From Frankiales bacterium (GTDB lineage: Bacteria > Actinomycetota > Actinomycetes > Mycobacteriales > SCTD01): a stretch of DNA of 39,875 bases. How positions within the stretch are numbered: position 1 is the first letter of the stretch; each line of letters starts with the position of its first letter. The position numbers were made by a program, and so were the translations under genes. The stretch spans positions 1 through 39,875 of the forward strand of contig JAYVYM010000227.1 in NCBI GenBank assembly GCA_043784245.1, given 5' to 3'. A model generated the notes under the pieces. That model was given only the letters and a program-made list of their open reading frames with translations, did no database searches and was not told the DNA's origin. Below are positions 1-39,875 of the stretch, piece after piece.

Positions 1-587
1 CGGGTGTCGAGGTGCAGGGTGACGCCGGTCGCCAGCAGCCGGTCGATCTCGATGTCGAGGACATCCCGGGGCAGCCTGAAGGTGGGGATGCCGAACCGCA
101 TCATCCCGCCCGGCTGGCTCCCTGCCTCGTGGATCTCGACGGCATGGCCGAGCAGGCGCAGGTGGTAGGCAGCCGACAGTCCCGACGGCCCGGCACCGAC
201 GACGAGGACCCGCTTGCCGGTTGCCGGTCCGGCGGCTGGCAGCTGCCAGCCCTGCCTGATCGCCTCGTCGCCGAGGAAGCGCTCCACCGAGTTGATTCCG
301 ACTGCGCTGTCGAGCTCCGCGCGGTTACAGGCGGTCTCGCAGGGGTGGTAACAGACCCGTCCCATGACGGCTGGGAACGGGTTGTCCTTCACCAGCCGCC
401 GCCATGCGGTCTCGTAGCTGCCGTCCTCAGCGGAGTACAGCCAGCCCTGGATCTGCTCGCCTGCCGGGCAGGCGTGGTTGCACGGCGGCAGACCGTCGAC
501 GTACACGGGGCGCTCACTGCGCCAGGAGCCGGTGTGATTTGCCAGGCTGGACCGGACGTCCAGCGTGATGGCGAAGGGCTTATCCAT
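1..587 (-). CDS. GltD-like NAD(P)H-dependent Fe-S flavoprotein oxidoreductase (N-terminal part; 3' end runs off the window)
   Basis: My own reverse-complement translation from ATG 587..585 gives MDKPFAITLDVRSSLANHTGSWRSERPVYVDGLPPCNHACPAGEQIQGW...GRVCYHPCETACNR...GKRVLVVGAGPSGLSAAYHLRLLGH. It has Cys clusters plus a GxGxxG dinucleotide fold, as in the glutamate-synthase small-subunit family. The ATG lies 2 nt after the porB stop. It is absent from the ORF track because no stop falls inside the window. Confidence 0.75.
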   Translation of the reverse strand, partial: MDKPFAITLDVRSSLANHTGSWRSERPVYVDGLPPCNHACPAGEQIQGWLYSAEDGSYETAWRRLVKDNPFPAVMGRVCYHPCETACNRAELDSAVGINSVERFLGDEAIRQGWQLPAAGPATGKRVLVVGAGPSGLSAAYHLRLLGHAVEIHEAGSQPGGMMRFGIPTFRLPRDVLDIEIDRLLATGVTLHLDT

Positions 588-589
588 CG

Positions 590-1591
590 TCAACGCACCT
601 CTTCGGGGAGCAGGTCGTACCGGGCGATGTTGCGGTCGGCAAGCGCCTGCAGCCGGCCGAGCACGGCGGTGTCCGGCGGGTCGCCGAACAGGTGCGCGAA
701 CCGCCGTTGCGGCCTCAGGTAGTCCTCGACGGGAACGCGTCCCCGGATCGGCAGGGTGGCGGTGACCTCGCCGTGCTCGGCCTCGAACACCGGGAAGAGC
801 CCGCTGCGCTGGGCCAGCCGCGCGAGCCGGACCGTGTCGGCGGGAGCCGAGCCCCAGCCCAGCGGACAGGGCACGAGGACGTGCAGGTAGCGGGCGCCGC
901 GCAGGGACATCGCCCTGTCGACCTTGGCCTCGAGGTCGTGCAGCTCCGCGACGGTCGCGGTGGCTACATACGGGATCTCGTGTGCCATCGCGATGCGCGG
1001 CATGTCCTTGCCAGTAGCGAACCGGTTGCCCGGGTGCGGGCCGACCGCCTCCGTCGTGGCCGTCCGGGCAGCCGGTGGGGTCGCCCCCGAACGCTGGACC
1101 CCGGTGTTCATGTACGCCTGGTTGTCGTAGCAGACGTAGAGGACGTCGTCGTCGCGCTCGAACATGCCGGACAGTGCGGCCAAACCGATGTCGACGGTGG
1201 CTCCGTCACCGCCCTGGGCGAGCACGCGGATGTCGTCCTGTCCGGAGGCCTTCAACGCGGCGGCGACGCCGGCGGCGACCGAGGGTGCATTGGCGAACAG
1301 CGAGTGCAGCCACGGCAGCTGCCACGAGCTCTCCGGGTAGGGCGTCGAGAAGACCTCCAGGCACCCCGTGGCGTTGACAGCGATGAGCTTGCCCTTGGCG
1401 GCCCGGAACGCCGCATCCACGACGTAGCGCGCCCCCAGTGCCTCGCCGCAGCCCTGGCAGGCCCGATGGCCGGAGTTGAGGGTGTTCTGTCGGTCGGGGC
1501 TCGCTTGACCGGTGCGCAGCGACTCCTCCAGCAGCCGGTTCCCGACCGCTCTGCTGCCGATCTGATAAAACTTCACGCCCTCGGCCACCAC
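590..1591 (-). CDS. porB: 2-oxoacid (pyruvate):ferredoxin oxidoreductase beta subunit (TPP-binding)
   Basis: 333-aa ORF with CQGCGE near the N-terminus, the GGDGATVDIG TPP motif and YDNQAYMNTG. GTG start at 1591 is preceded by a GAGGTGG RBS, 9 nt after the porA stop. Confidence 0.9.
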   Translation of the reverse strand: MVAEGVKFYQIGSRAVGNRLLEESLRTGQASPDRQNTLNSGHRACQGCGEALGARYVVDAAFRAAKGKLIAVNATGCLEVFSTPYPESSWQLPWLHSLFANAPSVAAGVAAALKASGQDDIRVLAQGGDGATVDIGLAALSGMFERDDDVLYVCYDNQAYMNTGVQRSGATPPAARTATTEAVGPHPGNRFATGKDMPRIAMAHEIPYVATATVAELHDLEAKVDRAMSLRGARYLHVLVPCPLGWGSAPADTVRLARLAQRSGLFPVFEAEHGEVTATLPIRGRVPVEDYLRPQRRFAHLFGDPPDTAVLGRLQALADRNIARYDLLPEEVR

Positions 1592-1600
1592 AGCGCCACC

Positions 1601-2842
1601 TCATCCGATCCGGGTTGCGGGAACACCGGTCTCGCGCAGCAGGTGCGCTGCGTGCGGGCCGGTCCGGTGCACGTCGTCGCGGCGGCCCAGCTCGCGGTCG
1701 ACCAGGTCGGTACGCAGATCCAGGAAGCTGAGCTCCGCCAACCGTCCTTCGCCGGCCTGGGCGAGCATCGTCTGCACCGACACTTTGGTGACGGCGCGTC
1801 CACCGAGTCCTGCGACGACGGTGCTCACCGTCGTCGGTAGCCCAGCCAGGGCAACGCGGACATCGGCGCTGACGACGCCACCCGCGCCGGGTGCGAAGGC
1901 CCGCTCGAGCACGATGACCTGGTCGGCCCCCGACAGCGCCTCGCGGACAGCCGCTGCGGGGAACGGGCGGTACAGGGTGAGGGTCACGACCCCGACGGAG
2001 GCATCCAGCTCGTCGACCGCGTCCTTGATCGTGCCCGCCACCGAGCCCAGCGCGACGACCACCGTCCTGGCGCCGTCCACGTGGTAGCTCGACAGCGTCG
2101 AGAGCGGCTGGCCCGAGGCCACCGTGTAGTCCGACGCGAGTTCGGGGAAGCGGTCGATCGCCTGCAGCAGCTGGTGGTGCGCCAGATAGCGCACCTCGGT
2201 GAACGCCTCCGGTCCGACCATCGCCCCGATCGTGACCGGCTCGGCCGGGTCCAGCACCTGCCGCGGCCGGTAGGCCGGCAGGTAGTCGTCGACGAGCTCC
2301 TGGCCGGGCAGCTCGATCGGCTCGAACGCGTGCGTCAGGACGAACCCGTCGACGCACACCATCACGGGGACCGACAGCTCCTCGGCCAGCCGGAAGGCCA
2401 CGATGTGCAGCCCGACAGCAGCCTGGTTGTCCTCGGCGTAGAGCTGCACCCAGCCGGCGTCGCGCTGGCTCATCGAGTCGCTGTGGTCGTTCCAGATGTT
2501 GATGGGCGCACCGATGGCCCGGTTGGCCACCGTCATGACGATCGGCAGTCCGAGGCCCGCTGCGTTGTAGAGCGCCTCCGCCATGAACAGCAGCCCCTGG
2601 CTGGCGGTCGCGGTGTAGGTGCGGGCCCCTGCCGCCGAGGCACCGATGGCCACCGACATCGCGCTGAACTCGGACTCGACGGTGAGGTACTCGCAGGGGG
2701 CCAGGGTGCCTGCCTTCGCCATCGCACCGACGGCTTCGACGATGTGGGTCTGCGGCGTGATCGGGTACGCAGGCACGACCGCGGGACGGCACCAGGCCAC
2801 GGCCTGGGCGATCGCCCGCGAACCCTCAATCTGCTGGCGCAT
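1601..2842 (-). CDS. porA: 2-oxoacid (pyruvate):ferredoxin oxidoreductase alpha subunit
   Basis: MRQQIEGSRAIAQAVAWCRPAVVPAYPITPQTHIVE...ESEFSAMSVAIGASAAGARTYTATASQGL is typical of the POR alpha N-domain. I chose the internal ATG at 2842. The track ORF extends to 2935, but that extension overlaps porG and is Pro/Ser/Arg-rich. Confidence 0.88.
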   Translation of the reverse strand: MRQQIEGSRAIAQAVAWCRPAVVPAYPITPQTHIVEAVGAMAKAGTLAPCEYLTVESEFSAMSVAIGASAAGARTYTATASQGLLFMAEALYNAAGLGLPIVMTVANRAIGAPINIWNDHSDSMSQRDAGWVQLYAEDNQAAVGLHIVAFRLAEELSVPVMVCVDGFVLTHAFEPIELPGQELVDDYLPAYRPRQVLDPAEPVTIGAMVGPEAFTEVRYLAHHQLLQAIDRFPELASDYTVASGQPLSTLSSYHVDGARTVVVALGSVAGTIKDAVDELDASVGVVTLTLYRPFPAAAVREALSGADQVIVLERAFAPGAGGVVSADVRVALAGLPTTVSTVVAGLGGRAVTKVSVQTMLAQAGEGRLAELSFLDLRTDLVDRELGRRDDVHRTGPHAAHLLRETGVPATRIG

Positions 2843-3425
2843 GGCTGACCTGCCTGACGTTCTCGCGGCTGGCTCTGATGTTCTCGTAGCCGGCCCGGGC
2901 AGCCGAGACGTTGAGCTCGGCGACGCCTGCGGCAAACCTGCCCTTCACCGCGACCTCGATCGAGCCGAGCGACACGCTGCCGGTCAGGGCGGCGAAGGCT
3001 CCGAGCAGGCAGATGTTCGGCAGCGGTTTGCCGAGATGCCTGCGAGCCAGCTCGGTGGCGGGCAGGGTCACCAGGCGCTCAGGGTCGTGGCGGTCAGCGA
3101 GCTCTGCGACCCCCAGCTCGTGCAAGGAGTGCACCGAGTTGATGAGGACGTACCCGGTGGGTGACAGGCCGGCGAACACGTCGACCTGGTGGAGCAGGCC
3201 CGCATCGAGCACCACGACCGCGTCGGGCTGGGTGACCGGTTCTCGGACCCGGATGGCGGCGTCCGAGATGCGGCAGAACGACAGGACCGGGGCGCCCATC
3301 CGCTCGGAACCGAAGCTAGGGAAGGCCTGCGCCTCGTGGCCGTCGAGGAAGGCCGCCACCGACAGCAGCTCAGCGGCTGTCACGACGCCCTGCCCGCCGC
3401 GCCCATGGAATCGCACCTCGAGCAC
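2826..3425 (-). CDS. porG: 2-oxoacid (pyruvate):ferredoxin oxidoreductase gamma subunit
   Basis: MLEVRFHGRGGQGVVTAAELL...FPSFGSERMGAP is the POR gamma signature. GTG start lies 4 nt after the gap stop, and the 3' end overlaps the porA start by 17 nt. Confidence 0.9.
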   Translation of the reverse strand: MLEVRFHGRGGQGVVTAAELLSVAAFLDGHEAQAFPSFGSERMGAPVLSFCRISDAAIRVREPVTQPDAVVVLDAGLLHQVDVFAGLSPTGYVLINSVHSLHELGVAELADRHDPERLVTLPATELARRHLGKPLPNICLLGAFAALTGSVSLGSIEVAVKGRFAAGVAELNVSAARAGYENIRASRENVRQVSHAPAD

Positions 3426-3429
3426 TGGC

Positions 3430-4440
3430 TCAGCCCTGCTGCGCGACGAGCCGGGTCAGGTCCACCAGGCGCGCGGTGTAGCCCCACTCGTTGTCGTACC
3501 AGCCGAAGACCTTGACCAGCCTGCCGGCGGCCTGGGTCAGCTCGGAGTCGAAGACGCAGGAGGCCGAGTCGCCGATCACGTCGCTGGAGACGACGGGCTC
3601 GGTGGTGTAGCGCAACCGACCGGCCAGCGGCCCCGCGGTCCCGGCCGCCTGGAACGCATCGTTCACGGCCGCCACGGTGGCCTCCTTGTCCATCAGCACC
3701 GCGAGGTCGACCAGCGAACCGTCGACGACCGGCACCCGCAGCGCGACACCGTCCAGCCGGCCCTTCATCGCCGGGATCACCTCACCGACGGCCCGGGCAG
3801 CACCGGTGGTCGTAGGGATGATGTTCACCGCCGCGGAACGGGCCCGACGCGGGTCCTTGTGCGGCCCGTCCAGCAGGTTCTGGTCGCTGGTGTAGGCGTG
3901 CACGGTGGTCATGTAGCCCTGTTCGATGCCGAAGCTGTCGAGCAGCACCTTCACCATCGGCGCGACGCAGTTCGTCGTACACGACGCATTCGAGATGATG
4001 TGGTGTCGCGCCGCGTCGTAGGTCTCGTCGTTGACCCCCATCACGATCGTGGTGTCGACGCCCTTACCCGGGGAGGACAGCAGCACCTTGGACGCGCCGG
4101 TAGCCAGGTGCGCTGCCGCCGCCTCGCGGGTGCGGAACCGGCCCGTCGACTCGATGACGATCTGCGCGCCGTGGTCGCGCCAGGCCAGCTTCGCCGGGTC
4201 ACGCTCGGAGCTGACAGCGATCTTGTGCCCGTCCACGGCGATCGCGTCACCAAGGTCCTCGACGGTGCGGTGCAAGGGCCCGAAGGTGCTGTCGTTGCGG
4301 AGGAGCCGGGCCATCGTGGCGGAGTCGGTGACGTCGTTGATGGCCACCACCTGCAGGTCGGTGTCCTGGGCGGCCAGGAGGTACCGCAGGTAGTCCCGGC
4401 CGATCCGACCGAACCCGTTGATGCCGATGTTGACGCTCAT
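3430..4440 (-). CDS. gap: Type I glyceraldehyde-3-phosphate dehydrogenase
   Basis: MSVNIGINGFGRIGRDYLR (NAD fold), catalytic SNASCTTNC, and the WYDNEWGY C-terminal motif. A GGGAGA RBS lies upstream of ATG 4440. Confidence 0.95.
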   Translation of the reverse strand: MSVNIGINGFGRIGRDYLRYLLAAQDTDLQVVAINDVTDSATMARLLRNDSTFGPLHRTVEDLGDAIAVDGHKIAVSSERDPAKLAWRDHGAQIVIESTGRFRTREAAAAHLATGASKVLLSSPGKGVDTTIVMGVNDETYDAARHHIISNASCTTNCVAPMVKVLLDSFGIEQGYMTTVHAYTSDQNLLDGPHKDPRRARSAAVNIIPTTTGAARAVGEVIPAMKGRLDGVALRVPVVDGSLVDLAVLMDKEATVAAVNDAFQAAGTAGPLAGRLRYTTEPVVSSDVIGDSASCVFDSELTQAAGRLVKVFGWYDNEWGYTARLVDLTRLVAQQG

Positions 4441-4540
4441 ACGTGGTCTCCCTGGTGTGTCGCCGACGTGCCCGACAGCCCGCGTTGGGGCGGGCCTCGC
4501 GTGCCGACTGACATCTTGGCCATGATCCAGGCGCGTCGGA

Positions 4541-4589
4541 AGGGCCGAAGGTCACCTCGTGTGGCTCAACGTTGGTGACCTTCGACCCT
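4541..4589. promoter_or_regulatory. Large inverted repeat (16-nt arms, 17-nt spacer) in the gap/ppsA divergent intergenic region
   Basis: AGGGCCGAAGGTCACC (4541..4556), tcgtgtggctcaacgtt, GGTGACCTTCGACCCT (4574..4589). 15 of 16 positions are complementary. The mismatch is C.A on the plus transcript but G.U on the minus transcript. Confidence 0.5.
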
Positions 4590-4649
4590 GTATCGACAGG
4601 CATTGCCGTGGTCACAGTGGTGGACCCACCCTGCTGCAGGAGGCTCACG

Positions 4650-6962
4650 ATGCACGCGATCGCATGGTTCCAGGACCTGGGCGTTGGCAACGCCGAGCTC
4701 GCGGGTGGTAAGGGTGCCAACCTCGGTGAGTTGACTGCGGCCGGTCTGCCGGTGCCGGCAGGTTTCGTCGTGACCAGCGAGGCCTACCTCGGTGCGATCG
4801 AGGCCTCCGATGCCCGGGAGAAGCTGCAAGCGACGCTGCTCGGTCTGGACGCAGACGACGACGATGCACTCACCGCGGCCTCCGAACTGGCCTGCTCGCT
4901 CGTGCGCTCAACCCCGATTCCCGCCGACCTGGCGCAGGAGATCGCGGACGCCTACCAGCACCTGGGGAACCGCGTCCGGGTGGCAGTCCGCTCCTCGGGA
5001 ACGAGCGAGGACGCCGGCGACACCTCCTTCGCGGGCATGAACGCAACTTTCACCAACGTCGCGGGCGGGGCGGACCTGCTTGCCCGCATCGTCGACTGTT
5101 GGGCGTCGCTGTACGGCAAGCGCGTGATGTCCTACCGGGCGGCGACGAACCTCGCCGAGGAGCCCACCCTGGCCGTCGTGGTCCAGTCGATGATCCCGTC
5201 GGAACGGTCCGGAATCATGTTCACCGCCGACCCGTCGGACGGTGACACAGGGCGCATCGTCATCGAGGCGGTCCTCGGACAGGGCGAGGCGATCGTGAGC
5301 GGGATGGTGGAACCCGACACCTACCTCGTACCCAAGGAGCCGCTGCGCGTTTCCAGTGTCCGCGTCGGCCACCAGTCGGCCAAGATTGTCCGCGGGGCTG
5401 ATGGCGCAGACGAGACGGTCGCCCTCACGCCGGCCGAGGGTGCGCTGCGCATCCTCACCGACGAGGAGATTCTCGAGATCGCCCGGCTCGGTATCGCCGT
5501 CGAGCAGCACTACGGCCGGCCACAGGACATCGAGTGGGCGCGAGCCGGCGGCAAGACCTGGCTGGTGCAGTCCCGTCCGATCACGACCCTGCCCCGGCCC
5601 GACGCGCAGCCGCAGGAGGGCAAGGTGCTGGTGCGAGGGCTCGCCGCGTCGACCGGTCGCGCGTCCGGTCGGGTCCGGGTGCTGCGCTCCCCCGAGGAGG
5701 GCGTTCAGCTGCAGACCGGCGAGGTGCTGGTCGCGCCGATGACCAGCCCCGACTGGGTCCCGGCCATGCGGCGGGCAGCGGCGCTGGTCACCGACGGCGG
5801 TGGCATCACCTGTCACGCCGCGATCATCTCGCGTGAGCTCGGTGTGCCCTGTGTCGTCGGCACCCGCACCGCCACCACGTCCCTGCGGGACGGCGAGCTC
5901 GTGACGGTTGACGGGCGCGCCGGCGTCGTGCTCGAGGGAGTGGTGGCCAAGGCTGCCGAACCCGTCCCGGTGGCCCCGAGCAGCGCATCGACCGGCGAGC
6001 CCCTCGCGACGACGGTGTACCTGAACCTCGCTGTTGCCGAGCACGCCGAGCAGGTAGCGGCCCTGGACGTCGACGGGGTGGGTCTGCTGCGCGCTGAATT
6101 CATGGTCGCGGACGCACTCAAGGGCGTGCACCCGCGGCTGCTCCTGCAGCGCGGCGAGCAACAGACCTTTGTCGACGCGATGACCGGGCCGCTGCTGCGC
6201 ATCGCCCGAGCGTTCATGCCACGCCCGGTCGTGTACCGCAGCATCGACTTCCGCTCCAACGAGTTCCGTGGGCTGGAAGGTGGCGAGCAGTTCGAGCCGC
6301 ACGAGGAGAACCCGATGATCGGGTACCGCGGGTGCTACCGCTATATCAATCAGCCCGACCTGTTCCGGCTCGAGCTCGACGTGCTGGGCGGCGTGGACGC
6401 ACAGACCCACAACCTTCGTCTGATGATCCCGTTCGTCCGGACCGCCTGGGAGCTGGAGCGCTGCCTGGAGATCATCAATGCTCATCCCACAGCTTCCACC
6501 CTGCCTGTGTGGGTGATGGCCGAGGTGCCGTCCGTGGCGTACTGGATCCCGACGTACGCCCGGATGGGCATCGTGGGGGTGTCCATCGGTAGTAACGACC
6601 TCACTCAGCTGGTGCTCGGCGTGGACCGCGACTCAGAGGTGTGTGCCGAGTTGTTCGACGAGTCCGACCCTGCCGTCCTGGATGCCATTGCCCGGATCGT
6701 GCACGCCTGCCAGGGCGCCGGCATCACGTCGTCGCTCTGCGGTCAGGCTCCGTCCAATCGGCCGGAATTCGCCGAATACCTCGTACAGCTGGGGATCACC
6801 TCGGTCTCGGTCAACCCGGACGCCGTCGGCAAGGTCCGACGCTCGATCGCCAGCGCTGAACGAGGTGTCCTGCTCGCAGGGGTCCAGCCAGAGCGCAAGG
6901 CGGGAACCCAGCTGCGCCCCCGAATCAGCGCGCATAACGCACGTCCAATGCTGCATGAGTAA
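4650..6962 (+). CDS. ppsA: Phosphoenolpyruvate synthase (pyruvate, water dikinase)
   Basis: N-terminal [13 protein letters not shown]-grasp motif, phosphohistidine swivel [21 protein letters not shown], and C-terminal PEP-utilizer domain ([14 protein letters not shown]). ATG 4650 has an AGGAGG RBS 6 nt upstream. The track start at 4572 lies inside the inverted repeat. Confidence 0.92.
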
Positions 6963-6974
6963 AAGGTGTAATGC

Positions 6975-9284
6975 ATGACCAGGCAACTCCGACTTCCGGT
7001 GGGTCGCCAGGTGCTGGTCTTCCTGGGCTCGGCGGTGCTGTTGCTTGTCGGCGCCGCAGCGTGGCTGCTGGACGCGGCCACGTTCGCAAGCGTCTCGTGG
7101 AGCGCCGGCACCGTGCTCGGTCTGATGCTGTCGACCTGGTGGACTGTCGCGGCGTTGCGCCGGCGCGAGCCAAGCGTCGATGTGATCGCCCTGCTGGCCC
7201 TTGCTGGTGCGCTGGCAGTGGGCGAGCCATTCGCTGGCGCCGTGATCACTGTGATGCTGGCAAGTGGACAGCTGCTGGAGGCCCGGGCGGCGGCGCGGGC
7301 CCGCCGCGAGTTGAGCCTGCTGGTCGAAAGAGCCCCGCGCACGGCGCGCCGCCGCGTCGGCGACGTCGTCGTCGAGATTGCTGTGGGTGACGTCAGTCCC
7401 GGCGACCTGCTGCTCGTGGGCGCCGGCGAGATCGTGCCGGTCGACGGACGACTGCTGTGCTCGGCCGTGCTGGACGAGTCGGCGCTGACGGGGGAGGCAA
7501 GGCCGAAGGAGAGGACCGCCGGTGATGAGGTCCGCAGTGGCGGGATCAACACCGGCCAGCCCGTCGAGTTGGTCGCGACGGCGACGGCTGAGGGGTCGAC
7601 GTACGAAGGCGTGGTGCGTCTCGTCGCGCAGGCACAGGCCACGTCGGCGCCGTTTGTCAGAGTGGCCGATCGGTTCGCCACCTTGTTCGTCCCGCTCACG
7701 ATGGCTGTCGCGGGCGCCGCCTGGGCGCTCAGCTCCGATCCGGTTCGAGCGGTCGCCGTGCTTGTCGTCGCGACACCCTGCCCGCTGCTGCTCGCCGCCC
7801 CGATTGCGATCATGTCCGGCCTGTCCCGCGCCGCCCGTGTCGGCGTCGTGATCAAAGGCGGCGGCGCGCTGGAGCAGCTGGCCGCCGGCCGGGTGATCCT
7901 GTTCGACAAGACCGGCACGCTGACCCAGGGACGCCCGGTGCTCGCCAGCATCGTGACTGCACCCGACCAGAGCTCTGCTGATGAGTTGCTCCGGCTTGCA
8001 GCGTCGCTCGACCAGGTCTCGGCCCACGTCCTCGCGAATGCCATCGTGACGGCCGGCACCCGACGGGGCCTGTCCCTGGAGATGCCCGAAGACGTGAAGG
8101 AGGTGCACGGGTACGGACTTGAAGGATCAGTGGGGGGTCACCGCGTGCGGCTGGGCAAAGCGGCCTGGATCGTGGGTGCGGATGCCCCACTCTGGGTGCT
8201 TCAGGTTCGACGCCGCGCGGAGCTTGATGGCTCGCTCATCGTCTTCGCTGCTGTCGACGACGAGGCGGCGGGCGCGCTGCTGTTGGAAGACACCGTCCGG
8301 CCCGAGGCGCCGCGCATGATCCGCGCTTTGCGGTCTGCAGGCATCAGGCGCGTTGTCCTGTTGACCGGTGACCGGGCAGACAGTGCCGAGACCATCGGGC
8401 GCATCGTCGGCGTCGACGAGGTTCTGTCGGACTGCGACCCCGCCGACAAGCTCGCCGCGATCAGGCGTGAGTCCGCGGCGGCCCCCACCATCATGGTCGG
8501 TGACGGCATCAACGATGCGCCCGCGCTGGCGGCAGCCGGAGCCGGCGTCGCGTTGGCCGCACGGGGTGCGACGGCGTCGTCGGAGGCCGCTGACGTCGTG
8601 CTGACCGTCGACCGGATTGACGCCCTGGCGGAGGCGATCCTGATCGCCCGGCGCTCCAAGGCCATCGCGCTGCAGGCGGTCGTGGTCGGCATGGGGCTCT
8701 CGCTGGCGGCCATGGTCGCCGCGGCTCTCGGGTTTCTGCAGCCGGCGGCAGGTGCGGTGACGCAGGAGGTCATTGACGTACTGGCGATCGGCCTCGCCCT
8801 GCGCGCGGTGCTGCCCGGTGCTGCACACTCCATCGCCATGTCGCCGCAGGACGAGGCGACGGCCCGCACCCTGCGTGCAGAGCACGACGCGGTTCTGCCC
8901 ACCGTCGAGCGGATCCGCTCTGTGGCTGACGCGCTGTCCGACCCCCGCTGTGACCTTGCGCCGGTGCAGAGGCTGTTGACGCAGCTGCAGACCGAGTTGC
9001 TGCCGCATGAGAAGACGGAGGAGGCACTCCTCGTTCCGCTGGTGGCCCGAGCACTCGGAGGAACCGACGCCACGGCAGCCCTGAGTCGCACCCACGCCGA
9101 GATCGAGCATCAGGTCAGCCGCCTGCGACGATTGCTCCAGGACCTGCACGGGGACAGCATCGCCGAGGAAGACCTGACAGACCTCCGCCGCCTGCTGTAC
9201 GGGCTGTACGGGGTGCTCAGGCTGCACAACGCACTCGAGGAGGAAGGCGCCTTCAGCCTCGTCCCGAGTGCCGCCTCGACATGA
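6975..9284 (+). CDS. P1B-5-type heavy-metal P-type ATPase with C-terminal hemerythrin-like domain
   Basis: LFDKTGTLT phosphorylation motif, VGDGINDAPAL hinge, and TM motif VVATPCPLLLAAP (PCP rather than CPC). There is no N-terminal HMA domain. The ~150-aa C-terminus carries His/Glu motifs (LRAEH, LLPHEKTEE, THAEIEH, LRLHNALEEEGAF) typical of hemerythrin-like cation-binding domains. Confidence 0.85.
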   Translation: MTRQLRLPVGRQVLVFLGSAVLLLVGAAAWLLDAATFASVSWSAGTVLGLMLSTWWTVAALRRREPSVDVIALLALAGALAVGEPFAGAVITVMLASGQLLEARAAARARRELSLLVERAPRTARRRVGDVVVEIAVGDVSPGDLLLVGAGEIVPVDGRLLCSAVLDESALTGEARPKERTAGDEVRSGGINTGQPVELVATATAEGSTYEGVVRLVAQAQATSAPFVRVADRFATLFVPLTMAVAGAAWALSSDPVRAVAVLVVATPCPLLLAAPIAIMSGLSRAARVGVVIKGGGALEQLAAGRVILFDKTGTLTQGRPVLASIVTAPDQSSADELLRLAASLDQVSAHVLANAIVTAGTRRGLSLEMPEDVKEVHGYGLEGSVGGHRVRLGKAAWIVGADAPLWVLQVRRRAELDGSLIVFAAVDDEAAGALLLEDTVRPEAPRMIRALRSAGIRRVVLLTGDRADSAETIGRIVGVDEVLSDCDPADKLAAIRRESAAAPTIMVGDGINDAPALAAAGAGVALAARGATASSEAADVVLTVDRIDALAEAILIARRSKAIALQAVVVGMGLSLAAMVAAALGFLQPAAGAVTQEVIDVLAIGLALRAVLPGAAHSIAMSPQDEATARTLRAEHDAVLPTVERIRSVADALSDPRCDLAPVQRLLTQLQTELLPHEKTEEALLVPLVARALGGTDATAALSRTHAEIEHQVSRLRRLLQDLHGDSIAEEDLTDLRRLLYGLYGVLRLHNALEEEGAFSLVPSAAST

Positions 9285-11703
9285 TGGTCTGGCGCTTCCC
9301 GCTCGGTCGCCATCCTTGTGTACCGGCTGCCACGGCCCGGTGGGTGAGCTCCACGAAGCCCACGCCTGCGACGCCGACGACACCCGCCACGGCCAGGTCC
9401 ACAGGCGTTGTTGACAACAGGAAGGCTGTTCGTCCGATCGCCGGCACCGAGGCCGCCACCGCCGCGACACCCGCGAGGGAGGCGACCAGCGCCAGCTTCC
9501 AGCCGCTCAGTGGCCGGGCCAGCACGCCCACGGTCCACAACGAAATGATGAGGATAACGAAGGTGGCCGTGGTGCGGCCCTCGGCGACGCCGGCTCGTGA
9601 ATCGAGGAGTCGGGTGAGGCGATACCCGGCGTACGCGGCAAGCCCGGTCACGATGCCGATCGGTACGGCGAAGCGCAACACCCTCGGGACGAAGCCGGGT
9701 AGGTATCGGCGCGTGTTTGGCGCCAGCGCCAGGAAGAAGCCCGGGATCCCGATTGTGAGGGTCGAGATCATCGTGAGCTGGATCGGGGCCAGTGGAAAGG
9801 CGCCCAGCGTGCCGGCCGCGATGAGTGCGAGCACCAGGGAGTAGCTGTTCTTGATCAGGAACAGGCTGGCGGCTCGCTCGATGTTGGCGATCACCCGGCG
9901 CCCCTCGGCGACGACCGCGGGCAGTCGGCAGAACTGTCCGTCCAGCAGGACGATCTGGGCGACAGCTCGGGTCGCGGGGGACCCGTTGCCCATAGCGATT
10001 CCGATGTCGGCGTCCTTGAGGGCGAGCGCGTCGTTGACGCCGTCGCCCGTCATGGCGACGACATGTCCGCGGCTCTGCAGCGCAGCGATGATGGCCTGCT
10101 TCTGCTGCGGGCTGACCCGGCCGAAGACCGTACGCCGCTCCAGCAGGTCGGCGAGCTCCGTGGGCTCCTCCGGCAGGGTCCGCGCGTCGACCGGGTCATC
10201 GGCCCCGGGGATGCCGACAGCCCGCGCCACGGCGCTCACCGTCCTCGGGTTGTCGCCCGAGATGACCTTGAGGCCGACACCCTGCGTCAGGAAGAACGCC
10301 ACGGTGTCGGCCGCGTCCTCGCGGACCCGCTCGGCGAGCACGACCAGGGCCATCGGCCGCAGGTCCGGCGGGAGCAATTCCGGCTGCCCGTCCGCCGTCA
10401 GGGCGGAGCTCGTACGGGCCAGCAGGAGCACCCGGCTGCCCTTCCCGGCGATCAGGTCGGCCTGCGTGCGCGCCCCCAGCTGGGCCTCGTCGAGGGCTCC
10501 CGCCAGCAAAATCTCCGGGGCGCCGAGCACCCAGGTCCCCTGTTCTGGGGTCTCGACCGCGGACCACTTGCGCGTGGAGTTGAACGGCACCGCCGCAACC
10601 CGGCTCCAGGTCGAGGTGGTGAACACCTGAGCAAGGGCTGCCGCCGTCGGGTTGACGCTGTCGCTGGTCGCCAGCAGGCCCAGGGCTTGGGCCGTCTCGT
10701 CGTGGGGGTCGTGTCCCAGGGGGACCAGCTGCTGGAAGGCGATGTCGCCGTACGTGAGTGTGCCCGTCTTGTCGAGGCAGACCACGTCGACGCGGGCCAG
10801 CGCCTCAACGGCCGGCAGCTCCTGGACCAGGACCTGCTGACGGGCCAGGGTCACCGTGGCGACCAAGAAGGCCAGGCTGGTCAGCAGCAGCAGGCCCTCC
10901 GGCACCATGCCCACGAGGCCGGCGACCGTCCCCGTGACGGCTTCGCGCCAACCGGAGTTGTCAACGCTGCGGAACTGGCTCCACAGCAGGAGCGGACCGA
11001 CGACGAGCAACCCCAGGCTGATCCAGCGCAAGATCCGGTTGGTCCCCGCGCCGAGCTCGGAGTGCACCAGCGTGAAGCGCCTGGCGTCCGCGGCCAACCG
11101 GGTGGCGTAGGCCTGCGCGCCGACTGCGGTGGCCTGGAAGCTGCCGCTGCCGCCCACGACGATGGATCCTGACCGTACGAGCGCTCCCTGCGGCTTCGGA
11201 ACCTGCTCGGACTCGCCGGTCAGGAGCGACTCGTCGATCTCCAGCCCCGCTGAGCTCAGGACGACGCCGTCGGCGGGGACCTGGTCGCCGGCCCGCAGGT
11301 CAAGCAGATCGTCCAGAACGACGGCTCCCAGCGCGATGCGTGACGTGGAACCCTCGCGCACCACTCGAGCGGTCGGGATGTTCAGGACGGCAAGCCGGTC
11401 CAGGAGCCGCTTGGCGCGTACCTCCTGAACGATCCCAAGCCCGGAGTTGGCTGCGATCACGAGGCCGAACAAGCCGTTCTGCCACCGTCCGGTGGTCAGG
11501 ATGGCGAGCAGAAGCACACCGAGCAGGCCGTTGAACACCGTGAACACGTTCGCCCTGACGATCTCGGAGACTGTCCGGCTCGTACGGGCGACGACGGCGT
11601 TGGTCCGACCGGTCGCCACGCGTTCCGCGACCTGCGCTGCGGTGAGACCGGTATCAGGCGTCGAAAATGCCTCCGCCGCCCTTCCGGCGGTGTCGAGGGT
11701 CAT
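9253..11703 (-). CDS. Cation-translocating P-type ATPase (CtpE-like, P2-related)
   Basis: 816 aa with TGESEQVPK, MVPEGLLLLTS (TM4 PEGL), [31 protein letters not shown]. The ATG directly abuts the stop of the upstream ftsH-like gene. Confidence 0.85.
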   Translation of the reverse strand: MTLDTAGRAAEAFSTPDTGLTAAQVAERVATGRTNAVVARTSRTVSEIVRANVFTVFNGLLGVLLLAILTTGRWQNGLFGLVIAANSGLGIVQEVRAKRLLDRLAVLNIPTARVVREGSTSRIALGAVVLDDLLDLRAGDQVPADGVVLSSAGLEIDESLLTGESEQVPKPQGALVRSGSIVVGGSGSFQATAVGAQAYATRLAADARRFTLVHSELGAGTNRILRWISLGLLVVGPLLLWSQFRSVDNSGWREAVTGTVAGLVGMVPEGLLLLTSLAFLVATVTLARQQVLVQELPAVEALARVDVVCLDKTGTLTYGDIAFQQLVPLGHDPHDETAQALGLLATSDSVNPTAAALAQVFTTSTWSRVAAVPFNSTRKWSAVETPEQGTWVLGAPEILLAGALDEAQLGARTQADLIAGKGSRVLLLARTSSALTADGQPELLPPDLRPMALVVLAERVREDAADTVAFFLTQGVGLKVISGDNPRTVSAVARAVGIPGADDPVDARTLPEEPTELADLLERRTVFGRVSPQQKQAIIAALQSRGHVVAMTGDGVNDALALKDADIGIAMGNGSPATRAVAQIVLLDGQFCRLPAVVAEGRRVIANIERAASLFLIKNSYSLVLALIAAGTLGAFPLAPIQLTMISTLTIGIPGFFLALAPNTRRYLPGFVPRVLRFAVPIGIVTGLAAYAGYRLTRLLDSRAGVAEGRTTATFVILIISLWTVGVLARPLSGWKLALVASLAGVAAVAASVPAIGRTAFLLSTTPVDLAVAGVVGVAGVGFVELTHRAVAAGTQGWRPSGKRQTIMSRRHSGRG

Positions 11704-13629
11704 CTAGCCGGCGCCCCGCTCTGTCAGCAAAGGGGTGGGCACTCGCGAGTCGCGCTGTCCCAGCGGCGCGGCCAAGGCCGTGGTCACGGCTGCACCGTCA
11801 ACAGTTTCGTGTTCGAGGAGCTGCTCGACGAGCCGATCAAGGGCTGGCCGGTGCCCGGTCAGCAGAGACAGGGCCCGGGCCTGCGCCTCCTGCAGGAGGC
11901 GCCTGACCTCGAGGTCGACCGCGCGCTGGGTCTGGTCGGCGTACGGGTGCGCTGTCGCTGTCGAAGACCCGAGGAACTGGGTCTCGCCCGTCGGGTAGCC
12001 GACCGGCCCGAGATCTGGGCTGAGGCCGAACTCGATGGTCATTCGGGTGGCGAGCGACGTGGCTCCCACGAGGTCGTTCGCGGCGCCGGTCGAGCCCTCG
12101 CCGAGCACCAGGAGCTCGGCGGCGCGGCCACCCAACCGGACGGCCAGGGAGTCGGTCAGGTAGCCCTCGGACAGCAGGTGGCGCTCGGCAAGCGGGAGCT
12201 GCTCGGTCACCCCCAAGGCCATGCCGGCGGGCAGGATCGTCACCTTGGCCACCGGGTCTGCATGATCCGACAGGGCGGCCACCAGGGCGTGGCCCGCCTC
12301 GTGCACGGCGACGGCGTGGCGTTCTTCGGGCAGCAGGATGTTGGAGCCGTCGCGCCGTCCGAGGAGCACCCGGTCGCGGGCGTCGTCGAGGTCCTCGGCG
12401 GTGACCACCTGACGGTCGTGGCGGACCGCGAGGATCGCCGCCTCGTTGAGGAGGTTGCCGAGATCCGCGCCGGAAAAGCCGGGGGTGCCGCGGGCGGTCA
12501 CGTCCAGATCGACGTCCGGGTCCAACTGCTTGCCGCGGGCGTGGACCATCAGGATGGCTTTGCGTTCCAGGTGGGTGGGCAGGGGCACCGTCACCTGCCG
12601 GTCGAACCTGCCCGGGCGCAGCAGGGCCGGGTCCAAGGTCTCCGGCCGGTTGGTGGCGGCAAGGACGACGACGTCGTGCTTGTCGTCGAATCCGTCCATC
12701 TCGGCGAGCAGCTGGTTGAGCGTCTGCTCGCGCTCGTCGTTGCCGCCGAAGCCCTGTCCGCGGCGTCCGCCGATCGCGTCGATCTCATCGATGAAGATGA
12801 TGGACGGCCCACGCTTGCGGGCATCGGCAAACAGGTCCCGCACCCTGGCTGCCCCGACCCCGACGAACATCTCGACGAAGCTCGAACCGGTGACGGCCAG
12901 GAAGGGCACTGCCGCCTCACCGGCGACCGCGCGGGCGAGCAGGGTCTTGCCGGTGCCGGGGGCCCCGACCATCAGGACCCCGCGCGGGCCTACCGCGCCG
13001 GCGGCGCGGTAGCGGTCCGGGGTCTTGAGGAAGTCGACGACCTCGTTGATCTCCTGCTTGACCCCGTCGTAGCCCGCGACGTCGGTGAACCGGGTCGTTG
13101 GCCGTTCGACGTCGATAACCGTCGCCTTGGACCGTCCGATGCCCAGGATCCCGCCCCCGCCAAAGGCTCCGCCCATCTGCCGGGCGGCGCGGCGGCCGGT
13201 GTAGACGAAGAAGCCGACCACCAGGAGCAGCGGCAGGAAGCCCAGCAACGTCGAGATCACGGACGTCCGTGTCGGTACGGCGGTGATCGCGACCCGGTGA
13301 CCTGTCATCAACGTGTCCAGACCGGTCGGCCCCAGGGCCGTGGGGACGGCCGACGCGAACGCCTTGCCGTCGGTGAAGGTCCCCGTCACGCGGCCCTGCG
13401 GATCGACCGTCAGCGCAGCGACCTGGTTGGCGGTCACCCGGTCGAGCAGGGCGGAGTACGTCAGCGCTGTCGGTGTCCCACCGCTCAGCTGTGGGCCCAG
13501 CACGAGCAGCGCAGTCAGCGCGAGCCCGGCCGGCAACAGGTAACGGCGCCAGCCGGGTGGCGGCGGTCCGACCGGCGGCCGCACCGGGTCCCGCGGCGGC
13601 CCCGGTCGCGCCGACAGCGACGCGTGCAC
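11704..13629 (-). CDS. ftsH: ATP-dependent zinc metalloprotease FtsH (probable paralog)
   Basis: Two N-terminal TM segments, Walker A GAPGTGKT, Walker [32 protein letters not shown], and zinc site HEAGHALV. The start is uncertain. The longest ORF reaches 13743, but third-position G/C content in that frame is low upstream of about 13650, so I propose GTG 13629. Confidence 0.85.
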
Positions 13630-13649
13630 GTGGCCCGGCCACCGCGGGT

Positions 13650-13796
13650 TCAGCTGACACCGCACAGGTAGGGGCGAGTGTGTGGCAGGGCCACGATGTC
13701 GTCGCCGACGGTCACCAACCGTCGGTTGCCGCGCGGGTCGCACTCGAAGTGCGAGAGCAGGCGCGGCGGCCGGGCGCGTCCCTGGTCATTCGTCAT
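13650..13796 (-). CDS. Hypothetical 48-aa protein upstream of ftsH
   Basis: ATG 13796 is preceded by GGAGG (4-nt spacer). Product: MTNDQGRARPPRLLSHFECDPRGNRRLVTVGDDIVALPHTRPYLCGVS. About 41 of 47 codons end in G/C by eye, versus roughly half in the overlapping ftsH-frame extension. I recognise no homolog. Confidence 0.35.
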   Translation of the reverse strand: MTNDQGRARPPRLLSHFECDPRGNRRLVTVGDDIVALPHTRPYLCGVS

Positions 13797-13959
13797 GGGG
13801 CCTCCGTTCGGCGACCCGGGCGGGCGCTGGTGTGACAGTGCCTCGTCACGCCGGGGTCGTCGAGGGTCTTTGGACCCGGCGGGGAGTGCTCCCGAGGTGT
13901 CGCCGTGGACGCCGGGGCCAAGACGTCCGGTCGAGTCGATCGCAACTGTCAACCACGGG

Positions 13960-14607
13960 TTACGGCGGCGAGGCTTCGTCGACGCGGAACCGCGCAGGGA
14001 CGAGGTCGGCCAGAACTTCTTGGATCGGGGTCGGGGGGATGAGGTGCCGGCACCCGTAAGCTGTGAGCAGAGACCGCATCGTCGAGCCGACCCCCGTGGT
14101 TGGCAGGCTGATCTCGTACTCGACAGCCCCGTACTCGGTACGAACCGCCCGGACCCGGGCGCCGAGTTCGCGCAGCAGTTCGACCACGGCGGCGTTGTCA
14201 GCCGCGACCAGCGCGGTGAAGCGCCGGATGCCCTCCTGGCGGGCGCGGTCGGTGAGCTGGATGAGCAGCTCGGTGCCCAGCCCCCGGCCCTGCCAGTCGT
14301 CCACGACGGTGACAGCGACCTCCGCGGCATCGGGGTCGTCGGCCAGCCGGATGTAGCGAGCGATGCCGACCCCGCGTCCGTCCTCCGGCTGCAATGCCCC
14401 CAGTGCCTCATGGTCGTGATGATCGACCTTCGTGAAGTACTGCAGCTCTGTCGGGGACAGCACTGACTTGCCGGTCAGGAACCGCAGCCGGCGGGACTCG
14501 GCGCTCAACCGGCTGAAACCCTCGGCCAGCAGCAGTGCGTCGTCCGCGCGGACCGGCCGAATCAACACCGCGGAGCCATCGCGCAGCACCACCCGCTTGC
14601 CCGTCAT
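13960..14607 (-). CDS. GNAT family N-acetyltransferase (stand-alone Pat-type GNAT domain)
   Basis: VVLRDGSAVLIRPVRADDALLLAEGFSRLSAESRRLRFL...WQGRGLGTELL resembles the acetyltransferase domain of protein lysine acetyltransferases. I chose ATG 14607 (MTGKRVV). The track start at 14712 would overlap arcC. Confidence 0.8.
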   Translation of the reverse strand: MTGKRVVLRDGSAVLIRPVRADDALLLAEGFSRLSAESRRLRFLTGKSVLSPTELQYFTKVDHHDHEALGALQPEDGRGVGIARYIRLADDPDAAEVAVTVVDDWQGRGLGTELLIQLTDRARQEGIRRFTALVAADNAAVVELLRELGARVRAVRTEYGAVEYEISLPTTGVGSTMRSLLTAYGCRHLIPPTPIQEVLADLVPARFRVDEASPP

Positions 14608-14650
14608 CGTCCGCTTCGGCCACCGGGCGTGCTCGGCCGCCGGCGCGGCC

Positions 14651-15634
14651 TCACGGCGGGCTGCCTGCTGTGCGCGCTCGGGCAAGCCCCGGCGGACCGG
14701 CGCCACCGTCAACGCTGCCGGGCAAGGCGTTCAGCCGCAGGGTGGTGCCGGCAGCGCCGTCGAGCATCGAGGTCGCGTCGGCCAAGGCGCCGATCGTCGC
14801 CGGCCGGCCGGTGGCGCGGACGAACATGGCGCACGCGTCGATCTTCGGGCCCATCGAGCCGGCCGGGAAGCGTCGTGTGGCCAGCTCGTCCAGCGTCAGT
14901 GCGCGCAATGGCATCGCGGCGGACGTCCCGAAGTGGTCCATCACCGCCGCAACATCGGTGAGCACGAGCAGGTGGTCGGCGGCGACGGCGACGCCGAGCA
15001 GCGCCGCCGTCAGGTCCTTGTCCACGACGGCCTCGACGCCGCGCAGCCGCCCGTCGCCGCTGATGGTGACCGGGGCGCCGCCACCACCGCCGCAGATGAC
15101 TGTCGACCCGGCGTCGAGCAGCTGGTCGATCGTGGTCTGCTCGACGATACGGACCGGCATCGGCGAGGGCACGACCCGCCGCCAGCTCGGCCCGTCGGCC
15201 GCCACGATCCAGCCGTGCTCGTCGGCGAGCCGCGCGGCCCGGGCCTGGTCGTACACCGGGCCGATGAACTTGGTCGGCGCAGCGAACGCCGGGTCTGCCT
15301 CATCCACCAGGACCTGGGTGACGAGGGCCGCGATCGGTCTGTCGACGCCGGCGTTGCGCAGGGCCTGTGCGAGCCAGTAGCCGATCATCCCCTGGGTCTG
15401 CGCAACGAGTGAGTCCAGTGGGTACGCACGGGTCAGCGCACGGTCGGCCTCGCTCTCCACTGCGAGCAGCCCTACCTGCGGGCCGTTTCCATGGCAGACC
15501 AGCAGCTGGTGGTCGCGGGCAAGCGGGGCCAGTGCGGCGGCAGCCGCCTCGATGTGCGCCAGCTGGGGGGCGGCGTCGGGCCGCTCGCCGCGGCGCAGGA
15601 GCGCGTTGCCGCCGAGGGCGGCGACGATCCGCAC
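14651..15634 (-). CDS. arcC: Carbamate kinase
   Basis: VRIVAALGGNALLRRGE...LVCHGNGPQVG...VICGGGGGAPV...VVDKDL are carbamate kinase motifs. GTG 15634 lies 1 nt after the arcB stop. The track ORF 14651..15970 reads on through arcB in another frame. Confidence 0.9.
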   Translation of the reverse strand: MRIVAALGGNALLRRGERPDAAPQLAHIEAAAAALAPLARDHQLLVCHGNGPQVGLLAVESEADRALTRAYPLDSLVAQTQGMIGYWLAQALRNAGVDRPIAALVTQVLVDEADPAFAAPTKFIGPVYDQARAARLADEHGWIVAADGPSWRRVVPSPMPVRIVEQTTIDQLLDAGSTVICGGGGGAPVTISGDGRLRGVEAVVDKDLTAALLGVAVAADHLLVLTDVAAVMDHFGTSAAMPLRALTLDELATRRFPAGSMGPKIDACAMFVRATGRPATIGALADATSMLDGAAGTTLRLNALPGSVDGGAGPPGLARARTAGSPP

Positions 15635-15635
15635 G

Positions 15636-16679
15636 TCAGGTGGACCCGGTCTGCGTGGGCAGCCGGTCGGTGCCCAGCGCGGCCACGAGGACCGCCTTGA
15701 TGGTGTGCAGCCGGTTCTCAGCCTGGTCGAACACCAGGGAACGCGGCGACTCGAAGACCTCGTCGGTGACCTCGGCGCCGGACATTCCGTACTGCTGGTG
15801 CAGCCGCTGTCCGAGCGCGGTACTGGTGTCGTGCAGCGCCGGCAGACAGTGCAGGAACTTGCTGGCGTGGCCGGCGGCGTCCAATAGTGCCTGGGTGACC
15901 TGGTAGGGCTGCAGCAAGGGGATGCGCTTGGCCCAGGCGTCGGCTGGTTCGCCCATGCTGACCCACACATCGGTGTAGAGGAAGTCGGCGCCGGCCACGG
16001 CAGTGTCGACGTCTTCGGTCACCAGGATCCGGGCTCGACTGCCAGCGGCCAGGGCGTGAGCGGCCTCGACGACGCCGTCGGGCGGCCACAGTTCGCGCGG
16101 GGCGGCGATCCGGACGTCCATGCCGAGCAGCGCGCCGGTGACCAGCAGCGACCGGGCGACGTTGCTGCGGCCGTCCCCGACAAAGCAGTACGCGATGTGC
16201 TCGACCGGCCCGGCATGGTGCTCAATCATGGTCAGGATGTCAGCGAGCATCTGGGTGGGGTGCCAAGAGTCGGTGAGCCCGTTCCACACCGGGACACCGG
16301 CGAACGCGGCGAGCTGCTCGACGGTGTCCTGGTCGAACCCCCGGAACTCGATGCCATCGAACATCCGGCCCAGTACCCGGGCGGTGTCGCGGATCGACTC
16401 CTCCTTGCCGATGTGCGAGCCCTCCGGGCCGAGGTAGGTGACGTGCGCTCCCTGCTGGTGGGCAGCGACCTCAAAAGCGCAGCGGGTGCGTGTGGAGGCC
16501 TTCTCGAAGATCAGCGCGATGTTGCGTCCGGTCAGCGACGGGGTCTCGGTGCCGGCAGCCTTGGCGGCTTTGAGCTGCGCGGCGCGGTCCACCAGCGCGA
16601 GGAACTCGTCCTTCGTGAGGTCGAGCTCCTTGAGCAGCGAGCCGGGGGAGGGGCGGGAAAGGGCTGGGATCGTCGTCAC
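15636..16679 (-). CDS. arcB: Ornithine carbamoyltransferase (catabolic context)
   Basis: [13 protein letters not shown] carbamoyl-phosphate site, HPTQMLAD, and the HCLPA ornithine site. GTG start with an AAGGA RBS. Confidence 0.92.
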
Positions 16680-16724
16680 GGCAGGTCCTTGGTCTGGGAA
16701 GTAACGGGGGTCAGGTGGTGGCGA

Positions 16725-17975
16725 TCAGCGGCCGTCGCGCTCGATCGGACAGGTCATGCAGCGGGACCCACCGCGGCCGCGGCCGAGCTCGCTGCCCGGG
16801 ATGGCGATCACGTCGAGGCCGGCCTCGCGGAGCATCGTATTGGTGACGGTGTTGCGCTCGTAGCCCAGGACGACCCCGGGTGCGACGGCGAGGAAGTTGT
16901 TGGCGTCGTCCCACTGCTCGCGCTCGGCGGCGCGAGCGTCCTCCTCTGCTGACAGCACCCGCAGGTTCTCCACGCCAAGGGCAGCCGAGATCGTGGCGAA
17001 CAGGCTGTCACGTGGCTCGACGTGCAGACCGCCGGTGTCGTGCTCAAGGACTTCCATCGGGTCGGCGGGGGTGACCACCCAGGTCCGCAGCGCGTCCGTG
17101 TGCAGGCCCGGGAAGCGCACGAAGGTGTCGACGTCGACCATCGTCAGGACGGTGTCCAGGTGCATGTACGCATGGGACTTCGGCAGCTCCACCGCGATGA
17201 CGGTATGCGCCTGGCCGTTCTGGAACAGCGCGCGGGACAGGATCTCCACTCCCATCGGGGTGCTGCGCTCTCCCATCCCGAGCATGACGACGCCACCACC
17301 CAGGACGTGGATGTCGCCGCCCTCCAGGGTCGCGGGCTGGTGGGCGAGGTCATCGTCGCCGTACAGCACCGGGAAGGTCGCATTGGCGAACATGGGGTGG
17401 AAGCGGTAGATCGCCCGGCTGTGCAGCGACTCGCGCACCCGAGCCGCCTTGGCCATCGGGTTGATGGTCACGCCGCCGTACACCCAGGCGGAGTTGTCCC
17501 GCTGGAACAGGGTGTTCGGCAGCGGGGCCAGCACGAAGTCCTCCGGCCCGAGGGTCTGCCAGCGCAGGCTGCGGACCTGCAGCGGGGACAGGTCGCTGCG
17601 GGTGACGCCGCCGATGAGCAGCTCGGCGAGCGGGCCCGCGTCGACCTGTTCGGCGAGCCGGCGCAGCGGGCCGGCCAGGGTCGGGCCGACCAGCTCCGGG
17701 GTGCACAGCCGGTCCAGCACGAACGCCCGCGCCTGTTCGATGGCGAGCGTCTGAGTCAGCAGCTCATCGAAGTAGTGCACGGTCACGCCGCGCCCACGCA
17801 GCGCCTCGGTGAACGCGTCGTGCTCTTCGCGTGCCTTGGCCGCCCACAGCACGTCGTCGAACAGCAGGTCGTGGCAGTTGGCCGGGGTGAGCCGGCTCAG
17901 CTCCAGCCCGGGGCGGTGGACGATGGCCTGGCGGAGCTGCCCGACCTCTGAGTGCACTCCGAACGAGCCGTTCAT
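16725..17975 (-). CDS. arcA: Arginine deiminase
   Basis: [31 protein letters not shown]...[12 protein letters not shown]...MHLDTV...[10 protein letters not shown] (catalytic Cys). ATG 17975 has a GAGGAG RBS 7 nt upstream. The track N-terminal extension to 18254 overlaps the upstream ATPase. Confidence 0.92.
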
Positions 17976-18007
17976 GACAGTTCTCCTCTGGTCGAGCGGG
18001 ATGGGTT

Positions 18008-20830
18008 TCAGACGGGAACGCTGGCCGGCTCGGGAGCGGGACCGACGACCGGAGTGGAGCTCGGGAGCTCGATGGGGGACTGCTGACGGCGCCGGGTCCA
18101 CCGGAGGAGCTCGTCGGCTCCCCAGACCACGAACGGGAACGGCAGGAGCACGGCGAGCTGTCCGGGTCGTAGCGACGCTGTCCCGAACAGGTCCTGCAAC
18201 CAGGGCAGGTAGATGACGGCGGCGGTGAACACCAGCTCGAAGGCGATGCCCCACAGCAGCAGCGGGTTGGAGCGCAGCCCCACGGTGAACAGCGACGCCC
18301 GATCGGTGCGGGCGGCGAACGCGGTCCCGACCTGGCAGGCGACGATGGCGGCGAAGGTCATGGTGGTGGCCTGCAGGTAGGCGTGATGCAGCGCACTGCC
18401 AGGCCCGGTCGGGTCACCCAGGTGCCAGCCGGCCCGGCGCAAGGTGAGCAGGTACGCGCCCATCACCAGCACCGCGGAGACCGTGCCGAGCAGCAGCCAC
18501 GCGCGCAGCAGCAAGGTGCGGTCGATGACGCCGGTCCCGCGGGGCCGCGGGGGCCGGTCCATCGCGCCGGGTTCGGCGGGCTCCCGCCCGAGCGCCAGCG
18601 CGGGCAGTGTCTCCGTGCCCAGGTCGATCGCGAGAATCTGCAGGACCGTCAGGGGCAGCGGCACGCTCCCGCCGGACAGCGCGAAGACCAGGAACGGCAC
18701 GACCTCGGGGACCGCGTGCGCGAAGATGTACAGCACGAACTTGCGGACGTTGTCGAAGACCTGCCGGCCGGCGCCGACCGCCGTGACGATCGTCGCGAAG
18801 TCGTCGTCGGTGAGCACCATGACCGCCGCTTCCCGGGCGACGTCGGTGCCGGAGCGGCCCATCGCGACGCCGATGTCGGCATGCCGCAGCGCGGGGGCGT
18901 CGTTCACGCCGTCGCCGGTCATGGCGACGACCTGCCCAGCAGCCTGCAGGGCCTCGCAGATCCGGAGCTTGCCTTCCGGGGAGATGCGGGCGAACACGAT
19001 CTCGTCGGTGGGCGTCAGGACCTCGTCGAGGTCGGCGTCCGACATGGCGTCCAGGTCGATGCCGGTGACGATGCGGCTGCCGGCGGCGCCGATCCCGACC
19101 TGCCGCGCGACGTTGGCCGCGGTCGGCCCGTAGTCGCCGGTGACGACGTGGATGCGGATGCCCGCCCGGTGGGCCTCTCGGACGGCCGCGGGCACCGCCG
19201 GGCGGGGCGGGTCGACCATCGCGACGAGCCCCAGCAGGACGAGCCCGCTCTCGGTCGCAGCGCGGTCCGGAAGCCCCGTCAGCGCTGGCGAGAGGGTCCG
19301 GCGGGCGACGGCGAGGACCCGCAGGCCGCTGGCGGCGTACGCGTCCAGCGCGCGGGTCAGCACCCTGCGAGCAGACTCGTCCAGGGGCTGCACGGCATTG
19401 TCGGCATCGAGCAGGTGGGTGCAGCAGGGCAGCACGGTCTCCGGGGCGCCCTTGGTGTGGACCGCGAGCCGGGCCGGCTGCCCGCCCCCGCCGGCCTCCT
19501 CGTCGAGGGTGGACATGCGCTGCAGATGCGGGTCGAAGTGGAAGACCGCTCGACGTGCGGCCGCGCGCGCGTCGCTGTCGACCTCGACGCCCAGCAAGGT
19601 GGCGAGGGCGAGCAGGGCGAGTTCGGTCGGGTCGCCGCTGCCTGGTTGAGCGTCGGACGGGAGCTGGGCGGTGGTGCATGCCGCGGCGGTCGTCGCCAGT
19701 AGCCGGGCGCGGCTGTCACCGATGGCAGCGGCGACGTCCAGCTCGACGCCCGGCAGGGGTGCCGCCGCGAGACGGGTGCCCGGCAGCCACAGCTGCAATG
19801 CGCGCATACGATTCTGCGTCAGGGTGCCGGTCTTGTCGGTGCAGATGATCGTGACGGAGCCGAGGGTCTCGACGGCGGACAGCCGTTTGACGACGGCGCC
19901 CCGCCCCGCGAGATCCCGCACCCCCGCGGCGAGCGCCAAGGTGATCGTGGGGAGCAGACCCTCGGGGACGTTCGCGACGATCAGCCCGATGGAGAAGGTG
20001 ATCGCGGCGGCCCAGCTCAAGCCGGCGGCCAGCCCGGCGGGGACGAACGCGACGCCGACGACGACAGAGATCGCGGCGATGATCCAGGTAACTCGGCGGA
20101 CCTGACGTTCCAGCGGGCTCGGCGCGGGCGCGCCGCGTTGCGAGAGGGCAGCGATCCGGCCGAGCTCGGTGTGCATGCCGGTGTGCGTGACGACGGTGGT
20201 GGCCTCGCCGCCGGTGCACGTCGTACCGCTGAAGACCAGGTCGTGGGCGTCCAGCGGGGAGCCGGTGAGCGGTCCGGTCTCAGCGGAGCGGCTGGTCGGC
20301 ACCGACTCGCCGGTCAGCGCGGACAGGTCCAGCTGCACTGCGCCGTCGATGATCCGGGCGTCGGCGCAGACCCGGTCGCCCTCAGCGAGCACCAGCACGT
20401 CGCCGGGGACCAGGTCGGTGGCCGCGACCTGCTGGCGGCTGTGGTCGCGGATGACCCAGGCGGTGGGTGGCAGGAAAGCCGACAGCGCGTCGACCGCGCG
20501 CTCGGCCTGGCGTTCTTGCACGAACGCGAACGCGGCATTGAGCAGGATGACCGCCAGGACCGCGGCGGACAGCGCCGGGGTGCCGCCCGCCCAGGCCAGG
20601 ACGGCGGCGACGGCCAGCAGGACCGCGAGCGGCTGGGTGAACTGGCTCAGCAGCTCCGCCGGCCACCGCCGGCCCTGCGCACGGTTCAGCGTGTTGGGCC
20701 CGTACACGCAGAGCCGGCGCGCTGCTTCTCGTCGACCGAGCCCATCCGGGGAGGTCCGCAGGTCACGGAAGAGCTCCGCGAGCGGTCGCCGTGGATCGGA
20801 GTGCTCCCCGTCGTCAGCGGGGGGCCCCAC
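18008..20830 (-). CDS. P2-type cation-transporting P-type ATPase (CtpF/SERCA-like)
   Basis: [57 protein letters not shown]. The longest ORF starts at 21118, but G/C content at third codon positions is low upstream of 20830. GTG 20830 has GGAG 7 nt upstream and leaves a normal-length N-terminus before [24 protein letters not shown]. Confidence 0.85.
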
Positions 20831-21130
20831 AGCGTTGCTCCGGGCGGCGGCTGGACCGGGCAGCACCCGGGCGGGCGGCTGCACCAGCGCCGAGGGACGC
20901 GCCGAGGTCACCGCCGCGCCCGCCGCACCGGCACGGTGCCGATCACCGACCCGATGACCAGCGCGGTGGCGGTCGGCAACCCGAACGAACCCGTTGTTCG
21001 TATGTCCTGCGAGCCGGGGGCCGCCGGGGCGGCGTCCTGAATCCTGGTAGGGGTGCTGGGCTGGCTCACGGGAAGTCCCTCTCCAGGTGCGTGCAGGGAC
21101 TGACGGGGATGCAGCCACCCTTGACGGGCG

Positions 21131-21635
21131 TCACGTCCGGAATTCGACGCGGGCCGGGATCGTGCCGGCCAGCACGTCAGCGATGGAGTTGTTCACCTCC
21201 TCGAGCTTGTGCTCGACGGTCATCACACGGGTGCGTCCTGCCGCGTGCAGGGCGAAGACATCGGCGAGGTCGTTTCGCGTGCCGACGATGGAGCCAATGA
21301 CGGTCTTGCCGTTGGGCACCACGTCGAAGATCGGCAAGGTCATGCTTGCGCCGTCGGCGGGGAGCCCGACGCACACCAGCCGACCCCCCGACGCAGCGAT
21401 CGACAAGCTTGATCGAAGGAGCCGGCCGAAGCCGCCAGGGCCACCGCGACATCGGCGCCGCCCATCGACTGGATGAACGCGACGGGGTCCTGCGTGCGGG
21501 CGTTGACAACGTGGTCCGCGGCCGAGGTCGGTGGCCAACTCCAGCTTCGCTGGGACCCGGGTCGGGTGCTGGCAGGTCGCGCAGCGCTAGCAGGGCTAGC
21601 AGGGCTCGAAAGTCGGTGACGACGGCGGCTTTCAA
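21131..21635 (-). pseudogene. Decayed zinc-dependent alcohol dehydrogenase (internal deletion plus frameshifts)
   Basis: RBS GAAGGAG plus TTG, then KAAVVTDF...RDLPAPDPGP (ADH N-terminus), jumps directly to KLELATDLG / ADHVVNARTQDPVAFIQSMGGADVAVALAASAGSFDQA / RRGGRLVCVGLP...GSIVGTRNDLADVFALHAAGR...EVNNSIADVLAGTIPARVEF. These pieces are spread over three reading frames. About 155 aa, including the zinc sites, are missing. Confidence 0.75.
21586..21606. repeat. Tandem 9-mer GCTAGCAGG x2.3 inside the ADH remnant
   Basis: Direct reading gives gctagcagg gctagcagg gct. It lies where the ADH N-terminal similarity becomes aberrant (ALLALLAL). Confidence 0.6.
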
Positions 21636-21791
21636 GGTGTGCTCCTTCACCAGGACGTTCTTCGTGCCAGTGCCCTCCTGGCAGGGACCAGGATGGCTGG
21701 GGCGCGTGTGCTCACCTAGAGGCGAAGGTCCCTGATCGACGGGCGCAGCCTGCGTGGAGTCCTACAGATGGCGGAAGGTCGAGCAGCGCGA

Positions 21792-22619
21792 TCACGCGTC
21801 CCTACGCTGGAAGAGGATCTGTGCGGCGACGAGCAGGACCGTGGTGGTCGCCAAGAGGGTCAGGCCACCGGCGAGCGCGCTGAGATCGTTGCGGAACGCC
21901 GGCAGCACGCTGGGATCGATGCGGGTGCTGTACGCGACCAGTTGGGCGCCCGCGGTGAACGGCAAGAACCGACCGATGCCTGCGACGCCAGCCAGCGCCC
22001 TGATCGACAGGATGACCCGTAGCAGCGGTTCGATGGCGATCGGGAGCACGAACAGCAGGCTGACGGCGGCCGGGATACTGCGCAGCAGCCATCCGAACGC
22101 CAGGCCGGCGAGGGCGTACAGCGTGACGAGCAGGACGGTCCCGACGGCGACCCGTACGGTCCGGCCGTCCGTGAATCCGACGCCCGGCGCGAACCGCTGG
22201 CCGCGCAGCACGATGGCGACCAGCGCTGAAGCCGCGACGCAGCCGACCCCGACAGCGCCTGACCAGGCCATCACGACGAGCAGCTTCGCGCTCGCGACGC
22301 GCGTACGGCGGGGGACACTGGTCAACGTCGGCAGGATGGTGCCGTGCCGATACTCGTGCCCGAAGGCGAACACCCCCAACAGGCCCATCAGCAGCGTCGC
22401 CAAGCGAGTCGCGGCCGACAGCACGGTCGCGAAGGACTCCTGGTCGCCAAGCAGACCGTTCGCTCTCGGAGTGCCGGCCCGCGCTGCGCTGAGGCTGCCG
22501 GCGGTGAGCGTGAAGGTGACCGCCAGCAGCGCGGTCAGCACGACGGAGGATCCCGAGAGCCACCAGGTCGACCGCAAGGTGCGAACCCGCAACCACTCCT
22601 GCGCGAGCGCCCCCCTCAT
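21792..22619 (-). CDS. ABC-2 type transporter permease
   Basis: 275-aa polytopic hydrophobic protein (about 6 TM by eye). Its start overlaps the stop of the upstream ABC ATPase by 4 nt. Confidence 0.8.
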   Translation of the reverse strand: MRGALAQEWLRVRTLRSTWWLSGSSVVLTALLAVTFTLTAGSLSAARAGTPRANGLLGDQESFATVLSAATRLATLLMGLLGVFAFGHEYRHGTILPTLTSVPRRTRVASAKLLVVMAWSGAVGVGCVAASALVAIVLRGQRFAPGVGFTDGRTVRVAVGTVLLVTLYALAGLAFGWLLRSIPAAVSLLFVLPIAIEPLLRVILSIRALAGVAGIGRFLPFTAGAQLVAYSTRIDPSVLPAFRNDLSALAGGLTLLATTTVLLVAAQILFQRRDA

Positions 22620-23659
22620 GACGGGCCAGCCGCGGCCAGCGGGTGCTCCTGGACGTCCGCGGTCGCCTCGAGGAAGGCCTCCTCGAGGGCGGCGACCCTG
22701 GTGGCGAGCTCGTGCAGCCGGATCCCGTTATCGCCGGCCAGGTCCCCGATCCGGGCCTGCTCCATGCCGGACACAGCCAGCGCACCTGCCGTCCCGATGG
22801 CCACTGTCGCGCCGTGTGCCATGAGCAGCGTGGCCAGCCGGTCGGCCTCCGGGCTGCGCACACTCACCGACTTCAGCGACCAGTGCGACTCGAACTCCTC
22901 GGTGCTCATATCGGCGATCAGGCGGCCCCGTCCGATGACGACCAGGTGATCGGCCAGCTTCCCCATCTCGGCGAGCTGGTGGCTGGAGACCAGCACCGTG
23001 CGGCCGCTGGTCGCGTACGACTGCAGGAACCCGCGCAGCCAGCTGATGCCCTGCGGGTCCAAGCCGTTGGCGGGCTCATCCAGGATCAGCACCCGCGGGT
23101 CGCCGAGCAGCGCAACCGCCAGGCCCAGGCGCTGGCTCATCCCGAGCGAGAAGCTCTTCGGGCCCTTCCTGGCCACCGAGGTGAGCCCGACGATCTCCAA
23201 GACCTCGTCGACCCGACGGTCCGGGATGCGGCCGGGCGCCGCAAGCATCCGCAGGTGGTTGCGGGCGGTCCGGGTCGGGTGGCACGCCTTGGCCTCCAGC
23301 ATCGCGCCGACCTCCCGGGACGGGTCGGTCAGGTCGCGGTAGGGCCTGCCGTCGAAAGTGGTGTGACCGCCTCCGTTGTCCAGCCCGAGCATCAGCCGCA
23401 GCGCAGTGGACTTGCCGGCTCCGTTCGGCCCCAGAAAGCCGGTGACCTGGCCGGCATGCACCTGAAAACTCAGGTTGTCGACGGCGGTCTTGCCGCCGAA
23501 CCGCTTGCTCAACCCGACGGCATCGATGACGCAACGCCCAGGTTCGGCACGCGCGGTGGCCACGGAAATACCGGCGGCGGTCACCGCTGGGCGGTCTGCG
23601 TCGATGGCCGGGACTGACCGGTCGGCTCTGACATCAGCTGCACCCGCGGCTGCAGCCAT
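22616..23659 (-). CDS. ABC transporter ATP-binding protein
   Basis: Walker A GPNGAGKST, signature FSLGMSQRLG, Walker B VLILDEPANGLD, H-loop SSHQL, plus a C-terminal extension domain. The start is uncertain: ATG 23659 lacks an SD, and GTG 23563 is an alternative. The track ORF to 24157 overlaps the neighbouring permease. Confidence 0.85.
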   Translation of the reverse strand: MAAAAGAADVRADRSVPAIDADRPAVTAAGISVATARAEPGRCVIDAVGLSKRFGGKTAVDNLSFQVHAGQVTGFLGPNGAGKSTALRLMLGLDNGGGHTTFDGRPYRDLTDPSREVGAMLEAKACHPTRTARNHLRMLAAPGRIPDRRVDEVLEIVGLTSVARKGPKSFSLGMSQRLGLAVALLGDPRVLILDEPANGLDPQGISWLRGFLQSYATSGRTVLVSSHQLAEMGKLADHLVVIGRGRLIADMSTEEFESHWSLKSVSVRSPEADRLATLLMAHGATVAIGTAGALAVSGMEQARIGDLAGDNGIRLHELATRVAALEEAFLEATADVQEHPLAAAGPS

Positions 23660-23943
23660 GTGGACGAACACAGAACTGGCACAGGCGCCTCCGACAGGGA
23701 GATCACAGACGTGCCCGGTGGTGAGCGACGCGCTCACGAGCACGCGGCGTAGACAGCGTCCTCGGTCCGGGCCGGCTGTTGTCCAGCCACGGCGACCGTA
23801 CGCCCGCCGCGACTCCGGCGTCGTGGCGCGCCCCCACGGGGCACCTGCGCCGTGCTGCGCGACTCGTTGCCCGGCCTTGGCGCGTCGCCGAGAGCCCGCA
23901 TCGGGTTTCCCGTGGACGGTCCGGCGGACCCCGGGTGACGCCG

Positions 23944-24681
23944 TTACGGGCTGCGGCGTCGGAGAGTGGCCGCGCCGAGAGCGAGGGCCAAGCAGATACT
24001 GCCCACGACGACGACCACATCGACTACCAGCGCGCGGCCCGGTTCGTTCGACGTGGCGACGCGCTGCATCCCCTCTACGGCGTAGGTCATCGGTAGAACG
24101 TCGGACAGCAGCTGCAGCGGCCGGGCCATCGTCTCTCGGGGGCCGAAGAGCCCGCACAGCAGCAGCTGGGGGAGCACCACCGCGGGCAGGAACTGCACGG
24201 CCTGGAACTCCGTACGCGCGAAGGCCGAGAGCAGCAGGCCCAGCGCGGTCCCGAGCAGGGCGCCCAGGACGGCCAGCAGGAGGACCAGAGGTACCGGCCC
24301 CCGGACGTCGAGGCCGAGGGGGCCGAGCGCGACCGCAGCCGCCAGCGCGGTCTGAGCGACCGCAACGAGGCCGAACGCCACGGCGTAGCCGGCGAGCAGG
24401 TCAGCCTTGGCGACCGGCATGGACAGCAGCCGCTCCAATGTTCCCGAAGTCCGCTCACGCAACATCGACACCGACGTCACGAGGAACATGACGGTGAAAG
24501 GAAAGAGCGTGAGCAGGGGCGGGCCGAGCTGGTCGAACAAGGCCGGCCGGCCGTCGAACACGTAGCGCAGCAGCGTCAGCAGGAGGAGCGGGACGGCGAG
24601 CAGCATGGCGGCCGTACGCCGGTCGTGACGCAACTGGGCCAGCACCCGCCAGGCGGTCGCCCACGTCCGGCGGGCCGTCAC
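23944..24681 (-). CDS. ABC-2 type transporter permease
   Basis: 245-aa polytopic membrane protein (RERTSGTLERLL motif typical of ABC-2 permeases), with a 4-nt overlap onto the upstream ATPase gene. Confidence 0.8.
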   Translation of the reverse strand: MTARRTWATAWRVLAQLRHDRRTAAMLLAVPLLLLTLLRYVFDGRPALFDQLGPPLLTLFPFTVMFLVTSVSMLRERTSGTLERLLSMPVAKADLLAGYAVAFGLVAVAQTALAAAVALGPLGLDVRGPVPLVLLLAVLGALLGTALGLLLSAFARTEFQAVQFLPAVVLPQLLLCGLFGPRETMARPLQLLSDVLPMTYAVEGMQRVATSNEPGRALVVDVVVVVGSICLALALGAATLRRRSP

Positions 24682-25472
24682 ATCTGCGCCGGGCCCGACG
24701 CCTCGGCCAGCCGCAGAAACGCCTGCTCGAGGTCTGCGCTGCCGGTGCGACTGAGCAGCGCGGGCACGGTGTCGTCAGCCACCAGGCGTCCGGCGCGTAG
24801 CAGGAGCAGCCGGTCGCAGCGCGCCGCCTCGTCCATGACGTGGCTGCTGACCAGCAGGGTCCGGCCGGCGCTGGCCAGCCGCGCGAACATCGCCCACAGG
24901 TCGCGGCGCAGCACCGGGTCCAGCCCGACGGTCGGCTCGTCCAGGACGAGCAGCTCGGGCTCTCCCAGCAGGGCGGTCGCCAGAGACACCCTGGCCCGCT
25001 GACCGCCGGACAGGGTGGCGACGAGCTGCTCGGCCACATCGTCCAGGGCGACCTCGGCGAGGACGGCGACGACGCGGTGTCGGCCGGCGCCAACCATGTC
25101 GGCGAAGTAGCAGAGGTTCTCGCGCACTGACAGGTCGGCGTACACGGCCGGGCTCTGGGTGACGTACCCGACCCGCCGGCGCAGCGCCGGCGTCCCTGCG
25201 GGAGCGCCGAGCACCTCGAGTCGACCGCGCACCCCGGCCTGCACCCCGACAACTGCACGCAGCAGCGTGCTCTTGCCACCACCGCTCGGCCCGACCAGGC
25301 CGGTCACGGCGCCGGCCCGGACCTCGCACGACAAGCCGGCCAGCACATCGCGCCGGCCGCGCCGGACAGACAGGTCCCCGACCACCACGGCGGCCGCCGC
25401 GGCTGGTCGCACGGCCGCCGGCGGTTCGCGTCGCGTAGCCCCCGTACCCGGCAACCGGGCACCGGGACTCAT
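24678..25472 (-). CDS. ABC transporter ATP-binding protein (DrrA-like)
   Basis: Walker A GPSGGGKST, signature LSGGQRARV, Walker B LLVLDEPTVGLD, H-loop SSHVM. I chose ATG 25472. The longest ORF begins at GTG 25610. Confidence 0.85.
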   Translation of the reverse strand: MSPGARLPGTGATRREPPAAVRPAAAAAVVVGDLSVRRGRRDVLAGLSCEVRAGAVTGLVGPSGGGKSTLLRAVVGVQAGVRGRLEVLGAPAGTPALRRRVGYVTQSPAVYADLSVRENLCYFADMVGAGRHRVVAVLAEVALDDVAEQLVATLSGGQRARVSLATALLGEPELLVLDEPTVGLDPVLRRDLWAMFARLASAGRTLLVSSHVMDEAARCDRLLLLRAGRLVADDTVPALLSRTGSADLEQAFLRLAEASGPAQM

Positions 25473-25945
25473 GCCGTCGCCGTCAGCGGTCCGGCTCCTC
25501 CGGCGGCCGGTCTCGGGGGACCCACGGGGACCGGTGTGGGCTGAAGTGCTCCAGGACGGCGGCGATACGTTCCACCTCGTCCTGTGATCGGACTGGCGCC
25601 GAGCGGACACCGGGCCTGTCCTGTCGGGTGACGGTCACGGGTGTCTGACGCGGTGCGGGGCACCGCAGACATGGGCGGCGGGCATATGGGGCTCCGGTGA
25701 AGCACGAGGATCCCTGGCTCCCCGGCTGCGAGCGTTGCGCTCAGGAACGACGGCGCACGGTGCGCGGCGGTCCCGACCCGGGTCGGCTGTGATGTTCAGC
25801 CACGTGACCGTACGCCCGGTTGCACGCGGTGCACAGCCCCGGAGCGGGTCGGGCACACCTCGGAAGCAGGCCGCTCCGGCCGACGGACCGCACAATGGTT
25901 ATGCGGGCGCCGGTGCGGTGTGGCTCCCCGGACCTGGAGGTTGCC

Positions 25946-26716
25946 GTGGATGAGGACCTGACGGTGAGCCTGACCGGCCTGTCCGGGCTGCTGACCGACC
26001 ACCGACCGCTGGGCGACACGCTGATCGAGGTCGCGCAGTTCGCCGTAGACGCCATCCCGGGGGCCGACGGCGCGGGACTGACGATGCTCGAGGACGACCG
26101 GGCACAGACCGTGGTGTCCACCTCCGAGTTCGTGCACGCCGTCGACGATGTCCAGTACGGGCTGGGAGAGGGACCGTGCCTGAAGGCGGTTGCCTCGGGT
26201 GTCACGCAGACCTCCGGCTCGCTCGGCGGGGACCCACGTTGGCCGCACTTCGGTCCGCGGATCGGCCGGATGGGCGTGCACAGCGTCCTCTCGCTCCCGC
26301 TGCTGCTGCCCGGACCGGCAGCGGACGACCGGGTCATCGGCGCGATGAACGTGTATGCCCGTGCCAAGAACGCTTTCGGTCCCGACGCGATACGGATCGG
26401 CGAGCTGTTTGCCCGTCCCGCCGCGGTGTCGGTGCACAACGCCCAGGTCCTGGCGCAGTCCCAGCGTCTCGCCGCTCAGCTTGCGGAGGCGCTGCACAGC
26501 CGGGCAGTCATCGACCAGGCGCTCGGCGTACTGATGAGTCGCAGCGGCGCCACGCCACAGGAGGCGTTCGACCGGCTCCGCACCATGAGCCAGACCCAAC
26601 ACGTCAAGGTGGCCGAGGTCGCGCGGGTGCTGGTGGACGAGGCCGTCCGCCGGGCCCGCAGCCGACAGCCGGCCCCCGGGCAGGCGGGTCCGGGCGCAGC
26701 GCACCCGGCGTCGTGA
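25946..26716 (+). CDS. GAF domain plus ANTAR domain RNA-binding regulator
   Basis: The N-terminal GAF-like region (GLGEGPCL, VLSLPL...IGAMNVY) is followed by ANTAR (AVIDQALGVLMSRSGATPQEAFDRLRTMSQTQHVKVAEVARVLV). GTG 25946 has a GGAGG RBS 5 nt upstream. ATG 25895 is an alternative. Confidence 0.8.
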   Translation: MDEDLTVSLTGLSGLLTDHRPLGDTLIEVAQFAVDAIPGADGAGLTMLEDDRAQTVVSTSEFVHAVDDVQYGLGEGPCLKAVASGVTQTSGSLGGDPRWPHFGPRIGRMGVHSVLSLPLLLPGPAADDRVIGAMNVYARAKNAFGPDAIRIGELFARPAAVSVHNAQVLAQSQRLAAQLAEALHSRAVIDQALGVLMSRSGATPQEAFDRLRTMSQTQHVKVAEVARVLVDEAVRRARSRQPAPGQAGPGAAHPAS

Positions 26717-26717
26717 C

Positions 26718-26733
26718 CGCGGCCGTTGCCGCG
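26718..26733 (+). terminator. GC hairpin immediately after the first ANTAR gene stop (possible terminator, no U-tail)
   Basis: CGCGGC cgtt GCCGCG: a 6-bp stem with a tetraloop, starting 2 nt after TGA 26714..26716. Confidence 0.3.
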
Positions 26734-26869
26734 TAGGCGACCGTGAAGGCGGCCGTGGAGGCGTAGCGTGCAGTTGCGGATCGGAAGGCATCCGCCGCTC
26801 GTACGGCGCGCCAGGCTGGAGTGCGACAACCCGCCCCAGCGCCCCGGGCAGCCTTCGACCCGGGCCCCG

Positions 26870-26922
26870 GTCCCTGCCGGTGCCTCCCGGCCTGCCGCGA
26901 TGTCTGCGCGGCCGGCAGGGAC
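26870..26922 (+). promoter_or_regulatory. Extended hairpin in the leader of the second ANTAR gene
   Basis: GTCCCTGCCGG (26870..26880) pairs perfectly with CCGGCAGGGAC (26912..26922). An inner GCCGCG/CGCGGC stem encloses a loop that contains ATG 26900. Confidence 0.35.
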
Positions 26923-26959
26923 GGGTCCTCGTGATCCGCGCCGGTCAGGAGTCCAGCCT

Positions 26960-27580
26960 GTGGACCTGGCGACAGTGCTCGCAGCGCACCTGCAGACCTT
27001 CGACGCTCGCCCCGAGCATGTCAGGGGCCAGCCCGAGGCCGCACACGACATGACGGACTTCGCCGCGGGGCTCTCGAGCCTGCTGGGTGCCCTGCGCATC
27101 GGGGTCCCGTCCTGCCTGGCGGTGTCGATCCTGGACAGCCGACCGGCCGGCAACCTCACGATCACCGCCCCCGCAGCCGGCAGCTCATCGACGGTCGAGC
27201 CGGCCGTACGCGCCTCCCTGGCGGTGCGCCTGGCTGTCCCCGCACGCCCGGGGATGCTGCTGCTGCTGCAGGCTGCCGCCCCTGGGGCCTTCGTCGGGCT
27301 GGCCGGGGAGCTGGCGGGTCAGCTCGACAACGGCCGGGCGGCACTGCTGATGGATCGGCATCTCGTCCTGCGGCCGGACCCGGAAGGACAGCGGCTCGCG
27401 GTCGACCTGGCCGACCTGCGGGCAGTCGAGCAGGCGGTCGGCGCGCTGATCGGGCAGGGCCGACTGCCGGTGGTTGCCCGCCAGGAGCTGCTGGACCGGG
27501 CAGTGGAGGCGGAGCTGACCGTGCCGGCGCTGGCTCGGCAGTTCTTGGCGGCGTTGGCCTACCGGGCCCGTCCGGATTGA
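26960..27580 (+). CDS. ANTAR domain protein with divergent N-terminal sensor region
   Basis: The C-terminus LADLRAVEQAVGALIGQGRLPVVARQELLDRAVEAELTVPALARQFLAAL resembles ANTAR. GTG 26960 has an AGGAG RBS 8 nt upstream. G/C content at third codon positions rises sharply at this point. The track start at 26768 is probably too long. Confidence 0.6.
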   Translation: MDLATVLAAHLQTFDARPEHVRGQPEAAHDMTDFAAGLSSLLGALRIGVPSCLAVSILDSRPAGNLTITAPAAGSSSTVEPAVRASLAVRLAVPARPGMLLLLQAAAPGAFVGLAGELAGQLDNGRAALLMDRHLVLRPDPEGQRLAVDLADLRAVEQAVGALIGQGRLPVVARQELLDRAVEAELTVPALARQFLAALAYRARPD

Positions 27581-27716
27581 CAGAAAACCCCGCCGACGCG
27601 CAACCTTGAGTTGCTGAGTGCCAGCCAGTCCGGAACGGCAGTGCCGCGAGAGCCGCGCCGCCGGAGCGCATCAGCTCACCGCCGGACGCACCCTTGACCT
27701 GTTCTTGAGGGCATCC

Positions 27717-28613
27717 ATGAGCACCGTACTTCCCGTTCTTGCCGTCATTGCCGTCTTCCTGCTGCTCGCTCTCGCGGTCTCGGTGCGGATCATCAAGCAG
27801 TACGAGCAGGGCATCCTGTTCCGCTTCGGCCGGGTCATCGGCGTCCGCCAACCCGGGCTGCGCCTGATCATCCCGCTCGTCGACGTGCTGCACAGGGTGT
27901 CGCTGCGGATCGTCACGATGCCGATCCAGTCGCAGGGGATCATCACCCGAGACAACGTGAGCGTCGACGTCTCCGCTGTCGCCTACTTCCGGGTCGTCGA
28001 CGCCACCAAGGCCGTGGTGGCCATCGAGAACGTGTACGCGGCGATCGACCAGATCGCGCAGACCACGCTGCGCAAGGAGGTCGGGCAGCACACCTTGGAC
28101 GAGACGCTGTCCGAGACGGACTCCATCAACCTCGAGATCCGTAAGATCCTGGACATCAACACCGAGGAGTGGGGCGTCCAGGTCACGCTGGTCGAGCTCA
28201 AGGACATCCAGCTGCCGGACAGCATGAAGCGGGCGATGGCCCGGCAGGCGGAGGCGGAGCGCGAGAAGCGCGCGAAGATCATCAATGCTGAGGGTGAGTC
28301 GCTGGCCGCCGAGGCGCTCGGCGTCGCCTCCGACATCATGATGGCGCACCCGCTCGCCCTCCAGCTGCGCAACCTGCAGAGCCTGGTGGAGATCGGCGTG
28401 GACAAGAACACCACTGTCGTATTCCCGGCCCCCCTGATGAGCACCATCGGCGAGCTCGGTGCGTTCATGGCCCGCGAGACCGCTGCGGCCAGCACTGCCG
28501 GCACGGCCGGCGCAGCACGTCCGGTGCCGGGGACGCAGGACGCCGGTACGCCGCCGGCGACAGCTACCGACGCCCCCAATGGCAGCGCCCCAGTGTTCCC
28601 GCTGCGCGGCTGA
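27717..28613 (+). CDS. SPFH/band 7 (stomatin-like, slipin) membrane protein
   Basis: N-terminal TM, then [18 protein letters not shown]...[10 protein letters not shown]...[18 protein letters not shown]...[17 protein letters not shown]...[17 protein letters not shown] 27717 follows a GAGGG RBS. Confidence 0.9.
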
Positions 28614-28663
28614 CCTCCTGAAAGTTCCCGAACTTGCCCCGCCAGACCGCTAGAGGAGTCCCG

Positions 28664-29155
28664 ATGGTCAGCCCGCTTCAACCCTCCGACGCGCCGTTCC
28701 GCGCCGCAGCGCTCACGGCCAAGCCGCAACACCTGCTGGCGACCTTCCCGACGTACGCCGGTGCCGAGCAGCTGGTCGACAAGCTGTCCGACAACGCTTT
28801 CCCGGTCGAGCACGTCCGGATCGTCGGCAACGGCCTGCGCTCGGTGGAGTACGTCACCGGTCGCCTCACCAGCGGTAGGGCCGCGCTGGCCGGCGCCGCC
28901 ACCGGCGCCTGGATCGGACTGCTGATCGGCATTCTGATCAACTTGTTCAGCGCGGGATCCACCTCGTTCGCGAATGTGCTCGGCAGCGTCATCATCGGTG
29001 CGTTCTGGTGGGCCCTGTTCGGCTACTTCGCCCACCGTGCCACCCACGGGCGCCGGGACTTTGCCAGCGTCAAGGGCGTGGAGGCCGAGCAGTACCAGGT
29101 CTACGTCGATGCCGACCAGGCCGACCAGGCGATCCGGCTCGGCGGCCTGCTGTAG
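28664..29155 (+). CDS. Membrane protein with YflT/general-stress-protein-like N-terminal domain
   Basis: LATFPTYAGAEQLVDKLSDNAFPVEHVRIVGNGLRSVEYVTGRLT is followed by two glycine-rich TM helices. ATG 28664 has a GAGGAG RBS 5 nt upstream. Confidence 0.7.
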   Translation: MVSPLQPSDAPFRAAALTAKPQHLLATFPTYAGAEQLVDKLSDNAFPVEHVRIVGNGLRSVEYVTGRLTSGRAALAGAATGAWIGLLIGILINLFSAGSTSFANVLGSVIIGAFWWALFGYFAHRATHGRRDFASVKGVEAEQYQVYVDADQADQAIRLGGLL

Positions 29156-29186
29156 CCACCGCAGATCGGCCGGCTGGTCGCCGGAC

Positions 29187-31832
29187 ATGACGACCGCGGC
29201 GCCCGCCCGCCCGGACCGATCCCTCACCGGCATCGTCGATGGCGCCAGCCTGACAGCTGACGAAGTACTCGCGGCCCTGGGCGTCAGTACCCACGGACTC
29301 AGCGGTCGTGACGTCGCGGAACGGCAGGCGCGATGGGGACCTAACGCGGTGGCCTCACACCACGCGCGGGTGCTGCCGGTGCTCTGGCACCAGTTGCGCT
29401 CGCCCTTGCTCGGCCTGCTGCTGATAGCCGCGGTGGCGTCGTACGCCGCCGGTGAGCGCAGCGCGGCGGTGATCATCGGGGTGATTGTCGCGCTGTCCGT
29501 GGGGCTGGGGTTCGTCAACGAGTACCGCGCCGAGAAGGCCGCCGAGGCGCTGCACTCCTCCATCAGCCACGAGGTCGTGGTCGTTCGCGACGGGGCTCCG
29601 GTGGCGGTGGACGTCACGACGCTGGTCCCCGGTGACCTCGTCGAGCTCCAGCTCGGCAACATCGTGCCGGCCGACCTGCGGCTGCTCCAGGTTGCCGGGC
29701 TCGAGTGCGACGAGTCGGTCCTGACCGGTGAGTCGCTGCCCGTCGCCAAGGACGTGGAGCCGGTGCCCGCGAGGACGGCGCTCGCCGAGCTGACCGGGTG
29801 CGCGCTGATGGGGACCGTCGTGCACAGCGGCAGCGGCAGCGGGGTCGTCGTGACCACCGGGGCCCGGACCGAGTTCGGGAAGATCGCCGCCGGACTCGAC
29901 ACCCACCCTCTGGACACCGAGTTCCAGGTCGGGCTGCGGCGGTTCTCGATGCTGCTGGTGTACGTGGGTGGCGCCCTCACGTCCGCGATCTTCTTGATCA
30001 ATGTGGTGCTGCACAAGCCGGTCCTGGACGCCCTGCTGTTCTCTCTCGCGATCGCCGTCGGCATCACGCCGCAGCTGCTACCGGCGGTGGTGTCCACCAG
30101 CCTGGCCGCGGGCTCCCGGCGGATGCGGCAACGCAAGGTGCTGGTCAAGCGGCTGGTCTGCATCGAGGACCTCGGCGACGTCGACGTGCTGTTCACCGAC
30201 AAGACCGGCACGTTGACGGTCGGCCGAATTGACTTCACCCGCGCCACAGCCACTGGTAGCGACCCTGAGGACTCGGCTGCTGTGCTGCGCTGGGGGTTGC
30301 TCAGCACCGAGAACGCGAGTGGCCCGGCCGGTCATGGCGTCGGTGGTAACCCGCTCGACCAGGCCCTGTGGCTGGCCCCGGCAGCCAGTCGCGAGCACGA
30401 GGCTCTGTCGGCGTACACCAGGCTGGGGGTGCTGCCCTTCGACCACGACCGCGCGATGGTCTCGGTCCTGGTGCGCGACGCGGCCGGGCAGCTGACCCTG
30501 GTCACCAAGGGCGCCCCGGAGAATGTGCTCGAGCGCTGCCTCGACGTGCCGGCCGGCGCCCGCACGGAGCTCGCGGCCCAGTTCGCAGCCGGCAACCGGG
30601 TTGTCGCCGTCGCGACCCGATCGGTCGCCGATCCTCGCGCTCCCTGCGCAGCCGATGAGCAAGGCCTGCACCTGCAGGGACTGCTGGTGTTCCTGGATCC
30701 GCCGAAGACCGACGCCGCTCAGGCGTTGCGCCGGCTCGCCGAGCTGGGGATCTCGGTGAAGGTCGTCACCGGCGACAACCCGGCGGTCGCCGTCAAGGTA
30801 TGCGCCGACCTGGGGCTGGGGGTGGGCGAAGCCGCGCTGACCGGGGCCGATCTGGACGAGCTCGACGACACCCGGCTCGCCGCCGAGATCGCCCGAACCA
30901 CGGTGTTCGCCCGGGTGACTCCCGAGCACAAGGCGCGCATTGTCGCCGTCCAGCGCCGGACCGGTGGCGGTGTCGCGTTCCTCGGCGACGGCGTCAACGA
31001 TGCGCTCGCGCTGCATGCGGCCGACGTCGGGATCTCGGTCGACACCGCCACCGATGTCGCGAAAGACGCCGCCGACGTGATCCTGCTGGAGACGGACCTG
31101 GATGTGCTCGCCGACGGGGTCGTCGAGGGCCGCCGGATCTTCGCCAACACCATCAAGTACGTGCTGATGGGCACCTCGAGCAACTTCGGCAACATGTTCT
31201 CCGCCGCCGGCGCCTCGCTGTTCCTCAGCTTCCTGCCGATGCTGCCGTCGCAAATCCTGCTCAACAACCTGCTGTACGACACCAGCCAGCTCGCCATTCC
31301 GACCGACAACGTCGATGCGGCGCAGCTTCGCAAGCCCTCGCACTGGGACATTGCGTTCATCCGCAGGTTCATGCTGTACTTCGGTCCGCTCAGCTCGGTG
31401 TTCGACTTCGTGACCTTCGGCGTCATGCTGTACGTGTTCCACTCCGGCCCGGCGCAGTTTCGCTCCGGCTGGTTCGTCGAGTCGCTCGCCACCCAGACGC
31501 TGGTGATCTTCGCGATCCGGACTCGGCGGATCCCGTTCTTCCGCAGCCACCCGAGCCTGCCGTTGACGCTGTCCGCACTGGCCGTCGTCATCGTCGGTGC
31601 GTTGCTGCCGGCCACCCCGCTGGCGCACACCCTGGGCTTCCAGCCCTTGCCAGTGGCCTTTTTCGCCGCGCTGGCCGGGATGGTCGTCTGCTACCTCGCG
31701 CTGATCGAAGGTGGCAAGCGGCTGTTCTACGGCGCGGCTGCGGGTCCTGCCCCGACCCGGCGCGCGTACAGCCGACGCCGGCATCTGCGTCGCCGAGCTG
31801 CCTACTTCAGTACCGGCGCACCGGCCGCATAG
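29187..31832 (+). CDS. mgtA: Magnesium-translocating P-type ATPase (P3B, MgtA-type)
   Basis: [61 protein letters not shown], and the MgtA-specific IKYVLMGTSSNFGNMFS...FLPMLPSQILLNNLLYDTSQLAIPTDNVD. I chose ATG 29187. The track start at 28974 overlaps the upstream gene. Confidence 0.9.
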   Translation: MTTAAPARPDRSLTGIVDGASLTADEVLAALGVSTHGLSGRDVAERQARWGPNAVASHHARVLPVLWHQLRSPLLGLLLIAAVASYAAGERSAAVIIGVIVALSVGLGFVNEYRAEKAAEALHSSISHEVVVVRDGAPVAVDVTTLVPGDLVELQLGNIVPADLRLLQVAGLECDESVLTGESLPVAKDVEPVPARTALAELTGCALMGTVVHSGSGSGVVVTTGARTEFGKIAAGLDTHPLDTEFQVGLRRFSMLLVYVGGALTSAIFLINVVLHKPVLDALLFSLAIAVGITPQLLPAVVSTSLAAGSRRMRQRKVLVKRLVCIEDLGDVDVLFTDKTGTLTVGRIDFTRATATGSDPEDSAAVLRWGLLSTENASGPAGHGVGGNPLDQALWLAPAASREHEALSAYTRLGVLPFDHDRAMVSVLVRDAAGQLTLVTKGAPENVLERCLDVPAGARTELAAQFAAGNRVVAVATRSVADPRAPCAADEQGLHLQGLLVFLDPPKTDAAQALRRLAELGISVKVVTGDNPAVAVKVCADLGLGVGEAALTGADLDELDDTRLAAEIARTTVFARVTPEHKARIVAVQRRTGGGVAFLGDGVNDALALHAADVGISVDTATDVAKDAADVILLETDLDVLADGVVEGRRIFANTIKYVLMGTSSNFGNMFSAAGASLFLSFLPMLPSQILLNNLLYDTSQLAIPTDNVDAAQLRKPSHWDIAFIRRFMLYFGPLSSVFDFVTFGVMLYVFHSGPAQFRSGWFVESLATQTLVIFAIRTRRIPFFRSHPSLPLTLSALAVVIVGALLPATPLAHTLGFQPLPVAFFAALAGMVVCYLALIEGGKRLFYGAAAGPAPTRRAYSRRRHLRRRAAYFSTGAPAA

Positions 31833-32055
31833 TTGACAGCAGCCGCGGTTACCCGCAAGGTGAGCCGGCTGGGATCATCAGCTGGTCCGTGACGGTGGCG
31901 CTGCGCAAGTCGCGCCGCCGCGAGCGAGTCGCTCGGTGTCGGACGCGAATGGCGACAACGATCCGGTCTGCGTATTCCTGCGGCCGGTGTATCCATTGCC
32001 TGCGGGCGGGCCAGCGGCAGCAGCCGGGATGCCCACGCGCCATTCAGGAGGTCTT

Positions 32056-32235
32056 GTGATCGATCAGTTGTGGGGACCCGTTTTCAACCTGGTCGGTGAC
32101 GGGGGCTACCGCGCGTTGACCTTCGGCGACTGGTTCGTCATGAAGTACTCCAATGTCGTCATGTTCGTCGTCGTCGCGGCAGTGTTTGTCATTGGCGCGT
32201 TCGTCAACCTCCCCGGGAGCGAGGTGGAGCAGTGA
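32056..32235 (+). CDS. Small single-pass membrane protein (59 aa), first gene of the cytochrome b-like operon
   Basis: GTG 32056 has an AGGAGG RBS 4 nt upstream. Product: VIDQLWGPVFNLVGDGGYRALTFGDWFVMKYSNVVMFVVVAAVFVIGAFVNLPGSEVEQ. The stop overlaps the next gene's start (GTGA). Confidence 0.5.
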   Translation: MIDQLWGPVFNLVGDGGYRALTFGDWFVMKYSNVVMFVVVAAVFVIGAFVNLPGSEVEQ

Positions 32236-33011
32236 GCTCGGACGTGCGCGCTGCGGACTCGGTGACCGCGGTCGACGGGCGCGAGGCGTTCTCCTGGACG
32301 ACGCCGTCGCCGTGGGCGCGCAGCCTGCTGGTGCGCAACCTTCCGCTGCGGCGACTGCTCCCGGACCGGGAGCCCTCTTATGTCTCCTCGATGCTGTACA
32401 CGATGGGTGTCCTGACGCTGGGGTCGCTGCTCGTCGTCATCGTCAGTGGGGTCGTCCTCGCGGTGGGTGGCGTGCAGTGGTGGCACACCAGCACCCTCGG
32501 CGCGAGTGTCAACAGCGTCCACTTCTGGGGTGTCCAGGCCTTCTTCCTTTTCATGGCGGTGCACGCCTTGGCCAGCTACTTCACGATGGCGTGGCGCGGT
32601 GGCCGGGGCTTCACCTGGGTCACCGGGGTGCTGGCCTTCCTGCTCTCTGTCGTCACGTCCTTCACGGGTTTCCTGATGATGACCAACTGGGACGGCCAGT
32701 ATGTGGCGCAGCAGGCCAAGGACGCCTTCAACGCCATGGGTATCGGCGCCATCTGGAACGTCATGGACGTCGGCCAGCAGTTCACCCTGCATGTTGTCGT
32801 GACCTCCGGCCTGCTCGGCTTCATCGTGCTCATCCATCTTGGCCAGATCCGCCGCCGTGGGGTCGCCCCGCCGCCCGGGGCCGAGTACCTGGAGGTCGCG
32901 GACGACACTCCTGCGGTGCGGCTAGACACGACGGCCCCGGTAGCCGCGCAGGGGGTCCCTGCGCAGCCGACCGGGTCGCAGCCGGTGACGGTCCCGGGCG
33001 GCTCGCGATGA
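32232..33011 (+). CDS. Cytochrome b/b6 N-terminal-domain protein (di-haem, 4 TM)
   Basis: The helix B-like segment SVHFWGVQAFFLFMAVH has H-x13-H. TWVTGVLAFLLSVVTSFTGF is conserved. The helix D-like segment LHVVVTSGLLGFIVLIH has H-x14-H (b6/Firmicute-type spacing). GTG start is preceded by GAGGTGGAG. Confidence 0.8.
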   Translation: MSSDVRAADSVTAVDGREAFSWTTPSPWARSLLVRNLPLRRLLPDREPSYVSSMLYTMGVLTLGSLLVVIVSGVVLAVGGVQWWHTSTLGASVNSVHFWGVQAFFLFMAVHALASYFTMAWRGGRGFTWVTGVLAFLLSVVTSFTGFLMMTNWDGQYVAQQAKDAFNAMGIGAIWNVMDVGQQFTLHVVVTSGLLGFIVLIHLGQIRRRGVAPPPGAEYLEVADDTPAVRLDTTAPVAAQGVPAQPTGSQPVTVPGGSR

Positions 33012-34093
33012 CGCGCCTGCGCAGACACCCGCTGCGGCACTGGACCGGTCCCGAGCGGAAGTACGACCTGCTGTTCGAGGGCACCGTCGCCGTGCTGGTC
33101 GTCGCGGTCCTGGTCGTGACCGCCTCGATCCTGTTCGGTTCGCCGAACGGCGGCCTGCAGTACCCCGGGGGCCCCCCGTCCACGCCGGGAGCCGCGTTCA
33201 CCGCGCAGTACTGGGTCACCTCGCCGACCACGGACGACAAGGGTGTCAGCGACCCGAACGGTGGCGCGATGGACTTCGCCGCCACCGTGGTCACCGAGCT
33301 CGACGGGTCCTCGGCCACTGCGACCTACGGGCCGCCGTTCAACACGACCGCCGGCGCCTCACAGCACATCGGTCGGGTGTCGCTGGCCGGCATCGCGCAC
33401 AGCCTGTTCGGCCTGACACAGCCGATCAACACCGCCAGCGATTTCGTGCTGGCGCCGCTCGGTCGCACCGTCGCCCCCTATGACCCGGCGGTGGCTGACG
33501 CGCTGACGCAGTACCAGGCTGCCGGGGGGAGCGTGGCGGGCGGTGTCGCCGCCGATGCGCTGGTCTCCGACCAGCAGGCGACCTGGCTCAAGACCTATAC
33601 CGACGCCCTCGGCAAGGGGTCGGTCGACAACGCGAAGATCGACGTGGCGCCCGGCGACTACGGTCCGGTCGCGACGCTCGTCCAGGCTGAGCTGACGATG
33701 GCGCGGAACGGCTCGCTGGACGGCTTTCTGAGCAGCAGCGGTACGCAGATCACGACCAACCCGTACAAGGCCACGATGTTCTACAGCGACGGAAACGTCT
33801 GGAGCACGGTTGCGGCGGGCCAGGGCCTGACCGGCGACCAGTGGGGCGTCATGAACGAGCTGTGGAACTACCCGGGCCAGTTCTGGCTGATCCTGTACGC
33901 CATCCCGTACCACATCCCGTTGATCGTTGGCTCTGCGGCGGCCGACCTGTGGGTGGGCACCCTTATTGTCATCGTCGGCATGCTGTTGCAGCTTGCGCTG
34001 CCCTGGATCCCCGGCCTGCGCGACATCCCGCGGCTCGTGCCGTTCTACAAGGTGATTTATCGCAAGTACTACCGGGCCGCCAAGCAGCGCTGA
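33008..34093 (+). CDS. Membrane protein, possibly cytochrome b C-terminal/subunit IV-like, with a large extracytoplasmic insertion
   Basis: The ATG overlaps the upstream stop (ATGA). N-terminal TM (KYDLLFEGTVAVLVVAVLVV), a ~270-aa Cys-free soluble region, then TMs beginning NYPGQFWLILYAIPYHIP (position and pattern reminiscent of PEWYF...IP). The track ORF 32153..34093 is real only over its last 361 aa. Confidence 0.7.
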   Translation: MTRLRRHPLRHWTGPERKYDLLFEGTVAVLVVAVLVVTASILFGSPNGGLQYPGGPPSTPGAAFTAQYWVTSPTTDDKGVSDPNGGAMDFAATVVTELDGSSATATYGPPFNTTAGASQHIGRVSLAGIAHSLFGLTQPINTASDFVLAPLGRTVAPYDPAVADALTQYQAAGGSVAGGVAADALVSDQQATWLKTYTDALGKGSVDNAKIDVAPGDYGPVATLVQAELTMARNGSLDGFLSSSGTQITTNPYKATMFYSDGNVWSTVAAGQGLTGDQWGVMNELWNYPGQFWLILYAIPYHIPLIVGSAAADLWVGTLIVIVGMLLQLALPWIPGLRDIPRLVPFYKVIYRKYYRAAKQR

Positions 34094-34124
34094 ACACCTC
34101 TGCAGAACGAGTGCCAGCTGCCCG

Positions 34125-34361
34125 ATGCAGCAGGACTGCAGGCACGTCGCCGCGGTCCTGCTCACCGGCGGTGGCTCGCCCGGAGCGGCCCGCCGGCTCC
34201 CCCAGCTCCTGGTCTACCGGCTGGTCGCGACCGGCACGATCGGGGAGAAGGTCGTCGCGCTGCTGCAGCGCAGGCGCGATCTGTTCCCCCGGGTGGTGGA
34301 CGACGGGGCGCTGACCAGCACCGCCCTGACTGCAGACGGTAGCCGTCGGCTGTTCACCTGA
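34125..34361 (+). pseudogene. C-terminal remnant of an SNF2-family helicase
   Basis: LLVYRLVATGTIGEKVVALLQRRRDLFPRVVDDGALTSTALTADGSRRLFT matches the extreme C-terminus of SNF2/RapA-type helicases (VYRLVA-GTIEEKV-ALQ-RK--LF). No helicase motifs lie upstream, because the preceding gene ends at 34093. Confidence 0.6.
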
Positions 34362-34391
34362 GCGACCCCCCGCGGGCCGACGACGGTGAGC

Positions 34392-35126
34392 TCAGCGGTG
34401 CGCGACCGGGAGGAGGTCGTGCTGGTTCGCGGGCAGCACGTGGTCCTGGCTGTGCAGGGCGAGCCCGCGGGCGTAGCGCCGGGTGATGTCGGGCATCGCG
34501 TTGTCGGTCTCCCCGACGCCGAAGACCGTGCCGGGGTAGTCCAGCGGGCCGATCAGGTCGCGGATGCGCTCCCACTCGCCGGGCGGGACGAGCTGGGCCG
34601 GGTCGCCGCCGGCGAACCAGCCCATCGGCACGACCACGCGACCGCCCACGACGGTGTTGACGTGCACGACCGCGTGGAACTCGACCTCTGCCCCCACCTC
34701 GATGCGGGCGCCGTTGAACACCACGGCCCCGGTGCCGATTCTGGTCTCACCCTCGACCACGCACCCCGTCAGCGAGGCGTGCGGGCCGACCAGGACGTGG
34801 TCGCCGAGCCGCATCGGGTGCCGCGGCACCCCGCGAACGACGGCGTTCTCCATGATCACGCAATGCGCACCGATCTCGACGGGACCGCCCTCGGCAGTGA
34901 CCACCGCCCCGAACAGCACCCGGCTGTGCGGGCCGACCGTGACGTCCCCGCACAGCACGGCCGTCGGCGCGACGTACGCCGACTCGGCGACCCGCGGGCT
35001 CTTCATGCGGTGCCGAATGAAGACCGCATCCCGGCCGACAGCTCTGGCCGTCGTGACGTACTGCTCCGCCGTGTCCACCATGATCAGCCCCACATCCCCG
35101 GCACCGGCCGCCATCGGTGCCCGCAT
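34392..35126 (-). CDS. Left-handed beta-helix (hexapeptide repeat) protein, gamma-carbonic-anhydrase/PaaY-like
   Basis: AYVAPTAVLCGDVTVGPHSRVLFGAVV...IGAHCVIMENAVV...GDHVLVGPHASLTGCVV are hexapeptide repeats. The start is uncertain (ATG 35126, 35081 or 35006). G/C content at third codon positions stays high up to 35126. Confidence 0.75.
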   Translation of the reverse strand: MRAPMAAGAGDVGLIMVDTAEQYVTTARAVGRDAVFIRHRMKSPRVAESAYVAPTAVLCGDVTVGPHSRVLFGAVVTAEGGPVEIGAHCVIMENAVVRGVPRHPMRLGDHVLVGPHASLTGCVVEGETRIGTGAVVFNGARIEVGAEVEFHAVVHVNTVVGGRVVVPMGWFAGGDPAQLVPPGEWERIRDLIGPLDYPGTVFGVGETDNAMPDITRRYARGLALHSQDHVLPANQHDLLPVAHR

Positions 35127-35244
35127 CGCGCGTGACCCCGGGCCGGTTTCGCGCTGCGGACGCTAGACCTCGGGGCACCGGCGCAGCAAGCCTTGCCGGC
35201 CCGGGTGCTCGCTACCGTGGCCGGGCTGCCCTACGGTCCCGGAC

Positions 35245-35424
35245 ATGACCCGGTACCGATTCCTCGACGCGATGGGCGACATCGTCGCGGAGAACGAGTT
35301 CGCCGAGCACGCGAAGGCCTTGACCTGGGCGGTCGACGAGGAGGGGCCAGAACAGGAGGTACAGCGAGTGGAGTACCTCGGCCCCGAGGGCGACTGGCGG
35401 TGGGCGGGGGCCCTGCACAGCTGA
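35245..35424 (+). CDS. Hypothetical small acidic protein (59 aa)
   Basis: My own translation: MTRYRFLDAMGDIVAENEFAEHAKALTWAVDEEGPEQEVQRVEYLGPEGDWRWAGALHS. Strong G/C bias at third codon positions. It is below the track length cutoff. No clear SD and no recognised homolog. Confidence 0.35.
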   Translation: MTRYRFLDAMGDIVAENEFAEHAKALTWAVDEEGPEQEVQRVEYLGPEGDWRWAGALHS

Positions 35425-35445
35425 GCCGGCCGACACACCAACTGG

Positions 35446-37080
35446 TCAGGCGTCCTGCAGGTCCGCACCGGCCCGGCGCAGGGTGAAGCCGTCGTAGCCG
35501 TCGGCGACCACCTTCTCCAGGATCCGGCGGTAGCCGCGGACCCCGCCGACGTACGGCATGAAGACCCGCGGCTTGCCGGGCACCTCGTCGCCGTTGTAGT
35601 ACGACCTTGCCAGCGGGTAGAGGGTCTCCTGGGCGCGCTCGTTGACGTGCGCGACCCAGCCGCGCTCAGCGTCCTCGGTCGGCTCGACCACGGTGGCGTG
35701 CTCGGCGCGGACGTGTGTCAGCAGGTCGGCGATCCAGTCGACGTGCTGCTCGGTGGACAGCAGCACGTTGCTGAGCAGCGACGGGCTGCCGGGCCCGGCG
35801 ATGATGAACAGGTTCGGGAATCCGGAGACCATGACCCCGAGATAGGTGGCCGGCCCGCCCGACCACTTCTGCGCGAGCGTCACGCCGTCGCGGCCCACGA
35901 TCTCCGGGCGCAGCAACGAACCGGTCAGGGCGTCGAAACCGGTCGCGAAGACGATCATGTCGAGCTGGTGGTGCGCGGCCGAGGTCCGGATGCCGGTCGG
36001 GGTGATCTCCTGGATCGGGTGGCTGCGGATATCGGCGAGCGTGACGTTGTCTCGGTTGAACGTCTCGAAGTAGCCGCTGTCCACCGAGGGGCGCTTCGCG
36101 GCGAACGGGAAGTCCCGCGGCATCAGCTGCTCGCGGGTCTGCGGGTCCTGGACGGCGCCGGCAATCTTGCTACGGATGAAGTCGGCTGCGGTGTCGTTGG
36201 CCTGCTGGTCGCGCAGCAGGTCGTAGTAGGCCAGCGCGAAGCCGAACCCGGCGTGCGTCCAGGACTGCTCGTAGTGCGCGGTGCGCTCGTCGCTGCCCAC
36301 CTCGAGTGCCGACTGCCGGTTGGCCGGCACCGACAGCCCGCTGGGGGAGTTGCGGGCCGCCTCGCGGCGCTGCCGGTACGTCGCCTTGACCTCCGCATCC
36401 CGCTCGTCGGTGAGTGGGCCGTTGGTGGCCGGCACGCTGAAGTTGGCGGTGCGCTGGAAGACCGTGAGGTGCGCTGCCTGCTCGGCCAGGATCGGGATCA
36501 TCTGCATGCCTGAGGAGCCGGTGCCGATGATCCCGACCCGCTTGCCGGCGAAATCGACACTCTCGGGCCAGCGCGCCGAGTGGTGGATCTCGCCGGTGAA
36601 CAGCTCCTGACCAGGCAGTACGGGGTTCTTCGTGGTCGACAGCTGCCCGGTGGCCATGACGACGTAGCGGGCGCTCCACAGGGCGCCGGCCTCGGTCCGC
36701 ACCGACCAGCGCCCGTCGGCTTCGTCCCAGGCGGCCTGCGTCATCCGCTGGTGGAGGTGCACATCGCGCCGCAGGTCGAAGCGGTCGGCGACGTGGTGGA
36801 TGTAACGCAGGATCTCCGGCTGGGTGGCGTAGCGCTCGCTCCAGCGCCACTCCTGCTCGAGCTCCTCGGAGAAGGAGTAGGAGTAGTCGTAGCTCTCCAC
36901 GTCGCAGCGGGCCCCGGGATAGCGGTTCCAGAACCACACGCCGCCGACATCGCTGCCGGCCTCGAGAACGGCCACGCGCAGACCGCGTTCCCGCAGGGTG
37001 TGCAGGCTGCGCAGCCCGGCAAAGCCGGCACCCACGACGACGACGTCGACGACGGTGGCGTTCTGGACGGGCTGCGTCAT
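35446..37080 (-). CDS. Baeyer-Villiger (flavin-containing) monooxygenase
   Basis: VVVGAGFAGL FAD fold, BVMO fingerprint FTGEIHHSARWP, second Rossmann fold VGIIGTGSSG. ATG 37080 has a GAGGAG RBS. The track extension to 37311 is not supported. Confidence 0.9.
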   Translation of the reverse strand: MTQPVQNATVVDVVVVGAGFAGLRSLHTLRERGLRVAVLEAGSDVGGVWFWNRYPGARCDVESYDYSYSFSEELEQEWRWSERYATQPEILRYIHHVADRFDLRRDVHLHQRMTQAAWDEADGRWSVRTEAGALWSARYVVMATGQLSTTKNPVLPGQELFTGEIHHSARWPESVDFAGKRVGIIGTGSSGMQMIPILAEQAAHLTVFQRTANFSVPATNGPLTDERDAEVKATYRQRREAARNSPSGLSVPANRQSALEVGSDERTAHYEQSWTHAGFGFALAYYDLLRDQQANDTAADFIRSKIAGAVQDPQTREQLMPRDFPFAAKRPSVDSGYFETFNRDNVTLADIRSHPIQEITPTGIRTSAAHHQLDMIVFATGFDALTGSLLRPEIVGRDGVTLAQKWSGGPATYLGVMVSGFPNLFIIAGPGSPSLLSNVLLSTEQHVDWIADLLTHVRAEHATVVEPTEDAERGWVAHVNERAQETLYPLARSYYNGDEVPGKPRVFMPYVGGVRGYRRILEKVVADGYDGFTLRRAGADLQDA

Positions 37081-37252
37081 GCGGGTCTCCTCGCGCGTGT
37101 CCGGCCTGTCACGGTAGAGACAGTCCCCGATCCCGTCAACGGGTACGTTGATCAGACCGGTACCGCGTCGGGCCGGTGCCTGCGCGCTCGGGGGGCGGCT
37201 ACGGTCGCGTCCTCGCGCCTGCGGACAGCCGGCGCCGACCAGCGGAGCACTG

Positions 37253-38020
37253 ATGAACCTGTTCGACCTCACCGGCAAGGTCGCCCTGGTGACCGGGGGT
37301 ACCCGCGGCATCGGGCTGATGGTCGCGCGGGGCCTGCTGCAGGCCGGTGCGAGCGTCTACGTCAGCTCCCGCAAGGCCGAGGCCGGCGAGCAGGCCGTGC
37401 AGGAGCTCGCGCCGTACGGCCAGGTGGTCAGCCTGCCCGCCGACGTGTCCCGCGAGCAGGAGTGCCTACGACTGGCGGCGGAGGTCGCGGACCGGGAGGA
37501 CCACCTCGACGTGCTGGTCAACAACGCCGGCGCGACGTGGGGCGAGGCCCTGGAGACCTTCCCGGAGTCGGGGTGGGACAAGGTCGTCGACCTCAACCTC
37601 AAAGCACCGTTCTTCCTCTCCCGGGCGTGCCTGCCGCTGCTGACGGCCGCTGCGACCGCGGACGAACCCTCGCGGATCATCAACATCGGCAGCATCGACG
37701 GTCTGCGGGTGCCGGAGCTCTCGACCTACTCCTATTCCTCGACCAAGGCCGCCGTGCATCACCTGACCCGCGTACTGGCCAAGGAGCTGGGGCCGCGGCA
37801 CGTCACCGTCAACGCGATCGCCCCGGGGCCGTTCCCGTCGCGAATGATGGCGGCGACCCTGCAGGAGCACGGGGACGCCATCGCCGCGACCTCGCCGCTC
37901 GGTCGGATCGGTCGCGACGACGACATGGCCGGCGCGGCCGTGTACCTGGCCAGCCGGGCCGGCGCGTACGTGACGGGAGCCGTGCTGCCGGTCGACGGCG
38001 GGATCTGGACGACGAGGTAA
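37253..38020 (+). CDS. SDR family oxidoreductase
   Basis: VTGGTRGIG cofactor motif, NNAG, catalytic YSSTK (YxxxK). ATG 37253 with GGAG upstream. Confidence 0.88.
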   Translation: MNLFDLTGKVALVTGGTRGIGLMVARGLLQAGASVYVSSRKAEAGEQAVQELAPYGQVVSLPADVSREQECLRLAAEVADREDHLDVLVNNAGATWGEALETFPESGWDKVVDLNLKAPFFLSRACLPLLTAAATADEPSRIINIGSIDGLRVPELSTYSYSSTKAAVHHLTRVLAKELGPRHVTVNAIAPGPFPSRMMAATLQEHGDAIAATSPLGRIGRDDDMAGAAVYLASRAGAYVTGAVLPVDGGIWTTR

Positions 38021-38026
38021 GCGGTC

Positions 38027-38779
38027 TCAGCCGCGCGGACCACCGGCGGCGTACAGCACCTGGCCGGTGATGAAGCCCGAGCGCTCGTCGGCGAAGAAGG
38101 CCACCGCGTGCGCGATGTCCTCGGGCCGGCCGGAACGGCCGACCGGGATGTCGCGGAGCATGTCGCGCTCGACGTCCGCCAGCGTCCGACCGGCCCGCTC
38201 GGCCATCGACCGGGTCATCTCGGTCACCGTGAAGCCGGGCGCGACGACGTTGGCGGTGATGCCGTACGGACCCAGCTCCAGCGCCATCGTCCTGGTCAAG
38301 CCGAACAGGCCGGCCTTGGCGGCGGCGTAGTTGGCCTGCCCGACGGTGCCCAGGGCGGCGATGCTGGACAGGTTCACGATGCGCCCCCAGCGGGCCGGCG
38401 TCATGTGCCGCTGCGCCTCCCGGCTCATCAGGAAGGCTGCTCTGAGATTGACGTCGAGCACGGTGTCCCAGTCGGCGACGCTCATCTTGAACATCAGCCC
38501 GTTGCGCAGCACCCCGGCGTTGTTGACCAGCACCACGGGCGGCCCGAGCTCGTCCGCCACCCGCTGCACGGCCGCGCCCGCGGACTGCTCGTCGCTGACG
38601 TCCGCCGCGACCGCGAGCGCCCGGCGTCCGTGGCTCGTCACGGCCAGCACGGTCGCGGCGCAGGCGGCCTCCTCCAGGTCGAGCACGGCGATGTCGAGAC
38701 CGTCCGCGGCCAGCCGGACGGCGATCGCGGCCCCGATCCCGCGAGCGGCGCCGGTGACGATCGCCACCTTGGCGGTCAC
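38027..38779 (-). CDS. SDR family oxidoreductase (3-oxoacyl-ACP reductase FabG-like)
   Basis: VTGAARGIG, NNAG, catalytic YAAAKAG. The GTG start overlaps the upstream acyl-CoA synthetase stop (GTGA). Confidence 0.9.
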   Translation of the reverse strand: MTAKVAIVTGAARGIGAAIAVRLAADGLDIAVLDLEEAACAATVLAVTSHGRRALAVAADVSDEQSAGAAVQRVADELGPPVVLVNNAGVLRNGLMFKMSVADWDTVLDVNLRAAFLMSREAQRHMTPARWGRIVNLSSIAALGTVGQANYAAAKAGLFGLTRTMALELGPYGITANVVAPGFTVTEMTRSMAERAGRTLADVERDMLRDIPVGRSGRPEDIAHAVAFFADERSGFITGQVLYAAGGPRG

Positions 38780-39875
38780 GGCTGCCCCAGGTCGGCGAGG
38801 GCCCGCTCGGCGAGCAGGAACTTGCGGGGTCTGCCACTAGGCGTCGACGGGACGTCTCCGGCGTCGATCGGCAGGACGTACCTGGGCACCTTGAACTTCG
38901 CGAGCCGCTCCGCGCAGTACACCCGCAGCTCCTCCGGCGTGACCGGCGCCCCCCCGCGGAGCACGACGTACGCCACCCCGACCTCGCCCATCCGCCGATC
39001 CGGCAGCGGGACGACGTGCGCCTGGACGACGGCCGGATGCCCGGTGAGGACGTCCTCGATCTCTTTCGGGACGACCTGCTCCCCGCCGCAGCGGTAGCAG
39101 TCCTTCTTGCGCCCGACGAGGGTGAGGTAGTCGTCGTCGTCGAGCCGCCCCAGGTCACCGGTACGCAGCCAGCCGTCGCTGTCGAAGGCCGCGGCGTCCT
39201 CCTCGGGCTTTCGGTAGTAGCCGGGCGTGACACCCGGCCCCTTGACGAGCAGCTCGCCGACCGAACCCCGCGGCAGCTCCTGCGAGGTCTCGGGGTCGAC
39301 AACCCGGTACACCGCAAGGCGGCCACCGAGCCCGGGGTCACCGGCGATCCCGACGTCACGCAGCCGGCCGTTGGTGGTGAGCAGGCGCTCGCGGGGGTCG
39401 TCGGGCCGGGTGACCGTGGTGGAGGCGGTGGTCTCGCTCATGCCATAACCGGTCGTGACCTCCCGGGGCTGCAGCAGGGCGAAGATCTGCGCCCAGATCC
39501 ACTCCGGCGACTGGCCGCCCGAGGAGATCACCGAGGTCAGGCTGGACAGGTCGTAGCTGCCCTCGCGCAGTGCGTCGAGGACGGCCATCGTCATCACCGG
39601 GATGAGCAGGACGTCGTCGGCCCCGTGGCGCTCGATGCCCTGCAGGGTGTGGACCGGGTCGAAGGCGAGCTGCGGCACGACCGAGCCGCCGACGAACAGG
39701 GCTGCGAGCAGGCCCTCGACGTAGCCGTACACGTGGTACATCGGCAGCGAGAACAGGATCCGGCGGCCATCCTGGAAGGCCCGACCGTAGGCGCTGCCGT
39801 ACGCCGTGCGCAGCAGCATGTCGTGGGTGAGCAGGACGCCCTTCGGGCTGCCGGTCGTGCCGGAGGTGTAGAGGA
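38776..39875 (-). CDS. AMP-dependent acyl-CoA synthetase/ligase (5' end outside the window)
   Basis: The reverse complement of the window end reads LYTSGTTGSPKGVLLTHDMLL (AMP-binding P-loop), continuous with the track ORF. Also TGYGMSET, GWLRTGDLG, and the C-terminal KFKVPR. Confidence 0.88.
   Translation of the reverse strand, partial: LYTSGTTGSPKGVLLTHDMLLRTAYGSAYGRAFQDGRRILFSLPMYHVYGYVEGLLAALFVGGSVVPQLAFDPVHTLQGIERHGADDVLLIPVMTMAVLDALREGSYDLSSLTSVISSGGQSPEWIWAQIFALLQPREVTTGYGMSETTASTTVTRPDDPRERLLTTNGRLRDVGIAGDPGLGGRLAVYRVVDPETSQELPRGSVGELLVKGPGVTPGYYRKPEEDAAAFDSDGWLRTGDLGRLDDDDYLTLVGRKKDCYRCGGEQVVPKEIEDVLTGHPAVVQAHVVPLPDRRMGEVGVAYVVLRGGAPVTPEELRVYCAERLAKFKVPRYVLPIDAGDVPSTPSGRPRKFLLAERALADLGQP

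Follow-up and report, generated by a model that had tools for sequence, protein, structure and literature searches.

A pump- and proteostasis-rich gene block as a probable cargo arm of a DevR/DosR-type dormancy regulon in a Frankiales bacterium

The stretch of DNA analysed here (the window; 39,875 nt of a MAG from an uncultured, high-GC actinobacterium of the Frankiales) holds a block of ion pumps, proteostasis genes and energy-metabolism genes. Most of this block is probably the cargo arm, specific to the lineage, of a low-oxygen/redox dormancy regulon of the DevR/DosR (OsdR) type. The switch, the DevR/DosR low-oxygen dormancy regulon, is a known one; its pump- and proteostasis-rich cargo is unusual. 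The proposal draws on gene content, operon junctions, recurrent linkage, the placement of promoter boxes, the presence of devS and devR, and canonical regulon genes that lie behind the same box. From these we infer DevR binding, a hypoxia signal and the physiological roles.

Gene content of the window

The genes named in an earlier sequence-only reading (P1B-5/hemerythrin, P2 and MgtA pumps, FtsH, SPFH, OFOR, PpsA, GAPDH and arcABC) are all present and intact by Pfam and NCBIfam, where it had placed them or close by. Catalytic motifs are retained in every pump and in FtsH. GC3-based gene calls are approximate.

At the left end a type I GAPDH gene (3430..4440, reverse strand; TIGR01534 416 bits, cut-off 367) opens the gap-OFOR-gltD-like operon. 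It is followed by the beta (590-1591), alpha (1601-2842) and gamma (2826-3425) genes of a 2-oxoacid:ferredoxin oxidoreductase, OFOR (590..3425, reverse; TPP_enzyme_C, POR_N with PFOR_II, and POR; ENA-record gene calls), and by the N-terminal 197 aa of a GltD-like NAD(P)H flavoprotein (3..593, reverse; Pfam Fer4_20/NAD_binding_8; NF009410 300 bits). The last gene is cut by the contig edge; in a longer assembly (L152) it is complete, with 544 aa and C-terminal 4Fe-4S domains. Divergent from this operon is the PEP synthase gene ppsA (4650..6962, forward; 770-aa gene call; TIGR01418 770 bits, cut-off 740). Starting 12 nt past it is the gene for a P1B-5-type heavy-metal ATPase with a hemerythrin-like domain at its C-terminus, P1B-Hr (6975..9284, forward; E1-E2_ATPase, Hydrolase, Hemerythrin; TIGR01525 485 bits), in which TPCP, DKTGT and the hemerythrin His/Glu ligands are invariant across seven orthologues.

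The next pump (g08; 9253..11703, reverse) had been called CtpE-like. Pfam and the DKTGT and PEGL motifs mark it as a P-type ATPase; no NCBIfam subfamily model scores above its cut-off, and it is left unclassified. Its ATG abuts the stop codon of ftsH (junction TAGATG). The FtsH (11704..13743, reverse; AAA and M41 protease; TIGR01241 672 bits, cut-off 600; Walker A, HEAGH) is a paralogue; a second copy, on contig C132, is 46% identical to it.

A further reverse-strand string begins with a P2-type (SERCA/PMR1-like, CtpF-like) cation ATPase (18008..20830; Cation_ATPase_N/C, E1-E2_ATPase; best NCBIfam match TIGR01522, 524 bits, below cut-off), whose orthologues begin to align at about residue 6 when the protein is taken as 940 aa. 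The pump gene stops 33 nt before arcA (16725-17975) starts. With arcB (15636-16679) and arcC (14651-15634), arcA completes an arginine deiminase (ADI) pathway (14651..17975), supported by the junctions and, from arcC to arcA, by NF009008 (401 bits, cut-off 361), TIGR00658 (393, cut-off 281) and NF002381 (491, cut-off 414). A GNAT (Pat-like) acetyltransferase (13960..14712, reverse; Acetyltransf_1; NF058543 102 bits, below cut-off) closes the string. Ahead of the pump, 21131..21644 (reverse) is identified from its alignment as a decayed zinc-ADH pseudogene, with an internal deletion and a frameshift; in tblastn with the box-driven ADH of genome G139 as query, residues 251-378 align across two frames, and part of the N-terminus aligns faintly. 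Next come two ABC-2 type transporter pairs of permease and ATPase (21792..25610, reverse; ABC2_membrane, ABC_tran).

The remaining genes of the block, all on the forward strand, make up a fourth unit. The plural GAF-ANTAR regulators of the sequence-only reading come down to one (25946..26716; RNA-binding; ANTAR 67 bits, GAF_2); the next ORF (26768..27580) encodes a hypothetical protein with no Pfam, NCBIfam or ANTAR match. An SPFH/Band-7 protein (27618-28613; Band_7 132 bits) and a YflT-domain stress protein (28634-29155; 68 bits) together occupy 27618..29155. They are followed by an MgtA-type Mg2+ P-type ATPase (29187..31832; TIGR01524 750 bits, cut-off 611) and three coupled genes (32056..34093), which encode a small TM protein, a protein with a cytochrome-b N-domain (32232-33011; Cytochrom_B_N_2 35.9, cut-off 27) and a 361-aa unknown. 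Another GAF-ANTAR/SPFH pair is found on contig C310.

Recurrence in related genomes

Independent assemblies (81.7 and 116 kb) show the same arrangement, so the block is not an assembly artefact. A genome of the same genus (G001; the window's own MAG is G000) retains nearly the whole block, including a 60% identical homologue of the hypothetical protein, but lacks ppsA and arcB and has other ABC genes in place of the window's. Mosaic versions, in which the same gene families appear in shuffled combinations, occur in at least eight families of the order besides this one, and in an additional MAG. For example, G048 holds GltD-OFOR/PpsA, P2, GNAT, GAPDH and the FtsH paralogue; G025 has MgtA, P2, GAPDH, OFOR/PpsA and ADH; G123 has MgtA, SPFH, GAPDH, the FtsH paralogue and P1B-Hr within 20 kb; and G152 has P2, PpsA, arcABC, the FtsH paralogue and GAPDH. 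In L052, g08, P1B-Hr, PpsA, OFOR, the GltD-like gene and P2 lie within 15 kb, and further mosaics are seen in G104, G139, G009, G082, G090, G028 and G051. FtsH paralogues lie no more than 25 kb from P2 or MgtA pumps in four other genomes. Beside g08, none of eight other loci examined has an ftsH-paralogue match; the ftsH-g08 coupling is seen only in the genus. Because the same families recur together across many unrelated genomes, clustering exceeds chance; the grouping is not random, in agreement with the suggestion of the sequence-only reading, and relatives do not show the scattered, unlinked genes that would have told against it. The genomes compared are related and are not independent samples.

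The block could still be a pile of accessory stress genes in a flexible, horizontally exchanged region, with no common regulation and with boxes that match by chance. Individual block genes are patchy, each present in 6 to 43 of 151 genomes. P1B-Hr similarity departs from taxonomy (75% to another family, 51% within its own), content differs even within the genus, as the losses and exchanges in G001 show, and only one of the four boxes in the window is perfect. A nearby transposase in one assembly points the same way; the block is not a mobile island of the classical type, having neither GC deviation nor an integrase or tRNA. Given the boxes described below, we consider this explanation very unlikely.

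Promoter boxes in the window

The shared promoter motif expected of a co-regulated island was found as DevR/OsdR-type boxes in three promoter regions of the window. They were scored with a position weight matrix (PWM) built from sister-island sites that had been picked with the a-priori core GGGNC-N4-GNCCC. The best match in the window is the palindrome AGGGTCTTTGGACCCG (13863..13878; 16.6 bits), which precedes the ftsH start by 120 nt; it is identical in G001 and ranks third in the whole MAG. The divergent gap/ppsA promoter carries two inverted boxes (4541..4589), AGGGCCGAAGGTCACC at 4541 and GGTGACCTTCGACCCT at 4574 (PWM 10.0 and 10.9), 33 bp apart from centre to centre. Box 4541 is conserved in G001 and is the top MAG-wide match of an independent matrix (L052/G002). 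The window's third-best match, AGAGGCGAAGGTCCCT (21718..21733; PWM 10.2), precedes both the ADH remnant and the string P2-arcABC-GNAT; in G139 the homologous ADH is preceded, at -77, by a box of 20.5 bits.

An exact match to the core is seen only at box 13863; each of the remaining three departs from it at one position and scores a modest 10-11 bits. Non-coding DNA of the whole MAG shows no enrichment of the generic core pattern, and a Streptomyces PWM picks out site 4541 alone. Against chance matching, all four top PWM matches of the 39.9-kb window fall within promoter DNA, about 6% of its length, and boxes 13863 and 4541 are kept in G001.

No box was found in G000 or G001 upstream of the GAF-ANTAR/SPFH/YflT/MgtA/cytochrome-b unit; the idea of a single co-regulated dormancy or hypoxia island is supported for the three box-bearing regions, with canonical dormancy genes in sister islands and an acg-devS-devR operon behind it, and is not supported for this unit. 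In other genomes the unit does accompany the same islands, and homologues of its cytochrome-b-like operon in G002 and G028 have boxes ahead of them. In the genus it is probably under separate control, perhaps by the ANTAR protein.

The lack of a DevR-type box at the MgtA unit also suits a different explanation, a cation-homeostasis island under metal or Mg2+ control rather than oxygen, in which pumps, Nramp and the Na+/H+ exchanger respond to ion stress, with the metabolic genes as bystanders. The window holds four pumps, and just past its left end an M-box Mg2+ riboswitch (138.6 bits) precedes an Nramp gene, with a Na+/H+ exchanger also in this flank. What the P1B-5 hemerythrin-like domain binds may be iron rather than O2; a review leaves its sensing role open (PMC9388753). 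Within the window, however, no M-box or other riboswitch was found, and the boxes at three promoters are of the DevR/OsdR type that elsewhere marks USP, Acg, HspX and Tgs genes. From family to family the pumps are accompanied by OFOR, PpsA, GAPDH and arcABC, an association that ion stress alone leaves unexplained; we regard this explanation as improbable.

Boxes in sister islands and the identity of the regulon

In the sister islands the core gives 52 matches, 25 of them in non-coding DNA, which makes up 13.7% of the sequence (p=2.8e-9); six control patterns of altered spacing or orientation show no such enrichment. Exact boxes are present at orthologous promoters in other families; the G035 cluster (P1B-Hr, MgtA, PpsA) has none. 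Genes behind these boxes include nine USPs, four nitroreductases (Acg), HSP20 (HspX-like), WS/DGAT (Tgs-like), PNPOx, a flavodoxin and a DevS-like kinase. Block-type genes are also found there: GAPDH in five genomes (homologues in G025, G104, G152 and G001 among those with a preceding box), P2 in four, PpsA in three, ADH in two and P1B-Hr in one. FtsH stands behind a box in the window and in G001.

USP and DevR-like genes, for which a search just outside the window had been suggested, are absent from the contig and from the 10 kb past its left end. They are found elsewhere in the genus. The best non-coding boxes of the MAG flank Acg-family oxidoreductases (NF047509) and USPs, and the strongest precedes acg-devS. 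A box-preceded acg-devS-devR operon is present in both genomes (G001:C10 and G000:C119), and the DevS-like kinases have a GAF-GAF-HisKA_3 architecture. Stringent palindromes in G001 number seven, against one for the control; they precede tandem USP genes, Acg, an operon resembling cydAB and the ftsH paralogue.

Genuine boxes could serve another NarL/LuxR-family regulator, with a signal other than oxygen limitation sensed by DevS. G001 encodes about 15 GerE-type regulators, and its contig C57 holds a histidine kinase and NarL response regulator, a box, two P-type ATPases, two strong boxes and a USP; this second pair, adjoining pumps, or a nitrate/nitrite-type system could control similar boxes. 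The genus half-sites (GGGTC/GACCC, GTGAC) also differ from the GGGAC of Mycobacterium tuberculosis (Mtb). The strongest box of the MAG at acg-devS, the kinase architecture and the canonical DevR gene set behind the same box all speak against such a regulator, to which we assign a low probability.

Proposed mechanism

Under DevR/DosR-type control, the DevS-like GAF histidine kinase and NarL-type regulator of the acg-devS-devR operon would act on 16-bp palindromic boxes (consensus ~AGGGNCGWWNGNCCCT), to which binding is predicted, and switch on three units of the window: (i) gap-OFOR-gltD-like, divergent from ppsA and the P1B-5/hemerythrin pump; (ii) the ftsH paralogue and the g08 pump; and (iii) the ADH remnant, P2 pump, arcABC and GNAT. 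As respiration fails, ATP could come from arginine and from pyruvate/2-oxoacid fermentation, and reducing power could pass through ferredoxin/NADPH. ATP-driven pumps might then replace ion homeostasis driven by proton-motive force, and the dedicated FtsH, perhaps with SPFH, would keep up membrane proteins.

Comparison with known systems

A pump combined with PEP synthase is already known. In M. smegmatis the chromosomal hypoxia cluster msmeg_3926-3955, induced by low oxygen and located beside DevRS, holds a P-type ATPase and PEP synthase (Berney & Cook 2010, PMC2799521), as does the window. PEPS is up 70-fold there and ranks with the most strongly induced proteins (bioRxiv 10.1101/2023.09.11.557286). 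What sets the window apart from that cluster is its four pumps, each of a different subtype, together with an FtsH paralogue, SPFH, OFOR and its GltD-like partner, a copy of GAPDH, and arcABC; its contig lacks USP, Acg, hydrogenase and devRS genes, and its induction is a prediction.

The Mtb DevR/DosR-DevS/DosT regulon (ctpF, Rv1997) includes the P2-type pump gene ctpF (PMC9180918). Its 5-4-5 palindromic box upstream of units and its P2-type pump are both matched in the window, and the genus likewise encodes a GAF-GAF-HisKA_3 kinase and a NarL-type regulator, which share an operon with an Acg-family gene behind a box. The half-sites in the window are GGGTC, GGGCC and GTGAC, versus GGGAC in Mtb. 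The window's cargo also includes ADI, OFOR, PpsA, MgtA, P1B-5 and FtsH2; the papers cited here name none of them as a DosR- or OsdR-regulon member, and none is known to belong to the Mtb regulon.

In Streptomyces coelicolor, OsdR (consensus AGGGCCGATCGGCCCT) binds the intergenic region between USP and pyruvate-phosphate-dikinase (PPDK) genes (Urem et al. 2016, PMC5069765). Window box 4541 matches the consensus of this OsdK/OsdR region (SCO0167-SCO0219) at 11 of 16 positions, whereas the box centre is GAAG/TTTG in the window and GATC in the consensus. The OsdR regulon includes Zn-ADH, PNPOx, a nitroreductase and a hemerythrin protein; unlike the window, its published table has no pumps, FtsH, ADI, GAPDH or OFOR (PMC5069765).

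P1B-5 ATPases with a hemerythrin-like domain occur in Acidothermus cellulolyticus and Sinorhizobium meliloti (Nia). The window's P1B-Hr differs in context, a DevR-box island, which is also its setting in G002, G104, G123, G139 and G090.

In enterobacteria HflK/HflC forms a complex with FtsH, and turnover of MgtA and MgtC is FtsH-dependent. SPFH, FtsH and MgtA are likewise encoded close together in the window, but its SPFH protein scores below the HflK and HflC model cut-offs and lies in a separate operon from ftsH; a proteolytic link among the three is conjecture. An SPFH gene adjoins MgtA or P1B-Hr in G123, G104 and G139.

Recurrence of the Gene Grouping

An island for survival at low oxygen, combining four P-type ATPases with FtsH, an SPFH protein, a 2-oxoacid:ferredoxin oxidoreductase (OFOR) and the arginine deiminase (ADI) pathway, had been proposed from the sequence alone. 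The block is colinear in G001, a genome of the same genus, where protein identity to the window is 79-97% (60% for one unannotated ORF). The G001 block is without ppsA and arcB, and other genes replace the ABC transporters. When orthologues of seven genes were mapped in 151 genomes of the order, the P1B-type pump with hemerythrin (P1B-Hr) was found in 24, the CtpE-like pump in 43, MgtA in 26, the P2 pump in 19, the PEP synthase PpsA in 10, OFOR-alpha in 6 and the FtsH paralogue in 15. P1B-Hr similarity does not follow taxonomy (75% identity in another family versus 51% in the same family). Together with the patchy distribution, this shows that the mapped genes are accessory; they have probably been exchanged horizontally.

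Sister islands, stretches in other genera and families that combine the same gene families, vary in content. For example, 45 kb of G048 contain GltD-OFOR divergent from PpsA, along with a P2 pump, a GNAT gene, GAPDH and the FtsH paralogue; G025 has MgtA, P2, GAPDH, OFOR/PpsA and ADH within 30 kb; and a single 20-kb contig of G123 holds MgtA, SPFH, GAPDH, the FtsH paralogue and P1B-Hr. SPFH, MgtA, GAPDH and P1B-Hr occupy 12 kb in G104, P2, PpsA, arcABC, the FtsH paralogue and GAPDH are combined in G152, and P1B-Hr, SPFH, ADH, P2 and GAF-ANTAR in G139. Partial versions have been detected in G009, G082, G090, G028 and G051. A 15-kb stretch (L052) of a MAG labelled Acidimicrobiaceae carries three pumps, PpsA, OFOR and a GltD-like gene. 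The chance of two genes lying within 30 kb in a 5-Mb genome is about 1%; PpsA is at most 15 kb from the P2 pump in four of the five genomes that have both. Kin genomes are not independent in such counts, and the same gene families recur together across at least eight families of the order. By several comparisons, the grouping exceeds chance.

Not every neighborhood in the window is conserved. The ftsH/CtpE-like pair was rejected as a conserved unit, since no ftsH-paralogue match lies close to any of the eight loci of this pump examined outside the genus. The CtpE-like pump is paired with MgtA in G013, and with P1B-Hr, PpsA, OFOR and P2 in L052; it shares a stretch with P1B-Hr in none of 11 further genomes having both. 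Profile searches of contigs with the P1B-Hr alignment are dominated by generic P-type ATPase motifs, and only about 7 of 80 loci are true orthologues. In the G152 island (contig C47, region 8000-28000), a 5.2-kb segment with the P2 pump, a PpsA fragment and candidate operators is found as two tandem copies with the same scores, the result of a genuine duplication or of a repeat in the assembly.

The window is the longest contig of a 2.3-Mb, 367-contig MAG (G000) of 73% completeness, from an uncultured organism. Two independent public assemblies, of 81.7 kb and 116 kb, show the same gene order, which rules out an assembly artefact. GC ranges from 0.67 to 0.74 along the window around a genome mean of 0.72, so no part is compositionally foreign, and the only repeats within it are paralogous pump motifs. 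No integrase was found, and neither composition nor integrase, tRNA or direct-repeat borders mark the block as a mobile island; that classical reading was rejected on composition and the absence of integrase and tRNA. In one assembly, a DDE transposase gene (L153:20931-21002) starts about 10 kb left of the window end; no other mobile-element gene was seen in the vicinity.

P-type ATPases

Genes were called by third-position GC and scanned with Pfam and NCBIfam, and all four proposed P-type ATPases were recovered. The P1B-type pump (6975-9284, forward strand) has TPCP at residue 267, DKTGT at 311, no HMA hit and a Hemerythrin domain (PF01814, residues 631-762) with conserved hemerythrin ligands. 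The TPCP-type TM motif, the lack of an N-terminal HMA and the C-terminal hemerythrin-like domain identify it as P1B-5, and its features agree with the published description of such pumps (PMC9388753). Next to it is an unclassified P-type ATPase (9253-11703, reverse strand), the one called CtpE-like. Its orthologues are about 50% identical in 11 of 11 genomes of one family of the order, a distribution that would fit CtpE only if that family is Mycobacteriaceae. The P2-type ATPase (18008-20830) has Cation_ATPase_N and Cation_ATPase_C domains, with its best models under cut-off (TIGR01522, 524 vs 798; TIGR01116, 457 vs 703). MgtA, a P3B Mg2+ ATPase (29187-31832), scores 750 bits with TIGR01524 against an equivalog cut-off of 610.75. 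Catalytic motifs are kept in all the window pumps and in FtsH. In G090 (C3:901122-906233), a P1B-Hr homologue is divergent from a P2 pump 184 bp away; it contains six in-frame stops (4 TGA, 2 TAG) and is probably a pseudogene.

Candidate DevR/OsdR Operators

Known operator models recover little in this lineage. The box of Mycobacterium tuberculosis (Mtb), GGGACN4GTCCC with up to two mismatches, gave 41 matches with 60 expected. A PWM from published Streptomyces coelicolor OsdR sites, which is dominated by a GCCG..CGGC core not used in this lineage, found a single non-coding site in the window. MAG-wide, 17% of generic-core matches were non-coding (baseline 13%), the same as for controls, so at this resolution no signal spans the genome, and a promoter/terminator consensus scan was uninformative. 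Footprinting against G001 detected two conserved intergenic elements, and the corresponding promoters in L052 and G002 carry similar ones. In layout these elements match the OsdR consensus AGGGCCGATCGGCCCT and the Mtb Dev box (PMC5069765).

Sister islands of other genera, 390 kb in all, were then tested for an a-priori core, GGGNC-N4-GNCCC. Of 52 matches, 25 were in the 13.7% of the DNA that is non-coding (binomial p=2.8e-9); six spacing and orientation controls gave 13-27 matches and no non-coding enrichment. A PWM was made from these sister-island sites, with none taken from the window or G001, and its four best matches in the 39.9-kb window are all in promoter regions. The only one with an exact core, box 13863 (AGGGTCTTTGGACCCG, 16.6 bits), lies 120 nt before the ftsH start, and its sequence is the same in G001. 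The other three have one core mismatch each and occupy two further promoters. The region between gap and ppsA holds boxes 4541 and 4574, which are inverted and spaced 33 bp apart; box 4574, nearest ppsA, is absent in G001, as is ppsA itself. Box 21718 is upstream of an ADH remnant heading the P2-arcABC-GNAT string. The G035 cluster of P1B-Hr, MgtA and PpsA has no exact boxes.

The ftsH stop TAG directly abuts the ATG of the CtpE-like pump gene. The P2 stop is 33 nt from arcA, with 45 nt between arcA and arcB and 1 nt between arcB and arcC, and arcC overlaps the GNAT gene. ppsA is 12 nt from the P1B pump gene, and the gap, OFOR and GltD-like genes sit close together on the opposite strand to ppsA-P1B. 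With such tight junctions, the block counts as four or five transcription units rather than 25 independent genes. The idea of a dormancy or hypoxia island is supported in part, by non-random linkage and by a predicted DevR-type hypoxia signature at three of these units; it does not extend to the MgtA/SPFH unit, which has no box.

A Predicted Box-Linked Regulon

In the MAG, 6 of 11 PWM matches of at least 14 bits are non-coding, versus a 16% baseline. Those with the highest scores flank two Acg-family FMN oxidoreductases (NF047509, 295 and 244 bits), universal stress proteins (USPs) and a GNAT/ADP-forming acetyl-CoA synthetase. A stringent palindrome, GGGWCNWWNGWCCC, has 7 sites in the complete G001 genome compared with 1 for the control, upstream of two USP tandems, an Acg gene, a cydAB-like operon and the ftsH paralogue. 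Genes of the canonical regulon classes (USP, Acg nitroreductase, HspX, Tgs) are found behind the same box in the MAG (contigs C119, C68 and C234), in G001 (C40 and C57) and in the sister islands. Directly behind sister-island boxes are 9 USPs, 4 nitroreductases, HSP20, WS/DGAT, a PNPOx-fold protein, flavodoxin and a DevS-like GAF-HisKA_3 kinase. Other genes with a box in front are GAPDH (5 genomes), P2 pumps (4), PpsA (3), ADH (2), P1B-Hr (1), the FtsH paralogue (window and G001) and cytochrome-b-like genes.

A box-preceded GAF-type sensor kinase and a NarL-type regulator are present in the genus. The operon is complete on G001 contig C10 (box, acg, devS-like gene, NarL regulator), where the kinase is 40% identical to that of G139 and the regulator has 215 aa. 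On G000 contig C119, the MAG's strongest box (17.2 bits) is followed by acg and a devS-like gene that is ended by the contig end. A second pump cluster in G001 (C57:1-10117) has a histidine kinase and NarL regulator with a box, then P-type ATPases of 863 and 939 aa, and after them strong boxes of 17.9 and 18.8 bits and a USP tandem. The cydAB-like pair (11190-13907 of the C40 stretch L148) is behind a 17.5-bit box, its CydB-like N-terminus being read by eye; from this box, a high-affinity oxidase may belong to the same regulon.

The DosR/DevR regulon has a central role in the persistence of mycobacteria, and its described cargo consists mainly of USPs, nitroreductases and storage-lipid genes. 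The Mtb P2 pump gene ctpF is a member of the DosR regulon (PMC9180918), S. coelicolor OsdR binds a USP/PPDK promoter (PMC5069765), and PEPS has been shown to rise 70-fold in hypoxia (bioRxiv 10.1101/2023.09.11.557286). The S. coelicolor OsdR regulon lists a Zn-ADH, PNPOx, nitroreductase and a hemerythrin protein, but unlike the window cargo it has no pumps, FtsH, ADI, GAPDH or OFOR (PMC5069765). The regulatory principle is therefore of a known kind. The novelty lies in the cargo, which recurs across an order and joins four pump subtypes (P1B-5/hemerythrin among them) to a dedicated FtsH paralogue, SPFH and an OFOR-PpsA-GAPDH-ADI energy module. It is possible, if somewhat short of probable, that an order-wide DevR-type regulon has a conserved, previously undescribed 'membrane and ion arm' (P1B-5/hemerythrin, P2, MgtA and CtpE-like pumps, FtsH paralogue and SPFH) that moves horizontally with this module. 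Such an arm would place the enigmatic P1B-5 hemerythrin pump in a low-oxygen program and would hint at a specialized FtsH for pump quality control in dormancy.

In this lineage and its relatives, ATP-driven cation pumps, SPFH and a spare FtsH are repeatedly linked to candidate operators of this DosR/DevR type. So are genes for oxygen-independent ATP and redox metabolism, namely the ADI pathway, PEP synthase, a GAPDH copy and OFOR with its NAD(P)H partner. A concrete, testable model follows: obligate or facultative aerobes in soil or water would keep both ion gradients and membrane proteins intact after collapse of the proton-motive force. For P1B-5 hemerythrin pumps, with O2/redox or iron as candidate sensing roles, the model also supplies a physiological setting.

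FtsH, SPFH and Energy Genes

FtsH, SPFH, OFOR, GAPDH, PEP synthase, arcA, arcB, arcC and GAF-ANTAR were all confirmed by Pfam and NCBIfam. FtsH (TIGR01241, 672 vs 600) has the Walker A motif GAPGTGKT and the M41 motif HEAGH; as a 46%-identical FtsH is encoded on contig C132, the window copy is a paralogue. A parallel with HflK/HflC had been drawn for the SPFH protein. Its scores are under the cut-offs of TIGR01933 (72 vs 159) and TIGR01932 (63.5 vs 134), and it is a generic SPFH protein.

The OFOR gamma, alpha and beta genes are followed by a GltD-like flavoprotein. At full length (L152:11005-12639, a longer assembly) this protein has 544 aa and C-terminal 4Fe-4S ferredoxin domains; given these, the OFOR 'delta/ferredoxin' module may be fused to an NAD(P)H flavoprotein. 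The adjacent arcA, arcB and arcC each score above the model cut-off. Among the window ORFs scanned, none matches an amino-acid permease that could stand for arcD; in G152 a permease directly precedes arcA. The stretch 21131-21644 (reverse strand) is a decayed ADH pseudogene, with residues 251-378 of the G139 homologue aligning in two frames, residues ~73-250 missing and a faint N-terminal piece left. The pseudogene still has its DevR-like box, 21718, which may have come to serve the P2-arcABC operon. A cytochrome-b-like operon occupies 32056-34093.

A GNAT domain fused to ADP-forming acetyl-CoA synthetase (914-943 aa) is encoded in G000 (C68:9132-11963) and G001 (C40:7367-10111), behind two DevR-type boxes and divergent from acg-USP. 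With OFOR, this fusion would give substrate-level ATP from pyruvate.

The GAF-ANTAR/SPFH/MgtA Unit and the Flanks

No box is found upstream of GAF-ANTAR, SPFH or MgtA in G000 or G001. The element upstream of GAF-ANTAR (25770-25790, GGTCCCGAyCCGGGTyGGCTGT, conserved in G001) contains a palindrome, GGTCCCGAyCCGGGTyGG, that is at odds with DevR box spacing; GGGACCCGGGTCGG at 21552 resembles it. There is one GAF-ANTAR regulator and not several, as first read, the ORF after it having no ANTAR match. A second GAF-ANTAR (62% identical) is divergent from a second SPFH (up to 92%) on G000 contig C310 (1782-3538). The C310 SPFH match is split over three frames and is either frameshifted or misassembled. 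This second pair points to an association between the ANTAR protein and SPFH.

A look just outside the window for universal stress protein and DosR/DevR-like genes had been advised; no USP or devR gene was found in the 10 kb past its left end. Rfam detected nothing on the window, neither an M-box nor an ANTAR-type family. About 4 kb past the left end, an M-box Mg2+ riboswitch (RF00380, 138.6 bits; L152:15409-15574) is in a 1.5-kb leader before an Nramp transporter, with a haem peroxidase before it and a Na+/H+ exchanger after. With the M-box-preceded Nramp and the exchanger there, a cation-stress reading may apply to part of the block.

Follow-up and report, generated by a model that had tools for sequence, protein, structure and literature searches.

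A cluster of three genes, here called g1, g2 and g3, lies on the forward strand of the 39.9-kb window (the whole stretch of DNA that was analysed, 39,875 nucleotides), and all parts of the cluster described below are on this strand. The first gene, g1 (32056..32235), is read from a GTG start at 32056 with a Shine-Dalgarno-like AGGAGG at 32046..32051, 4 nt 5' of the start. It is followed by g2 (32232..33011), which on the evidence of Pfam and an alignment with 6rqf_I encodes a predicted cytochrome b6-type four-helix di-haem protein of 259 aa, and by g3 (33008..34093), the translation of which is a membrane protein of 361 aa. An earlier note on this DNA had described the genes as coupled by overlapping stop/start codons, and both overlaps were verified, namely GTGA at 32232-32235 (stop of g1, start of g2) and ATGA at 33008-33011 (stop of g2, start of g3). 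GC3 in the called frames amounts to 0.85, 0.89 and 0.91 for g1, g2 and g3, respectively, which indicates that all three are coding. Promoter, terminator and Rfam scans between 31.0 and 35.5 kb yielded nothing informative, and a tblastn search against plasmids was without match. In the window, the trio lies 3' of stress-type membrane genes for SPFH, YflT and a P-type ATPase (CtpF-like).

The translation of g1 has the length of 59 aa and the single transmembrane (TM) helix that had been noted before, the latter being a hydrophobic helix at residues ~33-53 (32152-32214). Comparison within the family predicts a topology with the N-terminus outside and the C-terminus inside, and in Pfam only a sub-threshold match to DUF6163 was found.

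The second gene and the cytochrome b N-domain

The sequence of g2 supports its assignment as a genuine b6-type di-haem cytochrome b N-domain, for which haem binding is predicted. Both Pfam models of the cytochrome b N-domain, with which the earlier note had proposed to check the protein, exceed their gathering scores (PF13631, 35.9 bits with a cut-off of 27; PF00033, 27.5 bits with a cut-off of 27.2), and the homologues of g2, including the 100% identical P0121, have the same domains. The closest solved relative is cytochrome b6 (6rqf_I, E 7e-7), with helices A-D aligned. The two bis-His pairs that had been read from the DNA indeed align with the b6 ligands: His97 (32520-32522) and His111 (32562-32564) form an invariant H-x13-H in helix B (32520..32564) that matches the helix B histidines of b6, and His187 (32790-32792) and His202 (32835-32837) form an H-x14-H of b6-type spacing in helix D (32790..32837), directly followed by a b6-like I-R-x-x-G-V-x-x-P stretch. 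Neither the four haem ligands nor the haem-propionate arginines vary among 78 distinct homologues.

The loops of g2 on the outer face are invariant in the family. Trp84-His85 in the extracytoplasmic ab loop (32481..32486) is 100% conserved in the 78 distinct homologues, and the conservation table reveals an unusual wealth of invariant polar residues in the cd-loop region (residues 145-182, 32664..32777), the invariant positions being T145, G146, N152, D154, Q156, K163, D164, N167, G170, G172, N176, G181 and Q182. According to the passage on this motif in Dibrova et al. 2017 (PMC5600118), the Cys of CxGG binds haem cn covalently in b6f-type b6. This Cys is missing from g2, in which the positions aligned with 6rqf_I read T-M-G-V and only the first Gly is kept.

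The protein remains below the cut-offs of four NCBIfam equivalogs, with 40.8 bits versus 325 for cytochrome b6 (PRK03735), 23.2 versus 740 for SoxC (NF041076) and 21 versus 500 for QcrB_actino (NF050120), ExtP being the fourth. The top NCBIfam match is ExtP (NF040969; E 2.7e-11, 43.7 bits versus a cut-off of 290), likewise a b6-like cytochrome of short length that does not belong to a classical bc complex; however, ExtP comes from an operon for selenite/tellurite reduction, in which it is the b-type cytochrome, and the trio has no Ext-type operon around it. Actinobacterial QcrB of the bc1-aa3 supercomplex (NF050120; 7q21_B) belongs to the same phylum, it resembles g2 in the N-domain around helices B and C, and both QcrB and the module formed by the trio are presumably menaquinone-dependent, but QcrB is one long protein encoded together with QcrA and QcrC. 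The module family is an additional lineage that is separate from actinobacterial QcrB.

The third gene and its predicted extracytoplasmic domain

The layout of g3 comprises a TM helix, a soluble domain of ~243 aa, an interfacial helix, one further TM helix and a basic tail. AlphaFold gave a poor model with 26 close sequences (pLDDT 56) and a usable one with 32 diverse sequences (pLDDT 75), and the helix boundaries below refer to the model. The near-invariant Asp20 of a YDLL motif is followed by TM1 (helix 21-43; 33065..33136 for Asp20 and TM1 together), which is proposed to correspond to helix E of cytochrome b; conservation is at least 90% at D20 and E24. The interfacial stretch MNELWNYPGQFWLILYAIPYHIP (residues 282-304, 33851..33919) occupies the place that the ef helix and PEWY motif have in cytochrome b, and in it P289, W293 and Y301 are invariant and E284 is at least 90% conserved. 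The interfacial helix itself (292-307, the PGQFWLILYAIPYHIP stretch) is modelled as helices 292-302 and 304-307. TM2 (helix 312-333, 33941..34006) ends in LPWIPG and is the proposed equivalent of helix F. The basic amphipathic C-terminal tail (residues 334-361, 34007..34090) contains 8 Arg/Lys, is modelled with short helices at 340-360 and is predicted to be cytoplasmic; as both termini of g3 are basic, both are predicted to lie inside. The earlier note had seen several TM helices at the C-terminus, in place of which the model has the interfacial helix, one TM helix and the cytoplasmic tail.

The soluble domain covers residues 46-288 (33143..33871), has a pI of 4.1 and is mostly alpha-helical. 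Its length had been given as ~270 aa and was corrected to ~243 aa; its description as Cys-free and rich in Gly, Ala, Thr and Asp was verified, and the whole of g3 contains 0 Cys. The model reaches a pLDDT of ~85 or more for roughly residues 90-240. Conserved motifs of the domain are YGPP(F/Y)N, NTAxDFVLAP and GxYGPVP, and it has no conserved Cys, His or Met and hence no obvious redox cofactor on the outside. A Foldseek search with the g3 model against PDB and BFVD returned no match at E <= 0.001, and TM-scores were at most 0.16. Judged from the model, the domain would be a novel fold without known relative in these two databases.

The earlier interpretation of g3 as a cytochrome b C-domain with an enlarged ef loop found support in profile-profile alignments and in the order of the elements, but not in HMMER searches, the PEWY motif or helix G. 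The HMM link to Cytochrom_B_C that it implied did not materialize: no match to this model (PF00032) was obtained at E <= 10 with 32 g3 members, and ten constructs from which the soluble domain had been deleted gave no match to it either, only scattered sub-threshold TM noise. Similarly, a search of the g3 profile against PDB sequences returned nothing at E <= 10, and in a first hhalign test (32 sequences, 6 templates) the score of g3 was within the range of hydropathy-matched decoys. The AlphaFold model has two TM helices (21-43, 312-333) and lacks an equivalent of helix G, and PEWY (PxWY) is not kept, the consensus being YPGQxWLxLY, in which only the Trp (W293) aligns.

A larger hhalign test with the TM scaffold of 264 family members against eight PDB-verified templates resulted in a score of 29.6 (P 4e-4, probability 34%) over 108 colinear columns that comprise helix E, the ef helix and helix F. 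None of 100 hydropathy-matched decoys reached this score (mean 15.4, sd 3.3), and the controls scored 15.2 (reversed template) and 15.3 and 17.5 (unrelated g2 family). In the alignments, YDLL and SPN of g3 pair with (N/K)DLL and (E/A)P(S/D), respectively, in subunit IV/cytochrome b, and LPWIPG aligns with VPFLEN and APWLDT. With full-length g3, the top local hhalign match joins residues 313-340 to helix F of subunit IV (93-120), and in 149 of 193 members the top local match of the subunit IV HMM is where colinearity would place it. In addition, the order of g2 and g3, both as genes and within a single frame, mirrors that of split and fused cytochrome b. It is with moderate confidence that g3 is regarded, from these sequence comparisons, as the probable counterpart of subunit IV or the C-domain of cytochrome b, in which the ef loop would have expanded.

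Conservation of the unit and its neighbourhood

The trio is one conserved unit. A homologue of g2 is found directly upstream of g3 in 82 of 83 loci, the lone exception being at a contig end, and a survey of relatives, which had been suggested in the earlier note, showed that each of the 80 related loci with a full g2 has parts like g1, g2 and g3 in this succession. The conservation of the trio is far beyond chance, as all three parts keep their order in every related locus examined. The g1-like element of these 80 loci is a separate ORF in 62 and part of the stop-to-stop frame of g2 in 18. In 19 loci g2 and g3 form one reading frame, and in 17 all three parts do so; such single chains include P0257 (554 aa) and P0252 (639 aa). 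A single ORF of 590 aa is found amid unrelated genes on a contig of 43% GC that is labelled Saccharibacteria.

The family is present in at least 587 species genomes and comprises ~8000 protein clusters, mainly from Actinomycetota, notably soil actinobacteria, with some from Chloroflexota, and its identity across genera is 53-77%, a sign of strong constraint. The homologues of g3 (more than 1111 close ones and ~8000 in the wider set) are all unnamed, and every family member is annotated as "hypothetical"; g3 and 32 relatives match no Pfam or NCBIfam family, and literature searches found no characterization of the family. No database has a family name for g3; an existing characterization under a known name would, according to the earlier note, have spoken against its proposal.

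The absence of a Rieske or cytochrome c gene beside the operon, claimed in the same note, was borne out by a scan of the 39.9-kb window. The window contains no Rieske box (CxHxGC...CxxH), and its sole CxxCH is found opposite the gene for a short-chain dehydrogenase, in a frame that is not coding. The same applies to the relatives: none of 83 loci from several classes of two phyla has a Rieske box within ±6 kb, and CxxCH motifs within this distance in 6 of the 83 are incidental, one being clearly HNH-nuclease-like and none being in a conserved neighbour; in none of the 83 is the module flanked by a Rieske or cytochrome c gene. A search of the 83 loci for conserved neighbours found no other family in more than 15 loci. 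Recurring neighbours are generic (PPOX-like proteins, acyl-CoA synthetase, ABC, MFS, two-component regulators, P450) and differ in distance and strand. A DevS-like GAF histidine kinase and a LuxR-type regulator are encoded within 1-4 kb in ~9-10 of the 83 loci. Membership in the DosR regulon, which was considered on account of the CtpF-like ATPase upstream and the DevS-like kinases, was dropped as the sites are not enriched: 41 DosR sites of the type GGGACnnnnGTCCC were found in the window versus 60 expected, none of them upstream of g1.

Proposed function and alternative explanations

The known systems closest in organization are PetB/PetD of the b6f complex and the split QcrB/QcrC of Firmicute bc complexes, in which the split pair has the same order as g2/g3. 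Their N-part resembles g2 in the four helices, H-x13-H, H-x14-H, TWxTG and I-R-x-x-G-x-x-x-P, and subunit IV resembles g3 in a (Y/N/K)DLL-type start followed by a TM helix, an outer loop, an interfacial aromatic helix and a TM helix ending in (V/L)P(F/W)(L/I). In contrast to these complexes, the module has no adjacent gene for a Rieske protein or cytochrome c/f, g2 lacks the haem cn cysteine, the presumed ef loop contains the 243-aa domain and the single-TM g1 is an additional component; furthermore, unlike subunit IV, g3 has PGQxW in place of PEWY and no helix G.

A different kind of precedent is offered by the four/five-helix membrane anchors NarI, FdnI and HydC and the stand-alone superoxide:quinone oxidoreductase CybB, in which two stacked b haems form a transmembrane electron wire, with a quinone site at one face and a hydrophilic site at the other, and no Q cycle is involved. 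Nar, Fdn and Hyd have a large cofactor-bearing partner, and CybB has none. We know of no g3-like domain in NarI, FdnI, HydC or CybB. The folds and families of these proteins are unrelated to the module, and the likeness serves as a working analogy.

It is said that cytochrome b subfamily H was defined by Dibrova et al. in 2013. The single-chain forms of 550-640 aa would fit the wording given to subfamily H in the passages of Dibrova et al. 2017 (PMC5600118) on such groups, but the extracytoplasmic domain, the g1 component and the split trio are not described in those passages. The same passages list cytochrome b subfamilies of obscure function ('yet to be established') and without recognizable bc operon, and thus the premise of the earlier note, by which a Rieske protein is always the partner of a split cytochrome b, was too strong.

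The explanation that we favour, and to which we would assign about an even chance, is that the trio is a Rieske-independent, bc-derived di-haem module in which the ef loop has grown into a new extracytoplasmic domain. The three proteins would form one membrane unit with seven TM helices (1 + 4 + 2). In this unit, g2 would carry two b haems, one per membrane face as in cytochrome b6, and g3 would be a highly derived subunit IV/C-domain that has kept helix E, the ef helix and helix F and has lost helix G and PEWY. The acidic ~243-aa domain of g3 would be placed over the outer haem and the surface at which the Rieske head docks in bc complexes, and g1 would add one helix with its conserved N-terminal tail directed outward. 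The unit may act as a transmembrane electron wire, from haem bn to haem bp or in reverse, without Rieske or cytochrome c subunits, and would join the menaquinone pool to a hydrophilic outer site composed of the invariant ab and cd loops of g2 and the g3 domain. For quinone, a b6-like site at the inner face, made up of the I-R-x-x-G loop of g2 and Asp20/Glu24 of g3, would be the most plausible. The analysis establishes the structure of the genes, their conservation as a unit, the scaffold for haem binding, the lack of adjacent partners and the novelty of the domain fold, and from this we infer, with moderate support, the homology of g3 to helices E/F, and further the topology of the module, its quinone link, the direction of electron flow and its partner. 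A more specific version, which is possible but tentative, would make the module a new class of stand-alone enzyme, in which the cofactor-less domain of novel fold replaces the high-potential Rieske/cytochrome c branch of bc complexes and brings a small molecule or metal from outside, as the substrate, directly to the outer b haem, near which the invariant Trp-His of g2 and Glu284 of g3 would lie.

Three alternatives to the Rieske-independent module have to be weighed. It seems unlikely that g3 is unrelated to the C-domain and is a bitopic-hairpin partner recruited to a di-haem anchor, the similarity being that of a convergent TM hairpin. Such a recruitment would parallel, by analogy, the pairing of NarI/FdnI-type anchors with non-homologous subunits, and it would agree with the missing HMMER-level similarity, the result of the first hhalign test in the decoy range, an HH probability of 34% at best and a domain fold that has no relatives; however, the larger hhalign test surpassed all 100 decoys and both negative controls with the elements in the expected order, and the gene order and the single-frame order are those of split and fused cytochrome b. 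We consider it rather improbable that the module is an alternative cytochrome b which replaces QcrB under some condition, borrows a distant Rieske protein and cytochrome c and runs a normal Q cycle. The good conservation of g2 as a b6-type cytochrome b speaks for such a role, as do the passages on gene organization in Baymann 2012 (PMC3509893) and Dibrova 2017 (PMC5600118), according to which bona fide complexes sometimes encode their Rieske protein away from cytochrome b. Yet no Rieske box was found within ±6 kb in any of the 83 loci, the PEWY quinol-oxidation motif is lost, the 243-aa insert is located exactly in the ef loop, which, judged by known bc1/b6f structures, is the Rieske docking surface, and the single-ORF form stands alone in a small, low-GC genome context.

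Very improbable, in our view, is a non-respiratory role as a haem-based membrane sensor or a haem-handling or envelope factor, the outward domain of which would bind a non-redox ligand. The soluble domain without conserved redox-type residues, the DevS-like GAF kinase and LuxR-type regulator within 1-4 kb in ~9-10 of 83 loci, and the position of the trio after the stress-type genes for SPFH, YflT and the P-type ATPase in the window would be in line with it, but the haem ligands and the arginines for the haem propionates do not vary, which is also the case in cytochromes b that transfer electrons, there is no output or signalling domain, neighbours are not conserved and the DosR-type box is not enriched in the window.

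Few membrane redox proteins have been studied as well as the cytochrome b of bc and b6f complexes, which as a rule is considered only in combination with the Rieske protein. The present lineage, large and strongly conserved, retains the two-haem core and probably the scaffold of helices E and F with no adjacent gene for a Rieske protein or cytochrome c. If the module were an autonomous quinone-linked conduit, it would be an unrecognized branch of actinobacterial respiratory chains and a natural test case for a cytochrome b core without bifurcation, and it is relevant to the proposal that bc complexes arose from simple membrane-anchored dehydrogenases. The stand-alone enzyme, if true, would provide a one-protein route between the menaquinone pool and the outside in Actinomycetota from soil, in some Chloroflexota and in at least one contig with the label Saccharibacteria. 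The question is directly testable, because the module is compact (one to three genes) and its hosts are culturable, including Amycolatopsis, Kitasatospora, Streptacidiphilus and Trebonia.

The trio as one unit and its spread

The trio (32056-34093, +) is preceded by a Shine-Dalgarno-like AGGAGG (32046-32051, +) and consists of g1 (32056-32235, +; GTG start, 59 aa), g2 (32232-33011, +; GTG start, 259 aa) and g3 (33008-34093, +; ATG start, 361 aa). A check of the sequence placed the stop/start overlaps, GTGA at 32232-32235 and ATGA at 33008-33011, exactly where the earlier note had put them. The third-position G+C of the called frames (0.85, 0.89 and 0.91 for g1, g2 and g3, in a window of 70.5% G+C) indicates that all three are coding.

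The g1, g2 and g3 parts are one unit. A g2 homologue lies immediately 5' of the g3 homologue in 82 of 83 related loci fetched from other genomes, the lone exception being cut by a contig end, and every one of the 80 loci with a full g2 also has a g1-like element, i.e. a conserved outward N-terminal motif followed by one transmembrane (TM) helix. In 19 loci a single reading frame holds both the g2 and g3 parts, and in 17 it holds all three; single-frame examples are the homologues P0257 (554 aa) and P0252 (639 aa), as well as a 590-aa ORF with g1-, g2- and g3-like parts on a contig labelled Candidatus Saccharibacteria (locus L078, 5128-6897 of DAIQON010000013.1, 43% G+C). The latter lies among unrelated genes (IMP dehydrogenase, adenylosuccinate synthetase, response regulator), and, if the contig is not mis-binned, its host is of a kind poor in respiratory machinery. 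Two module copies about 460 kb apart (L014 and L079) share one contig of an Acidimicrobiaceae MAG, CAVOWT010000006.1, and are thus paralogous copies within one genome.

More than 1111 g3 homologues were found around the clade of the window; with an Amycolatopsis member as query, at least 7985 of 8000 scored candidates were significant, and an exhaustive profile search yielded 763 representatives at the 50% identity level. A relative is encoded in at least 587 GTDB species genomes, mainly of Actinomycetota: Mycobacteriales MAGs (80-91% identity), Streptacidiphilus, Kitasatospora, Trebonia, Amycolatopsis, Actinocrinis, Lacisediminihabitans, Streptosporangiaceae, Acidimicrobiia and Solirubrobacterales, with a few Chloroflexota and the one contig labelled Saccharibacteria outside the phylum. 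All g3 homologues listed are "hypothetical" or "uncharacterized", and among the matches listed just one has a Pfam domain (P0437, 516 aa, also with a cytochrome b N-domain). Literature searches returned no description of the trio, its g1 component or the outward domain of g3; a passage in Dibrova et al. 2017 (PMC5600118) mentions cytochrome b subfamilies of obscure function. The module, a Rieske-less cytochrome b with a domain whose fold is unknown, is widespread and has no name; it is notable to the bioenergetics specialist and readily testable.

The cytochrome b6-type protein and the search for partners

The sequence of g2 marks it as a genuine cytochrome b6-type protein. It scores above the gathering thresholds of both Pfam models of the cytochrome b N-domain, which bears out its earlier reading as a di-haem N-domain, and the bis-His spacing already recognized, H-x13-H and H-x14-H, is the b6 pattern. 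The closest solved relatives are cytochromes b6 (top 6rqf_I, E 7e-7), and the alignment spans helices A-D, with H97, H111, H187 and H202 paired with the four haem ligands. The CxGG motif, the carrier of haem cn in b6, is replaced by TMGV, so that a third haem is not expected. Scores against the NCBIfam equivalogs (b6, ExtP, actinobacterial QcrB, SoxC) are far under all cut-offs, and g2 therefore falls in none of these named subfamilies. Among known systems, b6/subunit IV and the split Firmicute QcrB/QcrC are nearest to the trio; actinobacterial QcrB is a separate lineage.

In 78 distinct g2 homologues, the four haem-ligand histidines and the arginines after helices B and D (R122, R125, R207) are invariant. 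The outer-face ab and cd loops are mostly invariant as well (W84-H85, N152, D154, Q156, K163, D164, N167, N176, Q182), indicating that the outer face is constrained as strongly as the haem sites. The 45-aa C-terminal tail (residues 215-259, 32874-33008) is Pro/Ala/Thr-rich and not kept in the family; in single-frame relatives its position is that of the linker to the g3 part.

The window contains no Rieske box (CxHxGC...CxxH), in agreement with the absence of such a box in or next to the operon noted earlier, nor was one found within ±6 kb at any of the 83 loci. CxxCH motifs occur in 6 of the 83 loci, one in an HNH-nuclease-like sequence and none in a conserved neighbour gene. The possibility that orthologous trios always adjoin Rieske or cytochrome c genes is thus contradicted over these loci and distances. 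When neighbouring ORFs were clustered all against all, g1, g2/g3 and the antisense shadow ORFs of g2/g3 were all that emerged. No other real family is found at more than 15 of the 83 loci; those that recur, at variable distance and orientation, are PPOX-like, acyl-CoA synthetase, ABC, MFS, two-component regulator and P450 families. At about 9-10 of the 83 loci (for example, L063 229-2208 (-) and L062 1337-2212 (+)), the module has a DevS/DosT-like GAF-GAF histidine kinase and a LuxR-type response regulator within 1-4 kb, and DosR-type boxes are not enriched in the window.

g3, its predicted outward domain and the cytochrome b C-domain

g3 has no match in Pfam, NCBIfam or a profile search of PDB sequences. 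Its soluble region is Cys-free, as the whole protein is, and Ala/Gly/Thr/Asp-rich (pI 4.1), as described before; it measures 243 aa (residues 46-288) rather than about 270 aa. An AlphaFold model from a diverse 32-sequence alignment (pLDDT 75) comprises a TM helix (21-43), a confident, mostly helical domain, short helices (292-302 and 304-307), a second TM helix (312-333) and a basic amphipathic tail. Because the two ends of g3 are strongly basic, the soluble domain is predicted to face outward. Foldseek searches with the model against PDB and BFVD gave no match at E <= 0.001, and the outward domain is novel. Across the broad family it has no conserved Cys, His or Met, the conserved residue types being Pro, Gly, Tyr and Trp, and the conserved acidic residues of g3 (D20, E24, E284, D313) lie in or beside membrane-spanning parts.

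In the homologue P0043, about 35 aa of the soluble domain are duplicated in tandem and in frame (QQATWLNNYA.ALAK...TPT.VTVP twice; about columns 200-250 of the homologue alignment A1), which indicates that this part tolerates insertion. Most or part of the domain is cleanly absent from the cluster representatives P0352 (155 aa) and P0273, P0278 and P0281 (252-263 aa), which keep the QWGMMNE..YPGQ motif as well as both TM parts; these may be genuine short variants, which would be useful minimal versions of g3, or artefacts of assembly or gene calling.

The proposal that g3 is a cytochrome b C-domain with an enlarged ef loop stands in part. HMMER revealed no relation to the C-domain, even with the soluble domain deleted, and helix G and the PEWY motif are absent. 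For profile-profile alignment with hhalign, the template comprised eight chains with sequences checked against PDB (four b6f subunits IV and the C-domains of R. capsulatus, R. sphaeroides, bovine and yeast cytochrome b), and decoys were obtained from the template by shuffling its columns inside windows of 10. From 32 g3 sequences and six templates came a colinear alignment that was no better than decoys, 12% (local) and 5% (global) of which scored as high; with 264 family members these fractions were 2% and 0%. With eight templates, the local score was 29.6 (P 4e-4, HH probability 34%, 108 columns), matched by 0 of 100 decoys (15.4 ± 3.3, maximum 27.5), and the global score was 21.7 (decoys 3.2 ± 3.6, 0 of 100 as high); the reversed template scored 15.2, and negative controls against the unrelated g2 family 15.3 and 17.5. 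In the alignment, the YDLL with which g3 TM1 begins falls on the (N/K)DLL that opens helix E, SP(D/N) on (E/A)P(S/D) at the outer end of that helix, W293 on the Trp of PEWY, and LPWIPG, at the inner end of TM2, on the VPFLEN or APWLDT that closes helix F. The best local match to a subunit IV HMM is colinear in 149 of 193 family members, a count that is not independent evidence, because these sequences are related to one another. Thus, helices E and F and the ef helix are probably preserved in g3, the 243-aa domain being an insertion in its ef loop; by defining features it is no member of the C-domain family, and we regard it with moderate confidence as a derived relative. That g3 is instead an unrelated partner recruited by the b6-type protein would accord with the HMMER result, and given the match above decoys we hold it to be rather unlikely.

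Proposed working and genomic surroundings

From sequence, the trio is a seven-TM unit with a b6-type two-haem core. The two haems would pass electrons through the membrane, linking the menaquinone pool with a hydrophilic outside site beneath the g3 domain; the pool would be reached via a predicted quinone site at the inner face. Two retained features make this face the more plausible pool link: the b6-like I-R-x-x-G-x-x-x-P loop and, where the helix E equivalent of g3 begins, a near-invariant Asp. In bc1, part of the quinone-reduction site is formed by the Asp of the KD(I/L)L motif. Conservation is very strong in the outer-face loops of g2 and the g3 stretch MNE..YPGQxWLxLY, and the outer site has a lining of invariant polar residues with an invariant Trp-His, more in keeping with a protein-domain interface or a site for a hydrophilic substrate than with a quinol pocket open to the lipid.

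With the ef loop taken up by it, the g3 insertion should lie over the surface on which the Rieske head docks in bc complexes. We consider it unlikely that the trio borrows a Rieske protein and a cytochrome c encoded elsewhere. A non-respiratory role of the module, as a haem sensor or in haem handling, appears quite improbable. Electron transfer between the pool and the outer site remains the preferred reading. The earlier observation of an orphan split cytochrome b-like operon is confirmed, and its interpretation is partly supported: the architecture and the absence of partners are supported, and the homology of g3 is moderately supported.

The genes upstream of the trio (25808-31832) are all on the same strand (+) and encode an ANTAR+GAF regulator (25808-26716), a 277-aa ORF without assignment, an SPFH/Band 7 protein (27618-28613), a YflT-like stress protein (28634-29155) and a P-type cation ATPase with Cation_ATPase_N/C domains (29187-31832), from which a spacer of 223 nt separates the trio. 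This context is not kept in other genomes, and promoter, terminator and Rfam scans at the trio locus gave nothing useful. On the 3' side lie a short ORF, an opposite-strand hexapeptide-repeat protein, a flavin-dependent monooxygenase (FMO/Pyr_redox_3 type; 35446-37083, -) and two short-chain dehydrogenases (37118-38020, +; 38027-38836, -); the monooxygenase and the dehydrogenases are unrelated to the trio finding. The short ORF, directly 3' of g3 (34056-34361, +; 101 aa), has a sub-threshold SWIM zinc-finger match (E 0.007) and a C-terminal stretch, LVYRLVATGTIGEKVVALLQRRRDLF, which resembles the very C-terminal end of SNF2-type helicases. Possibly a SWIM-SNF2 helicase gene has collapsed here and left this ORF as a remnant; such a collapse would point to a rearrangement beside the trio.
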